Shown piece after piece: positions 1-41,782 of a stretch of DNA of 41,782 nucleotides. The stretch comes from an uncultured Syntrophorhabdus sp. (GTDB lineage: Bacteria; Desulfobacterota; BSN033; UBA1163). A program made the translations under genes and the position numbers. How positions within the stretch are numbered: the stretch's first letter is position 1; every line of letters starts with the position of its first letter. Below the pieces are notes generated by a model. It was not told where the DNA came from. It saw only the letters and a program-made list of their open reading frames with translations, and made no database searches. The stretch spans positions 3,709 through 45,490 of the forward strand of contig CAZXBI010000001.1 in the NCBI GenBank assembly GCA_964638215.1, read 5' to 3'.

Positions 1-49
1 TAATAATGTCAATATTTTTTGATTTTTTTTATAAAAATTAAAAAAAAGC

Positions 50-78
50 TTGACAAACTTTTTCAACTGTAGTATTTT
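50..78 (+). promoter_or_regulatory. Putative sigma-70-type promoter
   Basis: TTGACA at 50-55, a 17-nt spacer, then TATTTT at 73-78. An extremely A/T-rich UP-like tract occupies 1-49. The predicted start site lies just upstream of the riboswitch P1 stem. Confidence 0.4.
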
Positions 79-87
79 AAACCACTA

Positions 88-266
88 AGCTACAGGAGAG
101 ACCCCGAAGAGGGGCGCCGAAGGGGCAAGTTATAAGACGAAACTCTCAGGCAAAAGGACTGTAACTTATTTCAATCCTGGAAAGACCGAGGTGACAAGGC
201 TCGGGCACCGAAGGGGGCAAATCCCGAGTTTATCGAGGGATAATCTCTCAGGTCAAAAGACAGGAG
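88..266 (+). promoter_or_regulatory. Tandem glycine riboswitch (two aptamers)
   Basis: Aptamer 1: P1 is TACAG (91-95) paired with CTGTA (159-163), with conserved GGAGAG, GCCGAAGGGGCAA and CTCTCAGGCAAAAGGAC. Aptamer 2: P1 is TCCTG (176-180) paired with CAGGA (261-265), with GCACCGAAGGGGGCAA and CTCTCAGGTCAAAAGAC. These are the hallmark glycine-aptamer cores, joined by a short linker. Confidence 0.85.
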
Positions 267-308
267 GAAGGACAATCGCATTGAATTGTTCTTCCTCCTT
301 TTTGTTTT
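262..308 (+). terminator. Intrinsic terminator forming the riboswitch expression platform
   Basis: The stem pairs AGGAGGAAG (262-270) plus ACAAT (272-276) with ATTGT (285-289) plus CTTCCTCCT (291-299). It is followed by TTTTTGTTTT. The 5' arm overlaps the 3' strand of aptamer-2 P1, which fits a glycine-ON antitermination design. Confidence 0.75.
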
Positions 309-357
309 GGAGGGTTCATCAATGAAAAGCCTTTTCTGATGGGATGAGGGATAGAGC

Positions 358-1656
358 ATGGGTTTGTATTCAAAAAAAAGTGAACGCATCGATACGGAAA
401 ATGCATTCAAGATCGGGCCTCAGATAAGGTCCATCGAGGAACAAGGGAAAAAGGTGATTAAGTGTAATCTGGGGGAGCCGGATTTTCCTGTCCCTGAGTT
501 TATCAAAGATGAGGTAAAAAGACAGCTTGACCTGGATAATACGCATTATTGTGATCCCCAAGGGGTTCTTTCTCTGCGGAAAGCCATTGCAAAACACCTC
601 AGTGAAACCCGGGGGATTCAAGCAACGGCTGACCGGGTCGTCGTCTTCCCCGGTGCGAAACCTCCCATCGGGTTATGCCAGCAGACCTATTGCGATCCAG
701 GGGATGAGGTGATTTATCCCAGTCCGGGTTTTCCCATCTATGAATCCTTTATTAAATATGTAGATGCCCGACCTTTTCCCATCCATTTGAGAGAAGAGAA
801 AAACTTCACTCTTTCGGGAGAAGATATCCAATCCTTTTTAACGAAAAAGACAAAGATGATCTTTCTCAACTTCCCCTCGAATCCTACGGGAGGGGTAGCC
901 TCCCTGGAACAACTTCGAGATATCGCTGATGTGATCCAAAGGCGAGGTTCAGAGGAGATTCGCATTTTTTCAGATGAAGTGTATGAGGACATTCTTTTTG
1001 ATGGGGCCAAACACCATAGTATCATCTCCTGTCCCGGGATGGAGAAGTTCACCATTTTGGTCAGTGGAGCTTCCAAGAGTTTTTCCTGGACGGGGGGGAG
1101 AATTGGATGGGCCCTCTTTCCAACCCTGGAGGAAGCCGAAGTCTTCAGGAATCTCAATATCAACTATTTCTCCTGCATCCCTCCGTACAATCAGGAGGGT
1201 GCTCGCCTTGCCCTGGAGTCGCCGCTCAGCCAGAATGCTATCCGCAGCATGGTGAATACGTTTCAGGAACGGAGGGGCATTGTCATCGATGGTTTGAATA
1301 GGATCAAGGGGATTCGGTGTCAGAAGCCAAAAGGAGCCTTCTATGTTTTCCCAAACATCGAAGAAGTTTGCAAGAATCTTGGGATTATAGAGGCATTTCA
1401 GAGTCTCCCCCCTGACCTGAGGCAGAGGACGAGCCCCTCAACCCTTTTCCAGATGTTTTTGCTATATGAGTATCAGGTAGCAACCATGGATCGAAAATCC
1501 TTTGGCCGTATTGGAACGGAAAACCTGCATTATTTGCGTCTCTCCTTTGCCACGGATACAGACTCTTTGAAAGAAGGATTGAGGCGACTTTCAATAGCCT
1601 CTCAAGATAAAAAAGGTTTCGGTCAGTTTTTCAAGAAGAGAGAGCATCTTTATTAA
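358..1656 (+). CDS. PLP-dependent aminotransferase, class I/II (aspartate/alanine-aminotransferase-like)
   Basis: 432-aa ORF. It has a typical fold-type I layout with the Schiff-base lysine motif SGASKSFSWTGGRIGW and an N-terminal NLGEPDFP motif. GAGGGA lies upstream of the ATG. Confidence 0.8.
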   Translation: MGLYSKKSERIDTENAFKIGPQIRSIEEQGKKVIKCNLGEPDFPVPEFIKDEVKRQLDLDNTHYCDPQGVLSLRKAIAKHLSETRGIQATADRVVVFPGAKPPIGLCQQTYCDPGDEVIYPSPGFPIYESFIKYVDARPFPIHLREEKNFTLSGEDIQSFLTKKTKMIFLNFPSNPTGGVASLEQLRDIADVIQRRGSEEIRIFSDEVYEDILFDGAKHHSIISCPGMEKFTILVSGASKSFSWTGGRIGWALFPTLEEAEVFRNLNINYFSCIPPYNQEGARLALESPLSQNAIRSMVNTFQERRGIVIDGLNRIKGIRCQKPKGAFYVFPNIEEVCKNLGIIEAFQSLPPDLRQRTSPSTLFQMFLLYEYQVATMDRKSFGRIGTENLHYLRLSFATDTDSLKEGLRRLSIASQDKKGFGQFFKKREHLY

Positions 1657-1715
1657 GAATATTAGGGTTGCGAAACGATACGAGTGAATCATAAAAAAGT
1701 GGAGTATCAAATCCT

Positions 1716-2693
1716 ATGAAATCAAGGGTCTTGATCAGCCAGAAAATCTTTGATGAAGTGGTGGCTATGGTTAGACAGCATTTTGAGGTCGATTGGAACC
1801 AGAGCGAAACGCCTCTCTCCCCATCTGTTCTGATTCAAAGGCTTCGGGATAAGATGGGAGCGATCATTTTGCTCACGGATCGAATTGATGAGGAGGTTCT
1901 CTCCCAATGTTCTGAGCTAAAGATTGTCTCGAATGTGGCAGTGGGATACAATAATATTGATGTTGAGGCCTGTACCCGTCGCGGGGTCATGGTGACGAAT
2001 ACCCCGGGTGTTTTGGATGATACGACGGCGGACTTGACCTGGGCCCTCCTTCTGGCTACCGCGAGGCGAGTCGTTGAGGCGGATCAATTCCTCCGTTCTT
2101 TGAAATGGAAAGGTTGGAAACTCATGGAATTTTTAGGCTACGATGTTCACCACAAGGTCATTGGCATCTGTGGACTCGGACGCATCGGACAGCGCGTGGC
2201 AAGGCGGGCCAAAGGATTTGAGATGCAGATCTTATATACCGACGTTATTCGAGCTGCTCCATCGTTGGAGGAGGAGCTGGGGGCCCGTTTTGTAGACAAA
2301 AAGACCTTGCTGGCAGAGTCAGATTTTGTGACACTTCATGTGCCGTTGACGCCTCAGACCGCGCACTATATCTCTATGACTGAATTTTCGATGATGAAAC
2401 CTACTGCAATTATGATTAATGCTTCTCGAGGTCCTGTGGTGGATGAGAAGGCTTTAGTCCAGGCATTAAAGGAGGGAAAGATCGCAGGAGCAGGGCTGGA
2501 TGTTTATGAAAGAGAACCAGAGGTCGAACCTGAGCTCATTGGGATGAAGAATGTTGTTTTGGCTCCACACATTGCCAGTGCTTCTCGTGAGACACGACTT
2601 CGGATGGCCACCATGGCGGCAGAAAACTTGGTAGCAGGGCTTACAGGAAAACGCCCTCTAAATCTGGTGAATGAGGAAGTGCTGAAATTGTAA
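1716..2693 (+). CDS. D-isomer-specific 2-hydroxyacid dehydrogenase, glyoxylate/hydroxypyruvate reductase (GhrB/TkrA)-like
   Basis: 325 aa. NAD(P) fingerprint GLGRIGQRVARRA. Catalytic-region motifs NASRGPVVDE and APHIASAS. Confidence 0.8.
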   Translation: MKSRVLISQKIFDEVVAMVRQHFEVDWNQSETPLSPSVLIQRLRDKMGAIILLTDRIDEEVLSQCSELKIVSNVAVGYNNIDVEACTRRGVMVTNTPGVLDDTTADLTWALLLATARRVVEADQFLRSLKWKGWKLMEFLGYDVHHKVIGICGLGRIGQRVARRAKGFEMQILYTDVIRAAPSLEEELGARFVDKKTLLAESDFVTLHVPLTPQTAHYISMTEFSMMKPTAIMINASRGPVVDEKALVQALKEGKIAGAGLDVYEREPEVEPELIGMKNVVLAPHIASASRETRLRMATMAAENLVAGLTGKRPLNLVNEEVLKL

Positions 2694-2834
2694 AAGTTTT
2701 AGACCCAAAGGAACTGGGATGATTGATTTAAAAATAGAGCCTCAACGATTTTTTGTAACTTGGTCAATCCATTGTGAATCTGGGATTCTATTCATCCGAA
2801 GCTTATCAAGAAAGCGAAGAAAAAGGAGGAATTC

Positions 2835-3488
2835 ATGAGCAAAGAAATCTACGATAAGTTAAGAGAATGTATTTTGGAGGGAGACGGTGAAGGACTCGTC
2901 AAGGCAACAGAGGCAGGTCTTTCACAAAAGCTTCAACCCATAACGATGATCGATAAGATGACCGAGACGATGAAAGAGGTTGGTCAGAGATTTGAGAGTG
3001 GAGAGTTTTTCCTTCCCGAAATGATCAAAGCGGCAGATGCATGGAAAAAAGCGATGGCGTCCTTGGAGTCCAAGATGAGTGCTGGGGAGATAGCGGAGAT
3101 AGCAAAGAGAAAAGCTGGTCGAATCGTTATTGGAACAGTGCAAAGCGACATCCATGATCTGGGAAAAAACATTGTGATCGCTTTTCTGAAGACGGTTGGG
3201 TTTGAGATCATGGACTTAGGGGTTGACGTTCCAGCATCAAAGTTCATTTCGGCAGCCGAGGAGTTTAAAGCCGATATCATCGGTATGTCTTCACTCCTGA
3301 CCACTTCAATGCCTTATCAAAAATCGGTGATTGAACACCTCACCGCGAGAAATCTGAGAAACAAATATAAGGTGATTGTGGGAGGAGGTCCGGTCAACCA
3401 GGCGTGGGCAGACACGGTCGGAGCCGATGGTTATGCCCGAGATGCAGTTGAAACTGCGAAACTTTGTTCAAGTCTAGTCAAAGGCTAA
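2835..3488 (+). CDS. Corrinoid (cobalamin)-binding methyltransferase protein, MtmC/MtbC/MttC-like
   Basis: 217 aa. It has an N-terminal helical cap followed by a Rossmann B12-binding domain with the His-on motif GTVQSDIHDLGKN (DxHxxG), plus SSLLTTS and VGGGP. A strong RBS (AAAAGGAGG) precedes the ATG. Confidence 0.85.
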   Translation: MSKEIYDKLRECILEGDGEGLVKATEAGLSQKLQPITMIDKMTETMKEVGQRFESGEFFLPEMIKAADAWKKAMASLESKMSAGEIAEIAKRKAGRIVIGTVQSDIHDLGKNIVIAFLKTVGFEIMDLGVDVPASKFISAAEEFKADIIGMSSLLTTSMPYQKSVIEHLTARNLRNKYKVIVGGGPVNQAWADTVGADGYARDAVETAKLCSSLVKG

Positions 3489-3512
3489 AACAGACTGGAA
3501 AGGAGATGGAAG

Positions 3513-4913
3513 ATGATTAGTTTCTCTGAAGTGGTCAGAAGGGCTCTAACGGGGCCGATCTGTTTGGAAAAAGAATTCGACATGGAGATTTTTGTCCCTG
3601 AACTGCAACGGGTGGTCAAGAAATATGAGATCAAATATGATCCGCAAAATCCGATTCCTTCCGATGATGCCTTGGCCGACCGTATCTTTGCGGCCGCCTT
3701 TGAATTCTACGCAAAAGTGGGAACATACTGCCTCGACAGCGAAAGAAGAATCCTGTTCACGGAAGAAGAGATCAGAGATGCTCTGGCAACAGCCAATGAA
3801 GGGGTCTGGCTGGGAGAAGGAAATGAACGAAGTTACTTAACATGGAGAAAACCTGAGAGCGACAGAAGGCCTTTCTGCTCGCTGGGGGCAGCAGGTGCCC
3901 CGGTTTCAACGGAGGATATTTTATTTAGAGTCGCGAGAGGTTTTGCCTCCATTCCCATTTCGAATGGAATGACCACCCCTGCCCTTACCATTATGGATGG
4001 CCAACGGACCATGGGAGGGAGCCCTCTGGAGATAGAGGCCTCCATCCGAACCGTCCAACTCGTCCGAGAGGCCTGCCGGCGTGCAGGAAAGCCGGGGCTG
4101 CCCATCATGAATGGAATCGCTACGGCCACGACCGCCACGGCGACCATTGCCGCGAGCCACTTTGGAATGCGCACCACAGATATCTGGGAACTGGGGGCCA
4201 TTGGTGAGATGAAGGTCAATTTCCAGCTTTTGAATAAAGCAGCTTACCTCCAGGCCTGGGGAGGAAACAGCCTTGCGGAAACGGGACCTTCCCTGGGAGG
4301 GTTTTGTGGGGGGCCGGAAGGCACATCGGTTGTCACGACGGCTTACCATCTTCAAGGCATCCTTGTCCACCGTTCGGTGTTCCAGCATCCCTTCACCATC
4401 CACTTCAAGTACCAATGTAACACGGGACGGGACCTGATCTGGGTCTTTGCCACCAGTAACCAGGCTTGCAGCAGGAACAGCCACTGGCCGGTTCTCAGTC
4501 TCATGTACACAGCCGGGGGTCCGATGACAGAAATGTATTTTCACGAGGCCACCGCATGGGTGCTAGCAGCAATCACGGGTGGGACGAATGTTGAGATCGG
4601 CGGCGTGGCAAAAGCAATCAATCCGGATCATCTTACTCCTATCGAACCCCTGTATGCCGGGGAGGTGGCGCTGGCAGCCGCTGGCCAGAAGATGACACGT
4701 AAACAGGCCAATGAGATTGCAAAGGCCCTCCTGCCCAAGTATGAGGATAAGATCAAAGGAGATCCTACGCTGACGATCGGGAAGAAGTATCAAGAACTCT
4801 ACGATATGGATACCTTGAAGCCATGCAGCGCATACGTCGACCTCTATCAACAAATGAAGAAAGAAATCGGCAAGATGGGAGTGAAGTTCCAGTATCATTT
4901 TCCTCTCAAATAA
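3513..4913 (+). CDS. MtmB-family (monomethylamine methyltransferase-like) protein, non-pyrrolysine form
   Basis: 466 aa, colinear with Methanosarcina MtmB as I recall it. Shared stretches include YC.D..RI..(F/Y)TEEEI.DA, AG(K/R)PG, P..GG(F/Y).GG.E.T, GP.TEM, and the C-terminal (F/Y)QE.YD..T..P block. There is no in-frame stop at the Pyl-equivalent site. The RBS AAGGAG precedes the ATG. Confidence 0.75.
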   Translation: MISFSEVVRRALTGPICLEKEFDMEIFVPELQRVVKKYEIKYDPQNPIPSDDALADRIFAAAFEFYAKVGTYCLDSERRILFTEEEIRDALATANEGVWLGEGNERSYLTWRKPESDRRPFCSLGAAGAPVSTEDILFRVARGFASIPISNGMTTPALTIMDGQRTMGGSPLEIEASIRTVQLVREACRRAGKPGLPIMNGIATATTATATIAASHFGMRTTDIWELGAIGEMKVNFQLLNKAAYLQAWGGNSLAETGPSLGGFCGGPEGTSVVTTAYHLQGILVHRSVFQHPFTIHFKYQCNTGRDLIWVFATSNQACSRNSHWPVLSLMYTAGGPMTEMYFHEATAWVLAAITGGTNVEIGGVAKAINPDHLTPIEPLYAGEVALAAAGQKMTRKQANEIAKALLPKYEDKIKGDPTLTIGKKYQELYDMDTLKPCSAYVDLYQQMKKEIGKMGVKFQYHFPLK

Positions 4914-5009
4914 TTGTTTGGTGAGGCTGCTGTTACGCTGAAACACCGTGAATGATTCGCGCGCGCTCCTTTCCGAAAAGAAAGGGGGAAGGCGCGGGCA
5001 GGAGGGAAT

Positions 5010-5807
5010 ATGGCCACCCGTGAAGAAGTAAGGAAGCTTCATCCAACAGAGATCAGGAAACTTATTCGGAAGGGAGAATGGAAGGGATCCACAGAGGGGT
5101 GCGCATCAGAGTTTGCCCAAGCCAATCTGGCCATTTTACCTGCGAAAAACGCCTTTGATTTCCTTCTGTTCTGTCAAAGAAACCCTAAACCCTGCCCGGT
5201 ATTAGAGGTGACGGAACCGGGAAAATACCTTTTGAAGGACGTGGCTGAGGGGGCCGATATCAGAACGGATCTTCCCCGCTACCGAGTCTATGAGAAAGGC
5301 GAATGCGTTCGAGAAGTTGAGGACATCAAGGACTACTGGAAAGAGGATATGGTCGCGTTTCTCCTTGGATGCAGCTATTCCTTCGAGTGGTTTCTGCTCA
5401 AGTCCAATGTCCGGTTGAGACATATCGAGTTGGGGCAGGTCGTTTCTCTCTATATTACGAACATTGCCTGTAAACCGGCGGGGATCTTTAATGGCCCCAT
5501 GGTTACCAGTATGAGACCCATCCGCAGGGATCAACTCGTTCGTGCTATTCAGATTACTTCCAGGGTGCCTGCGGTTCATGGCGCCCCGATTCATGTCGGT
5601 GATCCCAAGAAGATCGGCGTGGATCTTTCGCGTCCAGACTTTGGCTGGAAGCCTGAAATGGAAGAAGATGATGTCCCTGTTTTTTGGGCTTGCGGTGTTA
5701 CCCCCCAAGCGGTGGCTATGAAGAGTAAGGTCGATTTCATGATCACCCATTCTCCGGGGTTTATGTTTATTACGGATGTTCGATCAGAGGACCTGGCAGT
5801 CTTCTAA
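5010..5807 (+). CDS. DUF1445/UPF0317 putative hydro-lyase (D-glutamate cyclase-like, YcsI family)
   Basis: 265 aa. The N-terminus (R.LIR.GEW.G.T.G......AQANL.ILP...A.DFLLFC.RNPKPCP) is characteristic of the YcsI / D-glutamate cyclase family. RBS AGGAGGG. Confidence 0.7.
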   Translation: MATREEVRKLHPTEIRKLIRKGEWKGSTEGCASEFAQANLAILPAKNAFDFLLFCQRNPKPCPVLEVTEPGKYLLKDVAEGADIRTDLPRYRVYEKGECVREVEDIKDYWKEDMVAFLLGCSYSFEWFLLKSNVRLRHIELGQVVSLYITNIACKPAGIFNGPMVTSMRPIRRDQLVRAIQITSRVPAVHGAPIHVGDPKKIGVDLSRPDFGWKPEMEEDDVPVFWACGVTPQAVAMKSKVDFMITHSPGFMFITDVRSEDLAVF

Positions 5808-5865
5808 ACGACGGGAGAGGTTGCTATGGGTTTGTTATCCCCTTTTCAACAGTGAGGAGAAAAAC

Positions 5866-6735
5866 ATGGAAAGAATGAGTGTTGCTGGTGCTATTGATCT
5901 TCATATCCATACAAATCCGGACTTGATCGATCGTATTGGCGATGACAGGGATATTGTCAGAAATGCCAGAGATGCAGGGATGTTGGGGGTGCAGCTGAAA
6001 GGCCACATGGAAAGCACGGTCAGCCGGGCCTACTTCATGAGCAAGGAATTCCCTGAAGTCAAGGTGTTTGGTGGAATTGTGTTGAACCGCTATGTGGGAG
6101 GGATTAATCCCCAAGCGGTGGAAGCGTCCCTCCGAAAAGGGGGAAAGAGCGTTTGGATGCCTACGGTGGATGCCAATTACCATGCGAAGAAGTATGGAAA
6201 AACGGGGCGCTATACGGTTCAGGAACTCGATGCCAAAGGAAGCGAAGTGGGCATTTGTGTTTTGGATGATGATGGTAAGCTGATCCCTGAAGTCCTCGAA
6301 GTTCTGGACCTCGTCGCCCAGTATGATGCCGTGCTTGGAACGTCCCACCTTTCACCTGAGGAGATCCTAAAACTAATTGACGAAGCCAAAAAAAGAAAAG
6401 TGGAGAAGATCTGTCTGACCCACCCCTTTGTGAAAGTCCCCGGGGTGGACCTCAACTTTTTGAAAGAGGTCATTCCCAAGGGCGTTTTTGCTGAATTCGG
6501 CTACTGCACGATCACTCCCATGTGGGCGGATGCAACGGTCGAGCAGAAAAAGGAGGCCATCAAAGCCTTGGGAGCCGAGCATTGCATCCTCGTTTCAGAT
6601 GGAGGGCAGATCCATAACCCGTGGCCCCATGAGGGGCTTCGGATATTCGCTCAATCCTTGCATGAAAAGGGCATCTTACCGAAGGAGATAGAGACCATGA
6701 TTATCCATAACCCCAGGCAGCTGATGGGGATTTAA
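5866..6735 (+). CDS. TIM-barrel metal-dependent hydrolase (amidohydrolase/PHP-like, DUF6282-like)
   Basis: The ATG at 5866 follows GAGGAG. The N-terminal IDLHIHTNPD metal-binding motif, an internal GTSH and a late LVSDGGQ resemble amidohydrolase-superfamily ligand positions. The longer ORF from 5776 overlaps the upstream gene and is unlikely. Confidence 0.55.
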   Translation: MERMSVAGAIDLHIHTNPDLIDRIGDDRDIVRNARDAGMLGVQLKGHMESTVSRAYFMSKEFPEVKVFGGIVLNRYVGGINPQAVEASLRKGGKSVWMPTVDANYHAKKYGKTGRYTVQELDAKGSEVGICVLDDDGKLIPEVLEVLDLVAQYDAVLGTSHLSPEEILKLIDEAKKRKVEKICLTHPFVKVPGVDLNFLKEVIPKGVFAEFGYCTITPMWADATVEQKKEAIKALGAEHCILVSDGGQIHNPWPHEGLRIFAQSLHEKGILPKEIETMIIHNPRQLMGI

Positions 6736-6742
6736 AAGATGA

Positions 6743-8500
<1,758 letters not shown>

Positions 8501-8530
8501 TAATTCATCCTATGAGTTAAGGAGTTGTCC

Positions 8531-8848
8531 ATGGAAGAGAGACTGATCCATGCGAAAGTTCATCGACATACGCCGGGAGATAAAGAGAAGAGATACGATG
8601 TGTTCAAGGTCCCCCATAGTCTCGGAATGACGGTCCAAATCCTGCTTCGCTATATCTACGAAAATATAGATCCCACGCTGGCATTCAGGGATTATCGGTG
8701 TGGCCAGGGAATCTGTAATACCTGTCAGATCAAGGTGAACGGAAAGGTGATTCGATCATGTGAAACTCCCGTCCAATTAGGGCAGGAGGTTCTTCTGGAA
8801 CCGGCCAATGATCTCGTCATCAAAGATTTGGTCGTTCAGCCTGACTGA
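8531..8848 (+). CDS. Small [2Fe-2S] protein corresponding to the N-terminal domain of SdhB/FrdB only
   Basis: About 106 aa. Cys spacing CGQGICNTCQIKVNGKVIRSC is C-x4-C-x2-C-x11-C, as in the SdhB 2Fe-2S domain. It has no 4Fe-4S/3Fe-4S cysteine clusters. RBS TAAGGAG lies 6 nt upstream of the ATG. Confidence 0.65.
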   Translation: MEERLIHAKVHRHTPGDKEKRYDVFKVPHSLGMTVQILLRYIYENIDPTLAFRDYRCGQGICNTCQIKVNGKVIRSCETPVQLGQEVLLEPANDLVIKDLVVQPD

Positions 8849-8881
8849 ACTTATTCATGTTACCATTCATTTATGTGATAG

Positions 8882-9280
8882 GTCCAACCCTTAGCAAGAG
8901 CGGTTGTCGAAGGAATTAGAGCTTCTGACCCCGAACTGATCTTCACTGGGGTGCCTGGGTTAGTTTCTTATGAGATTGCAAAAAGCCTTGGCCTCAGAGT
9001 GGCTGCACTTATCCCCATTGATTTGGATTTCCATAAGGACGGAAGTTCGATTATCGAAAGAGCAAAACGGAGGAGAGACCCTAATGAAATCGCCCGTAAG
9101 GCATTGAAGCTTGTTACCACTGGAAAGCTGGAAACCATCGACGGGGTGGATAAGGAGTTGAAGGTTGATATTTTGCTGGTTCATGGGGATGGTCCAAATG
9201 CAGTAGAGATTCTGCGAGAGGTAAAATCGGTATTGATCCATAAGGGGGTAAAGGTTGGACCGTTTCCGAATTTCGTATGA
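8882..9280 (+). pseudogene. C-terminal fragment of a LamB/YcsF (PxpA, 5-oxoprolinase subunit A) family gene
   Basis: The open frame from 8882 encodes about 132 aa ending in ...KVDILLVHGDGPNAVEILREV..., the family's conserved C-terminal HGD region. The N-terminal half of the family (the metal-binding region as I recall it) is absent. The only start is a GTG at 8951, with no RBS. Confidence 0.5.
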
Positions 9281-9414
9281 TTCCATAGGAAATATTCGGA
9301 CAACTCCTGTTCCCTGCTTTATTGCAACAAAACAGAGGGACAAGGGGCAGATGGATGGTATGGTTTACCGGATTGAGGAGAACAATTTTGAATTTCGAGA
9401 AAGGAGGAGGTATC

Positions 9415-10533
9415 ATGAGAAAAATCTGTTTGATCGTGGGAATCTGTTTTGGCATTTTCTGTTGGGCTCAGGGGCCACTTTTTGCGGCGGGCGAAGTTGT
9501 TAAAATCGGGAAACCTGCTCCAATCTCTGGAGGAGGTGCGCAAACGGGAATTCCGCAGGTCGAAGGAGCAACCCTCGCTGTCGAGGATCTAAACGATAAG
9601 GGAGGGGTGAAAGGGATTAAATTTGAGCTGGTTGTGGCTGATGGGAAATGTGGTCCCCTGGATGCGACTTATGCTGGGGAACGTTTGGTGATGCAAGATA
9701 AGGTAGGTGCGCTATTAGATGGACTGTGCAGCAATGCGACGATGGCGCTTATTCCCATAGCCGAAAGGGAGAAAGTGTCCCTGGTGGTTGAGGAGTCATC
9801 TGCTGATGTAATTACCGAAAAGCTGAACCCCTATGTTTTTCGAACCGCTCCCAACAATTCACAGATTGCCCAGTTGCTGATAAACGCCATCGCCTTTAGC
9901 AAAGTGAAAAATCTTGCCTTTCTCTTTGAACAGACGGACTGGGGAAAAGGAGGGGCAGAATCTGTCTCGAAGCTCGCCAAACAGTTAGGGATCAATGTAG
10001 AATTGATTGCAGTCGACCGATCTCAGACCAACTTCTTACCCATTATTAGCTCAATGAAGGCCAAGAATGTGGATGGCGTTTTAATCATCATGTTGATCCC
10101 CCAGGGAGTTCAGTTTCTAAAGCAGGCGCGGGAAATGAATTACAAAGCCCAATGGTTCGGTTTTCAGCAAATGATGAGTAAAGAAATGTATGACCAGGCA
10201 GGTGAGGCCGCAGAGGGCTTAATGGGACATAGTCCTTTTGAAGTTACGAACAATCCGATGAGCATAGCTTTTGCCAATAGCTATGATAAGAAATATAAGC
10301 GGTCTCCCTCCCACTATGCCGCACACTCCTATGACGGAGTCATGCTTATTGCGGAGGCGGTCAAGCTTTATGGACCTACCCGTGAGGGAATCTTAAAAGG
10401 ATTAAAGGAGATCAAAGACTTCAAGTGCTTGACCGGTATGATCAATTTTGACGCTCGTCAACAGGTTATATCGGAAGGCAAGCCCGGTTTTGTGGTTAAG
10501 TGGTCGAAGGGCAAAAAAGAGATCATGAAATAG
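9415..10533 (+). CDS. ABC transporter periplasmic substrate-binding protein, LivK/PBP1 family (divergent paralog, SBP1)
   Basis: Signal peptide MRKICLIVGICFGIFCWAQGPLFA, followed by the type-I PBP fold signature (VKIG....SGG.A..G, F.....DWGKG). RBS AAAGGAGGAGG. It lies directly upstream of the permease genes. Confidence 0.8.
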   Translation: MRKICLIVGICFGIFCWAQGPLFAAGEVVKIGKPAPISGGGAQTGIPQVEGATLAVEDLNDKGGVKGIKFELVVADGKCGPLDATYAGERLVMQDKVGALLDGLCSNATMALIPIAEREKVSLVVEESSADVITEKLNPYVFRTAPNNSQIAQLLINAIAFSKVKNLAFLFEQTDWGKGGAESVSKLAKQLGINVELIAVDRSQTNFLPIISSMKAKNVDGVLIIMLIPQGVQFLKQAREMNYKAQWFGFQQMMSKEMYDQAGEAAEGLMGHSPFEVTNNPMSIAFANSYDKKYKRSPSHYAAHSYDGVMLIAEAVKLYGPTREGILKGLKEIKDFKCLTGMINFDARQQVISEGKPGFVVKWSKGKKEIMK

Positions 10534-10754
10534 GAGCGCGATTGGGAGATCAGGGAGATCAGTGGAACGGGTTCGAATTCAGGTCTTCCTCTATTATAGT
10601 TGACTTTCGAGATGGGGAGTCTGAAAGAACTTGGCCCCCGATTTCAGGGTAAAGACGATCATCGAGAGACATGACCTCAGCCTTCATAGTGAAAGGGGGG
10701 GGCCATGTCTCTCGGGTTAAGCAGGTAGCTTATTGTAGACGGAAGGTAAGAGAA

Positions 10755-11630
10755 ATGGAGCAGATTGTTTCCCAGCTAATGAATGGTCTCGTTATGGGGA
10801 GTGTTTATGCGTTGGTTGCCTTAGGTCTTACCTTGATCTATGGGATTTTGGAAATCATCAATTTGGCCCACGGCGAGTTGTATATGATTGGCTGCTACCT
10901 ATCTTTTTTTCTCTTTACGAAATATCAACTTCCTTACGCTGTGAGTGTCCTCCTATCTATGATCATATGTGCCGTATTGGGATTTATTATGGAAAAATTG
11001 GTCTTTCGTCCCCTCCGAATGGCGCCTAAAGTCAATTCCTTAATCAGCGCCCTTGGGCTTTCTATTTTCTTATCGAATTCGGGCCTCATTCTCTGGAGCG
11101 CGACTCCTCGATCCTATTCAACGCAGTTATCGCAAAAAGTCTTATCTTTTTGGAACATTTCCTTTTCTTTCCAAAGAGTTTTGATCTTTGGGATTGCCGT
11201 AATTCTTATAGGGTTCTTTATGCTTTTCATTAAAAGGACTTATGTAGGAAAGGCGATGCGAGCCCTTGCCCAAGATATGGAGGCCGCCAGTTTGATGGGG
11301 GTTGATATCAACCGGGTGTCGGCAGTCACATTTTCCCTTGGTTCAGCTCTGGCGGCTGCTTCGGGCGCACTAGTGGGACCACTCGTAACTCTTGAACCCT
11401 ATATGGGGCTTGAAATGGGAATCAAAGCCTTTGGTGTGGTCATCATGGGTGGCTTCGGTAATATCCAAGGGACGATCGTGGCAGGGTTTATTATTGGCCT
11501 TGCAGAGAGTCTTGGGGCGGCGGTGATTTCTCCGGCATTAATGAATTCGGTGGTGTTCAGCATCATTATTATCGTTCTAATTTTCCGACCAACTGGAATA
11601 TTCAAAGAACACGTAGAGGAGAATGTTTGA
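10755..11630 (+). CDS. livH: Branched-chain-amino-acid-type ABC permease, LivH family
   Basis: The N-terminus Q.L.NGL..GS.YAL.ALGLTLIYG....INLAHGE is canonical for LivH. The protein is multi-pass hydrophobic. The ATG at 10755 is preferred over the 10671 ORF start. Confidence 0.8.
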   Translation: MEQIVSQLMNGLVMGSVYALVALGLTLIYGILEIINLAHGELYMIGCYLSFFLFTKYQLPYAVSVLLSMIICAVLGFIMEKLVFRPLRMAPKVNSLISALGLSIFLSNSGLILWSATPRSYSTQLSQKVLSFWNISFSFQRVLIFGIAVILIGFFMLFIKRTYVGKAMRALAQDMEAASLMGVDINRVSAVTFSLGSALAAASGALVGPLVTLEPYMGLEMGIKAFGVVIMGGFGNIQGTIVAGFIIGLAESLGAAVISPALMNSVVFSIIIIVLIFRPTGIFKEHVEENV

Positions 11631-11632
11631 GC

Positions 11633-12652
11633 ATGGCCTTATCGAGACAACAGATCAGCCATTGGGTCATCAGAATTGGGTTTTTCCTTTTCTTGTTTTC
11701 TGTCCCAGTGTTCATTGACAACCCCTATTACTTAAGGATTCTTATTATTGGCGGAATCACCATCTTTCCAGTTTTGGGACTGAATCTCTTGACAGGGGTC
11801 ACAGGACAGCTATCGATCTGCCAAGCCGGCTTCTATGGCATTGGAGCTTATACGTCCGCCTTGCTGGTGATGAAGCTCCATCTATCCTTTTGGTTGTCGT
11901 TACCTCTGGCTACTCTTTTTGCAGGATTAATTGGGTTCAGTCTTGGGATTCCTTCTCTACGATTTAGAGGCCATTATCTTGTTATTGTCACTATCGGTTT
12001 TACGATTATCATCTATGAGGTTTTCTTAAACTGGGTTTCTGTCACACGTGGTCCCATGGGAATTATTAATATTCCGCCACCCGATGCCCTCTTAGGAGTG
12101 TCCTTTGGGTCTCAGAAAGCCTACTATTTTCTTTGCCTCCTACTTGTTCTATTAGGTATCTGGGTCATGCGGAAGATCTATCTCTCGAAATGGGGGCTTG
12201 CATTGCTTGCAATCCGAGAAGATGAAACCGCCGCAGAAATCATGGGAATTGACATTGTGAAATATAAGCTGCTTTCTTTCACCGTGAGTGCTCTTTATGC
12301 AGGTTTTGGAGGAAGCCTTTTCGCCCATTATCTTAGAATATTATCACCCGATTTGTTTACACTATCTGAGTCGGTCAATTACCTTCTCATGATTGTTATA
12401 GGAGGGATGGGAAACATACCCGGTGCTGTTTTCGGGGCGTTTTTTGTTACTATCATATCAGAATACTTAAGGTTCCTCATGGCCTATCGCCTGGTGGTTT
12501 ATGGGCTTGTTTTGATCGTTGTCATCATTTTCCTACCCCTGGGCGTGGCTGATTTCTTGAAAAAATTAAAAGATCTATCTTTTGCAAGACGCGTGGAGAC
12601 TGAGAGTGTTCCGTCTCCCGGTCCTGCAGGATCATCTAACCGCCGAACCTGA
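11633..12652 (+). CDS. livM: Branched-chain-amino-acid-type ABC permease, LivM family
   Basis: Hydrophobic multi-pass protein with LNLLTG.TGQLS.CQAGFYGIGAY, typical of LivM. It abuts or overlaps the livH stop. An alternative TTG start at 11627 is possible. Confidence 0.8.
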   Translation: MALSRQQISHWVIRIGFFLFLFSVPVFIDNPYYLRILIIGGITIFPVLGLNLLTGVTGQLSICQAGFYGIGAYTSALLVMKLHLSFWLSLPLATLFAGLIGFSLGIPSLRFRGHYLVIVTIGFTIIIYEVFLNWVSVTRGPMGIINIPPPDALLGVSFGSQKAYYFLCLLLVLLGIWVMRKIYLSKWGLALLAIREDETAAEIMGIDIVKYKLLSFTVSALYAGFGGSLFAHYLRILSPDLFTLSESVNYLLMIVIGGMGNIPGAVFGAFFVTIISEYLRFLMAYRLVVYGLVLIVVIIFLPLGVADFLKKLKDLSFARRVETESVPSPGPAGSSNRRT

Positions 12653-12668
12653 ATCAAGGGTATAAGAC

Positions 12669-13424
12669 ATGGAACTTTTGAAAATCGATGGTGTAACAAA
12701 AACTTTTGGAGGGCTATGCGCCATTTCGAATCTAACCTTTTCAGTTAACAAAGGTGACATTCTCGGAGTCATTGGACCCAATGGGGCAGGGAAGACAACC
12801 TTATTCAACTTGATCAGTGGCGTATATTCTCCTTCAGGGGGGGACATCGTTTTTGATGGAAAATCAATTGTTGGATTGAAACCCCATAACATTTGTCAAC
12901 AGGGTATTGCGAGGACTTTTCAAAAGATTCGCCTTTTTCAAAAATTGTCGGTTCTTTCAAATGTACTGGTTGGGATTTACAACTGGGATCTCCTGTCTTT
13001 AGAAAAAAAAGGGGCAAAGAATTTAGACGGCGGAAAAATTATGGACCAGGCAGAAGAGATACTCCGACATGTAGGTCTTGAAAAGAGAAAAAAAGATTTG
13101 GCGAGAAACCTTTCCCATGGAGAGATGAGGCTTTTAGAGATTGCTAGAGCTTTGGCTACAGGACCCAAGATTCTTCTCATGGATGAACAGGCCTCTGGAT
13201 TGAGTTCCCATGAGATCGATAACCTAAAAAGACTAGTTCTTGAGATAAGGGACTCTGGGATTTCTGTTTTGGTCATTGAACATTTGATGGATTTTGTCAT
13301 GGCTCTTTCTGACCGAATAATTGTTCTTAATCACGGAGTTAAGATCTGTGAGGGAACTCCCGAAGAGATTCAAAATGATCCCAATGTGATCAGCGCCTAC
13401 CTCGGAGTGGAGGTTCAATCGTAG
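12669..13424 (+). CDS. livG: ABC transporter ATP-binding protein, LivG family
   Basis: Walker A GPNGAGKTT, signature LSHGEMRLLEIARAL, and Walker B LLMDEQASG (an unusual Q where P is expected). Confidence 0.85.
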   Translation: MELLKIDGVTKTFGGLCAISNLTFSVNKGDILGVIGPNGAGKTTLFNLISGVYSPSGGDIVFDGKSIVGLKPHNICQQGIARTFQKIRLFQKLSVLSNVLVGIYNWDLLSLEKKGAKNLDGGKIMDQAEEILRHVGLEKRKKDLARNLSHGEMRLLEIARALATGPKILLMDEQASGLSSHEIDNLKRLVLEIRDSGISVLVIEHLMDFVMALSDRIIVLNHGVKICEGTPEEIQNDPNVISAYLGVEVQS

Positions 13425-14153
13425 ATGTTAGAATTAAAGGAAGTTTATTCGGGATACGGTTTGATCGATGCTGTAAAAGGAGTTTCAATTCATGTGTCTG
13501 AAAATAATGTCGTCTCCCTAATTGGTGCCAATGGAGCAGGGAAGACTACCACTCTGAAAACGATCTCCGGATTAATCCGGTCAAGAAGAGGGAATATTTC
13601 CTTTTTGGGGGAAAATGTTTCTCACCTAAAACCCTTTGAAATCGTAAAACGGGGAATTACCCAAGTGCCCGAAGGAAGAAGATTATTCGGGAAAATGTCT
13701 GTTTATGAAAATATGGAGATGGGAGGATTCTCTCAAAAAATCCGGAAAAACAACGGACAGGAGATTAATCAACTGATGGACCTCTTCCCTATTCTCAGGG
13801 ACCGACGGAATCAAATCGCGGCGACCCTGAGCGGTGGAGAGCAGCAGATGCTTGCTATTGGCCGGGCATTAATGTCGAAACCGCGTTTGTTGCTCTTGGA
13901 CGAACCTTCTTTAGGGTTGGCCCCGCTGATCATCAGCGAAATTTACAGGGTTATAAAAAATATCCAAGCAAAAGGGACTACGATCTTGCTCGTCGAACAA
14001 AACGCCAACCTTGCGCTGAAATTATCTCATCGGATTTACATTATGGAATTTGGGAAAATCATTGCAGAGGGGGCCCCGGAAGAACTGAAAAAGGACGAAA
14101 TTATCTTAGAGGCATACCTGGGGAAGAAGCGGAGAATATTAGAGACTCTTTAA
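13425..14153 (+). CDS. livF: ABC transporter ATP-binding protein, LivF family
   Basis: Walker A GANGAGKTT, signature LSGGEQQMLAIGRAL, Walker B LLLDEPS. The start is directly adjacent to the livG stop (TAGATG). Confidence 0.85.
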   Translation: MLELKEVYSGYGLIDAVKGVSIHVSENNVVSLIGANGAGKTTTLKTISGLIRSRRGNISFLGENVSHLKPFEIVKRGITQVPEGRRLFGKMSVYENMEMGGFSQKIRKNNGQEINQLMDLFPILRDRRNQIAATLSGGEQQMLAIGRALMSKPRLLLLDEPSLGLAPLIISEIYRVIKNIQAKGTTILLVEQNANLALKLSHRIYIMEFGKIIAEGAPEELKKDEIILEAYLGKKRRILETL

Positions 14154-14166
14154 TTTATGGTTATAA

Positions 14167-14671
14167 ATCTTATTAGACAGGGGCCTCAAGGCTCAGGATA
14201 TTTTGGAGAAGGGGCTCCTGGCCGGCATGGATACGGTTGGAGAGCGATTTAAAATGTGCGAAATGTTTATTCCCGAGGTGCTTCGTTCGGCCAAGGCCCT
14301 GCATAGCGCGATGAGTCTTCTCAAACCTTTTCTCTCTGAGAGCGACACAGCAGGGGCCGGAACGGTGGTTATCGGAACCGTTGAAGGAGACCTTCATGAC
14401 ATTAGGAAAGAACCTCGTCGGCATGATGCTTGAGAGGGCTGGATTCAGGGTGGTCGGTTTGGGAATAAACGTGAGGCCTGAAGCTTTTTTCGATGCAGCA
14501 AAGGTGCACCAGCCAGAGATTGTTGCCATGTCGGCCCTCTTGACGACTACCCTGCCGAAAATGAAAGAGACGATCGAGGCCCTCGAAGAGGCCTCGGTCC
14601 GCGAAAGGGTCAAGGTCATGGCCGAAGGAGCTCCGAAGCTGCTTCCTTTGCCTGCCTTTGGGTTGGAATGA
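14167..14671 (+). pseudogene. Frameshifted, N-terminally truncated corrinoid (B12)-binding protein
   Basis: Frame A (14203-14433) reads ...GMDTVGERFKMCEMFIPEVLRSAKA...VVIGTVEGDLHDI and then runs to a stop. Frame B (14381-14671) continues GKNLVGMMLERAGFRVVGLGINV...MSALLTTTLP...VKVMAEGAP. Deleting one A near 14403 restores GDLHDIGKNLV (DxHxxG). The N-terminal cap is shortened and the C-terminus looks degenerate. Confidence 0.7.
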
Positions 14672-14730
14672 ATCATCCTAACTCTCCGGCAAAGCCGGAA
14701 ATTTTAAAACCAAATACACAGAAGGAGAAA

Positions 14731-16191
14731 ATGAAAACGCAACGAATCAAACCTGACAATCACGATGAATGGCCATTTCTTTCTCTAAGGGATTATTTAG
14801 CTTTTCTGGATAAACAGAATCGTTTGCTTCATGTGGATAAAACGGTCGATGCAAGATTGGAGATTTCGGCCATCTCTCATAAGCTCTTCAGGGAAGGCTC
14901 AGACAAGGCCTGTATCTTCTGGAACACGACATCCACTCAACAAGATTGGCATGTCAGCTCCCCTTACAATGCAGTGGTGGAAGGGGTCCACCGTCATATG
15001 AGGATGTTTGAAGATATTTTCAAAGTCCCCAGGGAGAAGATATATAATAACTGGTTTGACCGAATGATGAAGCTTTATGATCCGGTCATTGTCAAAGATG
15101 CACCGTGTAAAGAGGTTGTCTTGAAAGGCGATGATGTCGATCTTCAAAAGATTCCGGTTGAATTCTGTACCCCTAACCAGGGAGGCCCTTTTATTACCAT
15201 GGGGGTATGTTTTCTCAAACACCCCGACACAGACGTGCAAAATGTGGGGGTGTACCGGCTCCATGTAAAAAGTAAGAACCATACAGGAATTTTGATCGTT
15301 CCCCACCAGCATAGCGCCACTATTTATGCCAAGTATGGCGTGTTGGGGAAATCAATGCCGATGGCTGTTGCCATTGGGACCGATCCCCTGCTCCCGATCG
15401 TGGGGGCCGCGCCTTTCCCAGTGAACACGTCGGAATTAAGGGGATGGGGGGCCCTCCAAGGTCGCCCCATGGAGATGGTGAGATGTGAAACCATTGATAT
15501 GCTGGTTCCAGCGCAGGCGGAATATATCCTGGAAGGAGAGATCCTGCAGGATGTGAGGGATATGGAAGGACCTTTTGGAGAGTATACAGGTTTTTATTCA
15601 GGCGTCCGCGACCTGCCGGTATTCAAGGTCCACTGTATTACCCACCGCAAAGATCCCATCTATGAGACAGTGAATATTGGGAAACCTCCTAGTGAAGGAA
15701 ATTCATTGACGGAGATGGGCTTTGGTCTTGAGCTGGCCCGGGGGGTAAGGGAGTATGTGCCTGAGGTAACGGGTGTTCGATCCATGATGGCTCACGGACT
15801 TGTCACCGTGATCCAGATCGATAAAAAAAGGCGATACAAAGGGATGGCCATGCGGGCAGGCAACATGGTGTGGACCATGAAGTCCCATGTGAAACAAGTA
15901 TTTGTGATTGATGATGATATCGACATCTGGGACAACGATGATATCCTTTGGGCCTTTGCCACACGGTGTCAGGCCAACAAGGATATTGTAATGATTCCAA
16001 ATGTTTCGGGCGTTCGGCTGGATCCTTCAGAACCTCATGGCGGGGAAGAAGGGTTGAGCTGCAAACTGATCATGGATTGTACAGAACCCTTCCCACCGCA
16101 GCATGCTCCCTATATGAGAGGGGTTGCTTTTCCGGATAGTGGGATGCTTGAGAAGGTGAAGAAGGACTGGGACCAGTATTTTAAACCTTGA
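14731..16191 (+). CDS. UbiD-family (prenylated-FMN-dependent) (de)carboxylase
   Basis: About 486 aa from the ATG at 14731 (RBS GAAGGAG). The UbiD-like N-terminus is LSLRDYLAFLDKQNRLLHVDKTVDARLEISAI. Central GPFITMG and FGEYTGFY motifs are also present. Confidence 0.8.
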   Translation: MKTQRIKPDNHDEWPFLSLRDYLAFLDKQNRLLHVDKTVDARLEISAISHKLFREGSDKACIFWNTTSTQQDWHVSSPYNAVVEGVHRHMRMFEDIFKVPREKIYNNWFDRMMKLYDPVIVKDAPCKEVVLKGDDVDLQKIPVEFCTPNQGGPFITMGVCFLKHPDTDVQNVGVYRLHVKSKNHTGILIVPHQHSATIYAKYGVLGKSMPMAVAIGTDPLLPIVGAAPFPVNTSELRGWGALQGRPMEMVRCETIDMLVPAQAEYILEGEILQDVRDMEGPFGEYTGFYSGVRDLPVFKVHCITHRKDPIYETVNIGKPPSEGNSLTEMGFGLELARGVREYVPEVTGVRSMMAHGLVTVIQIDKKRRYKGMAMRAGNMVWTMKSHVKQVFVIDDDIDIWDNDDILWAFATRCQANKDIVMIPNVSGVRLDPSEPHGGEEGLSCKLIMDCTEPFPPQHAPYMRGVAFPDSGMLEKVKKDWDQYFKP

Positions 16192-16200
16192 ACGGACAAA

Positions 16201-16419
16201 ATGCACATAGGGGTAAATATGCAGGATCAAAAGCAAAATATTTATTCAGAGAGACCGGTGACCTTAACGGCTGATGGTCTGATTTGTGGCTGCGGGGCTA
16301 CGATGCAGTTTTTTACGAATCATGTTTCGGAGAGGGAAGGCCGCATCTTATCAAAGGTCTACGTGTGTCCCAGTTGCAATAATGAAGCCGCAATCAAGCT
16401 CGAAGGGAAAATGTTGTAG
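16201..16419 (+). CDS. Small zinc-ribbon-like protein, candidate accessory subunit of the UbiD enzyme
   Basis: 72 aa (or 66 aa from the ATG at 16219). It has two Cys pairs, CGC...CPSC. It begins 10 nt after the UbiD stop. Size and position resemble the small D subunits of BsdBCD/VdcBCD-type decarboxylases. Confidence 0.5.
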   Translation: MHIGVNMQDQKQNIYSERPVTLTADGLICGCGATMQFFTNHVSEREGRILSKVYVCPSCNNEAAIKLEGKML

Positions 16420-16621
16420 ATTTCTGAGGGTGTCATTCCCTTGCTGCAGAAGATAGAAAGGCCTGGAGGGCGATCGATAATTGGGAAAAAGGAAAGAACT
16501 GGTTTGTGTCTATCTGGCAGGATGGCATTAGAAAAGGAGCGTTAAACGGCATTCAGGGATTTGGATTTCAAAGGGATCGACTCACGTTTATCCTAAGACA
16601 GTCTTAGAAAGGAGAACAATT

Positions 16622-17788
16622 ATGAAGAAGAAGATTAGTACATCTGTTTCGTTGATCATCGTCACCCTTTTTGTTTCTATTGGGCTGGCCTTGGCGGCTG
16701 AGCCAATCAAGATCGGGATCGTCTGGCCTCTCACCGGGGTCAGCGCGGCTGCTGGATCGTATCTCGTGGCAGGCGCGGAAATGTGGAAAGATAAGGTTAA
16801 CGCGGAAGGGGGCATTTTAGGCAGACCGGTCAAGTTTTTTATAGAAGACGGTGCCCTCGATCCGGCCATTTCGGTGAGTGCTGCTGAAAAACTGGTGACA
16901 AGGGAAAAGGTGGACATCTTCGTAGGATGCATGGGCAGTTCTCCCACCATGGCGGTAAGCACCAGTGTCACCAGGAAATACGGGATTCCTCATGTGGTGG
17001 AAGTAGCCGGTGCTGACAAAATTACCGAAGAAAATGGCAAGAGACCCAACCCTTGGCTGTTTCGAATCAGTCCGACCAACCGGATGGAAGCAGACTTGCT
17101 TAGAGATTTTCTGCCGAAGATGGGGTTTAGCAAGATTGCCCTCATGCCCATGAATACCGACTGGGGAAGGGGATGGGTAGCGGTCTTTCCCGCGCAAGCT
17201 GAGAAGGTGGGCGCTAAGATTGTGGCAACAGAATTTTTGAATAACGATGCACAGGAGTTTCTGACCCAATTGACGAAAGTGAAGGCCTCAGGAGCTGATT
17301 CGATTGTCATTTCGACGGACGGGGCCCAGGCCGCCATGGTGTTGAAGCAATACAAGGAGATGGGAATGACCCAAAAGGTTATCACCACGGGTGGGGGAAT
17401 TGTTCCGGAGCTTTTAGTGGACCTTTCCGGTTCAGCAGCCGCTGAAGGGGTCTATATCAATACCTTTTTCACTCCCTGGTTTCCAGAACTGACCAAGATA
17501 CCTCAGGAAGCGAAATGGTTCGCCGATGAATATGTAAAAAGGGGGTATCCGGTTAAGGGGTTTGGCACCTGTTATCGGGGTTACGATGCCTTGAAGGCAG
17601 CGAAGGCAGCGATTGATATCGCCAAGACCACGGATAAGGAGAAAGTCAGAGAAGCCTTTGCAAAAGTGGATACATGGGGATTGAGCGGACGGATCAAATT
17701 TGACGAATTCGGCCAGAGCACACCCAGCATGTATATCGTCCAAGTGAAGAACGGTAAGCCGAGCATCCCTGATTTTGCGAAAAAATAA
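16622..17788 (+). CDS. LivK/PBP1-family periplasmic substrate-binding protein (paralog SBP2)
   Basis: Signal peptide ending ALA-AEP. Blocks shared with SBP3-5: AEPIKIGIVWPLTG, RKYGIPHVVE, GKRPNPWLFRISPT, DWGRG, EFLTQLTK, AKTTDKEKVREAF, IKFDEFGQSTP. RBS AAAGGAG. Confidence 0.85.
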   Translation: MKKKISTSVSLIIVTLFVSIGLALAAEPIKIGIVWPLTGVSAAAGSYLVAGAEMWKDKVNAEGGILGRPVKFFIEDGALDPAISVSAAEKLVTREKVDIFVGCMGSSPTMAVSTSVTRKYGIPHVVEVAGADKITEENGKRPNPWLFRISPTNRMEADLLRDFLPKMGFSKIALMPMNTDWGRGWVAVFPAQAEKVGAKIVATEFLNNDAQEFLTQLTKVKASGADSIVISTDGAQAAMVLKQYKEMGMTQKVITTGGGIVPELLVDLSGSAAAEGVYINTFFTPWFPELTKIPQEAKWFADEYVKRGYPVKGFGTCYRGYDALKAAKAAIDIAKTTDKEKVREAFAKVDTWGLSGRIKFDEFGQSTPSMYIVQVKNGKPSIPDFAKK

Positions 17789-17810
17789 ATGATGAGGATT
17801 TTGATCGAGC

Positions 17811-17852
17811 CCATCCATCTGTCTCCCTCACTGAGAGGAGATAGATGGATGG
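17811..17852 (+). terminator. Strong stem-loop after SBP2 (terminator-like, no clear U-tract)
   Basis: CCATCCATCTGTCTCC (17811-17826) pairs with GGAGATAGATGGATGG (17837-17852) with one mismatch. Confidence 0.4.
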
Positions 17853-17942
17853 AAAAGATGACCCAAAAACATCAGCATCGTTCCTGTATGGGCATTGGAT
17901 CCAAGTCTATGATTTCGTGGACTCTTTTCTGAGAGAGGGAAG

Positions 17943-18341
17943 ATGGGGATGAATCAGAGAGAGCAGTTTGCATGCATAGGATGTTCCGTATCTAAAGTAG
18001 ATGCCCTCGATAAAGTCCTCGGCAAAGCCGTTTATGCAGAGGATATCTCTTTGCCGAACATGCTCTATGGACGTGTGTTGAGGGTCGGGGTTCCTCACGT
18101 CCTCATCGAGGAGATTGATACCAGCAAGGCCAAAGCGATGAAAGGTGTTGTCTGCGTATTGACAGCCAAAGATATCCCCGGAACGAACCGTTATGGCATT
18201 GCGATCTTGGACCAAGAGGCCTTGGCAGAGAAAAAGGTCCGCTTTGCTGATGAGGAGATCAAGAGAGGAATCTCCGGCAATTTGTGCCGATGTACGGGGT
18301 ATGTTAAGATCATCAGTGCCATCCAGGGCGTTGTTAAATAA
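17943..18341 (+). pseudogene. Chimeric remnant: N-terminal ~100 codons of an XDH-family Mo large subunit fused in frame to the last ~25 codons of a 2Fe-2S small subunit
   Basis: Residues ~15-100 closely match the N-terminus of the 38360 large subunit (DALDKVLGKAVYAEDIS.PNMLYGRVLR.G.PH..IEEIDTSKAKAMKGVVCVLTAKDIPG.NRYGIA). The tail EEIKRGISGNLCRCTGYVKIISAIQ is the C-terminus of a CoxS-type subunit. The junction is near 18250. Confidence 0.75.
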
Positions 18342-18386
18342 GAAAGAGAAATTGGCCTCACCATTTCTCAAGAAAGGAGAAAAAAA

Positions 18387-19553
18387 ATGGCAAAGGCGAT
18401 GATTAAATTTGTGTCGTTGACGGTTTTCGTGTTTCTTGTTCTTACCAGCTTGGTCATGGGGGCTGAGCCGATTAAGATCGGGATCGTCTGGCCGCTCACC
18501 GGCCCAATCGCTGCCTCGGGATCGTATTTGAAGGCAGGGGCCGAGTTGGGCAGGGACAAGATCAACAGTGAAGGGGGAATTTTAGGACGACCGATCCAGC
18601 TCTTTATCGAGGATGGCGCTAATGACCCGGCTCAGTCTGTGAGCGCTGCAGAGAAACTGGTCACCAGGGAGAAGGTCGATCTCTTCATGGGAGCCTGGGG
18701 AAGTTCGCCCACCCTTGCCGTGAGTGCCAGTGTTACCAAGAAATATGGAATTCCTCATGTAGCCGAAACCGCAAGTTCCGTAAAGGTAACCAACCAGGAT
18801 GGAAAGAGGCCGAACCCATGGTTATTCCGGATCAGTCCCACGAGCAGGATGGAGGCAGAGGGTGTCGAAAAGTACCTGGTTCCCAAAATGGAGTTCTCAA
18901 AAGTCGCCTTCTTAACCGTCAATAATGATTGGGGGCGAGGGGCTGCCGCAGAGTTCGCTACCGTGCTGCAACGATCGGGTGGCACCGTGGTGACAACGGA
19001 AGTCGTAAACCAGGACGCGAATGATTTCTTGACTCAACTCACAAAGATCAAGAATTCAGGTGCTAACTCGATCATCATGACCACGGATATGGCACAGATC
19101 GCCCTGATTCTTAAACAGTACAAGAGCCTCAAGATGACGCAGAAAATTCTAACCACAGGAGGAAGTGGCTTACCCGAGGGGTTGATCCAACTTGCCGGGG
19201 CTGAGCCTGCAGAAGGCGTTTATAACCTCCTATTCTTCGCCCCCTGGTTTCCAGAATTAACCAGGATACCTCAGGAAACTAAATGGTTTGTTGATGAGTA
19301 TCTGAAGAGAGGTAATCCGGTCAAAGGATTTGGCGAATGCTACAGGGGATATGATGGCCTGAAGGCGATGAAGGCGGCTCTGGAGATTGCCAAGACTACG
19401 GATAAAGAAAAGGTCAGAGAGGCCTTTCAGCAAGTGGATGCCTGGGGTCTGACAGGCCATATCAAGTTTGACGAATTTGGTCAAAGTACACCTACAACAT
19501 ATGTTATTCAGGTGAAAAACGGTAAGCCCTACATGCCAGAGTTCTTGAAGTAG
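18387..19553 (+). CDS. LivK/PBP1-family periplasmic substrate-binding protein (paralog SBP3)
   Basis: 388 aa. Signal peptide ...LVMG-AEP. It has the same conserved blocks as SBP2/4/5. RBS AAAGGAG. Confidence 0.85.
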   Translation: MAKAMIKFVSLTVFVFLVLTSLVMGAEPIKIGIVWPLTGPIAASGSYLKAGAELGRDKINSEGGILGRPIQLFIEDGANDPAQSVSAAEKLVTREKVDLFMGAWGSSPTLAVSASVTKKYGIPHVAETASSVKVTNQDGKRPNPWLFRISPTSRMEAEGVEKYLVPKMEFSKVAFLTVNNDWGRGAAAEFATVLQRSGGTVVTTEVVNQDANDFLTQLTKIKNSGANSIIMTTDMAQIALILKQYKSLKMTQKILTTGGSGLPEGLIQLAGAEPAEGVYNLLFFAPWFPELTRIPQETKWFVDEYLKRGNPVKGFGECYRGYDGLKAMKAALEIAKTTDKEKVREAFQQVDAWGLTGHIKFDEFGQSTPTTYVIQVKNGKPYMPEFLK

Positions 19554-19566
19554 TTAAAGGGTTCCT

Positions 19567-19607
19567 CGGGGTCCGGTCGACGCGACCTTCGCTGTCGCCG
19601 GGCCCCG
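19567..19607 (+). terminator. GC-rich stem-loop after SBP3
   Basis: CGGGGTCCGG (19567-19576) pairs with CCGGGCCCCG (19598-19607) with one G-U pair, and there is further imperfect internal pairing. A T-run (CTCTTTTTGCC) follows only about 15 nt later. Confidence 0.35.
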
Positions 19608-19647
19608 TATCCCGATCACCCTCTTTTTGCCTCACGAGGTGCGCCCA

Positions 19648-21714
19648 ATGAAAGACGGAATTTATAGGACTATTTGTGGCATCTGTCATGCTGCCTGCGG
19701 ACTCAAGGTTCATCGAAGCCGTTCCAAGATCGAACTGGTAGAGGGAGACCCTGACCATCCATCCAATAGGGGATTTGTCTGTATCAAAGGTGCTACTGCG
19801 GGAGAGATCATTCATTCGAAGGATCGATTGACCCATCCCCTGCTCAAAACATCCGGAGGGTTCAAACAAATCTCCTGGGATGAGGCGCTCGATCTAGCCG
19901 CCATGAGACTGGGAGAGATCAGGGAAAAATACGGGCCAGGGGCACTGGTGAGGGATATCGGCGCACCTGTGTCTTATGAAGGAAGAGATGGCTTCGCTCA
20001 ATTCATGGGAGCCTTCGGGTCCCCTAATTTCACCGGAACCAGTAACCTCTGTATGGTCCCAAGAATCACTGCATTTAATATGATCATGGGAGCCAAGACC
20101 GAATGTGATTTTGAGAAGGCGAAGTTCATTATCTTCTGGGGCGCCAACCCTGTGGCTTCGAACCGCTTCGGCGGCTACTGTGTTTACAATGGCTTCCACC
20201 AGATCATCCCTCGTGCGAAAAAGAGAGGGGCTCGGATCATCGCCATCGACCCCGTGCGATCGAGAACCGTGGTTCAAGCGGATGAATGGATACAGATTAA
20301 ACCCGGCACGGATACAGCCCTTGGGCTGGCCATGATCCATCACATCATTGCAGAAGGGCTCTATGACAGGGAGTTCATTGCCGAATGGACCCATGGATTC
20401 GAGCAGTTGAGGGAACACGTTCGAGACTGCTCTCCGAAATGGGCGGAGTCCATCACCGGGATTCCTGAGCACGTCATTGTCGACCTGACGCAAAGATATG
20501 CGACGATCAAGCCTTCCACTATCTGTGACGGAAATGGCACGGATATGTATACGAGCAGTGTGGATGCTCCCCGTACTATGGCCATCCTCATTGGTCTCAC
20601 CGGCAACATGGATGTCCCCGGAGGAAACACGCTCCCTCCCTATGTGATCCAGTCTGTTCTGCCCACCAAGGCTCCGGCCATTGACACGCGCTTCTGGCCT
20701 GAGATGTTCAAAGTCTATAAGGAAATACCGTTTCCCGTCATCAAGGAGGCCATCCTTCGAAATGAAGATCATCGTCCCCGGGCTATGATAGTCCAACACG
20801 GCAACCCGGTTCTCACACAGGGAAACGAGGCGAGGACAAGAGAAGCCCTGCAGAAGCTCGATTTCCTTGTCGTGAATGATATCTTCTTCACGGCTACTGC
20901 CGAGATCGCGGATCTGGTACTGCCTTCGGCTTCAGATTTTGAGCAATATGGGTACCGGGCCTATTCTAGTTACGATGGGGGCGTTCTGGCCCTGGGTCGG
21001 CCTGTTGCAGATCCTCCAGGTGAGGCAAGATCGGTCTTTGAGATAGAGTATGAACTCGCTCAGAGGATGGAGATGCATCAGGATTATCCCTTCCGGGATT
21101 CCAAAAGTTTGGTGGAGTATATGCTGAAGCCCACCGGGGTTACATTTGAGAGGTTAGAAAAGGAACAGATTGTGTACCCGACCCCCCCTAATCAGTATCA
21201 GAAGTACCTGAAAAATGGCTTCAACACTCCGACCCGAAAATTTGAGTTCTACTCTGAGACGCTCTCCAAGAACGGGTATAATCCTTTACCATCCTATTCG
21301 GATCCGGCAGGGGAACCCATGGTTGCATCTCTCAGAAATCAGAGGGCCTTTCCACTCCTGGGCACCAGCAGACGGCCAGGACAGTTTGTCCACACGAAAT
21401 TCAGGCACATTGATAGTCTCACCCAGCAATACCCTGACCCGCTCGTCTGGATCCATCCCCAGGACGCCGCGGAGAGGGGCATTTGCGACGGAGAGGATGT
21501 TGAAGTCTTATCTCCCAGAGGCCGGATCAGCCTGAAGGCGAAGCTTTTCGAGGACACGATGAAAGGGCTCGTGATGGTCGATTTTGGCTGGGGGAACCCA
21601 ACCGACAAAAAAGGAAGTATCAATGCCCTCACAAGCGACGAATTCTGGGATCCGGTATCGGGTGGGACACCGAATCGACTCTTCTCATGCGAAGTGGTGG
21701 GAAAAAGGGAATAG
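19648..21714 (+). CDS. Molybdopterin (bis-MGD) oxidoreductase, DMSO-reductase superfamily, cytoplasmic
   Basis: The N-terminal 4Fe-4S motif is CGICHAACGL...(x)...CIKG (C-x2-C-x3-C-xn-C). The length (~688 aa) and C-terminal beta-barrel-like region (VWIHPQDAAERGI.DGE.V.V.S.RG) fit the family. No twin-arginine signal is present. Confidence 0.8.
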   Translation: MKDGIYRTICGICHAACGLKVHRSRSKIELVEGDPDHPSNRGFVCIKGATAGEIIHSKDRLTHPLLKTSGGFKQISWDEALDLAAMRLGEIREKYGPGALVRDIGAPVSYEGRDGFAQFMGAFGSPNFTGTSNLCMVPRITAFNMIMGAKTECDFEKAKFIIFWGANPVASNRFGGYCVYNGFHQIIPRAKKRGARIIAIDPVRSRTVVQADEWIQIKPGTDTALGLAMIHHIIAEGLYDREFIAEWTHGFEQLREHVRDCSPKWAESITGIPEHVIVDLTQRYATIKPSTICDGNGTDMYTSSVDAPRTMAILIGLTGNMDVPGGNTLPPYVIQSVLPTKAPAIDTRFWPEMFKVYKEIPFPVIKEAILRNEDHRPRAMIVQHGNPVLTQGNEARTREALQKLDFLVVNDIFFTATAEIADLVLPSASDFEQYGYRAYSSYDGGVLALGRPVADPPGEARSVFEIEYELAQRMEMHQDYPFRDSKSLVEYMLKPTGVTFERLEKEQIVYPTPPNQYQKYLKNGFNTPTRKFEFYSETLSKNGYNPLPSYSDPAGEPMVASLRNQRAFPLLGTSRRPGQFVHTKFRHIDSLTQQYPDPLVWIHPQDAAERGICDGEDVEVLSPRGRISLKAKLFEDTMKGLVMVDFGWGNPTDKKGSINALTSDEFWDPVSGGTPNRLFSCEVVGKRE

Positions 21715-21781
21715 GTGATCACGCGTTTGACAAACGTAACCTAATGGGGAAAACGAAGGCCTATTTGGTGTTGAATAAAAA

Positions 21782-22825
21782 ATGGCACATAAAAAAGAAC
21801 TAAACGGAAGAGAGCGAGTATTCCGAGCCTTATCCTTTCAGGAGATAGACCGGGTGCCGGTGATCCCGGTGACTCATTCCTGCTCGCCAAAGAAGACAGG
21901 TTACCTTCATGGTGAGGCGATGCAGGATACGTGGAAGTATGTTGAATCCCAGCTCAAGTGCCTTGAGATGTTTGGTTACGATGGCGTCTGGGGCATGGCG
22001 GTGAATGAAGTGGCCGAGGCTCTGGGCTGCGAGGTCGTTGTTCACCCCGACGATGTTCCTGACGAAAGAAACGGCCTTCTGACAAATGAACGGGATCTTA
22101 CCAGGCTTGCAGAACCGGATTTCAATCGATCCATCTGGATGAACCGCAAGGAGGAAGTGGTTCGACAACTTAAGAAGGAAACTGGAAAGCGGGCGGTCGT
22201 TATTGCTCCTGCGATCACTCCCATTCGGGCTGCTGTGATGACGAGAGGAATCCAGAATTTCTTCCTGGACTTCATCGATGCCCCGGGGTTCAGCAAGGAT
22301 CTTTTGGAAATCTGTACTCGCCATTGTATCACCGCGGCCAAGCGCTTGGCTCAATCCGGAGCCGACTTTCTCTTCTTCCCTCTTCCAGAGGCCTCCCGAG
22401 ACATGATTTCAAGAGCCCATTACGAAGAATTCATCCAGCCCTGTATGAAGAAGATCATGAAAGCCATGGAAGATGAGGGGATCAAAACACTCCTTCACAC
22501 CTGTGGAAACTGGAGTGATCGTTTCGGTCTGGCCGCTGGTCTCAAGCCAGACATTATTCAGTTGACCGCAGAGGTTGATTTGAGATCGATTAGAATGGAA
22601 CTGGGGAATAAAATTGGCCTTTTTGGAAAGATTAACTCGGTGGGAACTCTGTTTCAGGGCACGCCAGAGGCCGTGAAAAGCGAAAGCAGGGAGAACATCT
22701 CGGATGCGGACGGAATGCGAGGGGGATTCATTCTCGCATCCGATTGCGCTGTGCCCAGAGATACTCCAGTTGTCAATATTCAGGCGATGGTTGATGCGGC
22801 GCGGGAATTTGCAGAGAGGCAATAA
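21782..22825 (+). CDS. Uroporphyrinogen-decarboxylase-fold methyltransferase (MtaA/MtbA/CmuA or O-demethylase MT-I type)
   Basis: 347 aa. The N-terminus ERVFRALSFQEIDRVPVIP is typical of corrinoid-dependent URO-D-family methyltransferases. Putative Zn ligands are LLHTCGN (H-x-C) and a later SDCAVP. There is no obvious SD sequence. Confidence 0.65.
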   Translation: MAHKKELNGRERVFRALSFQEIDRVPVIPVTHSCSPKKTGYLHGEAMQDTWKYVESQLKCLEMFGYDGVWGMAVNEVAEALGCEVVVHPDDVPDERNGLLTNERDLTRLAEPDFNRSIWMNRKEEVVRQLKKETGKRAVVIAPAITPIRAAVMTRGIQNFFLDFIDAPGFSKDLLEICTRHCITAAKRLAQSGADFLFFPLPEASRDMISRAHYEEFIQPCMKKIMKAMEDEGIKTLLHTCGNWSDRFGLAAGLKPDIIQLTAEVDLRSIRMELGNKIGLFGKINSVGTLFQGTPEAVKSESRENISDADGMRGGFILASDCAVPRDTPVVNIQAMVDAAREFAERQ

Positions 22826-22860
22826 AGGTGGTCTTGCAAAAAGTCGGAATAGTATGAACT

Positions 22861-22980
22861 TGTCATTCTGAGCAGATCGAAGAATCTCGCCCAATCAGTA
22901 AGTTAAAGTTCCTTCACTGAGCCAAAAATCGAGACCCTTCGTTTCACTCAGGGTGACAAGCCGAAGGGTTCAGGATGACA
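22861..22980. repeat. REP/MITE-like structured intergenic element
   Basis: A ~12-nt motif occurs three times: TGTCATTCTGAG (22861, forward), CTCAGGGTGACA (22947, inverted) and TTCAGGATGACA (22969, inverted). There is also an inverted repeat CCCTTCG/CGAAGGG (22935/22962). No coding potential. Confidence 0.5.
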
Positions 22981-23023
22981 AAAACGGGACTTTTTTCCGA
23001 GACCATCGATAGGGAAATAGCTG

Positions 23024-23995
23024 ATGAACGAGATTGCCGCACCCTCTGAACCTATGTGGCAATGGATCAATTCACTGCCTTTCTGTCATCGATTCCAAGG
23101 AGAATGTTGCAGGGTGAACGGCATCAAATACTACAAGCCCAGGGACATAAAAGAAGCGTGCTCTCGATTGGCATCGGCGGATTTGTCTGCCAAACCCTTA
23201 GCAGGAGGGACAGACCTGCTGGTCCAGTTGCGGAGAGGAAAGATTACGCCGGGATGTCTTGTCGATCTGAAGAGCTTAGGGTTTGACGAGATGACGGCAA
23301 CTCCAGAGGGCGGGCTTAGAATCGGCGCTTTGTGCACATTGAATACGGTCCTTTCAAATAAGATTGTGGACCAAAGGTATCCGATCCTTGCCGAATCGAT
23401 AGCAGAACTGGCTTCCGTGCAGATACGGCACCGCGCCACCCTTGGCGGAAACCTCTGTAATGCCTCTCCCGCGGCTGACACAGCTCCGCCGCTTCTGGCG
23501 CTCGATGCCAGGGTGTCGATTGCTGGAATCAATGGCACCCGTGAAGTGTTGCTGGCAGACTTTTTTCAAGGACCTGGACAGACCTCTCTATTCCCGGGCG
23601 AAATAGTGACAGAGATCGTTTTACCGGCGCGACCTGAAAGAAGCGGAGGTGCCTATTTGAAGGCGAAGAGGACTGCTATGGATCTGGCCCTGGTCGGGGT
23701 AGCCGTTCACCTGTCTGTGGAGAATGACGAGCGGTGTGGCGAGGCAAAGATCTTTCTCGGGGCCGTGGCCCCTACTCCTTTGTTTGCGCCTCGGGCATCG
23801 GAGTCCCTTCGGAAGGCATCGATGGAGAAGAAGACGATCGGAGAAGTGGCAGCCCTGGCAGCCGAGGAGGCGCGACCCATCGATGATGTTCGAGCCAGTG
23901 CCTGGTACCGAAAGCGATTGATCAAGGTGTTGACCGAACGGGCCATCCTGACAGCTTACAGTCGCGCTATCGATGGCGCGAAAACAATCGCATAA
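23024..23995 (+). CDS. XDH/CODH-family FAD-binding medium subunit (CoxM-like), set 1
   Basis: Y.P....EA......A..LAGGTDLLVQLR, TLGGNLCNASPAAD, and a C-terminal CO-dehydrogenase-flavoprotein domain. The true start may be the GTG at 23114 (AAGGAG 11 nt upstream), which would give the usual ~293 aa. Confidence 0.8.
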   Translation: MNEIAAPSEPMWQWINSLPFCHRFQGECCRVNGIKYYKPRDIKEACSRLASADLSAKPLAGGTDLLVQLRRGKITPGCLVDLKSLGFDEMTATPEGGLRIGALCTLNTVLSNKIVDQRYPILAESIAELASVQIRHRATLGGNLCNASPAADTAPPLLALDARVSIAGINGTREVLLADFFQGPGQTSLFPGEIVTEIVLPARPERSGGAYLKAKRTAMDLALVGVAVHLSVENDERCGEAKIFLGAVAPTPLFAPRASESLRKASMEKKTIGEVAALAAEEARPIDDVRASAWYRKRLIKVLTERAILTAYSRAIDGAKTIA

Positions 23996-24006
23996 GGGAG
24001 AATCGA

Positions 24007-24510
24007 ATGGAATATTCCATTTCTCTAACGGTCAATGGAAATCGTTACGAATTGTGTGTGAAGACCGAAACAACTCTGCTGAAGGTGCTTCGCGAAGATC
24101 TTGATCTCACGGGCACCAAGGACGGCTGCCATGAAGGCGAATGTGGAGCGTGCACTGTAATCATGAACGGAAGGCCGGTTAATGCCTGCCTTGTGCTGGC
24201 AGTGGAAGCAGATGGTAGCGAGATTTTAACGGTGGAGGGACTTTCCGAAGGCGAAGAATTACATCCCCTGCAGCAGGCCTTCGTGGAATCTGGAGCCGTC
24301 CAATGCGGGTTCTGTACCCCGGGCATGCTGATGTCTGCCAAAGCATTGCTCGATCATAACCCCAGACCTACCGAGGCGGAAATCCGTCAGGCCCTGAGGG
24401 GGAACCTCTGCCGATGCACCGGTTATAAAAAGATCGAGAAGGCCATTCAACAGGCAGCAAGAGCACTGAGAGGTGAAAAAGGATGGCTGAAACATCCGTT
24501 TCAGGTGTGA
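24007..24510 (+). CDS. XDH-family [2Fe-2S]x2 small subunit (CoxS-like), set 1
   Basis: LTGTKDGCHEGECGACTV...C (plant-type cluster), then QCGFCTPGM...GNLCRCTGY (second cluster). Confidence 0.9.
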   Translation: MEYSISLTVNGNRYELCVKTETTLLKVLREDLDLTGTKDGCHEGECGACTVIMNGRPVNACLVLAVEADGSEILTVEGLSEGEELHPLQQAFVESGAVQCGFCTPGMLMSAKALLDHNPRPTEAEIRQALRGNLCRCTGYKKIEKAIQQAARALRGEKGWLKHPFQV

Positions 24511-26822
24511 TGGATTTTTCCATCATCGGTCAACCCGTTCCGCGGGTTGATGCTGTACCCAAGGTTACGGGGCATACCAAGTATCTCCAGGATATGAAGA
24601 TTCCCGGTATGCTTTATGGGAAAATCTTGCGAAGTCCTTTTCCTCATGCTCGAATCAGGCGCATCGATGTAAGTCGTACATGCCAGTTTCCTGGAGTACG
24701 GGCTGTGATCACAGCCCAAGATGTTCCCCACAACAAGTTCAGCTTCATTCCCGCCCTTGCTGACAAGTTCATGCTCTGTGACGAAAAGGTAAGATTCGTT
24801 GGGGATGAGGTTGCAGCCCTTGCTGCCGACACGCCCGAGATCGCGGAACATGCCATTCGTCTCATCGAAGTTGAATACGAACCCCTCCCGGGCATTTTTG
24901 ATCCTGAAGAGGCGGCCAAGCCCGGCGCCGTGCTCGTCCATGAGGAGCGCGACAGCAATATCACCTATGAGACCCATCGGGAGTTCGGCGATATTGAAAA
25001 CGGATTTGCCGAGTCAGACTACGTTTTCGAAGAGAAGTTTCGAACCTCTCGCGTGGCCCACTGCTGCTTGGAAACACGGGGTTGCGTCGCGGTCTACGAC
25101 AGGGGCGGAAAAATCACGCTATGGGCACCCGTTCAGGCTCCCCACCTCATCCGGCAGGAGATGGCCCGGATCTTGGGAATTCAGAGGTCTCAGATCCGTG
25201 TTATCAATACCCCTGCAGGCGGTGCCTTTGGCAGCAAGTCGGTGATGGATGTGGCCATGCCGATTGCCGCTGTGCTCTCACGTCTCACACGCCGGCCGGT
25301 AAAGATGAGCAATACGCGTGAAGAAGAATTCATCACTGCCCGTTGTCGCTATCCCTATGTCGTTCACCTGAAGACCGGCGTGAACCGTGATGGCAGAATC
25401 ATGGCCAAGCAGGCGAAGGTCTATATCGATAATGGTGCATATAATGATCGTGGGCCCTCCACTCTGAACTGGGCAGGGTTGGCCTTCTCTGCGCTGTATA
25501 ACGTCCCGAATGGGAGCTATCACGGATATGGGGTTTATACTAACAATGAACCTGGCACCGCTTTTCGCGGTTTTGGCAGTCCCCAACTCACCTTTGCCTT
25601 TGAAAATCATTTGGACCGGATTGCCGCAGGGCTCGGCTTGGATCCGATGGAGATACGGCTTCGAAATAGTCACTGCAGCGGCCAGACCACGCATAGCGGA
25701 TTTTTCATCAACTCCTGCGGTTTGAACGAGTGCATTGAAGAGGCGGCAAGGCGGTCGGGTTGGGTCGAAAAGAGGCGTGCCTACTCCCCCCAACAGGGTT
25801 CCGATGCGGTGAGGAGGCGGGGCATTGGTATGGCCTGTATGGCTCACACGGGTGCTGGAACGCGTTATTACGGCTATGCCGCAACCGATACGTTCATTAA
25901 GTTGAGTGAAGATGGGATCGTCACCGTCATCACGCCCACTCCGGAGATCGGCCAGGGCACAACCACTGCGATTGCGCAGATCGTGGCCGAGAAACTGGGA
26001 GTGAACCTCCAGGATATCAGAATCGTCAACGACGATACCGATATAACCTCCTACGATCTCGGCGCCATCGGAAGCCGGGAGACCTTCATCTGCGGCAACT
26101 CGGCATTGGCAGCCGCCGAAGAAGCCAGAAAGGAACTGCTGGAGGTGGCTGCTCGGATGCTCGACTGTGAGGCTGCCATCCTCATAGTATCAGGAGGTCG
26201 AATCTTTCCAAAAAAAGAACCCAACGGCCCTTCGGTTTCTACCCGGGAAGTGGCAGAACACGCGGTCTTCAAAATGGGGCGACCTATTTCAGGCCGCGGT
26301 CGGTATGCGGATGAACTTGCTCCCACGGCATCCCTCAGCACAGGGCACACTATCCACGTACCCACCTGGGCCTTTGCTTGCCAGATCGCAGAAGTAGAGG
26401 TGGATCAGGAGACGGGCCAGGTGGATGTTCTGAAAATGACCGCTATCCACGACACGGGCACGGTCCTCAACCCTCTCTTGGTAGAAGGACAGGTCGAGGG
26501 GTCTTTGGCGCAGGGTTTGGGAAGCGCGCTCACAGAGGAGCTCGTTACAAAACAGGGCGTCCCCCAAAACCGCACTTTTACAGATTATAAGATCTTTCAT
26601 GCAGAGGATATGCCTGAGATTGATCTGGGCTTTGTGGAGATCTTTGATTCATTGGGACCGTTTGGGGCCAAAGGCATTGGAGAGTCTGGGATTGTGGCCA
26701 CCGCGGCTGCGCTTGGAAACGCCATTTACCATGCTACCGGGCTTGAGCTCAATGAACTTCCCCTCAGCCCTGAGCGAATTCTGAAGGCTCTGGATCACGT
26801 CAGATCACAACCTGCAAAATAG
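24483..26822 (+). CDS. XDH/aldehyde-oxidase-family molybdopterin-binding large subunit, set 1
   Basis: The N-terminal a/b-hammerhead region is GQPVPRVDAVPKVTG...Y..D......MLYGKILRSPFPHARI. Also GGAFGSK and the C-terminal catalytic-Glu motif PFGAKGIGESG. An alternative start is the ATG at 24510, overlapping the small-subunit stop (TGATG). Confidence 0.85.
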   Translation: MAETSVSGVMDFSIIGQPVPRVDAVPKVTGHTKYLQDMKIPGMLYGKILRSPFPHARIRRIDVSRTCQFPGVRAVITAQDVPHNKFSFIPALADKFMLCDEKVRFVGDEVAALAADTPEIAEHAIRLIEVEYEPLPGIFDPEEAAKPGAVLVHEERDSNITYETHREFGDIENGFAESDYVFEEKFRTSRVAHCCLETRGCVAVYDRGGKITLWAPVQAPHLIRQEMARILGIQRSQIRVINTPAGGAFGSKSVMDVAMPIAAVLSRLTRRPVKMSNTREEEFITARCRYPYVVHLKTGVNRDGRIMAKQAKVYIDNGAYNDRGPSTLNWAGLAFSALYNVPNGSYHGYGVYTNNEPGTAFRGFGSPQLTFAFENHLDRIAAGLGLDPMEIRLRNSHCSGQTTHSGFFINSCGLNECIEEAARRSGWVEKRRAYSPQQGSDAVRRRGIGMACMAHTGAGTRYYGYAATDTFIKLSEDGIVTVITPTPEIGQGTTTAIAQIVAEKLGVNLQDIRIVNDDTDITSYDLGAIGSRETFICGNSALAAAEEARKELLEVAARMLDCEAAILIVSGGRIFPKKEPNGPSVSTREVAEHAVFKMGRPISGRGRYADELAPTASLSTGHTIHVPTWAFACQIAEVEVDQETGQVDVLKMTAIHDTGTVLNPLLVEGQVEGSLAQGLGSALTEELVTKQGVPQNRTFTDYKIFHAEDMPEIDLGFVEIFDSLGPFGAKGIGESGIVATAAALGNAIYHATGLELNELPLSPERILKALDHVRSQPAK

Positions 26823-26825
26823 AAG

Positions 26826-26849
26826 GAACGGGCAGCAGTCCCGTTTATT
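26826..26849 (+). terminator. Weak terminator-like hairpin after large subunit 1
   Basis: AACGGG (26827-26832) pairs with CCCGTT (26840-26845), followed by TATT. The stem is short. Confidence 0.3.
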
Positions 26850-26965
26850 CGGAGCCTCGTCATGGGAAACGAAAGGGGGTGATTGAGAAGAGGGTTGATG
26901 GTGGATTGAAAAGGCGAGTTGAAAAATTTCTCTTCTTTAAAAAATGCTTCAAAGGGAGGAATGGA

Positions 26966-28156
26966 ATGAAAACGGCAATGATGAGATACTTGGTCTTAAC
27001 TCTTTGTTTATCTTTATTGTCTGTTGGGTTAGCTGTGGCTGCCGAACCGATCAAGATCGGGATCGTCTGGCCCCTCACTGGACCCATTGCTGCCTCCGGA
27101 TCCTACCTGAAAGGAGGGGCGGAAATAGCGAGAGACAAGATTAACTCTGAGGGAGGAATCCTGGGAAGGCCTATCAGATTACTGATCGAGGACGGTGCCA
27201 ATGACCCGGCTCAATCGGTGAGCGCCGCAGAGAAGTTGGTGACAAGAGACAAAATTGATATCATTATGGCGGCTTGGGGAAGTTCGCCTTCCATTGCGGT
27301 CAGCTCAAGCGTAACAAGAAAGTATGGAATTCCTCATGTGGTCGAAACGGCGACGGCCGACAAAGTGACGAATGATGGAGGAAAGAGACCTAACCCGTGG
27401 TTGTTCCGCATCAGCCCAACGAATCGGGTCTTAGCAGAGGGTATTGAACAATATCTGGTTCCCAAAATGGGATTCTCCAGCGTTGCTTTAATGGCAGTGA
27501 ATAATGACTGGGGCAGAGGGATGGTCGATGAGTTGACGACTGTTATTAAAAGGTCGGGTGGCAAGATTACCGCAACTGAGTTCATCAACCAGGATGCCAA
27601 CGAATTCCTGACCCAGCTCGGAAAGATCAACAGTTTGGGTGCGAATTCTATCATTGTCACTACGGAGATGGTGCAGGTAGCTGAGGTCTTGAAACAGTAC
27701 AAACAGTTATCGATGAAGCAGAAGATCCTGACCACTGCTGGCGGGGTCGTCCCGGAGGGGCTGATCGACCTTGCGGGAAAAGATGCGGCGGAAGGAGTCT
27801 ACATTTTGCGGTTAAATTCACTCCCCATAGGGACCTCCGTCCCCGGGTTTCAGGCGCTGACCAAAATACCTGAGGAGGCCAAGTGGTTTGTCGACGAATA
27901 TCTGGGAAGGGGTAACTCGGTTAAAGGCCTGGACGATGGTTACCGCAGCTACGACGCCCTGAAGGCGATGAAGGCGGCTCTGGAAATTGCGAAAACAACG
28001 GATAAGGAAAAGGTCCGGGAGGCTTTTCATAAGGTGGACACATGGGGTTTGACCGGCCGGATCAAATTCGACGAATTCGGTCAGAGCCGACCCAGTACCT
28101 ACGTTATCCAGGTCAAGAGCGGCAAGGCTATCCTGCCTGAATTTCTGACCCGGTGA
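26966..28156 (+). CDS. LivK/PBP1-family periplasmic substrate-binding protein (paralog SBP4)
   Basis: The ATG at 26966 follows AAGGGAGGA. Signal peptide ...LAVA-AEP. It carries the shared paralog blocks, plus a divergent insertion at 27803-27859. Confidence 0.8.
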   Translation: MKTAMMRYLVLTLCLSLLSVGLAVAAEPIKIGIVWPLTGPIAASGSYLKGGAEIARDKINSEGGILGRPIRLLIEDGANDPAQSVSAAEKLVTRDKIDIIMAAWGSSPSIAVSSSVTRKYGIPHVVETATADKVTNDGGKRPNPWLFRISPTNRVLAEGIEQYLVPKMGFSSVALMAVNNDWGRGMVDELTTVIKRSGGKITATEFINQDANEFLTQLGKINSLGANSIIVTTEMVQVAEVLKQYKQLSMKQKILTTAGGVVPEGLIDLAGKDAAEGVYILRLNSLPIGTSVPGFQALTKIPEEAKWFVDEYLGRGNSVKGLDDGYRSYDALKAMKAALEIAKTTDKEKVREAFHKVDTWGLTGRIKFDEFGQSRPSTYVIQVKSGKAILPEFLTR

Positions 28157-28222
28157 CTTTTGGGGATCGCAACACATTAAGGAGGAAAAAAGATGGGCAA
28201 AAAAATGATGAAATGAGTCTCG

Positions 28223-29356
28223 TTGGCTGCTTTTTTAATTCTACTGTCGACTGGCTTCGCTTTTGCTGCCGAACCGATCAAGATCGGGATTATCTGGCCC
28301 TTAACCGGTGCCAATGCTGCCGCTGGCAACTACATGGTAGCAGGCGCCGAAATAGGTCGGGATAAGATCAACGCCGAAGGCAGTATCTTGGGAAGGCAGA
28401 TCAGATTGATTATTGAAGATGGCGCACAGGACCCGGCCATCTCAGTGAGTGCTGCGGAAAAAATGATCACCCGGGATAAGATTGATCTTTTCATGGGAGC
28501 CATGGGAAGTTCACCGACCATTGCCGTGAGTACGAGTGTGACGAGAAAATACGGGATCCCGCATGTCGTTGAAACAGCAGGTGCCGGAAAGGTGACAGAA
28601 GAGAATGGAAAGCGGCCCAATCCCTGGTTATTCCGGGTAAGCCCGACGAACTGGATGGAGGCGGATGGAAGCGAAAAAAATCTCCAGAAAATGGGGATCA
28701 CGAAGGCAGCCCTTCTCTTGGTCAATACGGATTGGGGAAGAGACGTGGGCAATCTATTTCCCAAGGTTCTGGAGAGGATCGGCGGCAAGGCGGTGATGAC
28801 GGACTTTTTCAATCTGGATCAGTCCGAGTTTCTGACCCAACTGACGAAGATCAAGAGTTCCGATGCCAATAGGATTATTGTTGCCGGCCACCAGGCCACC
28901 ATCTCTCTTATTATGAAGCAGTACAAACAGTTGGGCTTGACACAGAAGGTGCTGACCCTGGGAGGAGGGATTGTTCCCGAAGGACTGGTAGAGCTTGCCG
29001 GGAAAGAGGCCGCAGAGGGAGTTTACATCAATACCTTCTTCACGCTCTGGTTCCCAGAGCTGACCAAGATACCGCAGGAAGCCAAGGGGTTTGTTGACGA
29101 GTACCTGAAGCGAGGAAATCCGGTCAAAGGGTTCGGGGAGTGCTTCCGTGGCTACGACGGACTGAAGGCGATGAAGGCAGCTCTCGAGATAGCCCAGACG
29201 ACAGACAAAGAGAAAGTGAGAGATGCCTTTGCGAAGGTGGACACATGGGGATTATCAGGCCATATCAAATTTGACAGCTTTGGCCAGAGTACCCCCACTG
29301 TTTATGTGGTAATGGTGAAAGATGGCAAGCCGGCCATCCCGGAATTTATGAAATAA
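28223..29356 (+). CDS. LivK/PBP1-family periplasmic substrate-binding protein (paralog SBP5), N-terminus interrupted by an in-frame TGA
   Basis: The mature region is intact and carries all paralog blocks. The expected start is the ATG at 28193 (RBS AGGAGGA), but MGKKMMK is followed by TGA at 28214-28216 in the same frame. The only downstream restart is the TTG at 28223. Confidence 0.7.
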   Translation: MAAFLILLSTGFAFAAEPIKIGIIWPLTGANAAAGNYMVAGAEIGRDKINAEGSILGRQIRLIIEDGAQDPAISVSAAEKMITRDKIDLFMGAMGSSPTIAVSTSVTRKYGIPHVVETAGAGKVTEENGKRPNPWLFRVSPTNWMEADGSEKNLQKMGITKAALLLVNTDWGRDVGNLFPKVLERIGGKAVMTDFFNLDQSEFLTQLTKIKSSDANRIIVAGHQATISLIMKQYKQLGLTQKVLTLGGGIVPEGLVELAGKEAAEGVYINTFFTLWFPELTKIPQEAKGFVDEYLKRGNPVKGFGECFRGYDGLKAMKAALEIAQTTDKEKVRDAFAKVDTWGLSGHIKFDSFGQSTPTVYVVMVKDGKPAIPEFMK

Positions 29357-29369
29357 GATACTCAAAAAC

Positions 29370-29401
29370 CATCCCCTTCCCCAGTATTGGGGAAGGGGAT
29401 G
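29370..29401. terminator. Perfect 14-bp hairpin after SBP5
   Basis: CATCCCCTTCCCCA, loop GTAT, then TGGGGAAGGGGATG. The A-run lies on the 5' side (CAAAAACC) and there is no T-run on the 3' side in the + orientation. Confidence 0.4.
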
Positions 29402-29620
29402 AAGTGAGTCCTGAAAGTTTGCGCAGAAGGAGATCTATCAGGTTGCCGAAAAAACCTTTCTTCAGGCTGTTCAAAAATGCCCAGATGCAAGGCCTCCGAA
29501 ATCCTGAGGATGAGGCGTACTTGGATGAACGCCGCAATAAGCCTGCCCCGTGCTCGACACGGGGCAGGATGAGGGAAACGCGGCAGATGGGCGTTTTTCA
29601 GTAGCCTGCTATTGGCGATG
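29402..29620. repeat. Structured non-coding spacer (repeat-element-like) with a second perfect hairpin
   Basis: It sits in the 330-nt gap before livH2. An 11-bp perfect stem is formed by CCTGCCCCGTG (29542-29552) and CACGGGGCAGG (29558-29568). The sequence style (…TTCAAAAATGCCCAGATGCAAGG…GAGGCGTA…) resembles intergenic repeat families I have seen in anaerobe genomes. Only one copy occurs in this window. Confidence 0.3.
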
Positions 29621-29686
29621 GATCACAAAAATGAGGTCGCACATAGAGACAGGAATGGGTCATCACTGAGATAGGGGATTAGGCCT

Positions 29687-30556
29687 ATGCTTTTCATCCA
29701 ATACGTGATCAATGGGTTGATCGTTGGCGGCGCTTATGCACTTATCGGGATCGGACTGACGCTGATCCTAGGCATCATGAATGTTGTCAATTTTGCCCAT
29801 GGCGAGATGTACATGCTCGGGGCGTATTTCCTTTATACGTTTTTCTCCCTCCTGGGCATTAATTTTTACTTCAGTATCCTCTTGGCGATCGCGGCCGTCA
29901 TGGTGATTGGATTTTTCTGTGAAAAGGTCGTCCTGAAACCTCTGAGAAAGAGATCGATCGAAACTGTAATGCTGGCTATGATCGGTGTTTCTCTGTTGTT
30001 CCAGAATATTGCGATGTTATCCTGGACAGCGGTTCCTCAATCGATCAGGAGCCCCTTTCCGCCGGAAGCCATCATCATCGGGGGGCTTTATTTTATCCCT
30101 CAGAGGATCCTGGTGATCGCTATTGCTTTCCTGTTTGTGATGCTTACCCATCTTTTGTTAAAAAAGACGAAGCTCGGCAAGGCGATGCGTGCGACCTTCT
30201 TGGACAGTGAGACAGCCTCACTGATGGGAATCAATAGTGACCGAATCTACTCCTTCACCTTTGTCTTGGGAGCGGGGCTGGCGGCTGCTTCGGGTGCCCT
30301 GTTAGGTCCCATCTTCACCGTCCATCCTTACACTGGAAACCTGGCCAATCTGAAGGCCTTTACGATCGTGATCTTTGGAGGGCTCGGGAGTTTTACGGGC
30401 GCCATTACCGCTGGGCTTCTTCTCGGGATTTTCGAAAGCTTAGGGGCAGGCTATGTCTCTTCAGGATATCAAGATGCAGTGGGCTTCCTCATGCTCATTC
30501 TGATTCTGATCGTCAAACCCACCGGCCTTTTTGGAAAGATAGGAATAACGCGATGA
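29687..30556 (+). CDS. livH: ABC permease, LivH family (second transporter)
   Basis: Q.VINGL.VGG.YALIGIGLTLILG....VNFAHGE. Multi-pass hydrophobic protein of 289 aa. Confidence 0.85.
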   Translation: MLFIQYVINGLIVGGAYALIGIGLTLILGIMNVVNFAHGEMYMLGAYFLYTFFSLLGINFYFSILLAIAAVMVIGFFCEKVVLKPLRKRSIETVMLAMIGVSLLFQNIAMLSWTAVPQSIRSPFPPEAIIIGGLYFIPQRILVIAIAFLFVMLTHLLLKKTKLGKAMRATFLDSETASLMGINSDRIYSFTFVLGAGLAAASGALLGPIFTVHPYTGNLANLKAFTIVIFGGLGSFTGAITAGLLLGIFESLGAGYVSSGYQDAVGFLMLILILIVKPTGLFGKIGITR

Positions 30557-31557
30557 AAAGAAACCAGATTGCCCTACTCCTTTGTCTCCTGGTGGTCATC
30601 CTCTATCCGATCGTCGTCAAAGACCTCTACTTCATGCACATGGCCATTCTCATCGGCATCTATGCCATGTCAGCCATCAGCGTGAATCTGATCTTAGGAT
30701 ATGCAGGCCAACTTTCATTGGGCCAGACTGTTTTTTTTGGAGTAGGTTCATATCTTTCCGCTCTCGCTTATTTGGATCTGGGAATCCCCTTTTGGGGAGG
30801 GATGGTGTTTGCTTTGGTGGGTTCCGGGATCCTTGGCTATATTGTCGCTAAGCTGGCCTTAAAACTGAGGGGGGCTTATTTCGTGATCATGACCATCGGC
30901 GTGGCCGAGGTCTTGAAACTCGTTGCACTGAACTGGGTGGGGGTAACGAAGGGCCCTATGGGCCTCACCGACATCGCCGCGCCGATCCTATCCTTAGGAC
31001 AGATGGGTACCCTCAACTTCAGTGGAAAAGTACCCTATTACTATCTGGTCTTCTTTTTTTTGATCCTCTCTGCTGCCCTCCAGTATCGCCTCGTCCGCTC
31101 TCCCTTCGGAAGGGCCTTTATCTCCATCAGGGAGAATGAGGACCTGGCCCGGTCGGTCGGTATTAATAGTTACAAGTACCTGGTGATCGTCGTCGTGATC
31201 AGTGCCGCAATTGCCGGGTTTTCAGGTGCCCTGTATGCCCACTATGTCAGCTTCATCGATCCGGGGGTTTTCTCCTTTTTCTTCAGCGTCAATCTGGTGA
31301 TGATGGTCATTGGCGGCGGCCAGGGGACCTTTATCGGGCCGATCCTCGGTGCAATCCTATTTACGGCCATCCCGGAGTTACTGAGGGTTTTTGGTGATAC
31401 CCGGATGGCCATTTACGCCTTGATCGTCATCTTTTTCGTCATCTTTATGCCCAAAGGGATTATTTTCTATCTCTCAAAGCTCTTTAAAGGCGATCGGAAA
31501 GAGAACGTTGAGCCCCTTCGCGCAGAGGCCGAGAAAGGGGAAGGAAGCGTTTTATGA
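30553..31557 (+). CDS. livM: ABC permease, LivM family (second transporter)
   Basis: VNLILGYAGQLSLGQTVFFGVGSY. Hydrophobic. It overlaps the livH2 stop by 4 nt (ATGA). Confidence 0.85.
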   Translation: MKRNQIALLLCLLVVILYPIVVKDLYFMHMAILIGIYAMSAISVNLILGYAGQLSLGQTVFFGVGSYLSALAYLDLGIPFWGGMVFALVGSGILGYIVAKLALKLRGAYFVIMTIGVAEVLKLVALNWVGVTKGPMGLTDIAAPILSLGQMGTLNFSGKVPYYYLVFFFLILSAALQYRLVRSPFGRAFISIRENEDLARSVGINSYKYLVIVVVISAAIAGFSGALYAHYVSFIDPGVFSFFFSVNLVMMVIGGGQGTFIGPILGAILFTAIPELLRVFGDTRMAIYALIVIFFVIFMPKGIIFYLSKLFKGDRKENVEPLRAEAEKGEGSVL

Positions 31558-32324
31558 ATCAACCTGAAATTCTTAAGATTCAAGAATTGACCGTCAGATT
31601 TGGCGGGTTGAGGGCTGTTGATACCGTCGACTTTTCCATACTTAAGAATGAAATCGTGAGCTTGATCGGTCCTAATGGGGCAGGAAAGACGACGACGTTC
31701 AACGCCATCACCGGTTTCGTCAGAAAGGAAGCGGGAACGATCGAATTTGAGGGCAACCGGTTAGAGCGCTTACGACCCCACCAGATTGCCGAAAGGGGGG
31801 TTGTCCGGACGTTTCAGATCACCTCCCTTTTTCGAAACCTGACTGTTCTGGACAATATCCGGACCGGCCGCCATATGCAAGAGAAGGGGAACCTCTTTGA
31901 TACCCTTCTTAATACGAGACGAAAGCGGAAGGTCGAAGATGAGAACTTGGAAAAAACCATGGAGATCCTGAAATTTATCGGTCTGGAGGATGTGAAAGAC
32001 ACCATCGCATCCAATCTGCCCTTCGGAGACCAGAGAGCTCTGGAGATCGGCGTGGCCCTGGCGGCCGAACCCAAGTTGCTCTTACTGGACGAGCCTTCTG
32101 CAGGCCTGAATGATGCCGAAACACAGGTGATGATGGCTTTGATCAAAAAGATGAGAGATAACGGAATTACCATTCTTCTCGTGGAACATGATATGAAGCT
32201 TGTCATGGGGATCTCGGATCGAATCGTGGTACTCAATTTTGGTAAAAAAATTGCTGAAGGAGCCCCGGCTCAAATCAGATGTGACCCACAGGTCATCACT
32301 GCCTATTTAGGGGAGAGAAGATAA
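31554..32324 (+). CDS. livG: ABC ATP-binding protein, LivG family (second transporter)
   Basis: GPNGAGKTT, LPFGDQRALEIGVAL, LLLLDEPSAG. It has a 4-nt overlap with livM2. Confidence 0.85.
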   Translation: MNQPEILKIQELTVRFGGLRAVDTVDFSILKNEIVSLIGPNGAGKTTTFNAITGFVRKEAGTIEFEGNRLERLRPHQIAERGVVRTFQITSLFRNLTVLDNIRTGRHMQEKGNLFDTLLNTRRKRKVEDENLEKTMEILKFIGLEDVKDTIASNLPFGDQRALEIGVALAAEPKLLLLDEPSAGLNDAETQVMMALIKKMRDNGITILLVEHDMKLVMGISDRIVVLNFGKKIAEGAPAQIRCDPQVITAYLGERR

Positions 32325-32325
32325 G

Positions 32326-33048
32326 ATGTTAACCATTGAGAACGTCGCAGCCAGGTACGGGCATGTCCAGGCCCTGAAAGGTGTCTCCCTCCAGGTCGAG
32401 GAAAAGGAGGTTGTGACACTGATCGGTTCAAACGGTGCTGGGAAGTCCACACTTTTAAAAACCATCTCAGGGTTACTGAAACCCCATACGGGGAAGATCG
32501 TGTTTAATGGCGAAGAGATCGGTGGACTCTCTCCTGAAAAGATCATTGCGAAGGGGATTGCTCACTGCCCCGAAGGTCGCAAGGTCTTTTCTGAATTATC
32601 GGTTCGCGAAAATCTCGAGATGGGGGCGTACCTGGAAAAATCGAAAAGCGTGGTCAATGAAAAAATTGAAAGGATCTTCACCTCTTTCCCCATCTTGAAA
32701 GAGCGTCACAAACAGATGGCAGGGACCTTGAGCGGAGGGGAACAGCAGCAGCTCGCCATTGCGCGGGCCCTCATGTTGACCCCCAAGATGATGTTATTTG
32801 ATGAACCCTCTCTGGGATTGGCTCCGATCCTGGTCGGTCTGGTCGAAGATATCATCATGAACTTGAAAGGAGAGGGCCATACGATCCTTCTCGTTGAACA
32901 AAACGCCAACATGGCCTTGCGGGTTGCAGAGCATGCCTATGTCATCGAAACAGGCAGGATTATACTGAAGGGATCCTCTTCTGAGTTGAAGAAAGATGAA
33001 AGGGTGATGAAGGCCTACTTGGGGCAATTAGAAGAGTGCGAGTTTTAA
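32326..33048 (+). CDS. livF: ABC ATP-binding protein, LivF family (second transporter)
   Basis: GSNGAGKST, LSGGEQQQLAIARAL, MLFDEPS. Confidence 0.85.
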   Translation: MLTIENVAARYGHVQALKGVSLQVEEKEVVTLIGSNGAGKSTLLKTISGLLKPHTGKIVFNGEEIGGLSPEKIIAKGIAHCPEGRKVFSELSVRENLEMGAYLEKSKSVVNEKIERIFTSFPILKERHKQMAGTLSGGEQQQLAIARALMLTPKMMLFDEPSLGLAPILVGLVEDIIMNLKGEGHTILLVEQNANMALRVAEHAYVIETGRIILKGSSSELKKDERVMKAYLGQLEECEF

Positions 33049-33075
33049 GATGGACTCGAGAGGATAAAGTGAACC

Positions 33076-35358
33076 ATGGAGAGTCGCGTGGTCGGTGAGA
33101 ATCCATATAATGAAGAGACTCTGGACAAAGTCCTGGGAATCACAGAGTTTATCTCTGATCTAAGTTTCGAAAATGCCTTAGTCGCGAAAGCCCTCCGTTC
33201 CCCGTTTCCTCATGCCAAGATTCTGGGAATCGATACATCGGAAGCTCATAAAGTTTCAGGCGTGGTCGCTATCTTCACGGCCAAAGACGTACCCGGGACG
33301 AATCGGTTCGGTGTGGAGATGAGGGACAGGCCGGTCTTATGCGACGATGCAGCAAGATCGATTACTGATGTCGTCGCACTGGTGGTGGGAGAATCCGAAG
33401 AGGCAGTGGATGCAGCCCTTCCAAAGATCAAAGTCTCCTACCGGGAGTTGAAAGCCATATTCACCCCTCAGGATGCCCTGAAGGAAGATGCACCCAGGAT
33501 CCATGAAAAAGGAAATATTTTAAAGCATTTCCGGATCCGGAAAGGGGACATCGAAGCAGCCTTTAGGAAATGTGCCGTCATCGTTGAAGGGCAATACCAG
33601 ACCCAGAATGCAGATTCCGCACCTCTGGAGACCGAAGCGGGAGCAGCCCTGGTTGACCCGAGCGGCATCCTCAAGGTCTGGGCTGCCACCCAGATTCCCG
33701 GACGTGACGTGGACCAGATTTCAGAGGCTCTTGCTCTGCCCAAGAATAGAATCGAACTGGTGGTTCCTCCCATCGGAGGTGGCTTCGGGTGCAAGTGTGA
33801 GATCAATTGTCAGATTCTGGCGGGACTGGCTGCGCTCAAGACCGGTCGACCCGTGAGGATGCAGTGGAGCCGGGAGGAATCTTTCCGGGGGCATCAGAAG
33901 CGCCATCCTGCGTGGGTAAAAGTGAGAACAGGGGCCACTGACGATGGCAGGCTTCTCGCAATGGAAGAGGAGATCCTTCTGGACGGCGGGGCTTACTGTT
34001 CATGGTCCTTCGGTGTTGGCAGAAATGCCACGGTCTTTTCGACAGGCCCCTACAATATCCCCAACGTGAACATCGATACCTATCTCGTTTTCACCAACAA
34101 TATTCACAGCGGAGCCATGAGAGGGTTTGGGGTTCCCCAGCCGGCCTTTGCAACAGAACTTCAAATGGAAAAAATCGCAGAGCAACTGGGCATGGACCCG
34201 GCGGAAATCAGGCTCAAAAATGGCATGGAGGCCGGGGCCAGCCTAGCCAATCAGGACATTCTTAGGAGCAGCGTCGGATTCAAGGGAACCCTAACAAAGG
34301 CATTGGAACTGGCAGATTGGAAGAGAAAGCGGCAGGAAATTGACGAATTTAACAGTCGTGCCAAAGGAAATATCCGACGGGGAATCGGGATAGCCTGTGC
34401 GTTTAAGAATGCAGGGAGGCTGGGTGATCATGCGGAGGCGGACATAGAAGCCCTGCCCGAAAAAATCAAAGTCTATATAGACTCAGCCGATGTGGGACAG
34501 GGGGTCAGGATGCTGGCTGCCCAGGTTGCAGCCGAGGAATTGGGTTTACCCCTCGAAAGGATAGAGATCGAGCCCACCAATTCCCTGACCTGCCCCCGTT
34601 CAGGGGACTCTTTCAGTTCGCGCCAAACCCTCTGCTCAGGAAATGCGGTCCTCAATGCGGCCCTCAATCTCAAGGAGGAGATCTTAGCGAAAGTGGCTGA
34701 GCTTTGGGATGAGTCCCCAGATCGAATCCATCTCGTAAAAGGAAGGATTGCGTCTCCTGGAAAAGGACAGATCTCTCTCTTCGATTTTATTGCCCGGGAA
34801 AGAGAAAAAGGGGTTCGCTTCAGGGCAAGAGGAATCTACCAGGCGCCCCCTTATATCGATATGGACCCGGAGACAGGGAAAGGGGCTTGCTGGTATGCCT
34901 ATGCTTTCGGAACACAGATAGCTCTAGTCGAGGTCGACGTTGAGACAGGACAGATCTGGGTGAAAGATCTCGTCGCTGTTCACGACGTTGGCAAGGCGAT
35001 TAATCCCAAGGCGGTCGAGGGCCAGATAGAGGGCGGAGTGGCCATGGGCCTGGGATTTGCACTCATGGAGGATTTTGTCCTCGACAAGGGACAGATCGTC
35101 ACAACAGACCTGGAGAGGTACGTCGTTCCTACGTCAATGGATGTGCCCCTGATTCGCGCCAGTTATGAAGAGGAGAAGGAATGGCAGGGACCTTTCGGAG
35201 CTAAGGGGTTTGGCGAATGTCCAGTGGTGCCTACAGCTCCTGCCATCGTCAATGCGATCCATCATGCGACAGGGGCCTGGATCGAACAGTTACCTGCCAC
35301 ACCGGAGCGCGTATTCAAGGCCTTACATCAAGAGGGTGGGCATTCCTCTCGCACGTAG
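33076..35358 (+). CDS. XDH-family molybdopterin-binding large subunit, set 2
   Basis: LDKVLG...F..D......ALVAKALRSPFPHAKI, GGGFGCK, and the C-terminal PFGAKGFGECP. 760 aa. Confidence 0.85.
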   Translation: MESRVVGENPYNEETLDKVLGITEFISDLSFENALVAKALRSPFPHAKILGIDTSEAHKVSGVVAIFTAKDVPGTNRFGVEMRDRPVLCDDAARSITDVVALVVGESEEAVDAALPKIKVSYRELKAIFTPQDALKEDAPRIHEKGNILKHFRIRKGDIEAAFRKCAVIVEGQYQTQNADSAPLETEAGAALVDPSGILKVWAATQIPGRDVDQISEALALPKNRIELVVPPIGGGFGCKCEINCQILAGLAALKTGRPVRMQWSREESFRGHQKRHPAWVKVRTGATDDGRLLAMEEEILLDGGAYCSWSFGVGRNATVFSTGPYNIPNVNIDTYLVFTNNIHSGAMRGFGVPQPAFATELQMEKIAEQLGMDPAEIRLKNGMEAGASLANQDILRSSVGFKGTLTKALELADWKRKRQEIDEFNSRAKGNIRRGIGIACAFKNAGRLGDHAEADIEALPEKIKVYIDSADVGQGVRMLAAQVAAEELGLPLERIEIEPTNSLTCPRSGDSFSSRQTLCSGNAVLNAALNLKEEILAKVAELWDESPDRIHLVKGRIASPGKGQISLFDFIAREREKGVRFRARGIYQAPPYIDMDPETGKGACWYAYAFGTQIALVEVDVETGQIWVKDLVAVHDVGKAINPKAVEGQIEGGVAMGLGFALMEDFVLDKGQIVTTDLERYVVPTSMDVPLIRASYEEEKEWQGPFGAKGFGECPVVPTAPAIVNAIHHATGAWIEQLPATPERVFKALHQEGGHSSRT

Positions 35359-35363
35359 AAACC

Positions 35364-36251
35364 ATGATCAGAGATCATTTCTTTCCAAGAACAATCGATG
35401 AGGCTCTACACCTCCTAAGCGAATACACTGGAAAGGCGAGGATCATCGCCGGCGGCACTGACCTGATCGTAGAGATCCGGAGAAGAGCGTTCTATTTTGA
35501 ATTCCTTGTCGACATCGGAAAGATAGACCGCCTCAGATCGATCCAGGAAGAAGACGAAAAGATCTTTATTGGTGCGGGTGTCACCTTCACCGATCTAGAG
35601 ACCCATGAGTTGCTTAGAAAAAACTTCTCAGCCCTTTCGCAGGCAGCGAGCCTTGTGGGTGGCCCTCAGATCAGAAACAGGGGCACCCTCGGAGGGAACA
35701 TTGTTTCTGCACAGCCTGCAGCTGATGGAGCTCTTGCACTCTTTGCATTAGATGCGACCGTGGAAATCGCAAGCCCTGAAGGGGTTCGGGAAGTTCCGAT
35801 CCACAAGGCCTATATTGACATGGGCAGGTCCGAGGTCGATCCCTCAAGGGAAATTCTGGTCGGGGTCCGATTGGACAAGCGCAAAAAAAGAGAGGGAAGC
35901 AATTATCAGCGGCTGGCAGTCCGAAAGGCGATGCAGCTCCCGATCCTGGCCTGCGGAGTCTCTCTCATCGCGCAAGATCAGTCGTTAGATCTCGCGAGGA
36001 TAGCCGTCGGGCCTGTGTCCGATACTCCTTTCAGGGCAATCAGGGCAGAAGATTTCTTAAAAGGGAAGCCTTTAACCGAGGAAGTTTGGAGAGAAGCAGG
36101 AAGAATCGTTTCCGAAGAAGTGAATCCTCGCTATTCCAGGCTGAGAGGCGACTCCGGTTATAGGAAGGCCCTTGCGTCTATCCTCGTGAGACGAGCCCTC
36201 CAACAGGCCTCAATAGAAATACAGGATGAGAAGGTGAGCAGCAGAAGATGA
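35364..36251 (+). CDS. XDH-family FAD-binding medium subunit, set 2
   Basis: The ATG at 35364 lies 5 nt after the large-subunit stop. F.PRTIDEAL.LL.......IIAGGTDLIVEIR, and GTLGGNIVSAQPAAD. Confidence 0.85.
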   Translation: MIRDHFFPRTIDEALHLLSEYTGKARIIAGGTDLIVEIRRRAFYFEFLVDIGKIDRLRSIQEEDEKIFIGAGVTFTDLETHELLRKNFSALSQAASLVGGPQIRNRGTLGGNIVSAQPAADGALALFALDATVEIASPEGVREVPIHKAYIDMGRSEVDPSREILVGVRLDKRKKREGSNYQRLAVRKAMQLPILACGVSLIAQDQSLDLARIAVGPVSDTPFRAIRAEDFLKGKPLTEEVWREAGRIVSEEVNPRYSRLRGDSGYRKALASILVRRALQQASIEIQDEKVSSRR

Positions 36252-36730
36252 CAGAGAAGAAACCGCATGGCAAAGAAGTCGTGCTCAAAACAAATGGGAT
36301 TGAAGAGAGAGTTTTTTGCTCCCCTGGTGAAACCTTACTCTCCGTGTTGAGGCATCGGCTTAACCGTACCGAAGTGAAGGAAGGCTGCGGAAAGGGTGAT
36401 TGTGGAGTCTGCACGGTGCTTCTTGACGGGATGCCCGTTGATTCCTGTCTTGTACTGGCGTATCAGGCGGAGGGGAAGGAGATTACAACGGTGAAGGGGT
36501 TGGGGACGAGAGAGAACTTGCATCCCCTTCAAAAACAGTTTGTCGTAAAGGGAGCCATACAGTGCGGGTTCTGTACCCCCGGGCAGTTACTATCTGCAAA
36601 AGCTCTTTTGGAAAAGAACCGCAGTCCGTCCATAGAAGACATCCAGAGGGCACTTTCAGGGAATCTCTGCCGCTGCACCGGATATACAAAAATCATCGAG
36701 GCGGTATTGGCTGCATCCAAAGAGATTTGA
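36248..36730 (+). CDS. XDH-family [2Fe-2S]x2 small subunit, set 2
   Basis: GCGKGDCGVCTV...C, then QCGFCTPGQ...GNLCRCTGY. It overlaps the FAD-subunit stop (ATGA). Confidence 0.9.
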   Translation: MTEKKPHGKEVVLKTNGIEERVFCSPGETLLSVLRHRLNRTEVKEGCGKGDCGVCTVLLDGMPVDSCLVLAYQAEGKEITTVKGLGTRENLHPLQKQFVVKGAIQCGFCTPGQLLSAKALLEKNRSPSIEDIQRALSGNLCRCTGYTKIIEAVLAASKEI

Positions 36731-36761
36731 AGAATGTTCCAGGAAGTTGAGAGGCAGACTG

Positions 36762-38321
36762 ATGAACATGAAGGAAGTTGAGATCGATGTGCTGGTGGTG
36801 GGGAGCGGACTCGCTGGAGTGATGGCGGCTTTGAAAGCCACCCACATGGGATGCAGTGTCATCCTGACCAGTAAGGTGACCATCAAAAGTGGAAACACGA
36901 TATTTGCAGGTGGAGGATGGTTCACTCCTTCAGAGGATTTATCTCCGGATGGCTATTTTCGTCTGGTGATGGAGGGTGGAAAAAATCTTAATGATGTGAA
37001 ATTGGTCCAAGTGCTTACCCATAAAGGCCAGACCATGGTCAGGGACTTGGAAAAGATGGGAGTCCCCATGGAGAGGAAGGGAGAAAAGTACTGGTATGTC
37101 AAAGCCGGGACTTCGATCAGGTATCCAGGGGACATCCTGATGGAGGTGCTCCTGAAGCACATCAAAGATCAACGAATCATAGCTCTTCCATGGACCTCGA
37201 TCTTCGAACTCTTACTGGAAGAAGGACAGGCTGTAGGAGCGCTGGCCTTTTCCAGGAAAGAAGGGCTCCTGGTCATTCACGCCAAATCCGTAGTCCTGGC
37301 CACAGGCGGGGCTGGCAACGTCTACAAACGGAATGACAATCATAGGGCCATTACGGGAGATGGTTACTGGCTCGCCGCAAAGTTAGGGTTGCCCTTGAAG
37401 GATATGGAGTTCATACAGTTCTATCCTATCGGTCTATCTGAGCCAGGTTTTCCCTCTTTTATCATTCAACCTCCGATTCCGAAGGAGGCCAGAATTATTA
37501 ATTCAAACGGGGAAGATATTTTCCAGAAGTATGCTTTGAAATTCAATCTGGCCGAGTCTGTGATGGAATATCGGGATGAATTTACATTGGTCCTGACCCG
37601 GGAGACAGAAAAAGAAACGGTTTACATGGACTGCACCCAGGTCCCGGCAGAGAATTGGAATAGGTTCTGTCTGAACCAACTGGCAAAGATAAACCCGGCT
37701 TTTCGGGATCGCCCCTTTGCCGTTGCTCCGGTCGTTCATTTTTTTATGGGTGGCATTGAAATCGATCAGCATGCGGGGACTAAAATCCCTGGACTTTTCG
37801 CTGCAGGCGAAGTGACATCAGGGGTTCATGGTGCCAATCGAATGGGCGGAAATGCTCTCACAGAATGTACCGTCTTCGGTCATATCGCCGGCGAATCAGC
37901 AGCCCGGTATGCGTTAAATGCACCCGTGAGGAACCCGAAAAGGGTAAAATGGCGGGACGAATTTGGGGGGGGCGAAACCTCAGAGGAAAAGGGACTTTTC
38001 AAAGAAATTCAGGAGATTACCTGGTCCCATGCCGGTCCCATCAGGAATGCTCAATCCCTTGAACAGGGACTGGCAAGGGTTGCAGAGATCAGGCAAAAAG
38101 TAACAGAATTAGAGAGAGCAGGAAGATATAGGGTTGGGACTAAGTTACAAAGCGGGCTACTGGTTTCGCAGGCGATCATGAAAGCAAGTCAGGAGAGAAA
38201 GGAAAGTCGCGGAGCATTCTACAGGGAGGATTTTGGTCAAACGGACGATGATAATTGGTTAAAGCATATTCTCTTGAAATTGGATCCTGAAACGGGGGAT
38301 CTTACGGTGATCCACCAGTAA
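36762..38321 (+). CDS. FAD-dependent oxidoreductase, SdhA/FrdA/NadB flavoprotein family (second copy, no Fe-S partner)
   Basis: [50 protein letters not shown], and ESRGAFYREDF. About 519 aa from the ATG at 36762. Confidence 0.8.
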   Translation: MNMKEVEIDVLVVGSGLAGVMAALKATHMGCSVILTSKVTIKSGNTIFAGGGWFTPSEDLSPDGYFRLVMEGGKNLNDVKLVQVLTHKGQTMVRDLEKMGVPMERKGEKYWYVKAGTSIRYPGDILMEVLLKHIKDQRIIALPWTSIFELLLEEGQAVGALAFSRKEGLLVIHAKSVVLATGGAGNVYKRNDNHRAITGDGYWLAAKLGLPLKDMEFIQFYPIGLSEPGFPSFIIQPPIPKEARIINSNGEDIFQKYALKFNLAESVMEYRDEFTLVLTRETEKETVYMDCTQVPAENWNRFCLNQLAKINPAFRDRPFAVAPVVHFFMGGIEIDQHAGTKIPGLFAAGEVTSGVHGANRMGGNALTECTVFGHIAGESAARYALNAPVRNPKRVKWRDEFGGGETSEEKGLFKEIQEITWSHAGPIRNAQSLEQGLARVAEIRQKVTELERAGRYRVGTKLQSGLLVSQAIMKASQERKESRGAFYREDFGQTDDDNWLKHILLKLDPETGDLTVIHQ

Positions 38322-38359
38322 ATAGTCTCATAAAAATACGATCATAGGATTCGGCTTAA

Positions 38360-40660
38360 ATGGTGACCACGGATAATATGAAGAAACAACCTTTTTCATG
38401 TGTTGGATATTCAGTACCCAAAATTGATGCTCTTGATAAAGTCCTCGGCAAAGCCGTTTATGCGGAGGATATTTCTTTCCCGAACATGCTCTATGGCAGG
38501 GTTCTCCGTGCTGGTATCCCTCATGCCATCATCGAGGAGATCGATACGAGCAAAGCCAAAGCGATGAAGGGGGTTGTCTGTGTACTTACGGCGAAAGATA
38601 TCCCTGGAATCAACCGATACGGAATCGCCTTTCAGGATCAGTATGCAATGGCAGAGGGCAAGGTTCGCTATATTGGTGATCCAGTTGCCCTGGTCGCAGC
38701 GGAGACTGAAGAGGCAGCCAAAGACGCGATCAAGGCAATCCAGGTAAAATACCGTGAGCTTCCCGTGATCACGAATCCCCATCAAGCTCTTGCGGAAGGG
38801 GCTCCCAAAATCCATGAGAAAGGGAACCTTCTACTTCATTCCAAGATTCGAAAGGGGAATGTTGATTTTGGTTTTTCAAAGGCCGATGTGATTGTCGAAA
38901 ACACCTATCGCACTCATGTCGTGGATCATGCTTACATGGAGACAGAATCGGGTATCGGCAGGATGGACGAACATGGCAATATCGTCATCTGGTCCGCCAA
39001 TCAGTGTCCTTTCCGAGATCGAAGGCAGGTGGCGGTTGTGCTCGGGATGAGAGAGAACAAAATCCGGGTGATTCGGGCAACCACGGGAGGCGCCTTCGGG
39101 GGAAAGGATGACGTTACCGTCGAAATCCATATCGGCCTCTTAGTTCAGACGACGGGACGTCCTGTCCGCCTCGTATTAGAACGGGAAGAATCCTTTCTTT
39201 CCCAGACCAAACGCCATGCTATAGAGGTTTGGACCCGCTGGGGTGCGACCCATGATGGAAGGCTTTGTGCCATGGAGGGGAAGGTATATGGAGATAAAGG
39301 CCCCTATGCAGGGCTTGGGGCTTTTGTTATCAAAAAATGCGGGATTCACCTTTCAGGACCTTATTATATTCCGAATATCAAGGTAGATTCTTTCAGCGTG
39401 TATACCAACAACCTCTTCGGGAGCGCCATGCGGGGATTTGGTGTTGCTCAGGCAGCCATTGCCCACGAAGCCCAAATGGATGAATTGGCGAAAAAGCTCG
39501 GGATCGATCCCTTAGAGTTTAGGCTCATGAATGCCTTGGATCACGGTCTTTCGACGCCGACAGGCCAGGTCTTTTACGAGGGCGTGGGTATCAAAGCGAC
39601 CCTTGAAAAAATCAAAGAGGTCCGATCGAAGGATCCTTCCTTTCGGAATTATCGGAAAAAAGAGACCAGCACGAAGAAGTATGGGATTGGCATCGGGTCC
39701 ATGTTTTATGGTTTGGGCTATGGTTTTTCCCGTCAGGATATCTCTTCTGCGACGATTGAGATCTGTGAAGATGGGTCTGTCATCGTCCGGTCCGGTGAGG
39801 TCGATTACGGGCAGGGATCCGATACCATCTTCTGCCAGATCGTGGCTGAGGAGTTGGGGATTCGATACGATGAAATCCAGATGATTACTGCGGACACCTT
39901 TGCTACGCCCAATGCAGGACCCACTTCAGCCAGCCGGGTTACTTATGTAACAGGGAATGCGATGATAAAGGCCTCACGGGCCTTAAAAAAGACCCTCCAG
40001 AGCATGGCTGAAGAAATTTTGGGAGCAAAGGATCTCGTTTTTGTGGACGAAGAGATCCATTCGGAGTCCAAACTTGAGAAGAAGATCAGCTTCAAGGCAT
40101 TGGCTAAGGAATGCCATAATCGGGGACTTCAAATGGTTGAAACCGCTTGGCATGACATCACGACGAAAGACGTCGATCCAGAAACCGGGCAAGGGGATGC
40201 CTACTCTGCCTATGCGTATGCTTCTCAGCTTGCGGAAGTGGAGGTGGATACTGAGACAGGCAAGGTGGAGGTGCTCCGCATCATATCTGCCACAGATGCA
40301 GGCAAGGCGATCAATCCCTTGAATGTGGAGGGGCAGATTGAGGGGGGGGCTGTGATGGGGATCGGCTATGCCTTGACAGAAGAGATCAAGACAGAGGGAG
40401 GGTATCTCAAGACAAGATCGCTGGGGGAATACATGATTCCGACGAGTCTCGATGTGCCGCGGATCGAGCCCTATATCATTGAAGTTCCTGTATCACGGGG
40501 GCCTTACGGAGCGAAGGGAGTTGGAGAGCCTGCACTGATTCCCACGACTCCTGCAATCCTTAATGCGATTGCCGATGCGGTGGGGGTTCGAGTGGTCGAT
40601 CTTCCGGCGAATTTGGAAAACCTCTACCGGTTAATCGAGGAAAAGAAAGGGAAGAGATAG
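38360..40660 (+). CDS. XDH-family molybdopterin-binding large subunit, set 3
   Basis: IDALDKVLGKAVYAEDISFPNMLYGRVLRAGIPHAII, GGAFGGK, and PYGAKGVGEPA. 766 aa. Confidence 0.85.
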   Translation: MVTTDNMKKQPFSCVGYSVPKIDALDKVLGKAVYAEDISFPNMLYGRVLRAGIPHAIIEEIDTSKAKAMKGVVCVLTAKDIPGINRYGIAFQDQYAMAEGKVRYIGDPVALVAAETEEAAKDAIKAIQVKYRELPVITNPHQALAEGAPKIHEKGNLLLHSKIRKGNVDFGFSKADVIVENTYRTHVVDHAYMETESGIGRMDEHGNIVIWSANQCPFRDRRQVAVVLGMRENKIRVIRATTGGAFGGKDDVTVEIHIGLLVQTTGRPVRLVLEREESFLSQTKRHAIEVWTRWGATHDGRLCAMEGKVYGDKGPYAGLGAFVIKKCGIHLSGPYYIPNIKVDSFSVYTNNLFGSAMRGFGVAQAAIAHEAQMDELAKKLGIDPLEFRLMNALDHGLSTPTGQVFYEGVGIKATLEKIKEVRSKDPSFRNYRKKETSTKKYGIGIGSMFYGLGYGFSRQDISSATIEICEDGSVIVRSGEVDYGQGSDTIFCQIVAEELGIRYDEIQMITADTFATPNAGPTSASRVTYVTGNAMIKASRALKKTLQSMAEEILGAKDLVFVDEEIHSESKLEKKISFKALAKECHNRGLQMVETAWHDITTKDVDPETGQGDAYSAYAYASQLAEVEVDTETGKVEVLRIISATDAGKAINPLNVEGQIEGGAVMGIGYALTEEIKTEGGYLKTRSLGEYMIPTSLDVPRIEPYIIEVPVSRGPYGAKGVGEPALIPTTPAILNAIADAVGVRVVDLPANLENLYRLIEEKKGKR

Positions 40661-40670
40661 GAGAATTGAG

Positions 40671-41534
40671 ATGCAGCGGTTTCATTTTTATTCGCCGAAG
40701 TCGATCGAAGAAGCGTTGACCTATCTTTCAGATAAAGGAGATCGGTGCAAAATGATTGCAGGAGGAACCGACCTGATTCCTGCCCTTCGGACAGAGTCCC
40801 TTCATCCGGAATTCGTCCTTGATCTTTTGGAAATCGAACAGATGAGAGGAATCAGGGAAATCGATCACACTATTTGGATTGGTCCCACCATGACCTTTAC
40901 GGAAATAGTGGAATCCGATCTCCTCAGCCGTCATTTTCCATTACTAGTTCAGGCAGCAGCCTCCGTGGGAGGTCCCCAGATCAGAAACAGAGGAACTGTT
41001 GGTGGAAATATTGCGAATGCGTCGCCGGCGGCTGATGTGTTACCTGCCATTCTGGCCCTGGACGGGGAATTGGAACTTCAGTCCAAGACCTATGGAAAGA
41101 GGAGGCTTCCGTTAGACGAGGCTATTGCATCTCCCTATAGGACAAATTTCAGGCCGGATGAGATCCTAACAGGAATCGTCATTAAAAAGCTGGAAGAAGG
41201 AACAAAGTGTGGTTTTGAAAAGCTTGGACGTCGAAATGCGATGGCCCGAGCGAGGATGAACCTCTCCGTGGTGCTCCAGATGGATCGGGAAGAGAGGGTC
41301 AAGGAGTTGAGGATTGTTCCTGGGGCAGTGATGCCGATGGCAAGGAGGGTGAAGAGTGCTGAGGGAAGGCTTCTGGGACAGAAGCCAGAGGCATCGCTGG
41401 TCGAGATTACAATAGAGGCATTATCAAAGGAGATGGTGCAGGTGGCGGGTGTGAGGTGGTCAACAGGGTATAAGGTCCCTGTACTGAAAAACATGACACG
41501 AAGACTCTTGAGGGAACTGATAGAAACAGATTAA
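40671..41534 (+). CDS. XDH-family FAD-binding medium subunit, set 3
   Basis: F.FYSPKSIEEAL.YL.......MIAGGTDLIPALR, and GTVGGNIANASPAAD. 287 aa. Confidence 0.85.
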   Translation: MQRFHFYSPKSIEEALTYLSDKGDRCKMIAGGTDLIPALRTESLHPEFVLDLLEIEQMRGIREIDHTIWIGPTMTFTEIVESDLLSRHFPLLVQAAASVGGPQIRNRGTVGGNIANASPAADVLPAILALDGELELQSKTYGKRRLPLDEAIASPYRTNFRPDEILTGIVIKKLEEGTKCGFEKLGRRNAMARARMNLSVVLQMDREERVKELRIVPGAVMPMARRVKSAEGRLLGQKPEASLVEITIEALSKEMVQVAGVRWSTGYKVPVLKNMTRRLLRELIETD

Positions 41535-41631
41535 AGAATTGTTATCGAAAGCAGTCCTGTAATGGGATGATTGATCAACCGATAGGTATATTGAATGCGT
41601 TGGAATGAGAGGGTGGAGGGAGCGGACAAGG

Positions 41632-41782
41632 ATGTCTGAGAAGACTCTATTACGGATGGAAGTGAACGGGAAGACCGTGGAGGTTCTGATAGGACCTACG
41701 CGGACTCTGCTTCAGGTACTTCGAGAAGAGTTAAAATTGACGGGGACGAAAAAGGGTTGTGGACAGGGAGATTGTGGGGTCT
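41632..41782 (+). CDS. XDH-family [2Fe-2S] small subunit, set 3 (5' part only, runs off the window)
   Basis: My own translation gives MSEKTLLRMEVNGKTVEVLIGPTRTLLQVLREELKLTGTKKGCGQGDCGV..., which matches the CoxS-type N-terminus. It is not in the supplied ORF track because it is truncated by the window end. Confidence 0.75.
   Translation, partial: MSEKTLLRMEVNGKTVEVLIGPTRTLLQVLREELKLTGTKKGCGQGDCGV

Follow-up and report, generated by a model that had tools for sequence, protein, structure and literature searches.

Why should a glycine riboswitch stand in front of an aminotransferase gene and a reductase gene, and is the RNA at this locus a working switch? The question is raised by a leader found in the window, that is, the whole 41.8 kb stretch of DNA analysed, in which all features described below lie on the + strand. 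We consider it very probable, on the sequence evidence that follows, that the segment from 83 to 309 is a functional, canonical tandem glycine ON switch that acts on transcription of the aminotransferase gene (AT) and the hydroxyacid dehydrogenase gene (HDH) as part of a glycine catabolic regulon.

Aptamer 1 extends from 83 to 171 and matches Rfam family RF00504 with 69.9 bits (E 1.1e-12). Its helices are P1 (88-95/159-166), P2 (102-105/111-114), and P3, P3a, and P3b, the last three inside 116-151. The short linker at 166-174, read from the sequence and the leader alignment, differs in sequence among homologous leaders. Aptamer 2 follows at 175-265, with P1 (175-179/261-265), P2 (186-190/200-204), P3 and P3a inside 207-253, and P3b (221-225/237-241). 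It is off consensus (GGAAAG, GGUCAAAAGAC) and scores lower than aptamer 1; when 165-320 was scanned alone, RF00504 matched 167-273 with 44.0 bits (E 2.6e-8). In the covariance-model scan both aptamers, as had been anticipated, lie above the RF00504 gathering score of 32. The A-rich internal loop of P3a serves inter-aptamer A-minor contacts in this family; as candidates for it, the leader alignment shows GGGGCAA, invariant in aptamer 1, and a motif of CAAA/AAAA type in aptamer 2.

The Rfam scan of the whole window reported aptamer 1 only. Aptamer 2 is probably unlisted there owing to overlap removal in clan CL00125, as the tandem model RF03166 covers both aptamers; the window's RF03166 match scored below RF00504 and was removed as a clan overlap. 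The glycine-GGAnGA variant RF03166 was considered as an assignment and rejected, the 88% identical leader of locus L052 reaching 73.7 bits where the gathering score is 110. In the whole-window scan no other Rfam family attained its gathering score at any position. The element had been called the only recognisable regulatory device of the window, and it is indeed the sole RNA element there that Rfam recognises.

The expression platform is an intrinsic terminator, 262-309, consisting of a 15-bp hairpin (262-299; -21.9 kcal/mol, z = -4.7) and the U-tract UUUUUGUUUUGG at 300-309. The aptamers, linker, and terminator of the original prediction were thus all found where it had placed them, and the overlap that it described between aptamer-2 P1 and the terminator is present: bases 262-265 belong both to the 3' strand of P1 and to the terminator's 5' arm. 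This arrangement agrees with a published model of competition between aptamer-2 P1 and a terminator (PMC5066625). When P1 is closed, the residual terminator stem is 11 bp, with a free energy of -12.5 kcal/mol, and is 4 nt away from the U-tract. When folding is constrained to the native aptamer helices, the state with the terminator has -65.9 kcal/mol versus -57.9 for the P1-closed state, so that termination is favoured by 8 kcal/mol. It follows that the default state is predicted to be OFF and that the ON state would need the ligand and tertiary contacts.

Upstream, a sigma-70-type promoter-like site at 50-78 comprises TTGACA (50-55), a 17-nt spacer, and TATTTT (73-78), with 10 of 12 consensus matches. 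The distance from TTGACA to P1 is identical in seven of the eight homologous leaders compared, those of L002, L005, L009, L020, L027, and L001a among them, and it is kept in the leader of L057 too. A transcript would therefore probably start near 84-86, 3-4 nt 5' of aptamer-1 P1. A likely start so close to P1 suggests a leader without the length to form a leader-linker helix; leader and linker, compared by eye, showed no consistent complementarity for a P0 helix or kink-turn. A mini-ORF at 322-339 (ATGAAAAGCCTTTTCTGA, behind GGAGGG) was rejected as a real gene. It is identical only in the close relatives L002 and L057 and is absent from the leaders of L001, L005, L009, and L020, and this restriction is why we take it as a chance occurrence.

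The switch may be envisaged as follows. The RNA would begin a few bases 5' of aptamer-1 P1, from the TTGACA/TATTTT site. Without glycine, bases 262-265 would enter the terminator hairpin, and polymerase would halt at the U-tract. With glycine bound, the two aptamers would dock, stabilising aptamer-2 P1; the terminator would then lose its base, its remainder would be set apart from the U-tract, and polymerase would read through. The controlled unit would be at least the AT-HDH bicistron, whose products may take an amino acid to a 2-oxo acid and then to a 2-hydroxy acid, draining carbon from the glycine pool.

Conservation of the RNA was assessed in 12 distinct homologous leaders. In the 45-pair aptamer structure 94.3% of cells are paired, compared with 33-53% in slid-partner controls. 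Changes on both sides that preserve pairing occur at five pairs; in aptamer 1 such AU/GC changes affect P1 and P3b, and P2 of aptamer 2 is also compensatory. Aptamer-2 P1 is paired in 100% of cells, and RNAalifold recovers the same three-way-junction helices. The terminator is present in 12 of 12 leaders, with 90.4% of its cells paired, and the order of aptamers, linker, and platform is identical in all 12. Of the two aptamers the first is the better conserved, as has been reported for GCV-type ON switches (PMC6944388). The Rfam scores, the conserved fold, the terminator, and the energetics of P1 competition support the standard glycine-ON design that had been proposed, and from these we infer glycine binding and the ON response.

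The first regulated gene, AT (358-1656), encodes a 432-aa class-I (AspAT-Ib-like) PLP aminotransferase, with a match to Aminotran_1_2 (PF00155) of 176 bits (E 1.5e-51). Among solved structures it matches 1dju, 1gd9, and 1j32 best (E about 1e-57 to 1e-55), and with these the motifs SGASKSF (PLP-lysine, SxSK), PSNPTG (NPTG asparagine), and LRLSFAT (C-terminal arginine, for the alpha-carboxylate) align. A family insertion of about 20 aa, at residues about 338-361, is missing in these solved relatives. An aminotransferase of class I/II had been expected, and the PF00155 and structure matches place it in class I. No NCBIfam equivalog is above its cut-off (best about 228 bits versus 415-575), and none of the curated families gives AT a substrate.

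The second gene, HDH (1716-2693), encodes a 325-aa D-2-hydroxyacid dehydrogenase of the glyoxylate/hydroxypyruvate reductase (GR/HPR) type, with both PF00389 (2-Hacid_dh) and PF02826 (2-Hacid_dh_C), at E 6e-61. It matches the solved structures 6bii, 5aov, and 2dbq over its full length (E 5e-99 to 3e-93); its catalytic Arg/Glu/His motifs SRGPVVD, YEREP, and APHIASA align with their ARGKVVD, FEEEP, and TPHIGSA, and it is about 50% identical to archaeal glyoxylate/hydroxypyruvate reductases. HDH scores below the NCBIfam cut-offs for both NF009714 glyoxylate reductase (414.3 versus 455 bits) and GhrB (297.6 versus 492 bits); it is near the glyoxylate reductase family but under the naming threshold. 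Pfam, NCBIfam, and structure matches are in agreement with the earlier description of a GhrB-like 2-hydroxyacid dehydrogenase.

At L001, L002, L005, L009, and L020 and at metagenome loci, this riboswitch is immediately followed by an AT orthologue, and the riboswitch-AT linkage recurs at L027, L050, L052, L053, L056, and L058. The AT family has more than 7,800 homologues at E ≤ 1e-60, and of the 30 AT loci that matched best in the genome scan about 24 lack a riboswitch, which indicates that the family is not dedicated to glycine. What else this riboswitch lineage controls was surveyed in a metagenome scan giving 69 classifiable loci, a census biased by its 33-nt search pattern and based on mechanical ORF calls. 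The riboswitch drives ParB_N-gcvH-gcvPA-gcvPB-lplA-lpd-lipA at 35 of the 69. HDH comes first at nine, with the ParB_N gene next in eight of these and the run reaching gcvH in five; AT comes first at 13, including five AT-gcvH and four AT-HDH arrangements. Lineage riboswitches also drive gcvT and a GcvT-SHMT fusion, and at L008 the order is AT-HDH-lipoyl ligase-lipoyl synthase.

The original prediction had the two genes regulated instead of the glycine cleavage system (GCS). That is correct for the window locus only, since the lineage's switch mostly drives the GCS, and orthologues of AT and of HDH each occur as the first gene of GCS operons. From the census and these first-gene positions, we regard AT and HDH as accessory members of one glycine/GCS regulon and not as an alternative to it. 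In this lineage of uncultured Thermodesulfobacteriota/Syntrophobacterales-like MAGs, AT and HDH would then belong to a glycine-induced catabolic regulon together with the GCS and lipoylation genes.

Which substrates would AT and HDH use? The first proposal, to which we give somewhat less than an even chance, is that the GCS and SHMT convert two glycines to serine, AT converts serine to hydroxypyruvate, and HDH yields D-glycerate, which enters central metabolism; this would be the half of the C2/serine pathway that leads from glycine to glycerate. Among the genes under riboswitches of the lineage are those for GCS H/PA/PB and lipoylation, gcvT, and the GcvT-SHMT fusion, both AT and HDH occur inside such operons, and L008 joins the pair to lipoyl ligase and lipoyl synthase. 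Serine as substrate plausibly fits this co-regulation at least as well as glyoxylate formation does. It has against it that the known serine:glyoxylate and serine:pyruvate aminotransferases are, to our knowledge, of class V and not class I, and that serine dehydratase genes near L050-L058 provide another exit from serine. The gene set corresponds to the C2 pathway list of GCS, SHMT, serine:2-oxoacid aminotransferase, and HPR in PMC11032457. The same source reports hydroxypyruvate as the preferred substrate of PH0597, PF0319, PYCH_09300, and TK0683, which are the characterised homologues nearest to HDH.

The second proposal, which is possible and which we hold tentatively, is the more direct one: AT would form glyoxylate by transferring the amino group of glycine to 2-oxoglutarate or pyruvate, and HDH would reduce glyoxylate to glycolate, a glycine-induced and nitrogen-saving disposal. 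Here the switch would sense the very compound on which AT acts, and the top NCBIfam model and PDB names for HDH read "glyoxylate reductase". Reduction of glyoxylate would, moreover, pull a transamination that is otherwise unfavourable. In Thermococcales, glyoxylate/glycine is used by aminotransferases of class I (T. litoralis AGT, TK0186, TK1094; PMC11032457). The reported preference of the HDH homologues for hydroxypyruvate points the other way, and disposal as glycolate leaves AT alone or HDH alone inside GCS operons unexplained. The flanks examined beside the riboswitch-AT/HDH/GCS operons do not separate the two routes. They held no glycerate kinase, which counts against the route through serine, and no glycolate-handling gene, which counts against glyoxylate reduction, glycolate being a dead end unless excreted or re-oxidised. 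The only products encoded there were Lpd, LipA, a patatin-like protein, UPF0047, threonine aldolase, an SDF symporter, an M20 peptidase, and a binding protein.

How far a read-through transcript would extend bears on the size of the unit and on the earlier suggestion that enzymes encoded downstream may generate glycine. HDH is followed by an unstructured 141-nt spacer (2694-2834; folding z = +1.44), in which a terminator and promoter search with folding found no terminator-like hairpin and no strong promoter, so that read-through is possible. Beyond it are a corrinoid protein gene (2835-3488; Pfam) and a gene for a non-pyrrolysine MtmB-family methyltransferase (3513-4913; Pfam), with Asn at the pyrrolysine position in the MtmB alignment. 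It is tempting to propose that transcription crosses the spacer into these and further catabolic and transport genes, so that glycine would also induce corrinoid-dependent demethylation. The genes are all on the same strand, the gap lacks a terminator or strong promoter, an AT paralogue (54% identical) lies directly upstream of corrinoid protein-MtmB in the syntenic cluster of L059, and same-strand transporter or flavoprotein genes follow HDH in L002 and L054. We nevertheless think so extended an operon rather unlikely. In five close relatives (L050, L052, L053, L057, and L058), the genes that come after AT-HDH are convergent, as expected of a self-contained bicistron, and the corrinoid protein-MtmB pair is absent downstream of AT-HDH in these five and in L001 and L002. 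The MtmB clusters of L059, L060-61, and L062 have no AT-HDH in front, and L059, the sole MtmB cluster scanned, has no Rfam match. In addition, the window's spacer was compared with the AT-corrinoid spacer of L059 for a shared promoter or recombination scar, and no meaningful similarity was seen. The corrinoid protein-MtmB pair may be transcribed by read-through, but it does not belong to the conserved riboswitch unit.

A further extension, improbable in our judgement, is that the MtmB of a read-through cluster releases glycine by demethylating an N-methylated amino acid, sarcosine for example; glycine would be both product and feed-forward inducer, with AT and HDH removing it. If true, N-methylglycine-type compounds would reach central metabolism anaerobically, by a corrinoid-dependent route under an RNA switch. 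The neighbouring non-Pyl MtmB cluster is flagged for attention.

The weakest alternative, that the element is a relic, in decay or without function, and that AT-HDH is truly under the divergent AsnC/Lrp-type regulator seen in relatives, draws on the AsnC-family gene divergent upstream in L050 and L052-L058 and on the retention of AT-HDH in L054/L055 after loss of the riboswitch, but it is very unlikely indeed, given that core nucleotides, helices, and terminator are all intact in the window and under evident purifying selection across the 12 leaders, and that riboswitch and AsnC/Lrp control could coexist. In one close relative, L054/L055, whose AT is 91% identical, the leader has decayed, with no Rfam match and no terminator, and riboswitch control therefore appears dispensable in some strains.

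The tandem glycine switch inferred for the window may be compared with that of the Bacillus subtilis gcvT-gcvPA-gcvPB operon (Rfam RF00504), reportedly described by Mandal et al. in 2004. The two have in common two aptamers, a short linker, a single platform, a terminator opposed to aptamer-2 P1, and glycine-ON control, in the window's case as predicted. They also share the better conservation of aptamer 1 found in GCV-context switches (PMC6944388). They differ in cargo, which in the window is a class-I aminotransferase and a GR/HPR-type dehydrogenase and not gcvT/gcvP, in the uncultured, Thermodesulfobacteriota-like host, and in a pre-P1 leader that probably lacks the length needed for such a helix between leader and linker. 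The glcB glycine riboswitch of SAR11 (Pelagibacter) is likewise tied to a glyoxylate-consuming enzyme, beyond the GCS alone; the enzyme is malate synthase, in another organism and with no aminotransferase/reductase pair (PMC5069720). The Thermococcales reductases and aminotransferases named above belong to the same two families as HDH and AT, AT being likened by class only, and the class-I aminotransferases interconvert glyoxylate and glycine. These enzymes are, however, archaeal and without riboswitch control, and their proposed direction is glyoxylate to glycine, in 2-phosphoglycolate salvage (PMC11032457).

The RegPrecise glycine-riboswitch regulon similarly places glycine catabolism and transport genes under tandem switches. 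Its curated list comprises grdABCDEX, glyA, abgB, gcvTHP, gcvB, sdaA, serA, serC, and transporters; abgB-type M20 peptidases also occur behind the first riboswitch of L001, whereas a class-I aminotransferase, GR/HPR, and a ParB_N-domain gene are absent from that list (PMC3766115). Our literature searches found no paper joining a glycine riboswitch to glyoxylate reductase, and those for glycine riboswitch with hydroxypyruvate reductase, or with glyoxylate and aminotransferase, found no description of the window's arrangement.

The RNA itself is an ordinary, well-preserved classical tandem glycine ON switch and adds nothing new to riboswitch biology. What is of use here is the regulon, in which the GCS and lipoylation genes are accompanied by a class-I aminotransferase, a GR/HPR, a small ParB_N-domain protein, and a GcvT-SHMT fusion. 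For the abundant AT family the linkage offers a functional lead, toward glycine or serine catabolism, and the riboswitch can be used as an annotation label. The hosts of this regulon are uncultured, mostly anaerobic bacteria of sediment and groundwater.

Positions 1–360 of the window read, from sequence, as a complete riboswitch leader on the forward strand. A sigma-70-like promoter (TTGACA at 50–55, a 17-nt spacer and TATTTT at 73–78) is followed by two glycine aptamers. Aptamer 1, at 83–171, matches RF00504 with 69.9 bits (E 1e-12), and aptamer 2, at 167–273, matches the same family with 44.0 bits (E 2.6e-8) when segment 165–320 is scanned alone; the RF00504 gathering score is 32. A 15-bp terminator hairpin (262–299, −21.9 kcal/mol on folding) is followed by UUUUUGUUUUGG, and together they form the sole strong terminator-like site within 1–3000. 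A 53-nt segment around the hairpin has a z of −4.7 against shuffles. The P1 helix of aptamer 2 pairs 175–179 with 261–265, so that nucleotides 262–265 are common to P1 and the terminator 5′ arm. Whole-window Rfam scans do not list aptamer 2; in one of them a lower-scoring overlapping match of the same clan was dropped, and in a close homologue the tandem model RF03166 covers both aptamers. The absence is, therefore, attributed to overlap handling. Assignment to the RF03166 variant was rejected, as the L052 leader, 88% identical to that of the window, attains 73.7 bits where 110 are required. No other Rfam family passes its threshold anywhere in the 41.8 kb. The original prediction of a tandem glycine riboswitch, with a P1 3′ strand shared with the terminator, is thus borne out, and it is the only RNA element in the window that Rfam recognises. 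Judged by these matches, the RNA belongs to RF00504, in the tandem, terminator-controlled ON form, like the Bacillus subtilis gcvT riboswitch; the RNA itself is textbook. Between the terminator and the start of the aminotransferase gene lies a five-codon mini-ORF (ATGAAAAGCCTTTTCTGA, 322–339), behind GGAGGG. L002 and L057, both close relatives, carry it unchanged, and more distant leaders lack it; it is probably fortuitous.

The leader is well conserved. With the class-I aminotransferase (AT) as query and one genome scanned per species, orthologues at 53–88% identity were found in metagenome-assembled genomes of Thermodesulfobacteriota/Syntrophobacterales, NC10, Gemmatimonadota, Acidobacteriota and others, and in six loci (L001, L002, L005, L009, L020, and L027) RF00504 matches directly precede AT. 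Metagenomic relatives with AT 92–95% identical (L050, L052, L053, L056, and L058) carry both aptamer cores and the terminator, and the leaders of L050, L052, and L053 align to that of the window at 88% identity. Every helix is kept across the 12 distinct leaders of alignment A2, where the 45-pair aptamer structure has standard pairs in 94.3% of cells; in a control with the partners slid by 1–3 columns, pairing falls to 33–53%. Five aptamer pairs show changes on both sides, and RNAalifold independently recovered the same helices. The terminator is found in 12/12 leaders, with 90.4% of cells paired, and the distance from TTGACA to P1 is fixed in 7/8 leaders compared and likewise in L057. In the strain represented by L054 (9717–10,000) and L055 (823–1106), where AT is 91% identical, the riboswitch copy in the leader has decayed: the aptamer-1 core is mutated, and the aptamer-2 3′ end and terminator are deleted. 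This leader has no Rfam match at E ≤ 0.001, and RNA control appears, from these lesions, to have been lost recently.

The switching mechanism was examined by ViennaRNA folding with the native aptamer helices imposed. The full-terminator state, at −65.9 kcal/mol, is more stable than the state with aptamer-2 P1 closed, at −57.9 kcal/mol, which argues for termination by secondary structure alone; P1 of aptamer 2 would be held only with the help of ligand and tertiary contacts. When P1 is closed, the remaining stem has 11 bp (−12.5 kcal/mol), lies 4 nt away from the U-tract and would make a poor terminator. This competition agrees with a published scheme: bound glycine favours P1 of aptamer 2 over an alternative stem-loop (PMC5066625). 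As reported for ON switches in the glycine cleavage (GCV) context (PMC6944388), conservation is higher in aptamer 1 than in aptamer 2. We infer that this leader binds glycine and antiterminates. A leader-linker helix seems unlikely, since the predicted transcript start at ~84–86 would leave just 3–4 nt before P1.

Behind the leader are AT (358–1656) and a D-2-hydroxyacid dehydrogenase (HDH, 1716–2693). AT matches PF00155 (E 1.5e-51), and among solved structures it is closest to AspAT-Ib and aromatic aminotransferases (E about 1e-57), with which its PLP-lysine, NPTG and C-terminal arginine motifs align. It has an insertion of about 20 residues that is specific to its family, and no NCBIfam equivalog scores above cut-off. 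The Pyrococcus glyoxylate reductases 6bii, 5aov, and 2dbq match HDH along its whole length at about 50% identity (E 5e-99 to 3e-93), and HDH keeps the catalytic Arg/Glu/His motifs; it scores 414 bits with the NCBIfam glyoxylate reductase model, just under the cut-off of 455. Five close relatives (L050, L052, L053, L057, and L058) share the arrangement of a divergent AsnC/Lrp regulator, riboswitch-AT-HDH and then convergent genes, and so the AT-HDH bicistron is the conserved unit. The AsnC/Lrp-family gene is divergent from the riboswitch promoter in these five and in L056, and dual control by protein and RNA is possible. The window begins right at the promoter.

The regulon of this riboswitch lineage was surveyed in metagenomes with a 33-nt query that covers the 3′ portion of aptamer 2 together with the 5′ arm of the terminator. 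The scan gave 80 loci, of which 69 extended far enough downstream to be classified, through Pfam and BLAST comparison with reference proteins. The exact pattern and the mechanical ORF calls bias this sample, so the counts show what occurs and not its frequency. A ParB_N-domain gene followed by gcvH-gcvPA-gcvPB-lplA-lpd-lipA, complete or ended by the contig, is found at 35 loci. AT is first at 13 loci (five AT-gcvH…, four AT-HDH and four cut) and second, after a ParB_N gene or an unidentified ORF, at two. An HDH orthologue, 76–83% identical, comes first at nine; in eight of these the ParB_N gene follows, and five of the eight reach gcvH before the contig ends. The others start with gcvT or a GcvT-SHMT fusion (three), a 137-aa protein of unknown function (three), or, at one locus each, a TRAP transporter, a Tdh-like/creatininase-family/Kbl operon, an octopine-dehydrogenase-like gene and an unidentified ORF. 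Among the genomes, the order riboswitch-AT-gcvH-gcvPA-gcvPB-lipoyl ligase occurs in L005 and L020, and L008 has AT-HDH-lipoyl ligase-lipoyl synthase without the riboswitch. Given this repeated linkage to the riboswitch and to genes of the glycine cleavage system (GCS), AT and HDH are recurrent accessory members of the glycine/GCS regulon. The original prediction that the riboswitch controls these two genes instead of the GCS thus holds for the window locus and fails for the lineage; its observation is confirmed and its interpretation supported in part.

Three further arrangements were seen. In this lineage, riboswitch-driven gcvH-gcvPA-gcvPB-lplA-lpd-lipA operons usually begin with the gene for the small ParB_N-domain protein (about 140–175 aa, PF02195; L066, L143, and about 45 other loci). 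The GcvT-SHMT fusion, with GCV_T, GCV_T_C and SHMT domains, stands directly behind the riboswitch in L099, as an 897-aa ORF starting 119 nt past the riboswitch pattern, and in L141; it suggests that methylene-THF is channelled into serine. In L001 (192–3270), one glycine riboswitch unit directly follows another, unit 1 (192–293) ahead of a Peptidase_M20 (abgB-like) gene, a DUF5058 gene and a 244-aa ORF, and unit 2 ahead of AT-HDH.

Two metabolic routes can be proposed for AT and HDH. The first, which we hold tentatively and short of probable, runs from glycine to serine by the GCS and SHMT, and then through hydroxypyruvate to D-glycerate. It is favoured by the co-regulation of AT and HDH with the GCS, by the GcvT-SHMT fusion behind the same riboswitch, and by the agreement of the regulon with the list of C2-pathway enzymes. 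The closest characterised homologues of HDH are also reported to prefer hydroxypyruvate: the Pyrococcus reductases, like TK0683, accept glyoxylate as well as hydroxypyruvate, and were classed as hydroxypyruvate reductases in a later study (PMC11032457). The second route, from glycine to glyoxylate and glycolate, is somewhat doubtful; it would use the sensed ligand directly, and Thermococcales have class-I aminotransferases acting on glyoxylate/glycine. The flanks examined contain no glycerate kinase or glycolate-handling gene that would separate the two.

The curated RegPrecise glycine regulon comprises grdABCDEX, glyA, abgB, gcvTHP, gcvB, sdaA, serA, serC and transporters (PMC3766115); unlike the present lineage, it lacks a class-I aminotransferase, a glyoxylate/hydroxypyruvate reductase and a ParB_N gene. 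Metagenome work extended the glycine-riboswitch regulon with phosphoserine aminotransferase and malate synthase, and in SAR11 a glycine riboswitch is on glcB (PMC5069720). Full-text literature searches turned up no publication in which a glycine riboswitch is linked to a glyoxylate reductase. Being outside the curated list and not found by that search, the AT-HDH cargo is apparently new to the literature, yet a logical extension of the known regulon. Its value is that it hints at a function for an abundant aminotransferase family that has lacked an assignment, and that it widens the picture of the regulon.

The genes 3′ of HDH vary: a TRAP transporter in L001, a Liv-type ABC transporter in L002, a flavoprotein and ABC transporter in L054 and a corrinoid/MtmB cluster in the window. 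The 141-nt gap at 2694–2834 is unstructured (z = +1.44) and a search for a terminator in it found none; read-through into the corrinoid/MtmB genes is possible. The possibility is kept alive by L059, a syntenic MtmB cluster (MtmB 80% identical) in which an AT paralogue, 54% identical to the window AT, directly precedes corrinoid protein-MtmB; this cluster has no HDH and no Rfam match. The MtmB clusters of L060–L062 lack AT-HDH and the riboswitch context, L059 being the one such cluster scanned with Rfam. Glycine-induced read-through into a non-pyrrolysine MtmB demethylation cluster that itself yields glycine is very improbable.

In the cluster itself (2835–4913), an MtgC-like corrinoid protein adjoins a full-length MtmB-family methyltransferase without an in-frame TAG, in which an Asn aligns with the pyrrolysine position of M. 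barkeri MtmB. An MtaA/CmuA-like methyltransferase is encoded 17 kb beyond this pair (21,782–22,825). The only non-pyrrolysine MtmB with a demonstrated function is MtqB, whose substrates are tetramethylammonium and choline (PMC13044021). A conserved gene set accompanies the MtmB homologue in the window (5010–9280), L059 and L060–L062: a D-Glu_cyclase-like hydro-lyase, DUF6282, an FrdA-like flavoprotein with Fer2_3, XDH-type molybdoenzymes and UbiD. L060/L061 also have hydantoinase A/B proteins in this set, one of which is fused to a D-Glu_cyclase domain. By its gene content, the set resembles an anaerobic pathway, as yet uncharacterised, that would act on an N-methylated lactam, heterocycle or amino acid. 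Two window ORFs, one of 109 aa matching only the C-terminal part of LamB_YcsF (8951–9280) and one of 132 aa joining fragments of Ald_Xan_dh_C and Fer2_2 (17,943–18,341), may be pseudogenes, frameshifts or assembly errors.

Follow-up and report, generated by a model that had tools for sequence, protein, structure and literature searches.

The window, by which is meant the whole stretch of DNA analysed here (41,782 nt), encodes a corrinoid protein followed directly by a pyrrolysine-free member of the monomethylamine methyltransferase (MtmB) superfamily. No tRNA gene was found within the 41.8-kb window. The features that are relevant to the discussion, all of them on the forward strand, are as follows.

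83–299 (+): glycine riboswitch (RF00504), with an aptamer (83–171) and a terminator-like expression platform (262–299).
358–1656 (+): class I aminotransferase of the Asp/aromatic type (PF00155; best PDB matches 1dju and 1gd9).
1716–2693 (+): D-2-hydroxyacid dehydrogenase resembling glyoxylate/hydroxypyruvate reductases (PF02826, PF00389).
2835–3488 (+): cognate corrinoid (B12-binding) protein of the MtxC type, 217 aa (PF02607 and PF02310).
3513–4913 (+): pyrrolysine-free MtmB-superfamily methyltransferase (MT1), 466 aa (PF05369, fold and PDB match).
5010–5807 (+): putative hydro-lyase of the D-glutamate-cyclase/UPF0317 (YcsI-like) family (PF07286, E=9e-60).
5875–6735 (+): DUF6282 protein with an HxH motif (PF19799, E=2.5e-67).
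6785–8500 (+): SdhA/TfrA-like flavoprotein (PF00890, PF02910).
8525–8848 (+): small Fer2_3-type 2Fe-2S protein that resembles the SdhB N-terminal domain (PF13085, E=1.7e-18).
9322–14153 (+): Liv-type ABC transporter, with a binding protein, two permeases and two ATPases (PF13458, PF02653, PF00005).
14173–14635 (+): remains of a second gene for a corrinoid protein, disrupted by a frameshift (tblastn, two pieces in different frames).
14668–16191 (+): UbiD-family (prFMN) decarboxylase (PF01977; best PDB match 6h6v).
21782–22825 (+): methyltransferase of the MtaA/CmuA family with a URO-D fold (PF01208), the sole candidate for an MT2 within the window.
38360–41782 (+): nicotinate-dehydrogenase-like molybdenum hydroxylase of three subunits (orthology to the subunits of locus L002, described below).

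The ORF at 3513–4913 is a member of the MtmB family by both profile and fold. In an HMM search it matched PF05369 over positions 5–449 of 450 (275.4 bits, cut-off 25; E=1.1e-81), and an HMMER search of PDB sequences returned the MtmB1 chains 1tv2 and 1l2q of Methanosarcina barkeri (E=6e-50), to which identity is 26–27%. The motif blocks YC.D..RI...TE.EI.DA, AG(K/R)PG, GG.xGG.E.T, GPxTEM and QExYD are all present in the alignment with MtmB1. An AlphaFold2 model of the protein (pLDDT 89.6, pTM 0.91) was matched by Foldseek to M. barkeri MtmB (1nth) with E=7.6e-41, TM-scores of 0.92/0.94 and an rmsd of 1.8 Å. The initial annotation had placed the ORF in this family, and both the HMM and the AlphaFold checks bear this out. 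Its description of the pyrrolysine site also holds, as there is no internal stop codon or in-frame UAG, and the corresponding position is occupied by the sense codons ATG-AAT (M199-N200, nt 4107–4112). The equivalent of Pyl202 is N200 in the HMMER alignment and M199 in the MAFFT alignment, the same one-residue ambiguity as in the initial annotation, and Asn is retained at this position in 117 of 117 close homologs.

The corrinoid gene ends 24 nt upstream of the MtmB-like ORF, the spacer carrying a GGAGA ribosome-binding site. Its product consists of a B12-binding_2 cap and a Rossmann-type B12-binding domain, with the DxHxxG motif in the form DIHDLG (residues 105–110). A scan for subfamily motifs across one genome per GTDB species recovered 44 related loci, in nearly all of which a corrinoid gene is found directly upstream of the MtmB homolog. 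The best NCBIfam models for the corrinoid protein are MtgC (195 bits, cut-off 310), MtbC (183 bits, cut-off 350) and TIGR02370 (181 bits, cut-off 215). Since it lies below every substrate-specific cut-off, it can be described as of the MtxC type, with no assignable known specificity. A degenerate second corrinoid gene (14173–14635), split by the gene caller in L001, is about 40% identical to MtxC by tblastn.

Also in agreement with the initial annotation, a RamA activase and an adjacent MT2 are both missing: no large ORF of the window has a RACo domain or the pterin-binding domain PF00809, and the only candidate MT2, the MtaA/CmuA-family protein, is encoded 17 kb from the pair and scores under the cut-offs of its models (NF004889, 156 bits; TIGR01463, 149 bits). 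The complete three-component set (MT1, corrinoid protein and MT2, together with a RamA-type activase) is thus not encoded together in the window. In L052 a Pterin_bind gene lies 1.5 kb upstream of the pair, and RACo and MtrH genes adjoin some other MtmB clades. From homology and the established MtxB/MtxC mechanism, the two genes would encode the part of a corrinoid-dependent N-demethylase that activates the substrate: the MT1, an MtmB-fold TIM-barrel enzyme, would demethylate a nitrogen compound and load its methyl group onto the Co(I) of the corrinoid partner. An MT2 encoded elsewhere would next take the methyl group off the methyl-Co(III) form, most likely passing it to tetrahydrofolate, and reductive reactivation would be carried out by a RamA-type enzyme, likewise encoded elsewhere.

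Compared with M. barkeri MtmB (1nth, 1l2q, 1tv2), the window protein shares the full-length Pfam family, the TIM-barrel fold, an adjoining DxHxxG corrinoid gene and the AGRPG, GGxxGGxE and GPxTEM motifs. The two differ in that the M. barkeri enzyme has UAG/pyrrolysine where the window protein has Met199/Asn200, in the absence of MtbA or RamA near the window pair, and in their hosts, the one a methanogen and the nearest named relative of the other a bacterial (Thermodesulfobacteriota) metagenome-assembled genome (MAG). Because a pyrrolysine-free member of the family is found here together with a cognate-type corrinoid partner, a substrate other than monomethylamine is likely, as had been suggested, and the comparison with M. 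barkeri all but rules out monomethylamine.

The initial annotation also knew of no characterised pyrrolysine-free MtmB homolog. This has been overtaken by MtqB of Methanococcoides methylutens Q3c, published in March 2026, which acts on tetramethylammonium and choline, shows a trace of monomethylamine activity, has an active-site signature of conserved Met/Cys and aromatic residues, and is reported to branch near the pyrrolysine-containing MtmBs (PMC13044021). In addition, a pyrrolysine-free protein of the superfamily in 'Ca. Formimonas warabiya' DCMF (Ga0180325_111810), with about 30% identity to MtmB-family proteins, was noted in 2022 as induced on dichloromethane (PMC9768040). In a representative library clustered at 50% identity, some 1,000 clusters match the window protein. 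The idea of a candidate novel demethylation system stands in part: the pyrrolysine-free MtmB/corrinoid pair is real, but such homologs were already known and form a large and diverse superfamily.

MtqB/MtqC resembles the window pair in belonging to the pyrrolysine-free MtmB superfamily and in having its corrinoid gene immediately upstream, and it provides a precedent for a pyrrolysine-free MtmB homolog as an active MT1 on a permanently cationic N-methyl donor. However, it is archaeal, passes the methyl group to coenzyme M via MtqA/MtbA, and the neighbourhood of the window clade is wholly unlike its own. The protein of DCMF is likewise bacterial, pyrrolysine-free and evidently unrelated in role to monomethylamine, but its gene context differs from that of the window clade. 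A parallel is offered by the pyrrolysine-free MttB superfamily (among others MtgB for glycine betaine, MtcB for carnitine and MtpB for proline betaine), in which a pyrrolysine-free paralog has been re-targeted to another N-methyl compound and is served by an MtxC-type corrinoid partner, the window corrinoid protein scoring best against MtgC models. That superfamily is nevertheless separate (PF06253 versus PF05369), with Foldseek TM-scores of only about 0.5 to MttB and MtgB. To our knowledge, every characterised pyrrolysine-free MtxB acts on quaternary amines.

A survey of the neighbourhoods of pyrrolysine-free MtmB homologs, one of the checks proposed in the initial annotation, revealed a conserved catabolic cluster, putatively for N-heterocycles, in independent contigs (L002, L047/48, L049, L050/51, L052/53, L054 and L055). 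The clade is small, with identities of at least 52%, and is represented by metagenome-assembled genomes and metagenomic contigs, and the only taxonomically named close locus is L002, from a Thermodesulfobacteriota MAG (80% identity). A DUF6282 gene adjoins the MtmB homolog in seven independent contigs, all of the informative ones from clades 1 and 3. Genes for the following proteins usually lie close by as well: an SdhA-like flavoprotein and its 2Fe-2S partner; a member of the D-glutamate-cyclase or racemase families; a molybdenum hydroxylase resembling nicotinate dehydrogenase; a decarboxylase of the UbiD family; and an aminotransferase of the Asp type. Within the 44-locus scan these cluster genes were not found beside other MtmB clades, among which aminotransferases are common neighbours.

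In the window, the UPF0317 protein (NF003969, 399 bits, above cut-off; PDB 3db9 and 2pif, E=4e-78) is encoded next to the methyltransferase, and its gene is kept beside all clade-1 MtmB orthologs, while an Asp/Glu-racemase-family protein is found beside those of clade 3. The DUF6282 protein is probably a hydrolase of the amidohydrolase superfamily. The SdhA-like flavoprotein, whose true start is probably near nt 6806, has TfrA as its best NCBIfam match (414 bits, under the cut-off) and is 50–70% identical to counterparts in L002, L049, L050, L052 and L054. In related loci the gene of the Fer2_3 protein, the partner of the flavoprotein, invariably comes after the SdhA-like gene. The roles given below to the DUF6282, SdhA-like and UPF0317 proteins are guesses. 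Further downstream, the UbiD protein has 77% identical orthologs inside the L002 and L052 clusters; its best PDB match, 6h6v, which we take to be the furandicarboxylate decarboxylase HmfF (acting on a heteroaromatic dicarboxylate), carries in its PDB record no name more specific than that of a related decarboxylase. In L054, too, the cluster is followed by a LivK-type binding protein. Other members of these neighbourhoods are a PxpA fragment near the window pair, an MttB homolog inside the L050 cluster, and, in L047, hydantoinase A/B genes and a hydantoinase/oxoprolinase–D-Glu-cyclase fusion.

The molybdenum hydroxylase of the window comprises a fused L+M subunit (38360–40660), a FAD subunit (40671–41534) and a 2Fe-2S subunit that starts at about nt 41638 and runs past the window end. 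Its Mo and FAD subunits share 66% and 56% identity, respectively, with the split Mo and FAD subunits encoded beside the L002 cluster. Points against the heterocycle reading set out below are that in the window these genes lie 33 kb from the pair, that a nearer copy has decayed to a remnant (17943–18341), and that no XDH-family gene occurs within 10 kb in L047 or L052. Against PDB sequences, the window Mo subunit matched NdhL and NdhM of Eubacterium barkeri with 373 and 248 bits and 4-HBCR with 400 bits, and the split Mo subunit of L002 matched NdhL with 354 bits, the runner-up scoring 201 bits. The window enzyme also scores 625 bits against the NCBIfam PucD model (under the cut-off), and since PucD-type xanthine dehydrogenase models score about equally, purines or pyrimidines are possible as well.

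Anaerobic nicotinate catabolism in E. barkeri reportedly proceeds through the NdhFSLM hydroxylase, 6-hydroxynicotinate reductase, an enamidase and further enzymes that include 2-methyleneglutarate mutase. Among solved structures the cluster-associated hydroxylase is closest to NdhL/NdhM, with the split L/M architecture preserved in L002, and the cluster would work on the same plan, by a hydroxylase, a ring reductase and a cyclic amidohydrolase, a likeness in logic and not membership of that pathway. In contrast to E. barkeri, the putative reductase (SdhA-like or DHO_dh-like) and hydrolase (DUF6282) come from other families, and the E. barkeri pathway has no demethylation step. Apart from the Ndh-like hydroxylase, the window ORFs include neither a B12 mutase nor dimethylmaleate or other later genes of nicotinate breakdown. 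One Moorellaceae genome and one Chloroflexi MAG carry a module of DUF6282, Ndh-like hydroxylase (52–61% identity), reductase and racemase-family protein with no MtmB homolog, and homologs of DUF6282 in other contexts are accompanied by XDH-family enzymes and reductases.

Since the hydroxylase, ring-reductase and DUF6282 module occurs also without a methyltransferase, the pair is proposed to act in the demethylation of an N-methylated N-heterocyclic carboxylate of the trigonelline/homarine type, or of a ring-opened N-methyl amino acid, a reading that is plausible if still somewhat short of probable. The substrate is deduced from gene context, which gives the theme of the pathway and not the methyl donor. 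Foremost among the candidates would be trigonelline and homarine, pyridinium betaines that carry a permanent positive charge like the quaternary amines of every characterised pyrrolysine-free MtxB. Alternatively, the methyl group might be stripped from an N-methyl amino-dicarboxylate released after ring hydroxylation, reduction and hydrolysis. In either event the leftover carbon skeleton would yield a lactam or amino-dicarboxylate, and from this a 2-oxo acid via the aminotransferase. In the literature, attention has been drawn to trigonelline as one possible 'as-yet unknown aromatic methylamine' for this metabolism (PMC10805028).

A glycine riboswitch (RF00504, 69.9 bits) precedes the aminotransferase gene, with a promoter-like site at nt 50–78 and, in its expression platform, a hairpin followed by a T-run. 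The pair had been placed one transcription unit downstream of this element. The riboswitch itself is real, but no terminator was found between nt 2693 and 2835, so riboswitch and pair may share a single unit. In L002 the gene immediately preceding that of the corrinoid protein encodes a 54% identical ortholog of the aminotransferase, which makes the riboswitch-controlled aminotransferase part of the cluster. The dehydrogenase encoded at 1716–2693 of the window (NF009714 glyoxylate reductase, 414 bits, below the cut-off of 455) has no counterpart in the orthologous loci. The riboswitch heads the cluster only in the window, being absent from L002, and the heterocycle model leaves it unexplained.

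Among the alternatives, a free N-methyl acidic amino acid that is taken up directly (N-methyl-D/L-glutamate, N-methyl-D/L-aspartate, or N-methylproline via N-methyl-5-oxoproline) would be demethylated to Glu or Asp, and these then handled by the racemase/cyclase, the NadB/SdhA-like flavoprotein and the Asp-type aminotransferase. The near neighbours all come from families that act on compounds of the Asp/Glu type, namely D-Glu cyclase/UPF0317, the clade-3 Asp/Glu-racemase family, the SdhA/NadB-family flavoprotein, the AspAT-class aminotransferase, the PxpA fragment, the L047 fusion protein and the Liv-type amino-acid transporters, and the L050 MttB homolog could perform a prior betaine demethylation step. 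This reading is nonetheless rather unlikely, as it accounts neither for the recurrent Ndh-like hydroxylase, UbiD and DUF6282 proteins nor for the methyltransferase-free module of DUF6282, hydroxylase and reductase.

Sarcosine, put forward as an example in the initial annotation, would be converted to glycine, to which the riboswitch would respond and which the aminotransferase and glyoxylate reductase would clear. The genuine riboswitch, its possible co-transcription with the pair and the cluster membership of the aminotransferase agree with this scheme, the frequency of aminotransferases beside other MtmB clades fits a primary amine as demethylation product, and the L047 hydantoinase A/B could supply sarcosine from N-methylhydantoin. 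It is, however, improbable. Besides the missing riboswitch of L002, the riboswitch–aminotransferase–reductase layout recurs in none of the other orthologous contexts, and by PDB comparison the aminotransferase is of the Asp/aromatic class and not glyoxylate/glycine-specific. None of the conserved DUF6282, SdhA-like/Fer2_3, D-Glu-cyclase, Ndh-like and UbiD proteins is known to take part in the metabolism of sarcosine or glycine, and the setting in a conserved gene cluster that is apparently for the breakdown of nitrogen-containing rings argues against this substrate. Sarcosine is also a secondary amine, in contrast to the quaternary substrates of the characterised pyrrolysine-free enzymes.

An MtqB-like tetramethylammonium/choline:corrinoid methyltransferase would be consistent with the shared superfamily, the lack of pyrrolysine in both proteins and the same corrinoid gene arrangement (PMC13044021). 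It is very improbable, since the MtqB clade reportedly lies close to pyrrolysine-containing MtmBs and the window protein has only 26–27% identity to MtmB1; the motif scan returned no Methanococcoides locus, an indirect hint that MtqB lacks the signature motifs of this subfamily; and the neighbourhood has a ring-catabolism cluster instead of choline, trimethylamine or BCCT-transporter features. Finally, a genuine monomethylamine methyltransferase working without pyrrolysine, although in line with the Pfam assignment, the NCBI name of the 80% identical ortholog ('monomethylamine:corrinoid methyltransferase') and the trace activity of MtqB, is hardly credible given that pyrrolysine is considered necessary for methylamine activation in enzymes that carry it, that Met/Asn occupies its position, and that nothing in the neighbourhood is methylamine-related.

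Pyrrolysine-free MtmB homologs are thus a class already known but nearly unstudied, with only one function demonstrated, and the public name 'monomethylamine methyltransferase' would wrongly credit MAGs of sulfate reducers and Chloroflexota with methylamine use. The unusually informative and conserved neighbourhood of the present clade makes the question of its substrate directly testable with a few candidate compounds. It is conceivable, though on balance unlikely, that the clade catalyses the first reaction of a hitherto undescribed anaerobic pathway, one that acts on N-methyl osmolytes with an aromatic or heterocyclic ring, for example trigonelline and homarine, and runs through demethylation, hydroxylation, reduction and opening by DUF6282. 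In such a pathway the methyl group would pass via the corrinoid protein into C1 metabolism, the ring would be hydroxylated by the Ndh-like molybdenum enzyme and reduced by a novel SdhA-like/2Fe-2S reductase, and the DUF6282 protein would open it, with conversion to an amino-dicarboxylate to follow. If the heterocycle reading is true, it would link abundant plant and marine osmolytes to anaerobic methylotrophy, give first functions to DUF6282 and the bacterial UPF0317 protein, and extend corrinoid-dependent methylotrophy to 'aromatic methylamines'.

The corrinoid protein and methyltransferase genes were found exactly at the positions proposed for them in the initial annotation, the second starting 24 nt past the first and preceded by a GGAGA ribosome-binding site:

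nt 2835–3488, + strand: corrinoid protein, 217 aa, two-domain architecture (PF02607 + PF02310)
nt 3513–4913, + strand: MtmB-like methyltransferase, 466 aa, full-length match to the Pfam MtmB model

The methyltransferase matches the Pfam model over its whole length with 275 bits (E=1e-81), and the M. barkeri MtmB1 crystal-structure sequences with E=6e-50. An AlphaFold2 model (input alignment of 17 homologs; pLDDT 89.6, pTM 0.91) superposes on MtmB (1nth) with a TM-score of 0.92–0.94 and an rmsd of 1.8 Å, at 26% identity, compared with only ~0.5 for MttB and MtgB. Profile search and superposition agree on the proposed membership of the MtmB family, and all of the motif blocks previously listed as shared with MtmB are seen in the MtmB1 alignment. 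The gene has no internal stop codon, and the pyrrolysine (Pyl) at residue 202 of M. barkeri MtmB aligns to N200 (HMMER) or M199 (MAFFT), encoded by nt 4107–4112, so that the earlier reading of sense codons at this position is upheld by two alignments as well as by the uninterrupted frame. Directly after the Pyl-equivalent Asn200, residues 201–205 (nt 4113–4127) are the sole stretch of the model with a pLDDT <50, and may form a mobile substrate-gating loop. The Pfam architecture of the partner is that of methyltransferase-cognate corrinoid proteins, and its His-on motif, DIHDLG (residues 105–110), fits the description of an adjoining DxHxxG corrinoid protein; its top NCBIfam matches, none of which reaches its curated cut-off, are glycine-betaine and dimethylamine corrinoid proteins. 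The occurrence of a Pyl-free MtmB-family protein with a corrinoid partner is confirmed, and homology identifies the two as a predicted MT1 of the MtmB fold without Pyl and its putative DxHxxG corrinoid carrier.

Among 1.84 billion representative proteins, 1,028 clusters matched the MtmB-like protein at E<=1e-3, of which 215 also reached E<=1e-30; the majority are full-length and 26–45% identical to it. The AGRPG motif is kept across the superfamily clusters and the residues after it are highly variable; in the protein's own subfamily the Pyl-aligned column is invariably Asn, within the motif ...PGLPIMN[G/S/C].... When one genome per GTDB species was scanned by motif, 44 loci were recovered, exclusively from metagenome-assembled genomes (MAGs) of Chloroflexota, Bathyarchaeia, Methanomethylicia, Thermoleophilia, Aminicenantes, Desulfobacterales and others; in most of these a corrinoid protein gene lies directly 5' of the MtmB homolog, and tandem MtmB paralogs are common. 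An MtmB homolog in a long-read MAG (L045, nt 10001–11377) shows 53% identity but a weak E-value, with many frameshifts and stops; an in-frame Pyl codon was ruled out here, the multiple frameshifts indicating a pseudogene or assembly indel errors. The initial annotation knew of no characterised non-Pyl MtmB, a statement that became outdated in March 2026, when MtqB of Methanococcoides methylutens Q3c, a non-Pyl MtmB homolog, was reported to methylate cob(I)alamin from tetramethylammonium and choline (Kashyap et al., Front Microbiol; PMC13044021). The most strongly induced protein of strain DCMF on dichloromethane is also a Pyl-free member of the MtmB superfamily (PMC9768040). The pair adds an uncharacterised member to an already known non-Pyl MtmB class. 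The earlier interpretation is partly supported: the Pyl-free MtmB with its corrinoid partner stands, the lack of a characterised relative is outdated, and the sarcosine substrate (discussed below) is not supported.

When the 117 closest full-length homologs were clustered, two relevant groups emerged, clade 1 (at least 72% identity; P0001–P0008), which includes the window protein, and its sister group, clade 3 (52–57% identity; P0009, P0010, P0012, P0016, P0019). Neighbourhoods were counted on every informative contig of both. A DUF6282 gene adjoins the MtmB homolog in all seven contexts (the window, L047/48, L049, L050/51, L052/53, L054, and L002, a Thermodesulfobacteriota MAG), and an SdhA-like flavoprotein with a small Fer2_3 protein is present in six of the seven (50–70% identity). 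A D-Glu-cyclase/UPF0317 gene or domain occurs in 6/6 clade-1 contexts and is replaced in both clade-3 contexts by an Asp/Glu-racemase/Amdase-family gene. In L047, a 1,482-aa fusion of hydantoinase/oxoprolinase A and B domains with a D-glutamate-cyclase domain (nt 5469–9917) is encoded directly 5' of the MtmB ortholog (75% identical). UbiD (77% identical) is common to the window, L002 and L052, the last of which also has UbiX; an XDH-family Mo hydroxylase adjoins the cluster in L002 and L050; and a class I aminotransferase is found in the window, L002 and L050, that of L002 being 54% identical to the window's and encoded directly 5' of the corrinoid gene. L049, L050, L052 and L055 each have an HTH-cupin regulator, and L052 a pterin-binding MT2 1.5 kb upstream of the pair. 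The L050 cluster holds, besides the MtmB homolog, a non-Pyl MttB homolog with its own (second) corrinoid protein (nt 15955–17982), which suggests sequential demethylations of one compound. None of the clade-1/3 neighbours was found in 40-odd loci of other MtmB clades, where MttB, class III aminotransferases and aldehyde:ferredoxin oxidoreductases are the most frequent neighbours, with occasional RACo and MtrH genes. The genomic context of the pair is conserved and previously undescribed.

Further features of the window are as follows:

nt 8951–9280: LamB/YcsF (5-oxoprolinase subunit PxpA) fragment, matching the C-terminal third only
nt 14173–14635, + strand: second corrinoid-protein gene (MtxC-type), a frameshifted remnant just 5' of the UbiD gene
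nt 17943–18341, + strand: NdhL-like/2Fe-2S fusion remnant, 132 aa, the nearer, decayed hydroxylase copy
nt 19627–21714, + strand: DMSO-reductase-family Mo enzyme
nt 21782–22825, + strand: MtaA/CmuA-family protein, the only MT2-like gene in the window, scoring below the family cut-offs
nt 23024–26822, 33076–36730 and 38360 to the window end, + strand: XDH-family hydroxylase sets
nt 36747–38321, + strand: second SdhA-like flavoprotein
nt 38360–40660, + strand: fused L+M Mo-hydroxylase subunit, 66% identical to the L002 Mo subunit
nt 40671–41534, + strand: FAD subunit of the Ndh-like hydroxylase, 3' of the fused L+M subunit

The split Mo subunit of L002 matches NdhL of E. barkeri nicotinate dehydrogenase with 354 bits (next structure, 201 bits), and the L/M split is common to both enzymes. 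Against the PDB, the fused window subunit scores 373 bits with NdhL, 248 bits with NdhM and 400 bits with 4-hydroxybenzoyl-CoA reductase; the gene for the 2Fe-2S subunit follows the FAD gene and continues past the window end. The top-ranking NCBIfam model, PucD xanthine dehydrogenase, is matched below its cut-off, and it is therefore safest to speak of a predicted N-heteroaromatic hydroxylase of the Ndh/PucD group. The 132-aa remnant joins 84 residues of an NdhL N-terminus (65% identical to L002 residues 1–84) to the last 40 of a 2Fe-2S subunit, and is what an internal deletion has left of a second Ndh-like operon. The nearest solved relative of UbiD is 6h6v, taken here to be HmfF, a furandicarboxylate decarboxylase; for the UPF0317 protein the matches are 3db9 and 2pif, and the SdhA-like protein is divergent within the SdhA/TfrA/NadB group. 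The PxpA fragment is likely to be a gene remnant; in Bacillus, PxpA genes cluster with the UPF0317 gene ycsI. By sequence, DUF6282 has no significant solved homolog (best, TatD-like proteins, E ~0.5). It contains an HxH motif, typical of amidohydrolase-superfamily enzymes, and on this motif and its gene context is regarded as a putative hydrolase. Literature searches found no paper on DUF6282 and nothing relevant on YcsI/DUF1445/UPF0317. Every window gene with a protein-family match is on the + strand, and this, together with three XDH-family sets, five LivK-type binding proteins and two Liv transporters, suggests a catabolic island. The region nt 14668–41782 also harbors UbiD, four further LivK-type binding proteins and the second Liv ABC transporter.

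DUF6282 homologs with 55–57% identity also occur in modules in which no MtmB gene was found:

L056 (Moorellaceae genome), nt 6051–12566: DUF6282 module
L057 (Chloroflexi MAG), nt 4355–12549: DUF6282 module
L058 (a third assembly), nt 7295–8897: DUF6282 module

Here DUF6282 is flanked by an Asp/Glu-racemase/Amdase-family gene, a reductase (DHO_dh-type Fe-S, or an SdhA-like/Fer2_3 pair) and an Ndh-like split hydroxylase 52–61% identical to the window's, with PucR-type regulators and Liv transporters close by. With a hydroxylase, a ring reductase and a putative cyclic amidohydrolase, the layout has the logic of reductive N-heterocycle catabolism, and the module is a candidate for an uncharacterised N-heterocycle degradation pathway. 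Clades 1 and 3 represent this DUF6282 module with a demethylase module added.

By analogy with the established MtxB/MtxC mechanism, the pair would transfer a methyl group from an N-methyl donor to Co(I), which would be unloaded by an MT2, and reactivated by a RamA-type enzyme, both encoded elsewhere. The 41.8 kb contain no gene for RamA or for a pterin-binding MT2, in line with the earlier report of no RamA-type activase and no adjacent MT2. Gene context points to an N-methylated N-heterocyclic carboxylate as the donor, a reading given slightly less than an even chance, any single named compound being much less probable. The attraction of pyridinium betaines (trigonelline, homarine) is their permanent positive charge, a property shared, to our knowledge, by the substrates of all non-Pyl MtxB enzymes characterised so far. 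Demethylation of these betaines would give nicotinate or picolinate as substrate for the Ndh-like hydroxylase. Trigonelline has been raised before as a candidate 'aromatic methylamine' in anaerobic methylotrophy (PMC10805028). A literature search found no report of corrinoid-dependent demethylation of trigonelline or homarine. More speculatively, homarine (the 2-carboxylate) might be converted via picolinate and 6-oxopipecolate to 2-aminoadipate. The last two are homologs of 5-oxoproline and glutamate, and such a route could thus provide roles for the D-Glu-cyclase/racemase proteins and the Asp-type aminotransferase. In an equally possible order, the ring would first be opened, after hydroxylation and reduction, and the MtmB homolog would demethylate the N-methyl amino-dicarboxylate so formed.

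The heterocycle-linked reading leaves unexplained the upstream glycine riboswitch, which had been described previously and is genuine:

nt 50–78, + strand: promoter-like site
nt 83–171, + strand: glycine riboswitch aptamer, 69.9 bits
nt 262–299, + strand: terminator-like hairpin/expression platform

A permissive Rfam scan of nt 1–400 detected a single glycine aptamer and no second one at E<=0.01. Within nt 50–2693 the riboswitch precedes genes for an Asp/aromatic-class aminotransferase and a glyoxylate-reductase-like dehydrogenase, an unusual regulon, glycine riboswitches more often controlling glycine cleavage genes. As no terminator was found between the reductase gene and the corrinoid gene, control by the riboswitch could extend over the entire cluster in this organism. 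A purine or methylxanthine route yielding glycine or sarcosine would explain the riboswitch, and L056 has a PucR regulator, but formiminotransferase and imidazolone enzymes are not present and this route is a minor possibility. Sarcosine as the substrate of the pair, suggested originally from the riboswitch, is improbable: Rfam detects no riboswitch at the ortholog loci L001 and L002, even though the L002 MtmB is 80% identical and the corresponding aminotransferase gene stands immediately before the corrinoid gene there; this aminotransferase is not of the glycine/glyoxylate type; the conserved cluster neighbours have no role in sarcosine catabolism; and other orthologous loci carry HTH-cupin regulators. 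Pyl-independent methylamine use via N-methylglutamate was rejected, the clusters being without GMAS or NMG-synthase genes. The conserved context of the pair makes its substrate experimentally tractable, and the finding would gain in interest if a heterocyclic-betaine pathway were demonstrated.

Follow-up and report, generated by a model that had tools for sequence, protein, structure and literature searches.

An uncultured Syntrophorhabdus gene island with three xanthine dehydrogenase-family heterotrimers and a possible role in oxygen-free N-heterocycle breakdown

Described systems and their likeness to the locus

Nicotinate dehydrogenase of Eubacterium barkeri (NdhFSLM, PDB 3HRD) is accompanied downstream by further genes of the nicotinate pathway, among them those for an enamidase and a B12 mutase. 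4-Hydroxybenzoyl-CoA reductase (4-HBCR) of the anaerobe Thauera aromatica (HcrABC, PDB 1RM6) has a three-subunit build, purine xanthine dehydrogenases (XDH) are represented by E. coli XdhABC and B. subtilis PucCDE, and aerobic CO dehydrogenase CoxLMS shares superfamily and subunit types with these enzymes. 4-HBCR and E. coli XdhD, which acts from urate to 2,8-dioxopurine, are reductive members of the family (PMC12507026), and the reductive urate/2,8-dioxopurine pathway combines an XDH homologue with a dihydropyrimidine dehydrogenase (DPD)-like reductase, an M20 enzyme and a PLP lyase (PMC12507026; bioRxiv 10.1101/2025.04.24.650524).

The window analysed here comprises 41,782 nucleotides of an uncultured Syntrophorhabdus sp. 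(assembly GCA_964638215.1, contig CAZXBI010000001.1, positions 3,709 to 45,490). Its part 23024–41782 encodes three complete XDH-family heterotrimers, ordered FAD-FeS-Mo in set 1 and Mo-FAD-FeS (L-M-S) in sets 2 and 3, with an SdhA-like flavoprotein separating the latter two; domain searches confirmed this arrangement as given in a preliminary description, and since the E-values are so small the observation is not due to chance. All three are xanthine oxidase-family enzymes of Mo/FAD/2x[2Fe-2S] composition and carry the catalytic-Glu, Gln and RGFG motifs. The motifs quoted earlier for the large subunits were found as GGAFGSK, GGGFGCK and GGAFGGK, and at the C-terminus as GPFGAKGIGE, GPFGAKGFGE and GPYGAKGVGE, in L1, L2 and L3 respectively, while S1–S3 retain the full eight Cys of the two [2Fe-2S] motifs. 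The CoxL loop (VAYRCSFR) is absent, A(F/M)RGFG standing in place of AYRCSFR; because of this, and because CoxL models gave 258–353 bits against a cut-off of 991, the trimers are not aerobic CO dehydrogenases. The earlier assignment as hydroxylases thus stands as to enzyme type, while catalysis could run in either direction.

Set 3 shares family and cofactor set with NdhFSLM, as do the other two, and grouped with nicotinate dehydrogenase in a small neighbour-joining tree. L3 shares 43% identity with NdhL in a gap-free alignment of 409 residues and 44% with NdhM (L2, 42% and 36%). Most members of the L3 clade, and a paralogous fourth set in relatives, have the large subunit in two chains of about 430 + 330 aa, divided where NdhL/NdhM are, whereas L3 of the window is one fused chain and the gene order is L-M-S. 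The downstream genes of E. barkeri are absent, and set 3 has M20, PreT/PreA-like and PLP enzymes instead. Set 1 resembles HcrABC in build, but L1 is only 35% identical to HcrA, the alpha and beta models stayed far below their cut-offs (675 bits vs 995, and 136 vs 405 in two pieces, respectively), M1 lacks the 4-Cys [4Fe-4S] insertion of HcrB, and set 1 has no CoA-ester context. With XdhABC and PucCDE, sets 2 and 3 have the L-M-S order in common, but L1–L3 passed no purine-XDH cut-off, are 30–34% identical to XdhA and have no purine transporters or deaminases nearby. The E. coli ygeW-xdhD cluster and its Clostridium sporogenes counterpart are like the set-3 operon in logic, in that an XDH homologue sets the ring oxidation state, dearomatisation falls to a DPD-like Fe-S flavoenzyme, and degradation is completed by an M20 hydrolase together with a PLP enzyme. 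They are not orthologous, however (XdhD 28–30%, YgeY 22%, YgfK 31.5% in the middle domain only, YgeX no match), and SsnA, HyuA, YgeW and YqeA have no counterpart here.

Across the 4-HBCR, purine XDH, CO dehydrogenase and aldehyde oxidoreductase models, no equivalog cut-off was reached by any large subunit, and the smaller subunits passed none either. By these cut-offs, the clustering with purine XDH or aldehyde oxidoreductases that was to speak against the preliminary description was not found. L1, L2 and L3 share only 33–40% identity with one another, and each trimer falls into a different clade, where distinct neighbours are conserved; the sets are paralogous in an ancient sense. We regard them as new members of a well-known enzyme family.

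Gene content of the window

The region represents the 3' two-thirds of a one-directional catabolic island of roughly 48 kb, composed of modules also found singly elsewhere. Its uncultured host appears to be anaerobic and, judged only by how the homologues are named, is probably a member of the Thermodesulfobacteriota. Features are listed in Table 1.

Table 1. Features of the window discussed in the text
Feature	Coordinates	Strand	Evidence
Glycine riboswitch, head of island	83-171		
Class I/II aminotransferase, behind the riboswitch	358..1656	+	Pfam
UbiD-family (de)carboxylase	14668..16191	+	Pfam; TIGR00148 343 bits vs cut-off 245
In-frame deletion scar of fourth XDH-family set	17943..18341	+	Ald_Xan_dh_C 5e-19, Fer2_2 4e-10
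Cytoplasmic bis-MGD molybdo/tungsto-enzyme, N-terminal [4Fe-4S] domain	19627..21714	+	Pfam
URO-D superfamily protein, MtaA/CmuA-like	21782..22825	+	Pfam URO-D 2e-52
M1, set 1 FAD subunit	23024..23995	+	FAD_binding_5 1.5e-47, CO_deh_flav_C
S1, set 1 2x[2Fe-2S] subunit	24007..24510	+	Fer2, Fer2_2; both Cys motifs intact
L1, set 1 Mo subunit, 779 aa	24483..26822	+	hammerhead, MoCoBD_1 4e-80, MoCoBD_2 4e-75
Two Liv/HAAT-family substrate-binding proteins	26879-28156, 28223-29356	+	Peripla_BP_6 1e-55, 6e-61
LivHMGF-type ABC importer, directly upstream of set 2	29687..33048	+	Pfam
L2, set 2 Mo subunit, 760 aa	33076..35358	+	Pfam
M2, set 2 FAD subunit, 295 aa	35364..36251	+	Pfam
S2, set 2 2x[2Fe-2S] subunit	36248..36730	+	Pfam; Cys motifs intact
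Soluble SdhA/FrdA/NadB-like flavoprotein	36747 (or ATG 36762)..38321	+	FAD_binding_2 1e-53, Succ_DH_flav_C
L3, set 3 Mo subunit, 766 aa, fused, nicotinate-dehydrogenase-like	38360..40660	+	Pfam
M3, set 3 FAD subunit	40671..41534	+	Pfam
S3, set 3 2x[2Fe-2S] subunit, cut by window end	41632..41782	+	Fer2

All coding lies on the + strand, as described before; the ten longest minus-strand ORFs of the window gave no significant Pfam match (one sub-threshold, E 0.007), and no tRNA was found in the window. Profile searches bore out the UbiD, the bis-MGD enzyme and the corrinoid methyltransferase parts, and annotation of the window by Pfam and profiles revealed no CoA ligase, XdhC/MocA, mobile or protein regulator gene. 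The earlier statement that no regulator is present holds for proteins, while a glycine riboswitch was detected; likewise, no ring reductase lies inside the window, but a PreT/PreA reductase is encoded just past its end. Along the window, GC content ranges between 0.43 and 0.54. Decayed genes (the scar, a LamB fragment, a B12 fragment and an SdhB N-terminus only) occur in the island, and therefore its system may be partly defunct.

The true start of M1 is probably GTG 23114, because an AAGGAG motif precedes it and the homologue alignment starts at aa 31. For M2 the mechanical ORF was 35217-36251, and the start at 35364 was taken from the gene call of the identical Logan contig L001 and from the homologue alignment. 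The bis-MGD enzyme carries no signal, its Fe4S4 domain begins at residue 13, and it stayed below every equivalog cut-off; its nearest structures are PsrA (236 bits) and acetylene hydratase (230 bits), while pyrogallol transhydroxylase gave 83 bits only. The URO-D protein scored 149 bits with the MtaA/CmuA subfamily (cut-off 235), its nearest structure being MtaA (4ay7, 60 bits). The SdhA-like flavoprotein has no SdhB partner and also stayed below every equivalog cut-off; compared with FrdA, His44 is replaced by Asn and His232 by Tyr, while Arg287, His355 and Arg390 are retained, and because of the His44 replacement the FAD would not be covalently bound.

The scar was verified as a fourth-set remnant, in which the hammerhead from the N-terminus of a set-3/4-type large subunit is joined to the FeS-subunit C-terminus. 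Over residues 5-101 it shares 78% identity with the L3 N-terminus (aa 8-104) and 75% with the intact fourth set's split large subunit in L003, and over residues 93-132 it shares 72.5% with the C-terminal end of S3 (aa 115-154). The fourth set is intact in syntenic contigs, and in L003 a split-L/M/S set occupies the position of the scar.

Conserved neighbourhoods in other genomes

Orthologues of L1 (67-84%) were confined to metagenome contigs. Set 1 was found with the bis-MGD enzyme and the URO-D protein in four independent contexts; in L003-5, on the P0008 contig and in L092 the bis-MGD gene adjoins URO-D plus set 1. In L093 an L1-clade set sits with a PreA-like protein, a UbiD, a NicX/M29-like protein and an M20 enzyme. 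A 76% orthologue of the UbiD is flanked by a split-L set and the bis-MGD enzyme in L092, and UbiD adjoins the L1-clade set in L093, so that UbiD is recurrently linked with XDH sets. A 59% orthologue of the flavoprotein adjoins set 1 in L092.

The L2 clade is rare, with six matches at 61-73% and the next at 45% or below, and its best NCBIfam match is PucD (541 bits vs 784). Set 2 follows the ABC importer in three contexts, the other two being L089 and L090. This importer (ABC-2) and the binding protein SBP3 are 68-75% identical to the importer of a set-3-type operon in L094, while the two binding proteins behind set 1 share 64-91% identity with those of L003. The importers had been described as aromatic-acid-type, which was not upheld: the binding proteins are generic HAAT/Liv proteins with amino-acid binders as nearest solved relatives (98 bits), and Rhodopseudomonas-type structural-genomics binding proteins, which we take to be aromatic-acid binders although the hit list names none so, gave 32-49 bits only.

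Dozens of L3 homologues at 75-91% occur in fused and split forms. On L001, S3 is 154 aa in full length and is followed, just beyond the window end, by genes for an M20 deacylase, PreT-like and PreA-like proteins and an orphan PLP enzyme (PALP); the PreA-like protein reached 302 bits with the dihydropyrimidine dehydrogenase PreA model (cut-off 335). Set 3 occurs with M20-(PreT)-PreA-PALP490 in at least 8 independent contigs (window/L001, L086, L087, L088, L094/95, L097, L101 and L110). The PALP490 enzyme is not exclusive to this system, because XDH genes are carried by only 14 of its 41 loci spanning 9 kb or more. The set-3 operon has no conserved cyclic amidohydrolase that could open the ring.

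The aminotransferase is 77.8% identical over all 432 aa to that at L094:17834-19132, the last gene of the L094 set-3-type operon, and the glycine riboswitch adjoins it in both genomes. A D-Glu-cyclase-like gene adjoins PALP490 in L108. Together with the ABC-2/SBP3 matches, these likenesses to L094 and L108 link the beginning of the island with its far end.

Proposed pathway and competing explanations

On balance we lean towards an island for the uptake and oxygen-independent degradation of N-heterocyclic compounds, and the conservation of M20, PreT/PreA and PLP enzymes with set 3 points to such rings. Pyridine carboxylates, pyrimidines or purines are conceivable substrate types, and these may carry N- or O-methyl groups. 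Each trimer would put water-derived oxygen on, or take it off, a ring carbon adjoining nitrogen, with electrons passing from Mo via FeS and FAD to a carrier. The enamide double bond of a pyridone/lactam-type product of set 3 may then be reduced by the PreT/PreA dihydropyrimidine-dehydrogenase-like enzyme, and after ring opening, to which no enzyme is assigned, the M20 deacylase would split the amide. An amino-acid-like product may pass to the orphan PLP enzyme and the aminotransferase, with a connection to glycine metabolism, while UbiD would remove a ring carboxylate and the URO-D/corrinoid/MtmB-like parts methyl groups. If this is true, one gene island would serve the oxygen-free breakdown of nitrogen-containing ring compounds. 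The modules are separate in other genomes and therefore may serve different substrates.

That separation also fits an accretion of unrelated catabolic modules, one compound each, rather than a single dedicated pathway: L087, L094 and L097 have the set-3 operon without the other sets, L089 and L090 likewise have only set 2, the GC content varies, and the pseudogene fragments suggest turnover. We consider this unlikely, though deserving of weight, as the same families (sets 1, 3/4, UbiD, bis-MGD, URO-D, SdhA-like, PALP enzymes and aminotransferase) recur together in varied orders in L003-5, L092, L086, L094 and L108, which argues for coupling, as do strict co-orientation and short gaps; the earlier proposal of one linked system gained support here. 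Somewhat less probable is a purine island, in which the trimers would be purine hydroxylase/XDH isoenzymes and the downstream genes a non-orthologous anaerobic purine breakdown to glycine. The large subunits do attain 66-80% of the cut-off scores for purine XDH (PucD 625/784 for L3, NF043082 617/780 for L1), the L-M-S order is that of E. coli xdhABC, the glycine riboswitch and gcvHP provide links, and the DPD-like reductase, M20 and PLP enzymes fit the logic of the urate pathway. Against it, all these cut-offs were missed and XdhA is distant, YgeY, YgfK and YgeX have counterparts of no more than 31% identity or none that could be detected, SsnA/HyuA, YgeW, carbamate kinase, purine permease and guanine deaminase are missing, and the importers are of Liv type, whereas the E. 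coli purine cluster has the nucleobase transporters xanQ, ghxQ and uacT.

It is also improbable, in our estimate, that at least one trimer works reductively as a dehydroxylase, using low-potential electrons to remove a ring oxo or hydroxy group. Such a role would agree with 4-HBCR alpha being the best NCBIfam and single-chain PDB match of L1 (1rm6, 429 bits), with the apparently anaerobic host, and with XdhD/DOPDH, reportedly anaerobic, NAD-independent and closest to the nicotinate dehydrogenases with which set 3 groups; but M1 has no extra [4Fe-4S] loop, the low-potential electron feed in HcrB, HcrA and XdhD match the trimers at only 28-35% identity, and the FAD subunit is kept in all three, whereas DOPDH is described in a preprint as lacking an FAD-binding domain. 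Of the (hetero)aromatic carboxylate pathway proposed before, the N-heterocycle part is favoured; a hydroxy- or methoxy-benzoate pathway with set 1 of 4-HBCR type is very improbable. Many L1 homologues carry the JGI label '4-hydroxybenzoyl-CoA reductase alpha', and the window has UbiD together with URO-D/corrinoid O-demethylase-like parts, but this option is unsupported because set 1 fails every 4-HBCR test and its CoA-ester context is missing: the HcrA and HcrB scores and the absent 4-Cys insertion speak against it, as do the distance of the binding proteins from presumed aromatic-acid binders and the absence of CoA ligase, benzoyl-CoA reductase and beta-oxidation-like genes from the window and every syntenic locus. 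We likewise give hardly any credence to FAD-containing aldehyde oxidoreductases of PaoABC or glyceraldehyde-dehydrogenase type. The family includes such enzymes, and the glyceraldehyde dehydrogenase alpha model gave 367-476 bits, but its cut-off is 790, the PaoC (288-318 vs 1180) and MOP-type (389-464 vs 1100) models likewise gave scores far short of their cut-offs, and the neighbouring genes encode amide-, lactam- and amino-acid-type enzymes.

Gene array and subunit composition of the three sets

The gene content of the window was determined from an ORF listing combined with Pfam and NCBIfam scans of every ORF on the + strand. The genes formed a continuous co-directional array, all on the + strand, and the ten longest minus-strand ORFs gave no significant Pfam match (one sub-threshold, E 0.007). 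No tRNAs were found in the window, and the Pfam and NCBIfam scans detected no transposase, integrase or HTH protein in it. L, M and S are used for the Mo, FAD and 2x[2Fe-2S] subunits, and the numbers for the sets.

Coordinates of the three sets and the genes between them
Feature	Position	Strand	Remark
Set 1 FAD subunit M1	23024-23995	+	probable true start GTG 23114
Set 1 FeS subunit S1	24007-24510	+	
Set 1 Mo subunit L1	24483-26822	+	
Two Liv-type binding proteins	26879-29356	+	
LivHMGF-type importer	29687-33048	+	
Set 2 Mo subunit L2	33076-35358	+	
Set 2 FAD subunit M2	35364-36251	+	
Set 2 FeS subunit S2	36248-36730	+	
Soluble SdhA/NadB-like flavoprotein	36747-38321	+	
Set 3 Mo subunit L3	38360-40660	+	
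Set 3 FAD subunit M3	40671-41534	+	
Set 3 FeS subunit S3	from 41632, runs off window end	+	full length on L001 (Logan contig identical to the window)

L1, L2 and L3 all carried the a/b-hammerhead domain (PF01315) and the molybdopterin-cofactor-binding domains PF02738 and PF20256 with E-values of 1e-23 to 1e-81, and because of these values the trimers were considered real and not chance matches. The medium subunits consisted of FAD_binding_5 and CO_deh_flav_C, and both [2Fe-2S] Cys motifs (C-x4-C-x2-C-x11-C and C-x2-C-x31-C-x-C) were complete in S1-S3. The catalytic Glu in the C-terminal GAKGxGE and the Gln near Mo=O were invariant in L1-L3 when aligned with E. coli XdhA and NdhLM, the large chains of Eubacterium barkeri nicotinate dehydrogenase (3HRD). 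The three XDH-family trimers of the preliminary description were confirmed, with the subunit domains and the quoted motifs present in all sets. Judged from their sequences, L1-L3 truly belong to the xanthine oxidase family, with the heterotrimeric L-M-S build, and sets 1, 2 and 3 are ancient paralogues with 33-40% identity.

The GC content was 0.43-0.45 in the first ABC importer (10000-14000) and 0.54 in set 1 (23000-27000), and this spread along the island suggests a mosaic origin. The promoter and terminator scan gave nothing above the shuffled expectation apart from one strong hairpin at 29369-29402, a perfect 15-bp palindrome (9 G-C). It lies between livH and the second binding-protein gene, which are 330 nt apart, and may serve as an RNA stabiliser or attenuator.

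Comparison with characterised molybdenum hydroxylases

None of L1-L3 or M1-M3 reached an NCBIfam equivalog cut-off. Form I CoxL has an AYRCSFR loop with the Cu-binding Cys, while the loops in the window read TAFRGFG, GAMRGFG and SAMRGFG. With this loop absent and the CoxL scores far under the cut-off, aerobic CO dehydrogenase was ruled out, as the initial assignment to hydroxylases had stated. Membership in the aldehyde oxidoreductases (MOP/PaoABC) was not supported, as their cut-offs were missed by far.

Scores of the large subunits against NCBIfam models
Model	Score (bits)	Cut-off (bits)
4-HBCR alpha (TIGR03194)	L1 675, L2 494, L3 556	994.55
PucD	L1 505, L2 541, L3 625	784
XdhA (NF043082)	L1 617, L2 517, L3 564	780
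CoxL (TIGR02416)	L1 353, L2 258, L3 321	991
MOP-type aldehyde oxidoreductase (NF045668)	L1-L3 389-464	1100
PaoC	L1-L3 288-318	1180

The nearest solved structure of L1 was 4-hydroxybenzoyl-CoA reductase (4-HBCR, 429 bits). The beta (FAD) subunit of 4-HBCR, HcrB, carries an extra [4Fe-4S]-binding insertion (1RM6). In contrast, M1 has no 4-Cys insertion (293 aa with five scattered Cys), and it matched the 4-HBCR beta model TIGR03195 in two pieces with 136 bits against a cut-off of 405. Aryl-CoA ligase and benzoyl-CoA pathway genes were found neither in the window nor in the syntenic loci. With the alpha and beta models under cut-off, the insertion missing and no CoA-ester gene context, the identity of set 1 as 4-HBCR was rejected. 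Many proteins of the L1 clade bear the JGI label '4-hydroxybenzoyl-CoA reductase alpha subunit'; the clade is below the curated cut-off and without an HcrB-type partner. This label on the L1 clade is likely a systematic misannotation, and such auto-labels can make anaerobic degradation of aromatics look more common in metagenome surveys than it is.

Among the purine XDH models the best ratios were 625/784 for L3 (PucD), 617/780 for L1 (NF043082) and 541/784 for L2, and E. coli XdhA was 30-34% identical to L1-L3. At the positions which we take to correspond to the purine-binding Glu802/Arg880 (bovine numbering), S/W was present in L1, C/N in L2 and D/K in L3; E. coli XdhA itself has Q/A, hence these positions are non-discriminating. 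The E. coli K-12 2,8-dioxopurine cluster was ruled out as an orthologous model by low BLASTP identities (XdhD 28-30%, YgeY 22%, YgfK middle domain 31.5%) and by the lack of any BLASTP match to SsnA, HyuA, YgeW and YgeX.

L3 was 43% identical to NdhL, gap-free over 409 residues, and 44% to NdhM, with 36-42% for L2 and 36-37% for L1 against NdhLM. The summed score to both E. barkeri chains was 621 bits for L3 and 515 bits for L2, versus 400 and 322 bits to 4-HBCR, respectively. The large subunit is split in E. barkeri NdhFSLM, whereas L3 is fused; the split form occurs in the paralogous set 4 of the metagenome contigs L003 and L092 and in most L3-clade homologues. The SelD/YqeB/YqeC maturation genes, markers of hydroxylases with labile selenium at Mo such as the E. 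barkeri enzyme, were found neither in the window nor in the flanks examined. A neighbour-joining tree was built from ten sequences without bootstrap, using NdhLM and HcrA (4-HBCR alpha) copied from PDB alignments and XdhA and XdhD from E. coli K-12. In it, L3 and L4 (the large subunit of a fourth set) were sister to NdhLM, L2 was outside that pair, L1 stood alone near HcrA, and none of L1-L4 joined XdhA or XdhD.

On these comparisons L1-L3 are neither CO dehydrogenase nor 4-HBCR, and for none of them could an identity as purine XDH, nicotinate dehydrogenase or aldehyde oxidoreductase be demonstrated; set 3 resembles nicotinate dehydrogenase, with the PucD-type models at about the same distance. 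The plasmid protein search returned uncharacterised relatives only (≤41% identity), and an L1-clade profile run against genome contigs matched 80 loci, of which the closest reached only 51% identity; URO-D or corrinoid neighbours were absent from all of them.

Genes associated with the sets and the proposed route

L001 ran 6.2 kb beyond the window end and contained, in order, full-length S3, an ArgE/DapE-type M20 deacylase (395 bits, cut-off 428), a GltD/PreT-like Fe-S flavoprotein, a PreA-like dihydropyrimidine-dehydrogenase subunit (302 bits, cut-off 335) and a PALP-fold enzyme. A ring reductase, reported earlier as lacking, is thus absent inside the window, but a PreT/PreA-like one follows set 3 beyond it. 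The order L3-M-S-M20-(PreT)-PreA-PALP490, where PALP490 is an orphan 490-aa PLP enzyme, recurred in the metagenome contigs L087, L088, L097, L101, L110 and L094/L095 and in part in L086, and in L087 the operon stands alone behind an FmdA/AmdA-like gene. The dihydropyrimidine-dehydrogenase-like reductase, the M20 hydrolase and the PLP enzyme are coupled to set 3 in conserved neighbourhoods. Dozens of L3 homologues at 75-91% identity were present in metagenomes, and PALP490 had at least 582 metagenome matches at ≥65% identity. Among the best-matching 80 PALP490 loci, 41 were ≥9 kb; XDH-family genes lay within 10 kb in 14 of these 41 and a ThrC-like PLP gene in 21. PALP490 (L087:13500-14972; L001:16573-17325; L096-L175) is a fold-type-II PLP enzyme that matches PALP only weakly (42 bits) and scores 66 bits against cysteine synthases.

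Genes for a binding protein and for a LivHMGF importer open the L094 operon, 68-75% identical to the binding protein SBP3 and the second importer of the window. Its last gene encodes an aminotransferase that shares 77.8% identity, along the full 432 residues, with the product of the window's first gene (358-1656); directly after it come a tandem glycine riboswitch and then gcvHP. The two ends of the island are tied by this orthology. The window, too, has a glycine riboswitch aptamer at 83-171 (+), ~190 nt upstream of the aminotransferase (RF00504, 69.9 bits with a GA of 32); the earlier statement that no regulator is present holds for HTH proteins but not for this element. After the aminotransferase come a D-2-hydroxyacid dehydrogenase, a corrinoid protein and an MtmB-family gene. 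The PALP490 locus L108 contained homologues of the aminotransferase and of the D-Glu-cyclase-like gene of the window. The latter, a 'putative hydro-lyase' (PRK05463, 399 vs 324 bits), overlaps a DUF6282 gene at 5010-6735 (+), and its 73% homologue in L108 is directly upstream of PALP490.

A bis-MGD enzyme and a URO-D/MtaA-like gene preceded set 1 in the window, in the syntenic contigs L003-L005, in the contig of the L1 homologue P0008 (67% identity) and in L092 (70%). The P0008 contig also had a corrinoid protein and further bis-MGD genes beside set 1. L092 holds much of the island within 18 kb, in the order split-L set, UbiD, bis-MGD, URO-D, set 1, SdhA-like flavoprotein (59% identical to that of the window), PALP488, ThrC-like PALP415 and UbiX. 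In L093, a less closely related set of the L1 clade (56% identity) was accompanied by PreA-like, UbiD, NicX/M29-like, cupin and M20 hydrolase genes. The set 2 clade was rare, with six homologues at 61-73% identity and the rest at ≤45%, and each set 2 context found had a Liv-type importer directly in front of the set. The case for cooperation between the modules rests mainly on the same families turning up together again in rearranged orders.

The bis-MGD enzyme has an N-terminal [4Fe-4S] domain and no signal peptide, and was nearest to PsrA, acetylene hydratase and formate dehydrogenases; pyrogallol transhydroxylase (83 bits) was ruled out as its model. Of the FrdA residues, Arg287, His355 and Arg390 are conserved in the flavoprotein, but the His for covalent FAD and one substrate His are missing, a pattern that suggests a carboxylate substrate of the enoate or amino-acid type. 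The importers had been named aromatic-acid-type, which was not supported: the binding proteins are of the generic HAAT family, and amino-acid binders were their nearest solved relatives (98 bits). The Rhodopseudomonas-type structural-genomics proteins, which we take to be aromatic-acid binders although the match list names none so, scored 32-49 bits. A full-length MtmB-family homologue (PF05369, 1e-81) is encoded at 3513-4913 (+) with a corrinoid protein adjoining (2835-3488); it has no in-frame stop and therefore no pyrrolysine, matched no NCBIfam model, and is possibly an N-methyl-amine:corrinoid methyltransferase. A methyl-THF:corrinoid methyltransferase was encoded just downstream in relatives (L086, 356 bits, cut-off 259), and with it the corrinoid protein, the non-Pyl MtmB homologue and the URO-D protein fit a demethylation system.

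In the proposed route, the substrate would be brought in by the Liv-type importers, and the trimers would put water-derived oxygen on, or take it off, the carbon next to the ring nitrogen. PreT/PreA would reduce the resulting enamide and M20 would cleave the amide, the ring-opening enzyme not being among the identified genes; PLP-dependent conversion and transamination would then give a link to glycine, while UbiD would decarboxylate and the corrinoid system demethylate. N-heterocycle catabolism of this general kind is somewhat favoured by us. The preliminary description had proposed an anaerobic pathway for (hetero)aromatic carboxylates; its heteroaromatic theme stood, given PreT/PreA, M20 and the PLP enzyme with set 3 and the NdhLM-like L3, but its benzoates did not. 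Benzoate-type substrates, to which the 4-HBCR label of the L1 clade might point, are very improbable with set 1 below the 4-HBCR cut-offs and no aryl-CoA ligase or benzoyl-CoA genes in the window or syntenic loci, and aldehydes are hardly to be expected with the MOP and PaoC scores so far under their cut-offs. The island could also be a set of unrelated modules, against which the shuffled recurrence speaks; we consider this unlikely, yet worth keeping in mind.

A published reductive urate pathway (PMC12507026; bioRxiv 10.1101/2025.04.24.650524) has the same logic as this route with non-orthologous proteins, and in view of this precedent the direction of trimer catalysis should not be assumed. 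That at least one set works reductively is doubtful, and purines specifically, to whose PucD-type models set 3 is about as near as to nicotinate dehydrogenase, are an unlikely substrate, though less so. These readings partly overlap. The most far-reaching proposal is tentative and unlikely: the island, especially the set-3 operon (nicotinate-dehydrogenase-like Mo hydroxylase, M20, PreT/PreA-like reductase and PALP490, with or without the aminotransferase), would be an undescribed anaerobic N-heteroaromatic route in sediment Thermodesulfobacteriota, joined here to a bis-MGD-tied second hydroxylase and URO-D/corrinoid demethylation, a combination with which N-methylated pyridine carboxylates (for example trigonelline or homarine) could be degraded to glycine and C1 units.

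To our knowledge, oxygen-independent hydroxylation is the only attack of anaerobes on pyridine, pyrimidine and purine rings, and we know of almost no characterised genes for it outside clostridia and gut bacteria. The literature searched (XDH-family enzymes in anaerobes, URO-D, bis-MGD and XDH clusters, anaerobic breakdown of nicotinate by sulfate reducers, demethylation of trigonelline, and MtmB homologues without Pyl) did not describe this combination, nor the set-3 operon or the trio of set 1, bis-MGD and URO-D. The enzymes are new, the family is known, and nothing shown requires new chemistry. As the locus shows, uncultured sulfate-reducer-like bacteria carry several hydroxylases that diverged deeply and whose conserved partner enzymes are unstudied. 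It offers a good and testable lead to N-heterocycle degradation without oxygen by uncultured bacteria of sediments, if no surprise for specialists. Since the set-3-type operon is common in metagenomes, it is a concrete target for enrichment, proteomics and heterologous expression, and regioselective Mo hydroxylases for pyridine carboxylates are of biocatalytic interest.

Remains of a fourth set and forms of the large subunit

In L003-L005, whose L1 orthologue is 81% identical, an intact fourth set was found at the position of 17943-18341, with a split large subunit (453 + 330 aa), a FAD subunit and an FeS subunit. This set and set 3 are recent paralogues, 69-84% identical in each subunit. In the window, 17943-18341 is a 132-aa fusion ORF, of which the first ~101 residues are a large-subunit start (78% identical to L3 and 75% to L4a of L003) and the last ~40 an FeS-subunit end (72.5% identical to S3), with ~3.2 kb lost in frame. 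The scar earlier recognised at 17943 is therefore what survives of this set, an L3-type start fused to an S3-type end. Three truncated genes were also present: an SdhB-like gene with the N-terminal 2Fe-2S domain only (8525-8848, 107 aa), a LamB/YcsF C-terminal fragment (8951-9280, 109 aa) and a B12-binding-domain fragment directly before UbiD (14381-14671, 96 aa). Together with the scar, these genes reveal ongoing gene decay in the island.

The nicotinate-dehydrogenase-like large subunit occurred as one chain of 760-770 aa or as two of ~430 + 330 aa with overlapping stop and start (L003:369-2719; L092:1-2158; L094:10001-12294; window 38360-40660). As fused and split forms are 75-90% identical, the subunit has been fused or split recently and often. 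L086 has a fused L3 orthologue that is not followed by any FAD or FeS gene belonging to it.
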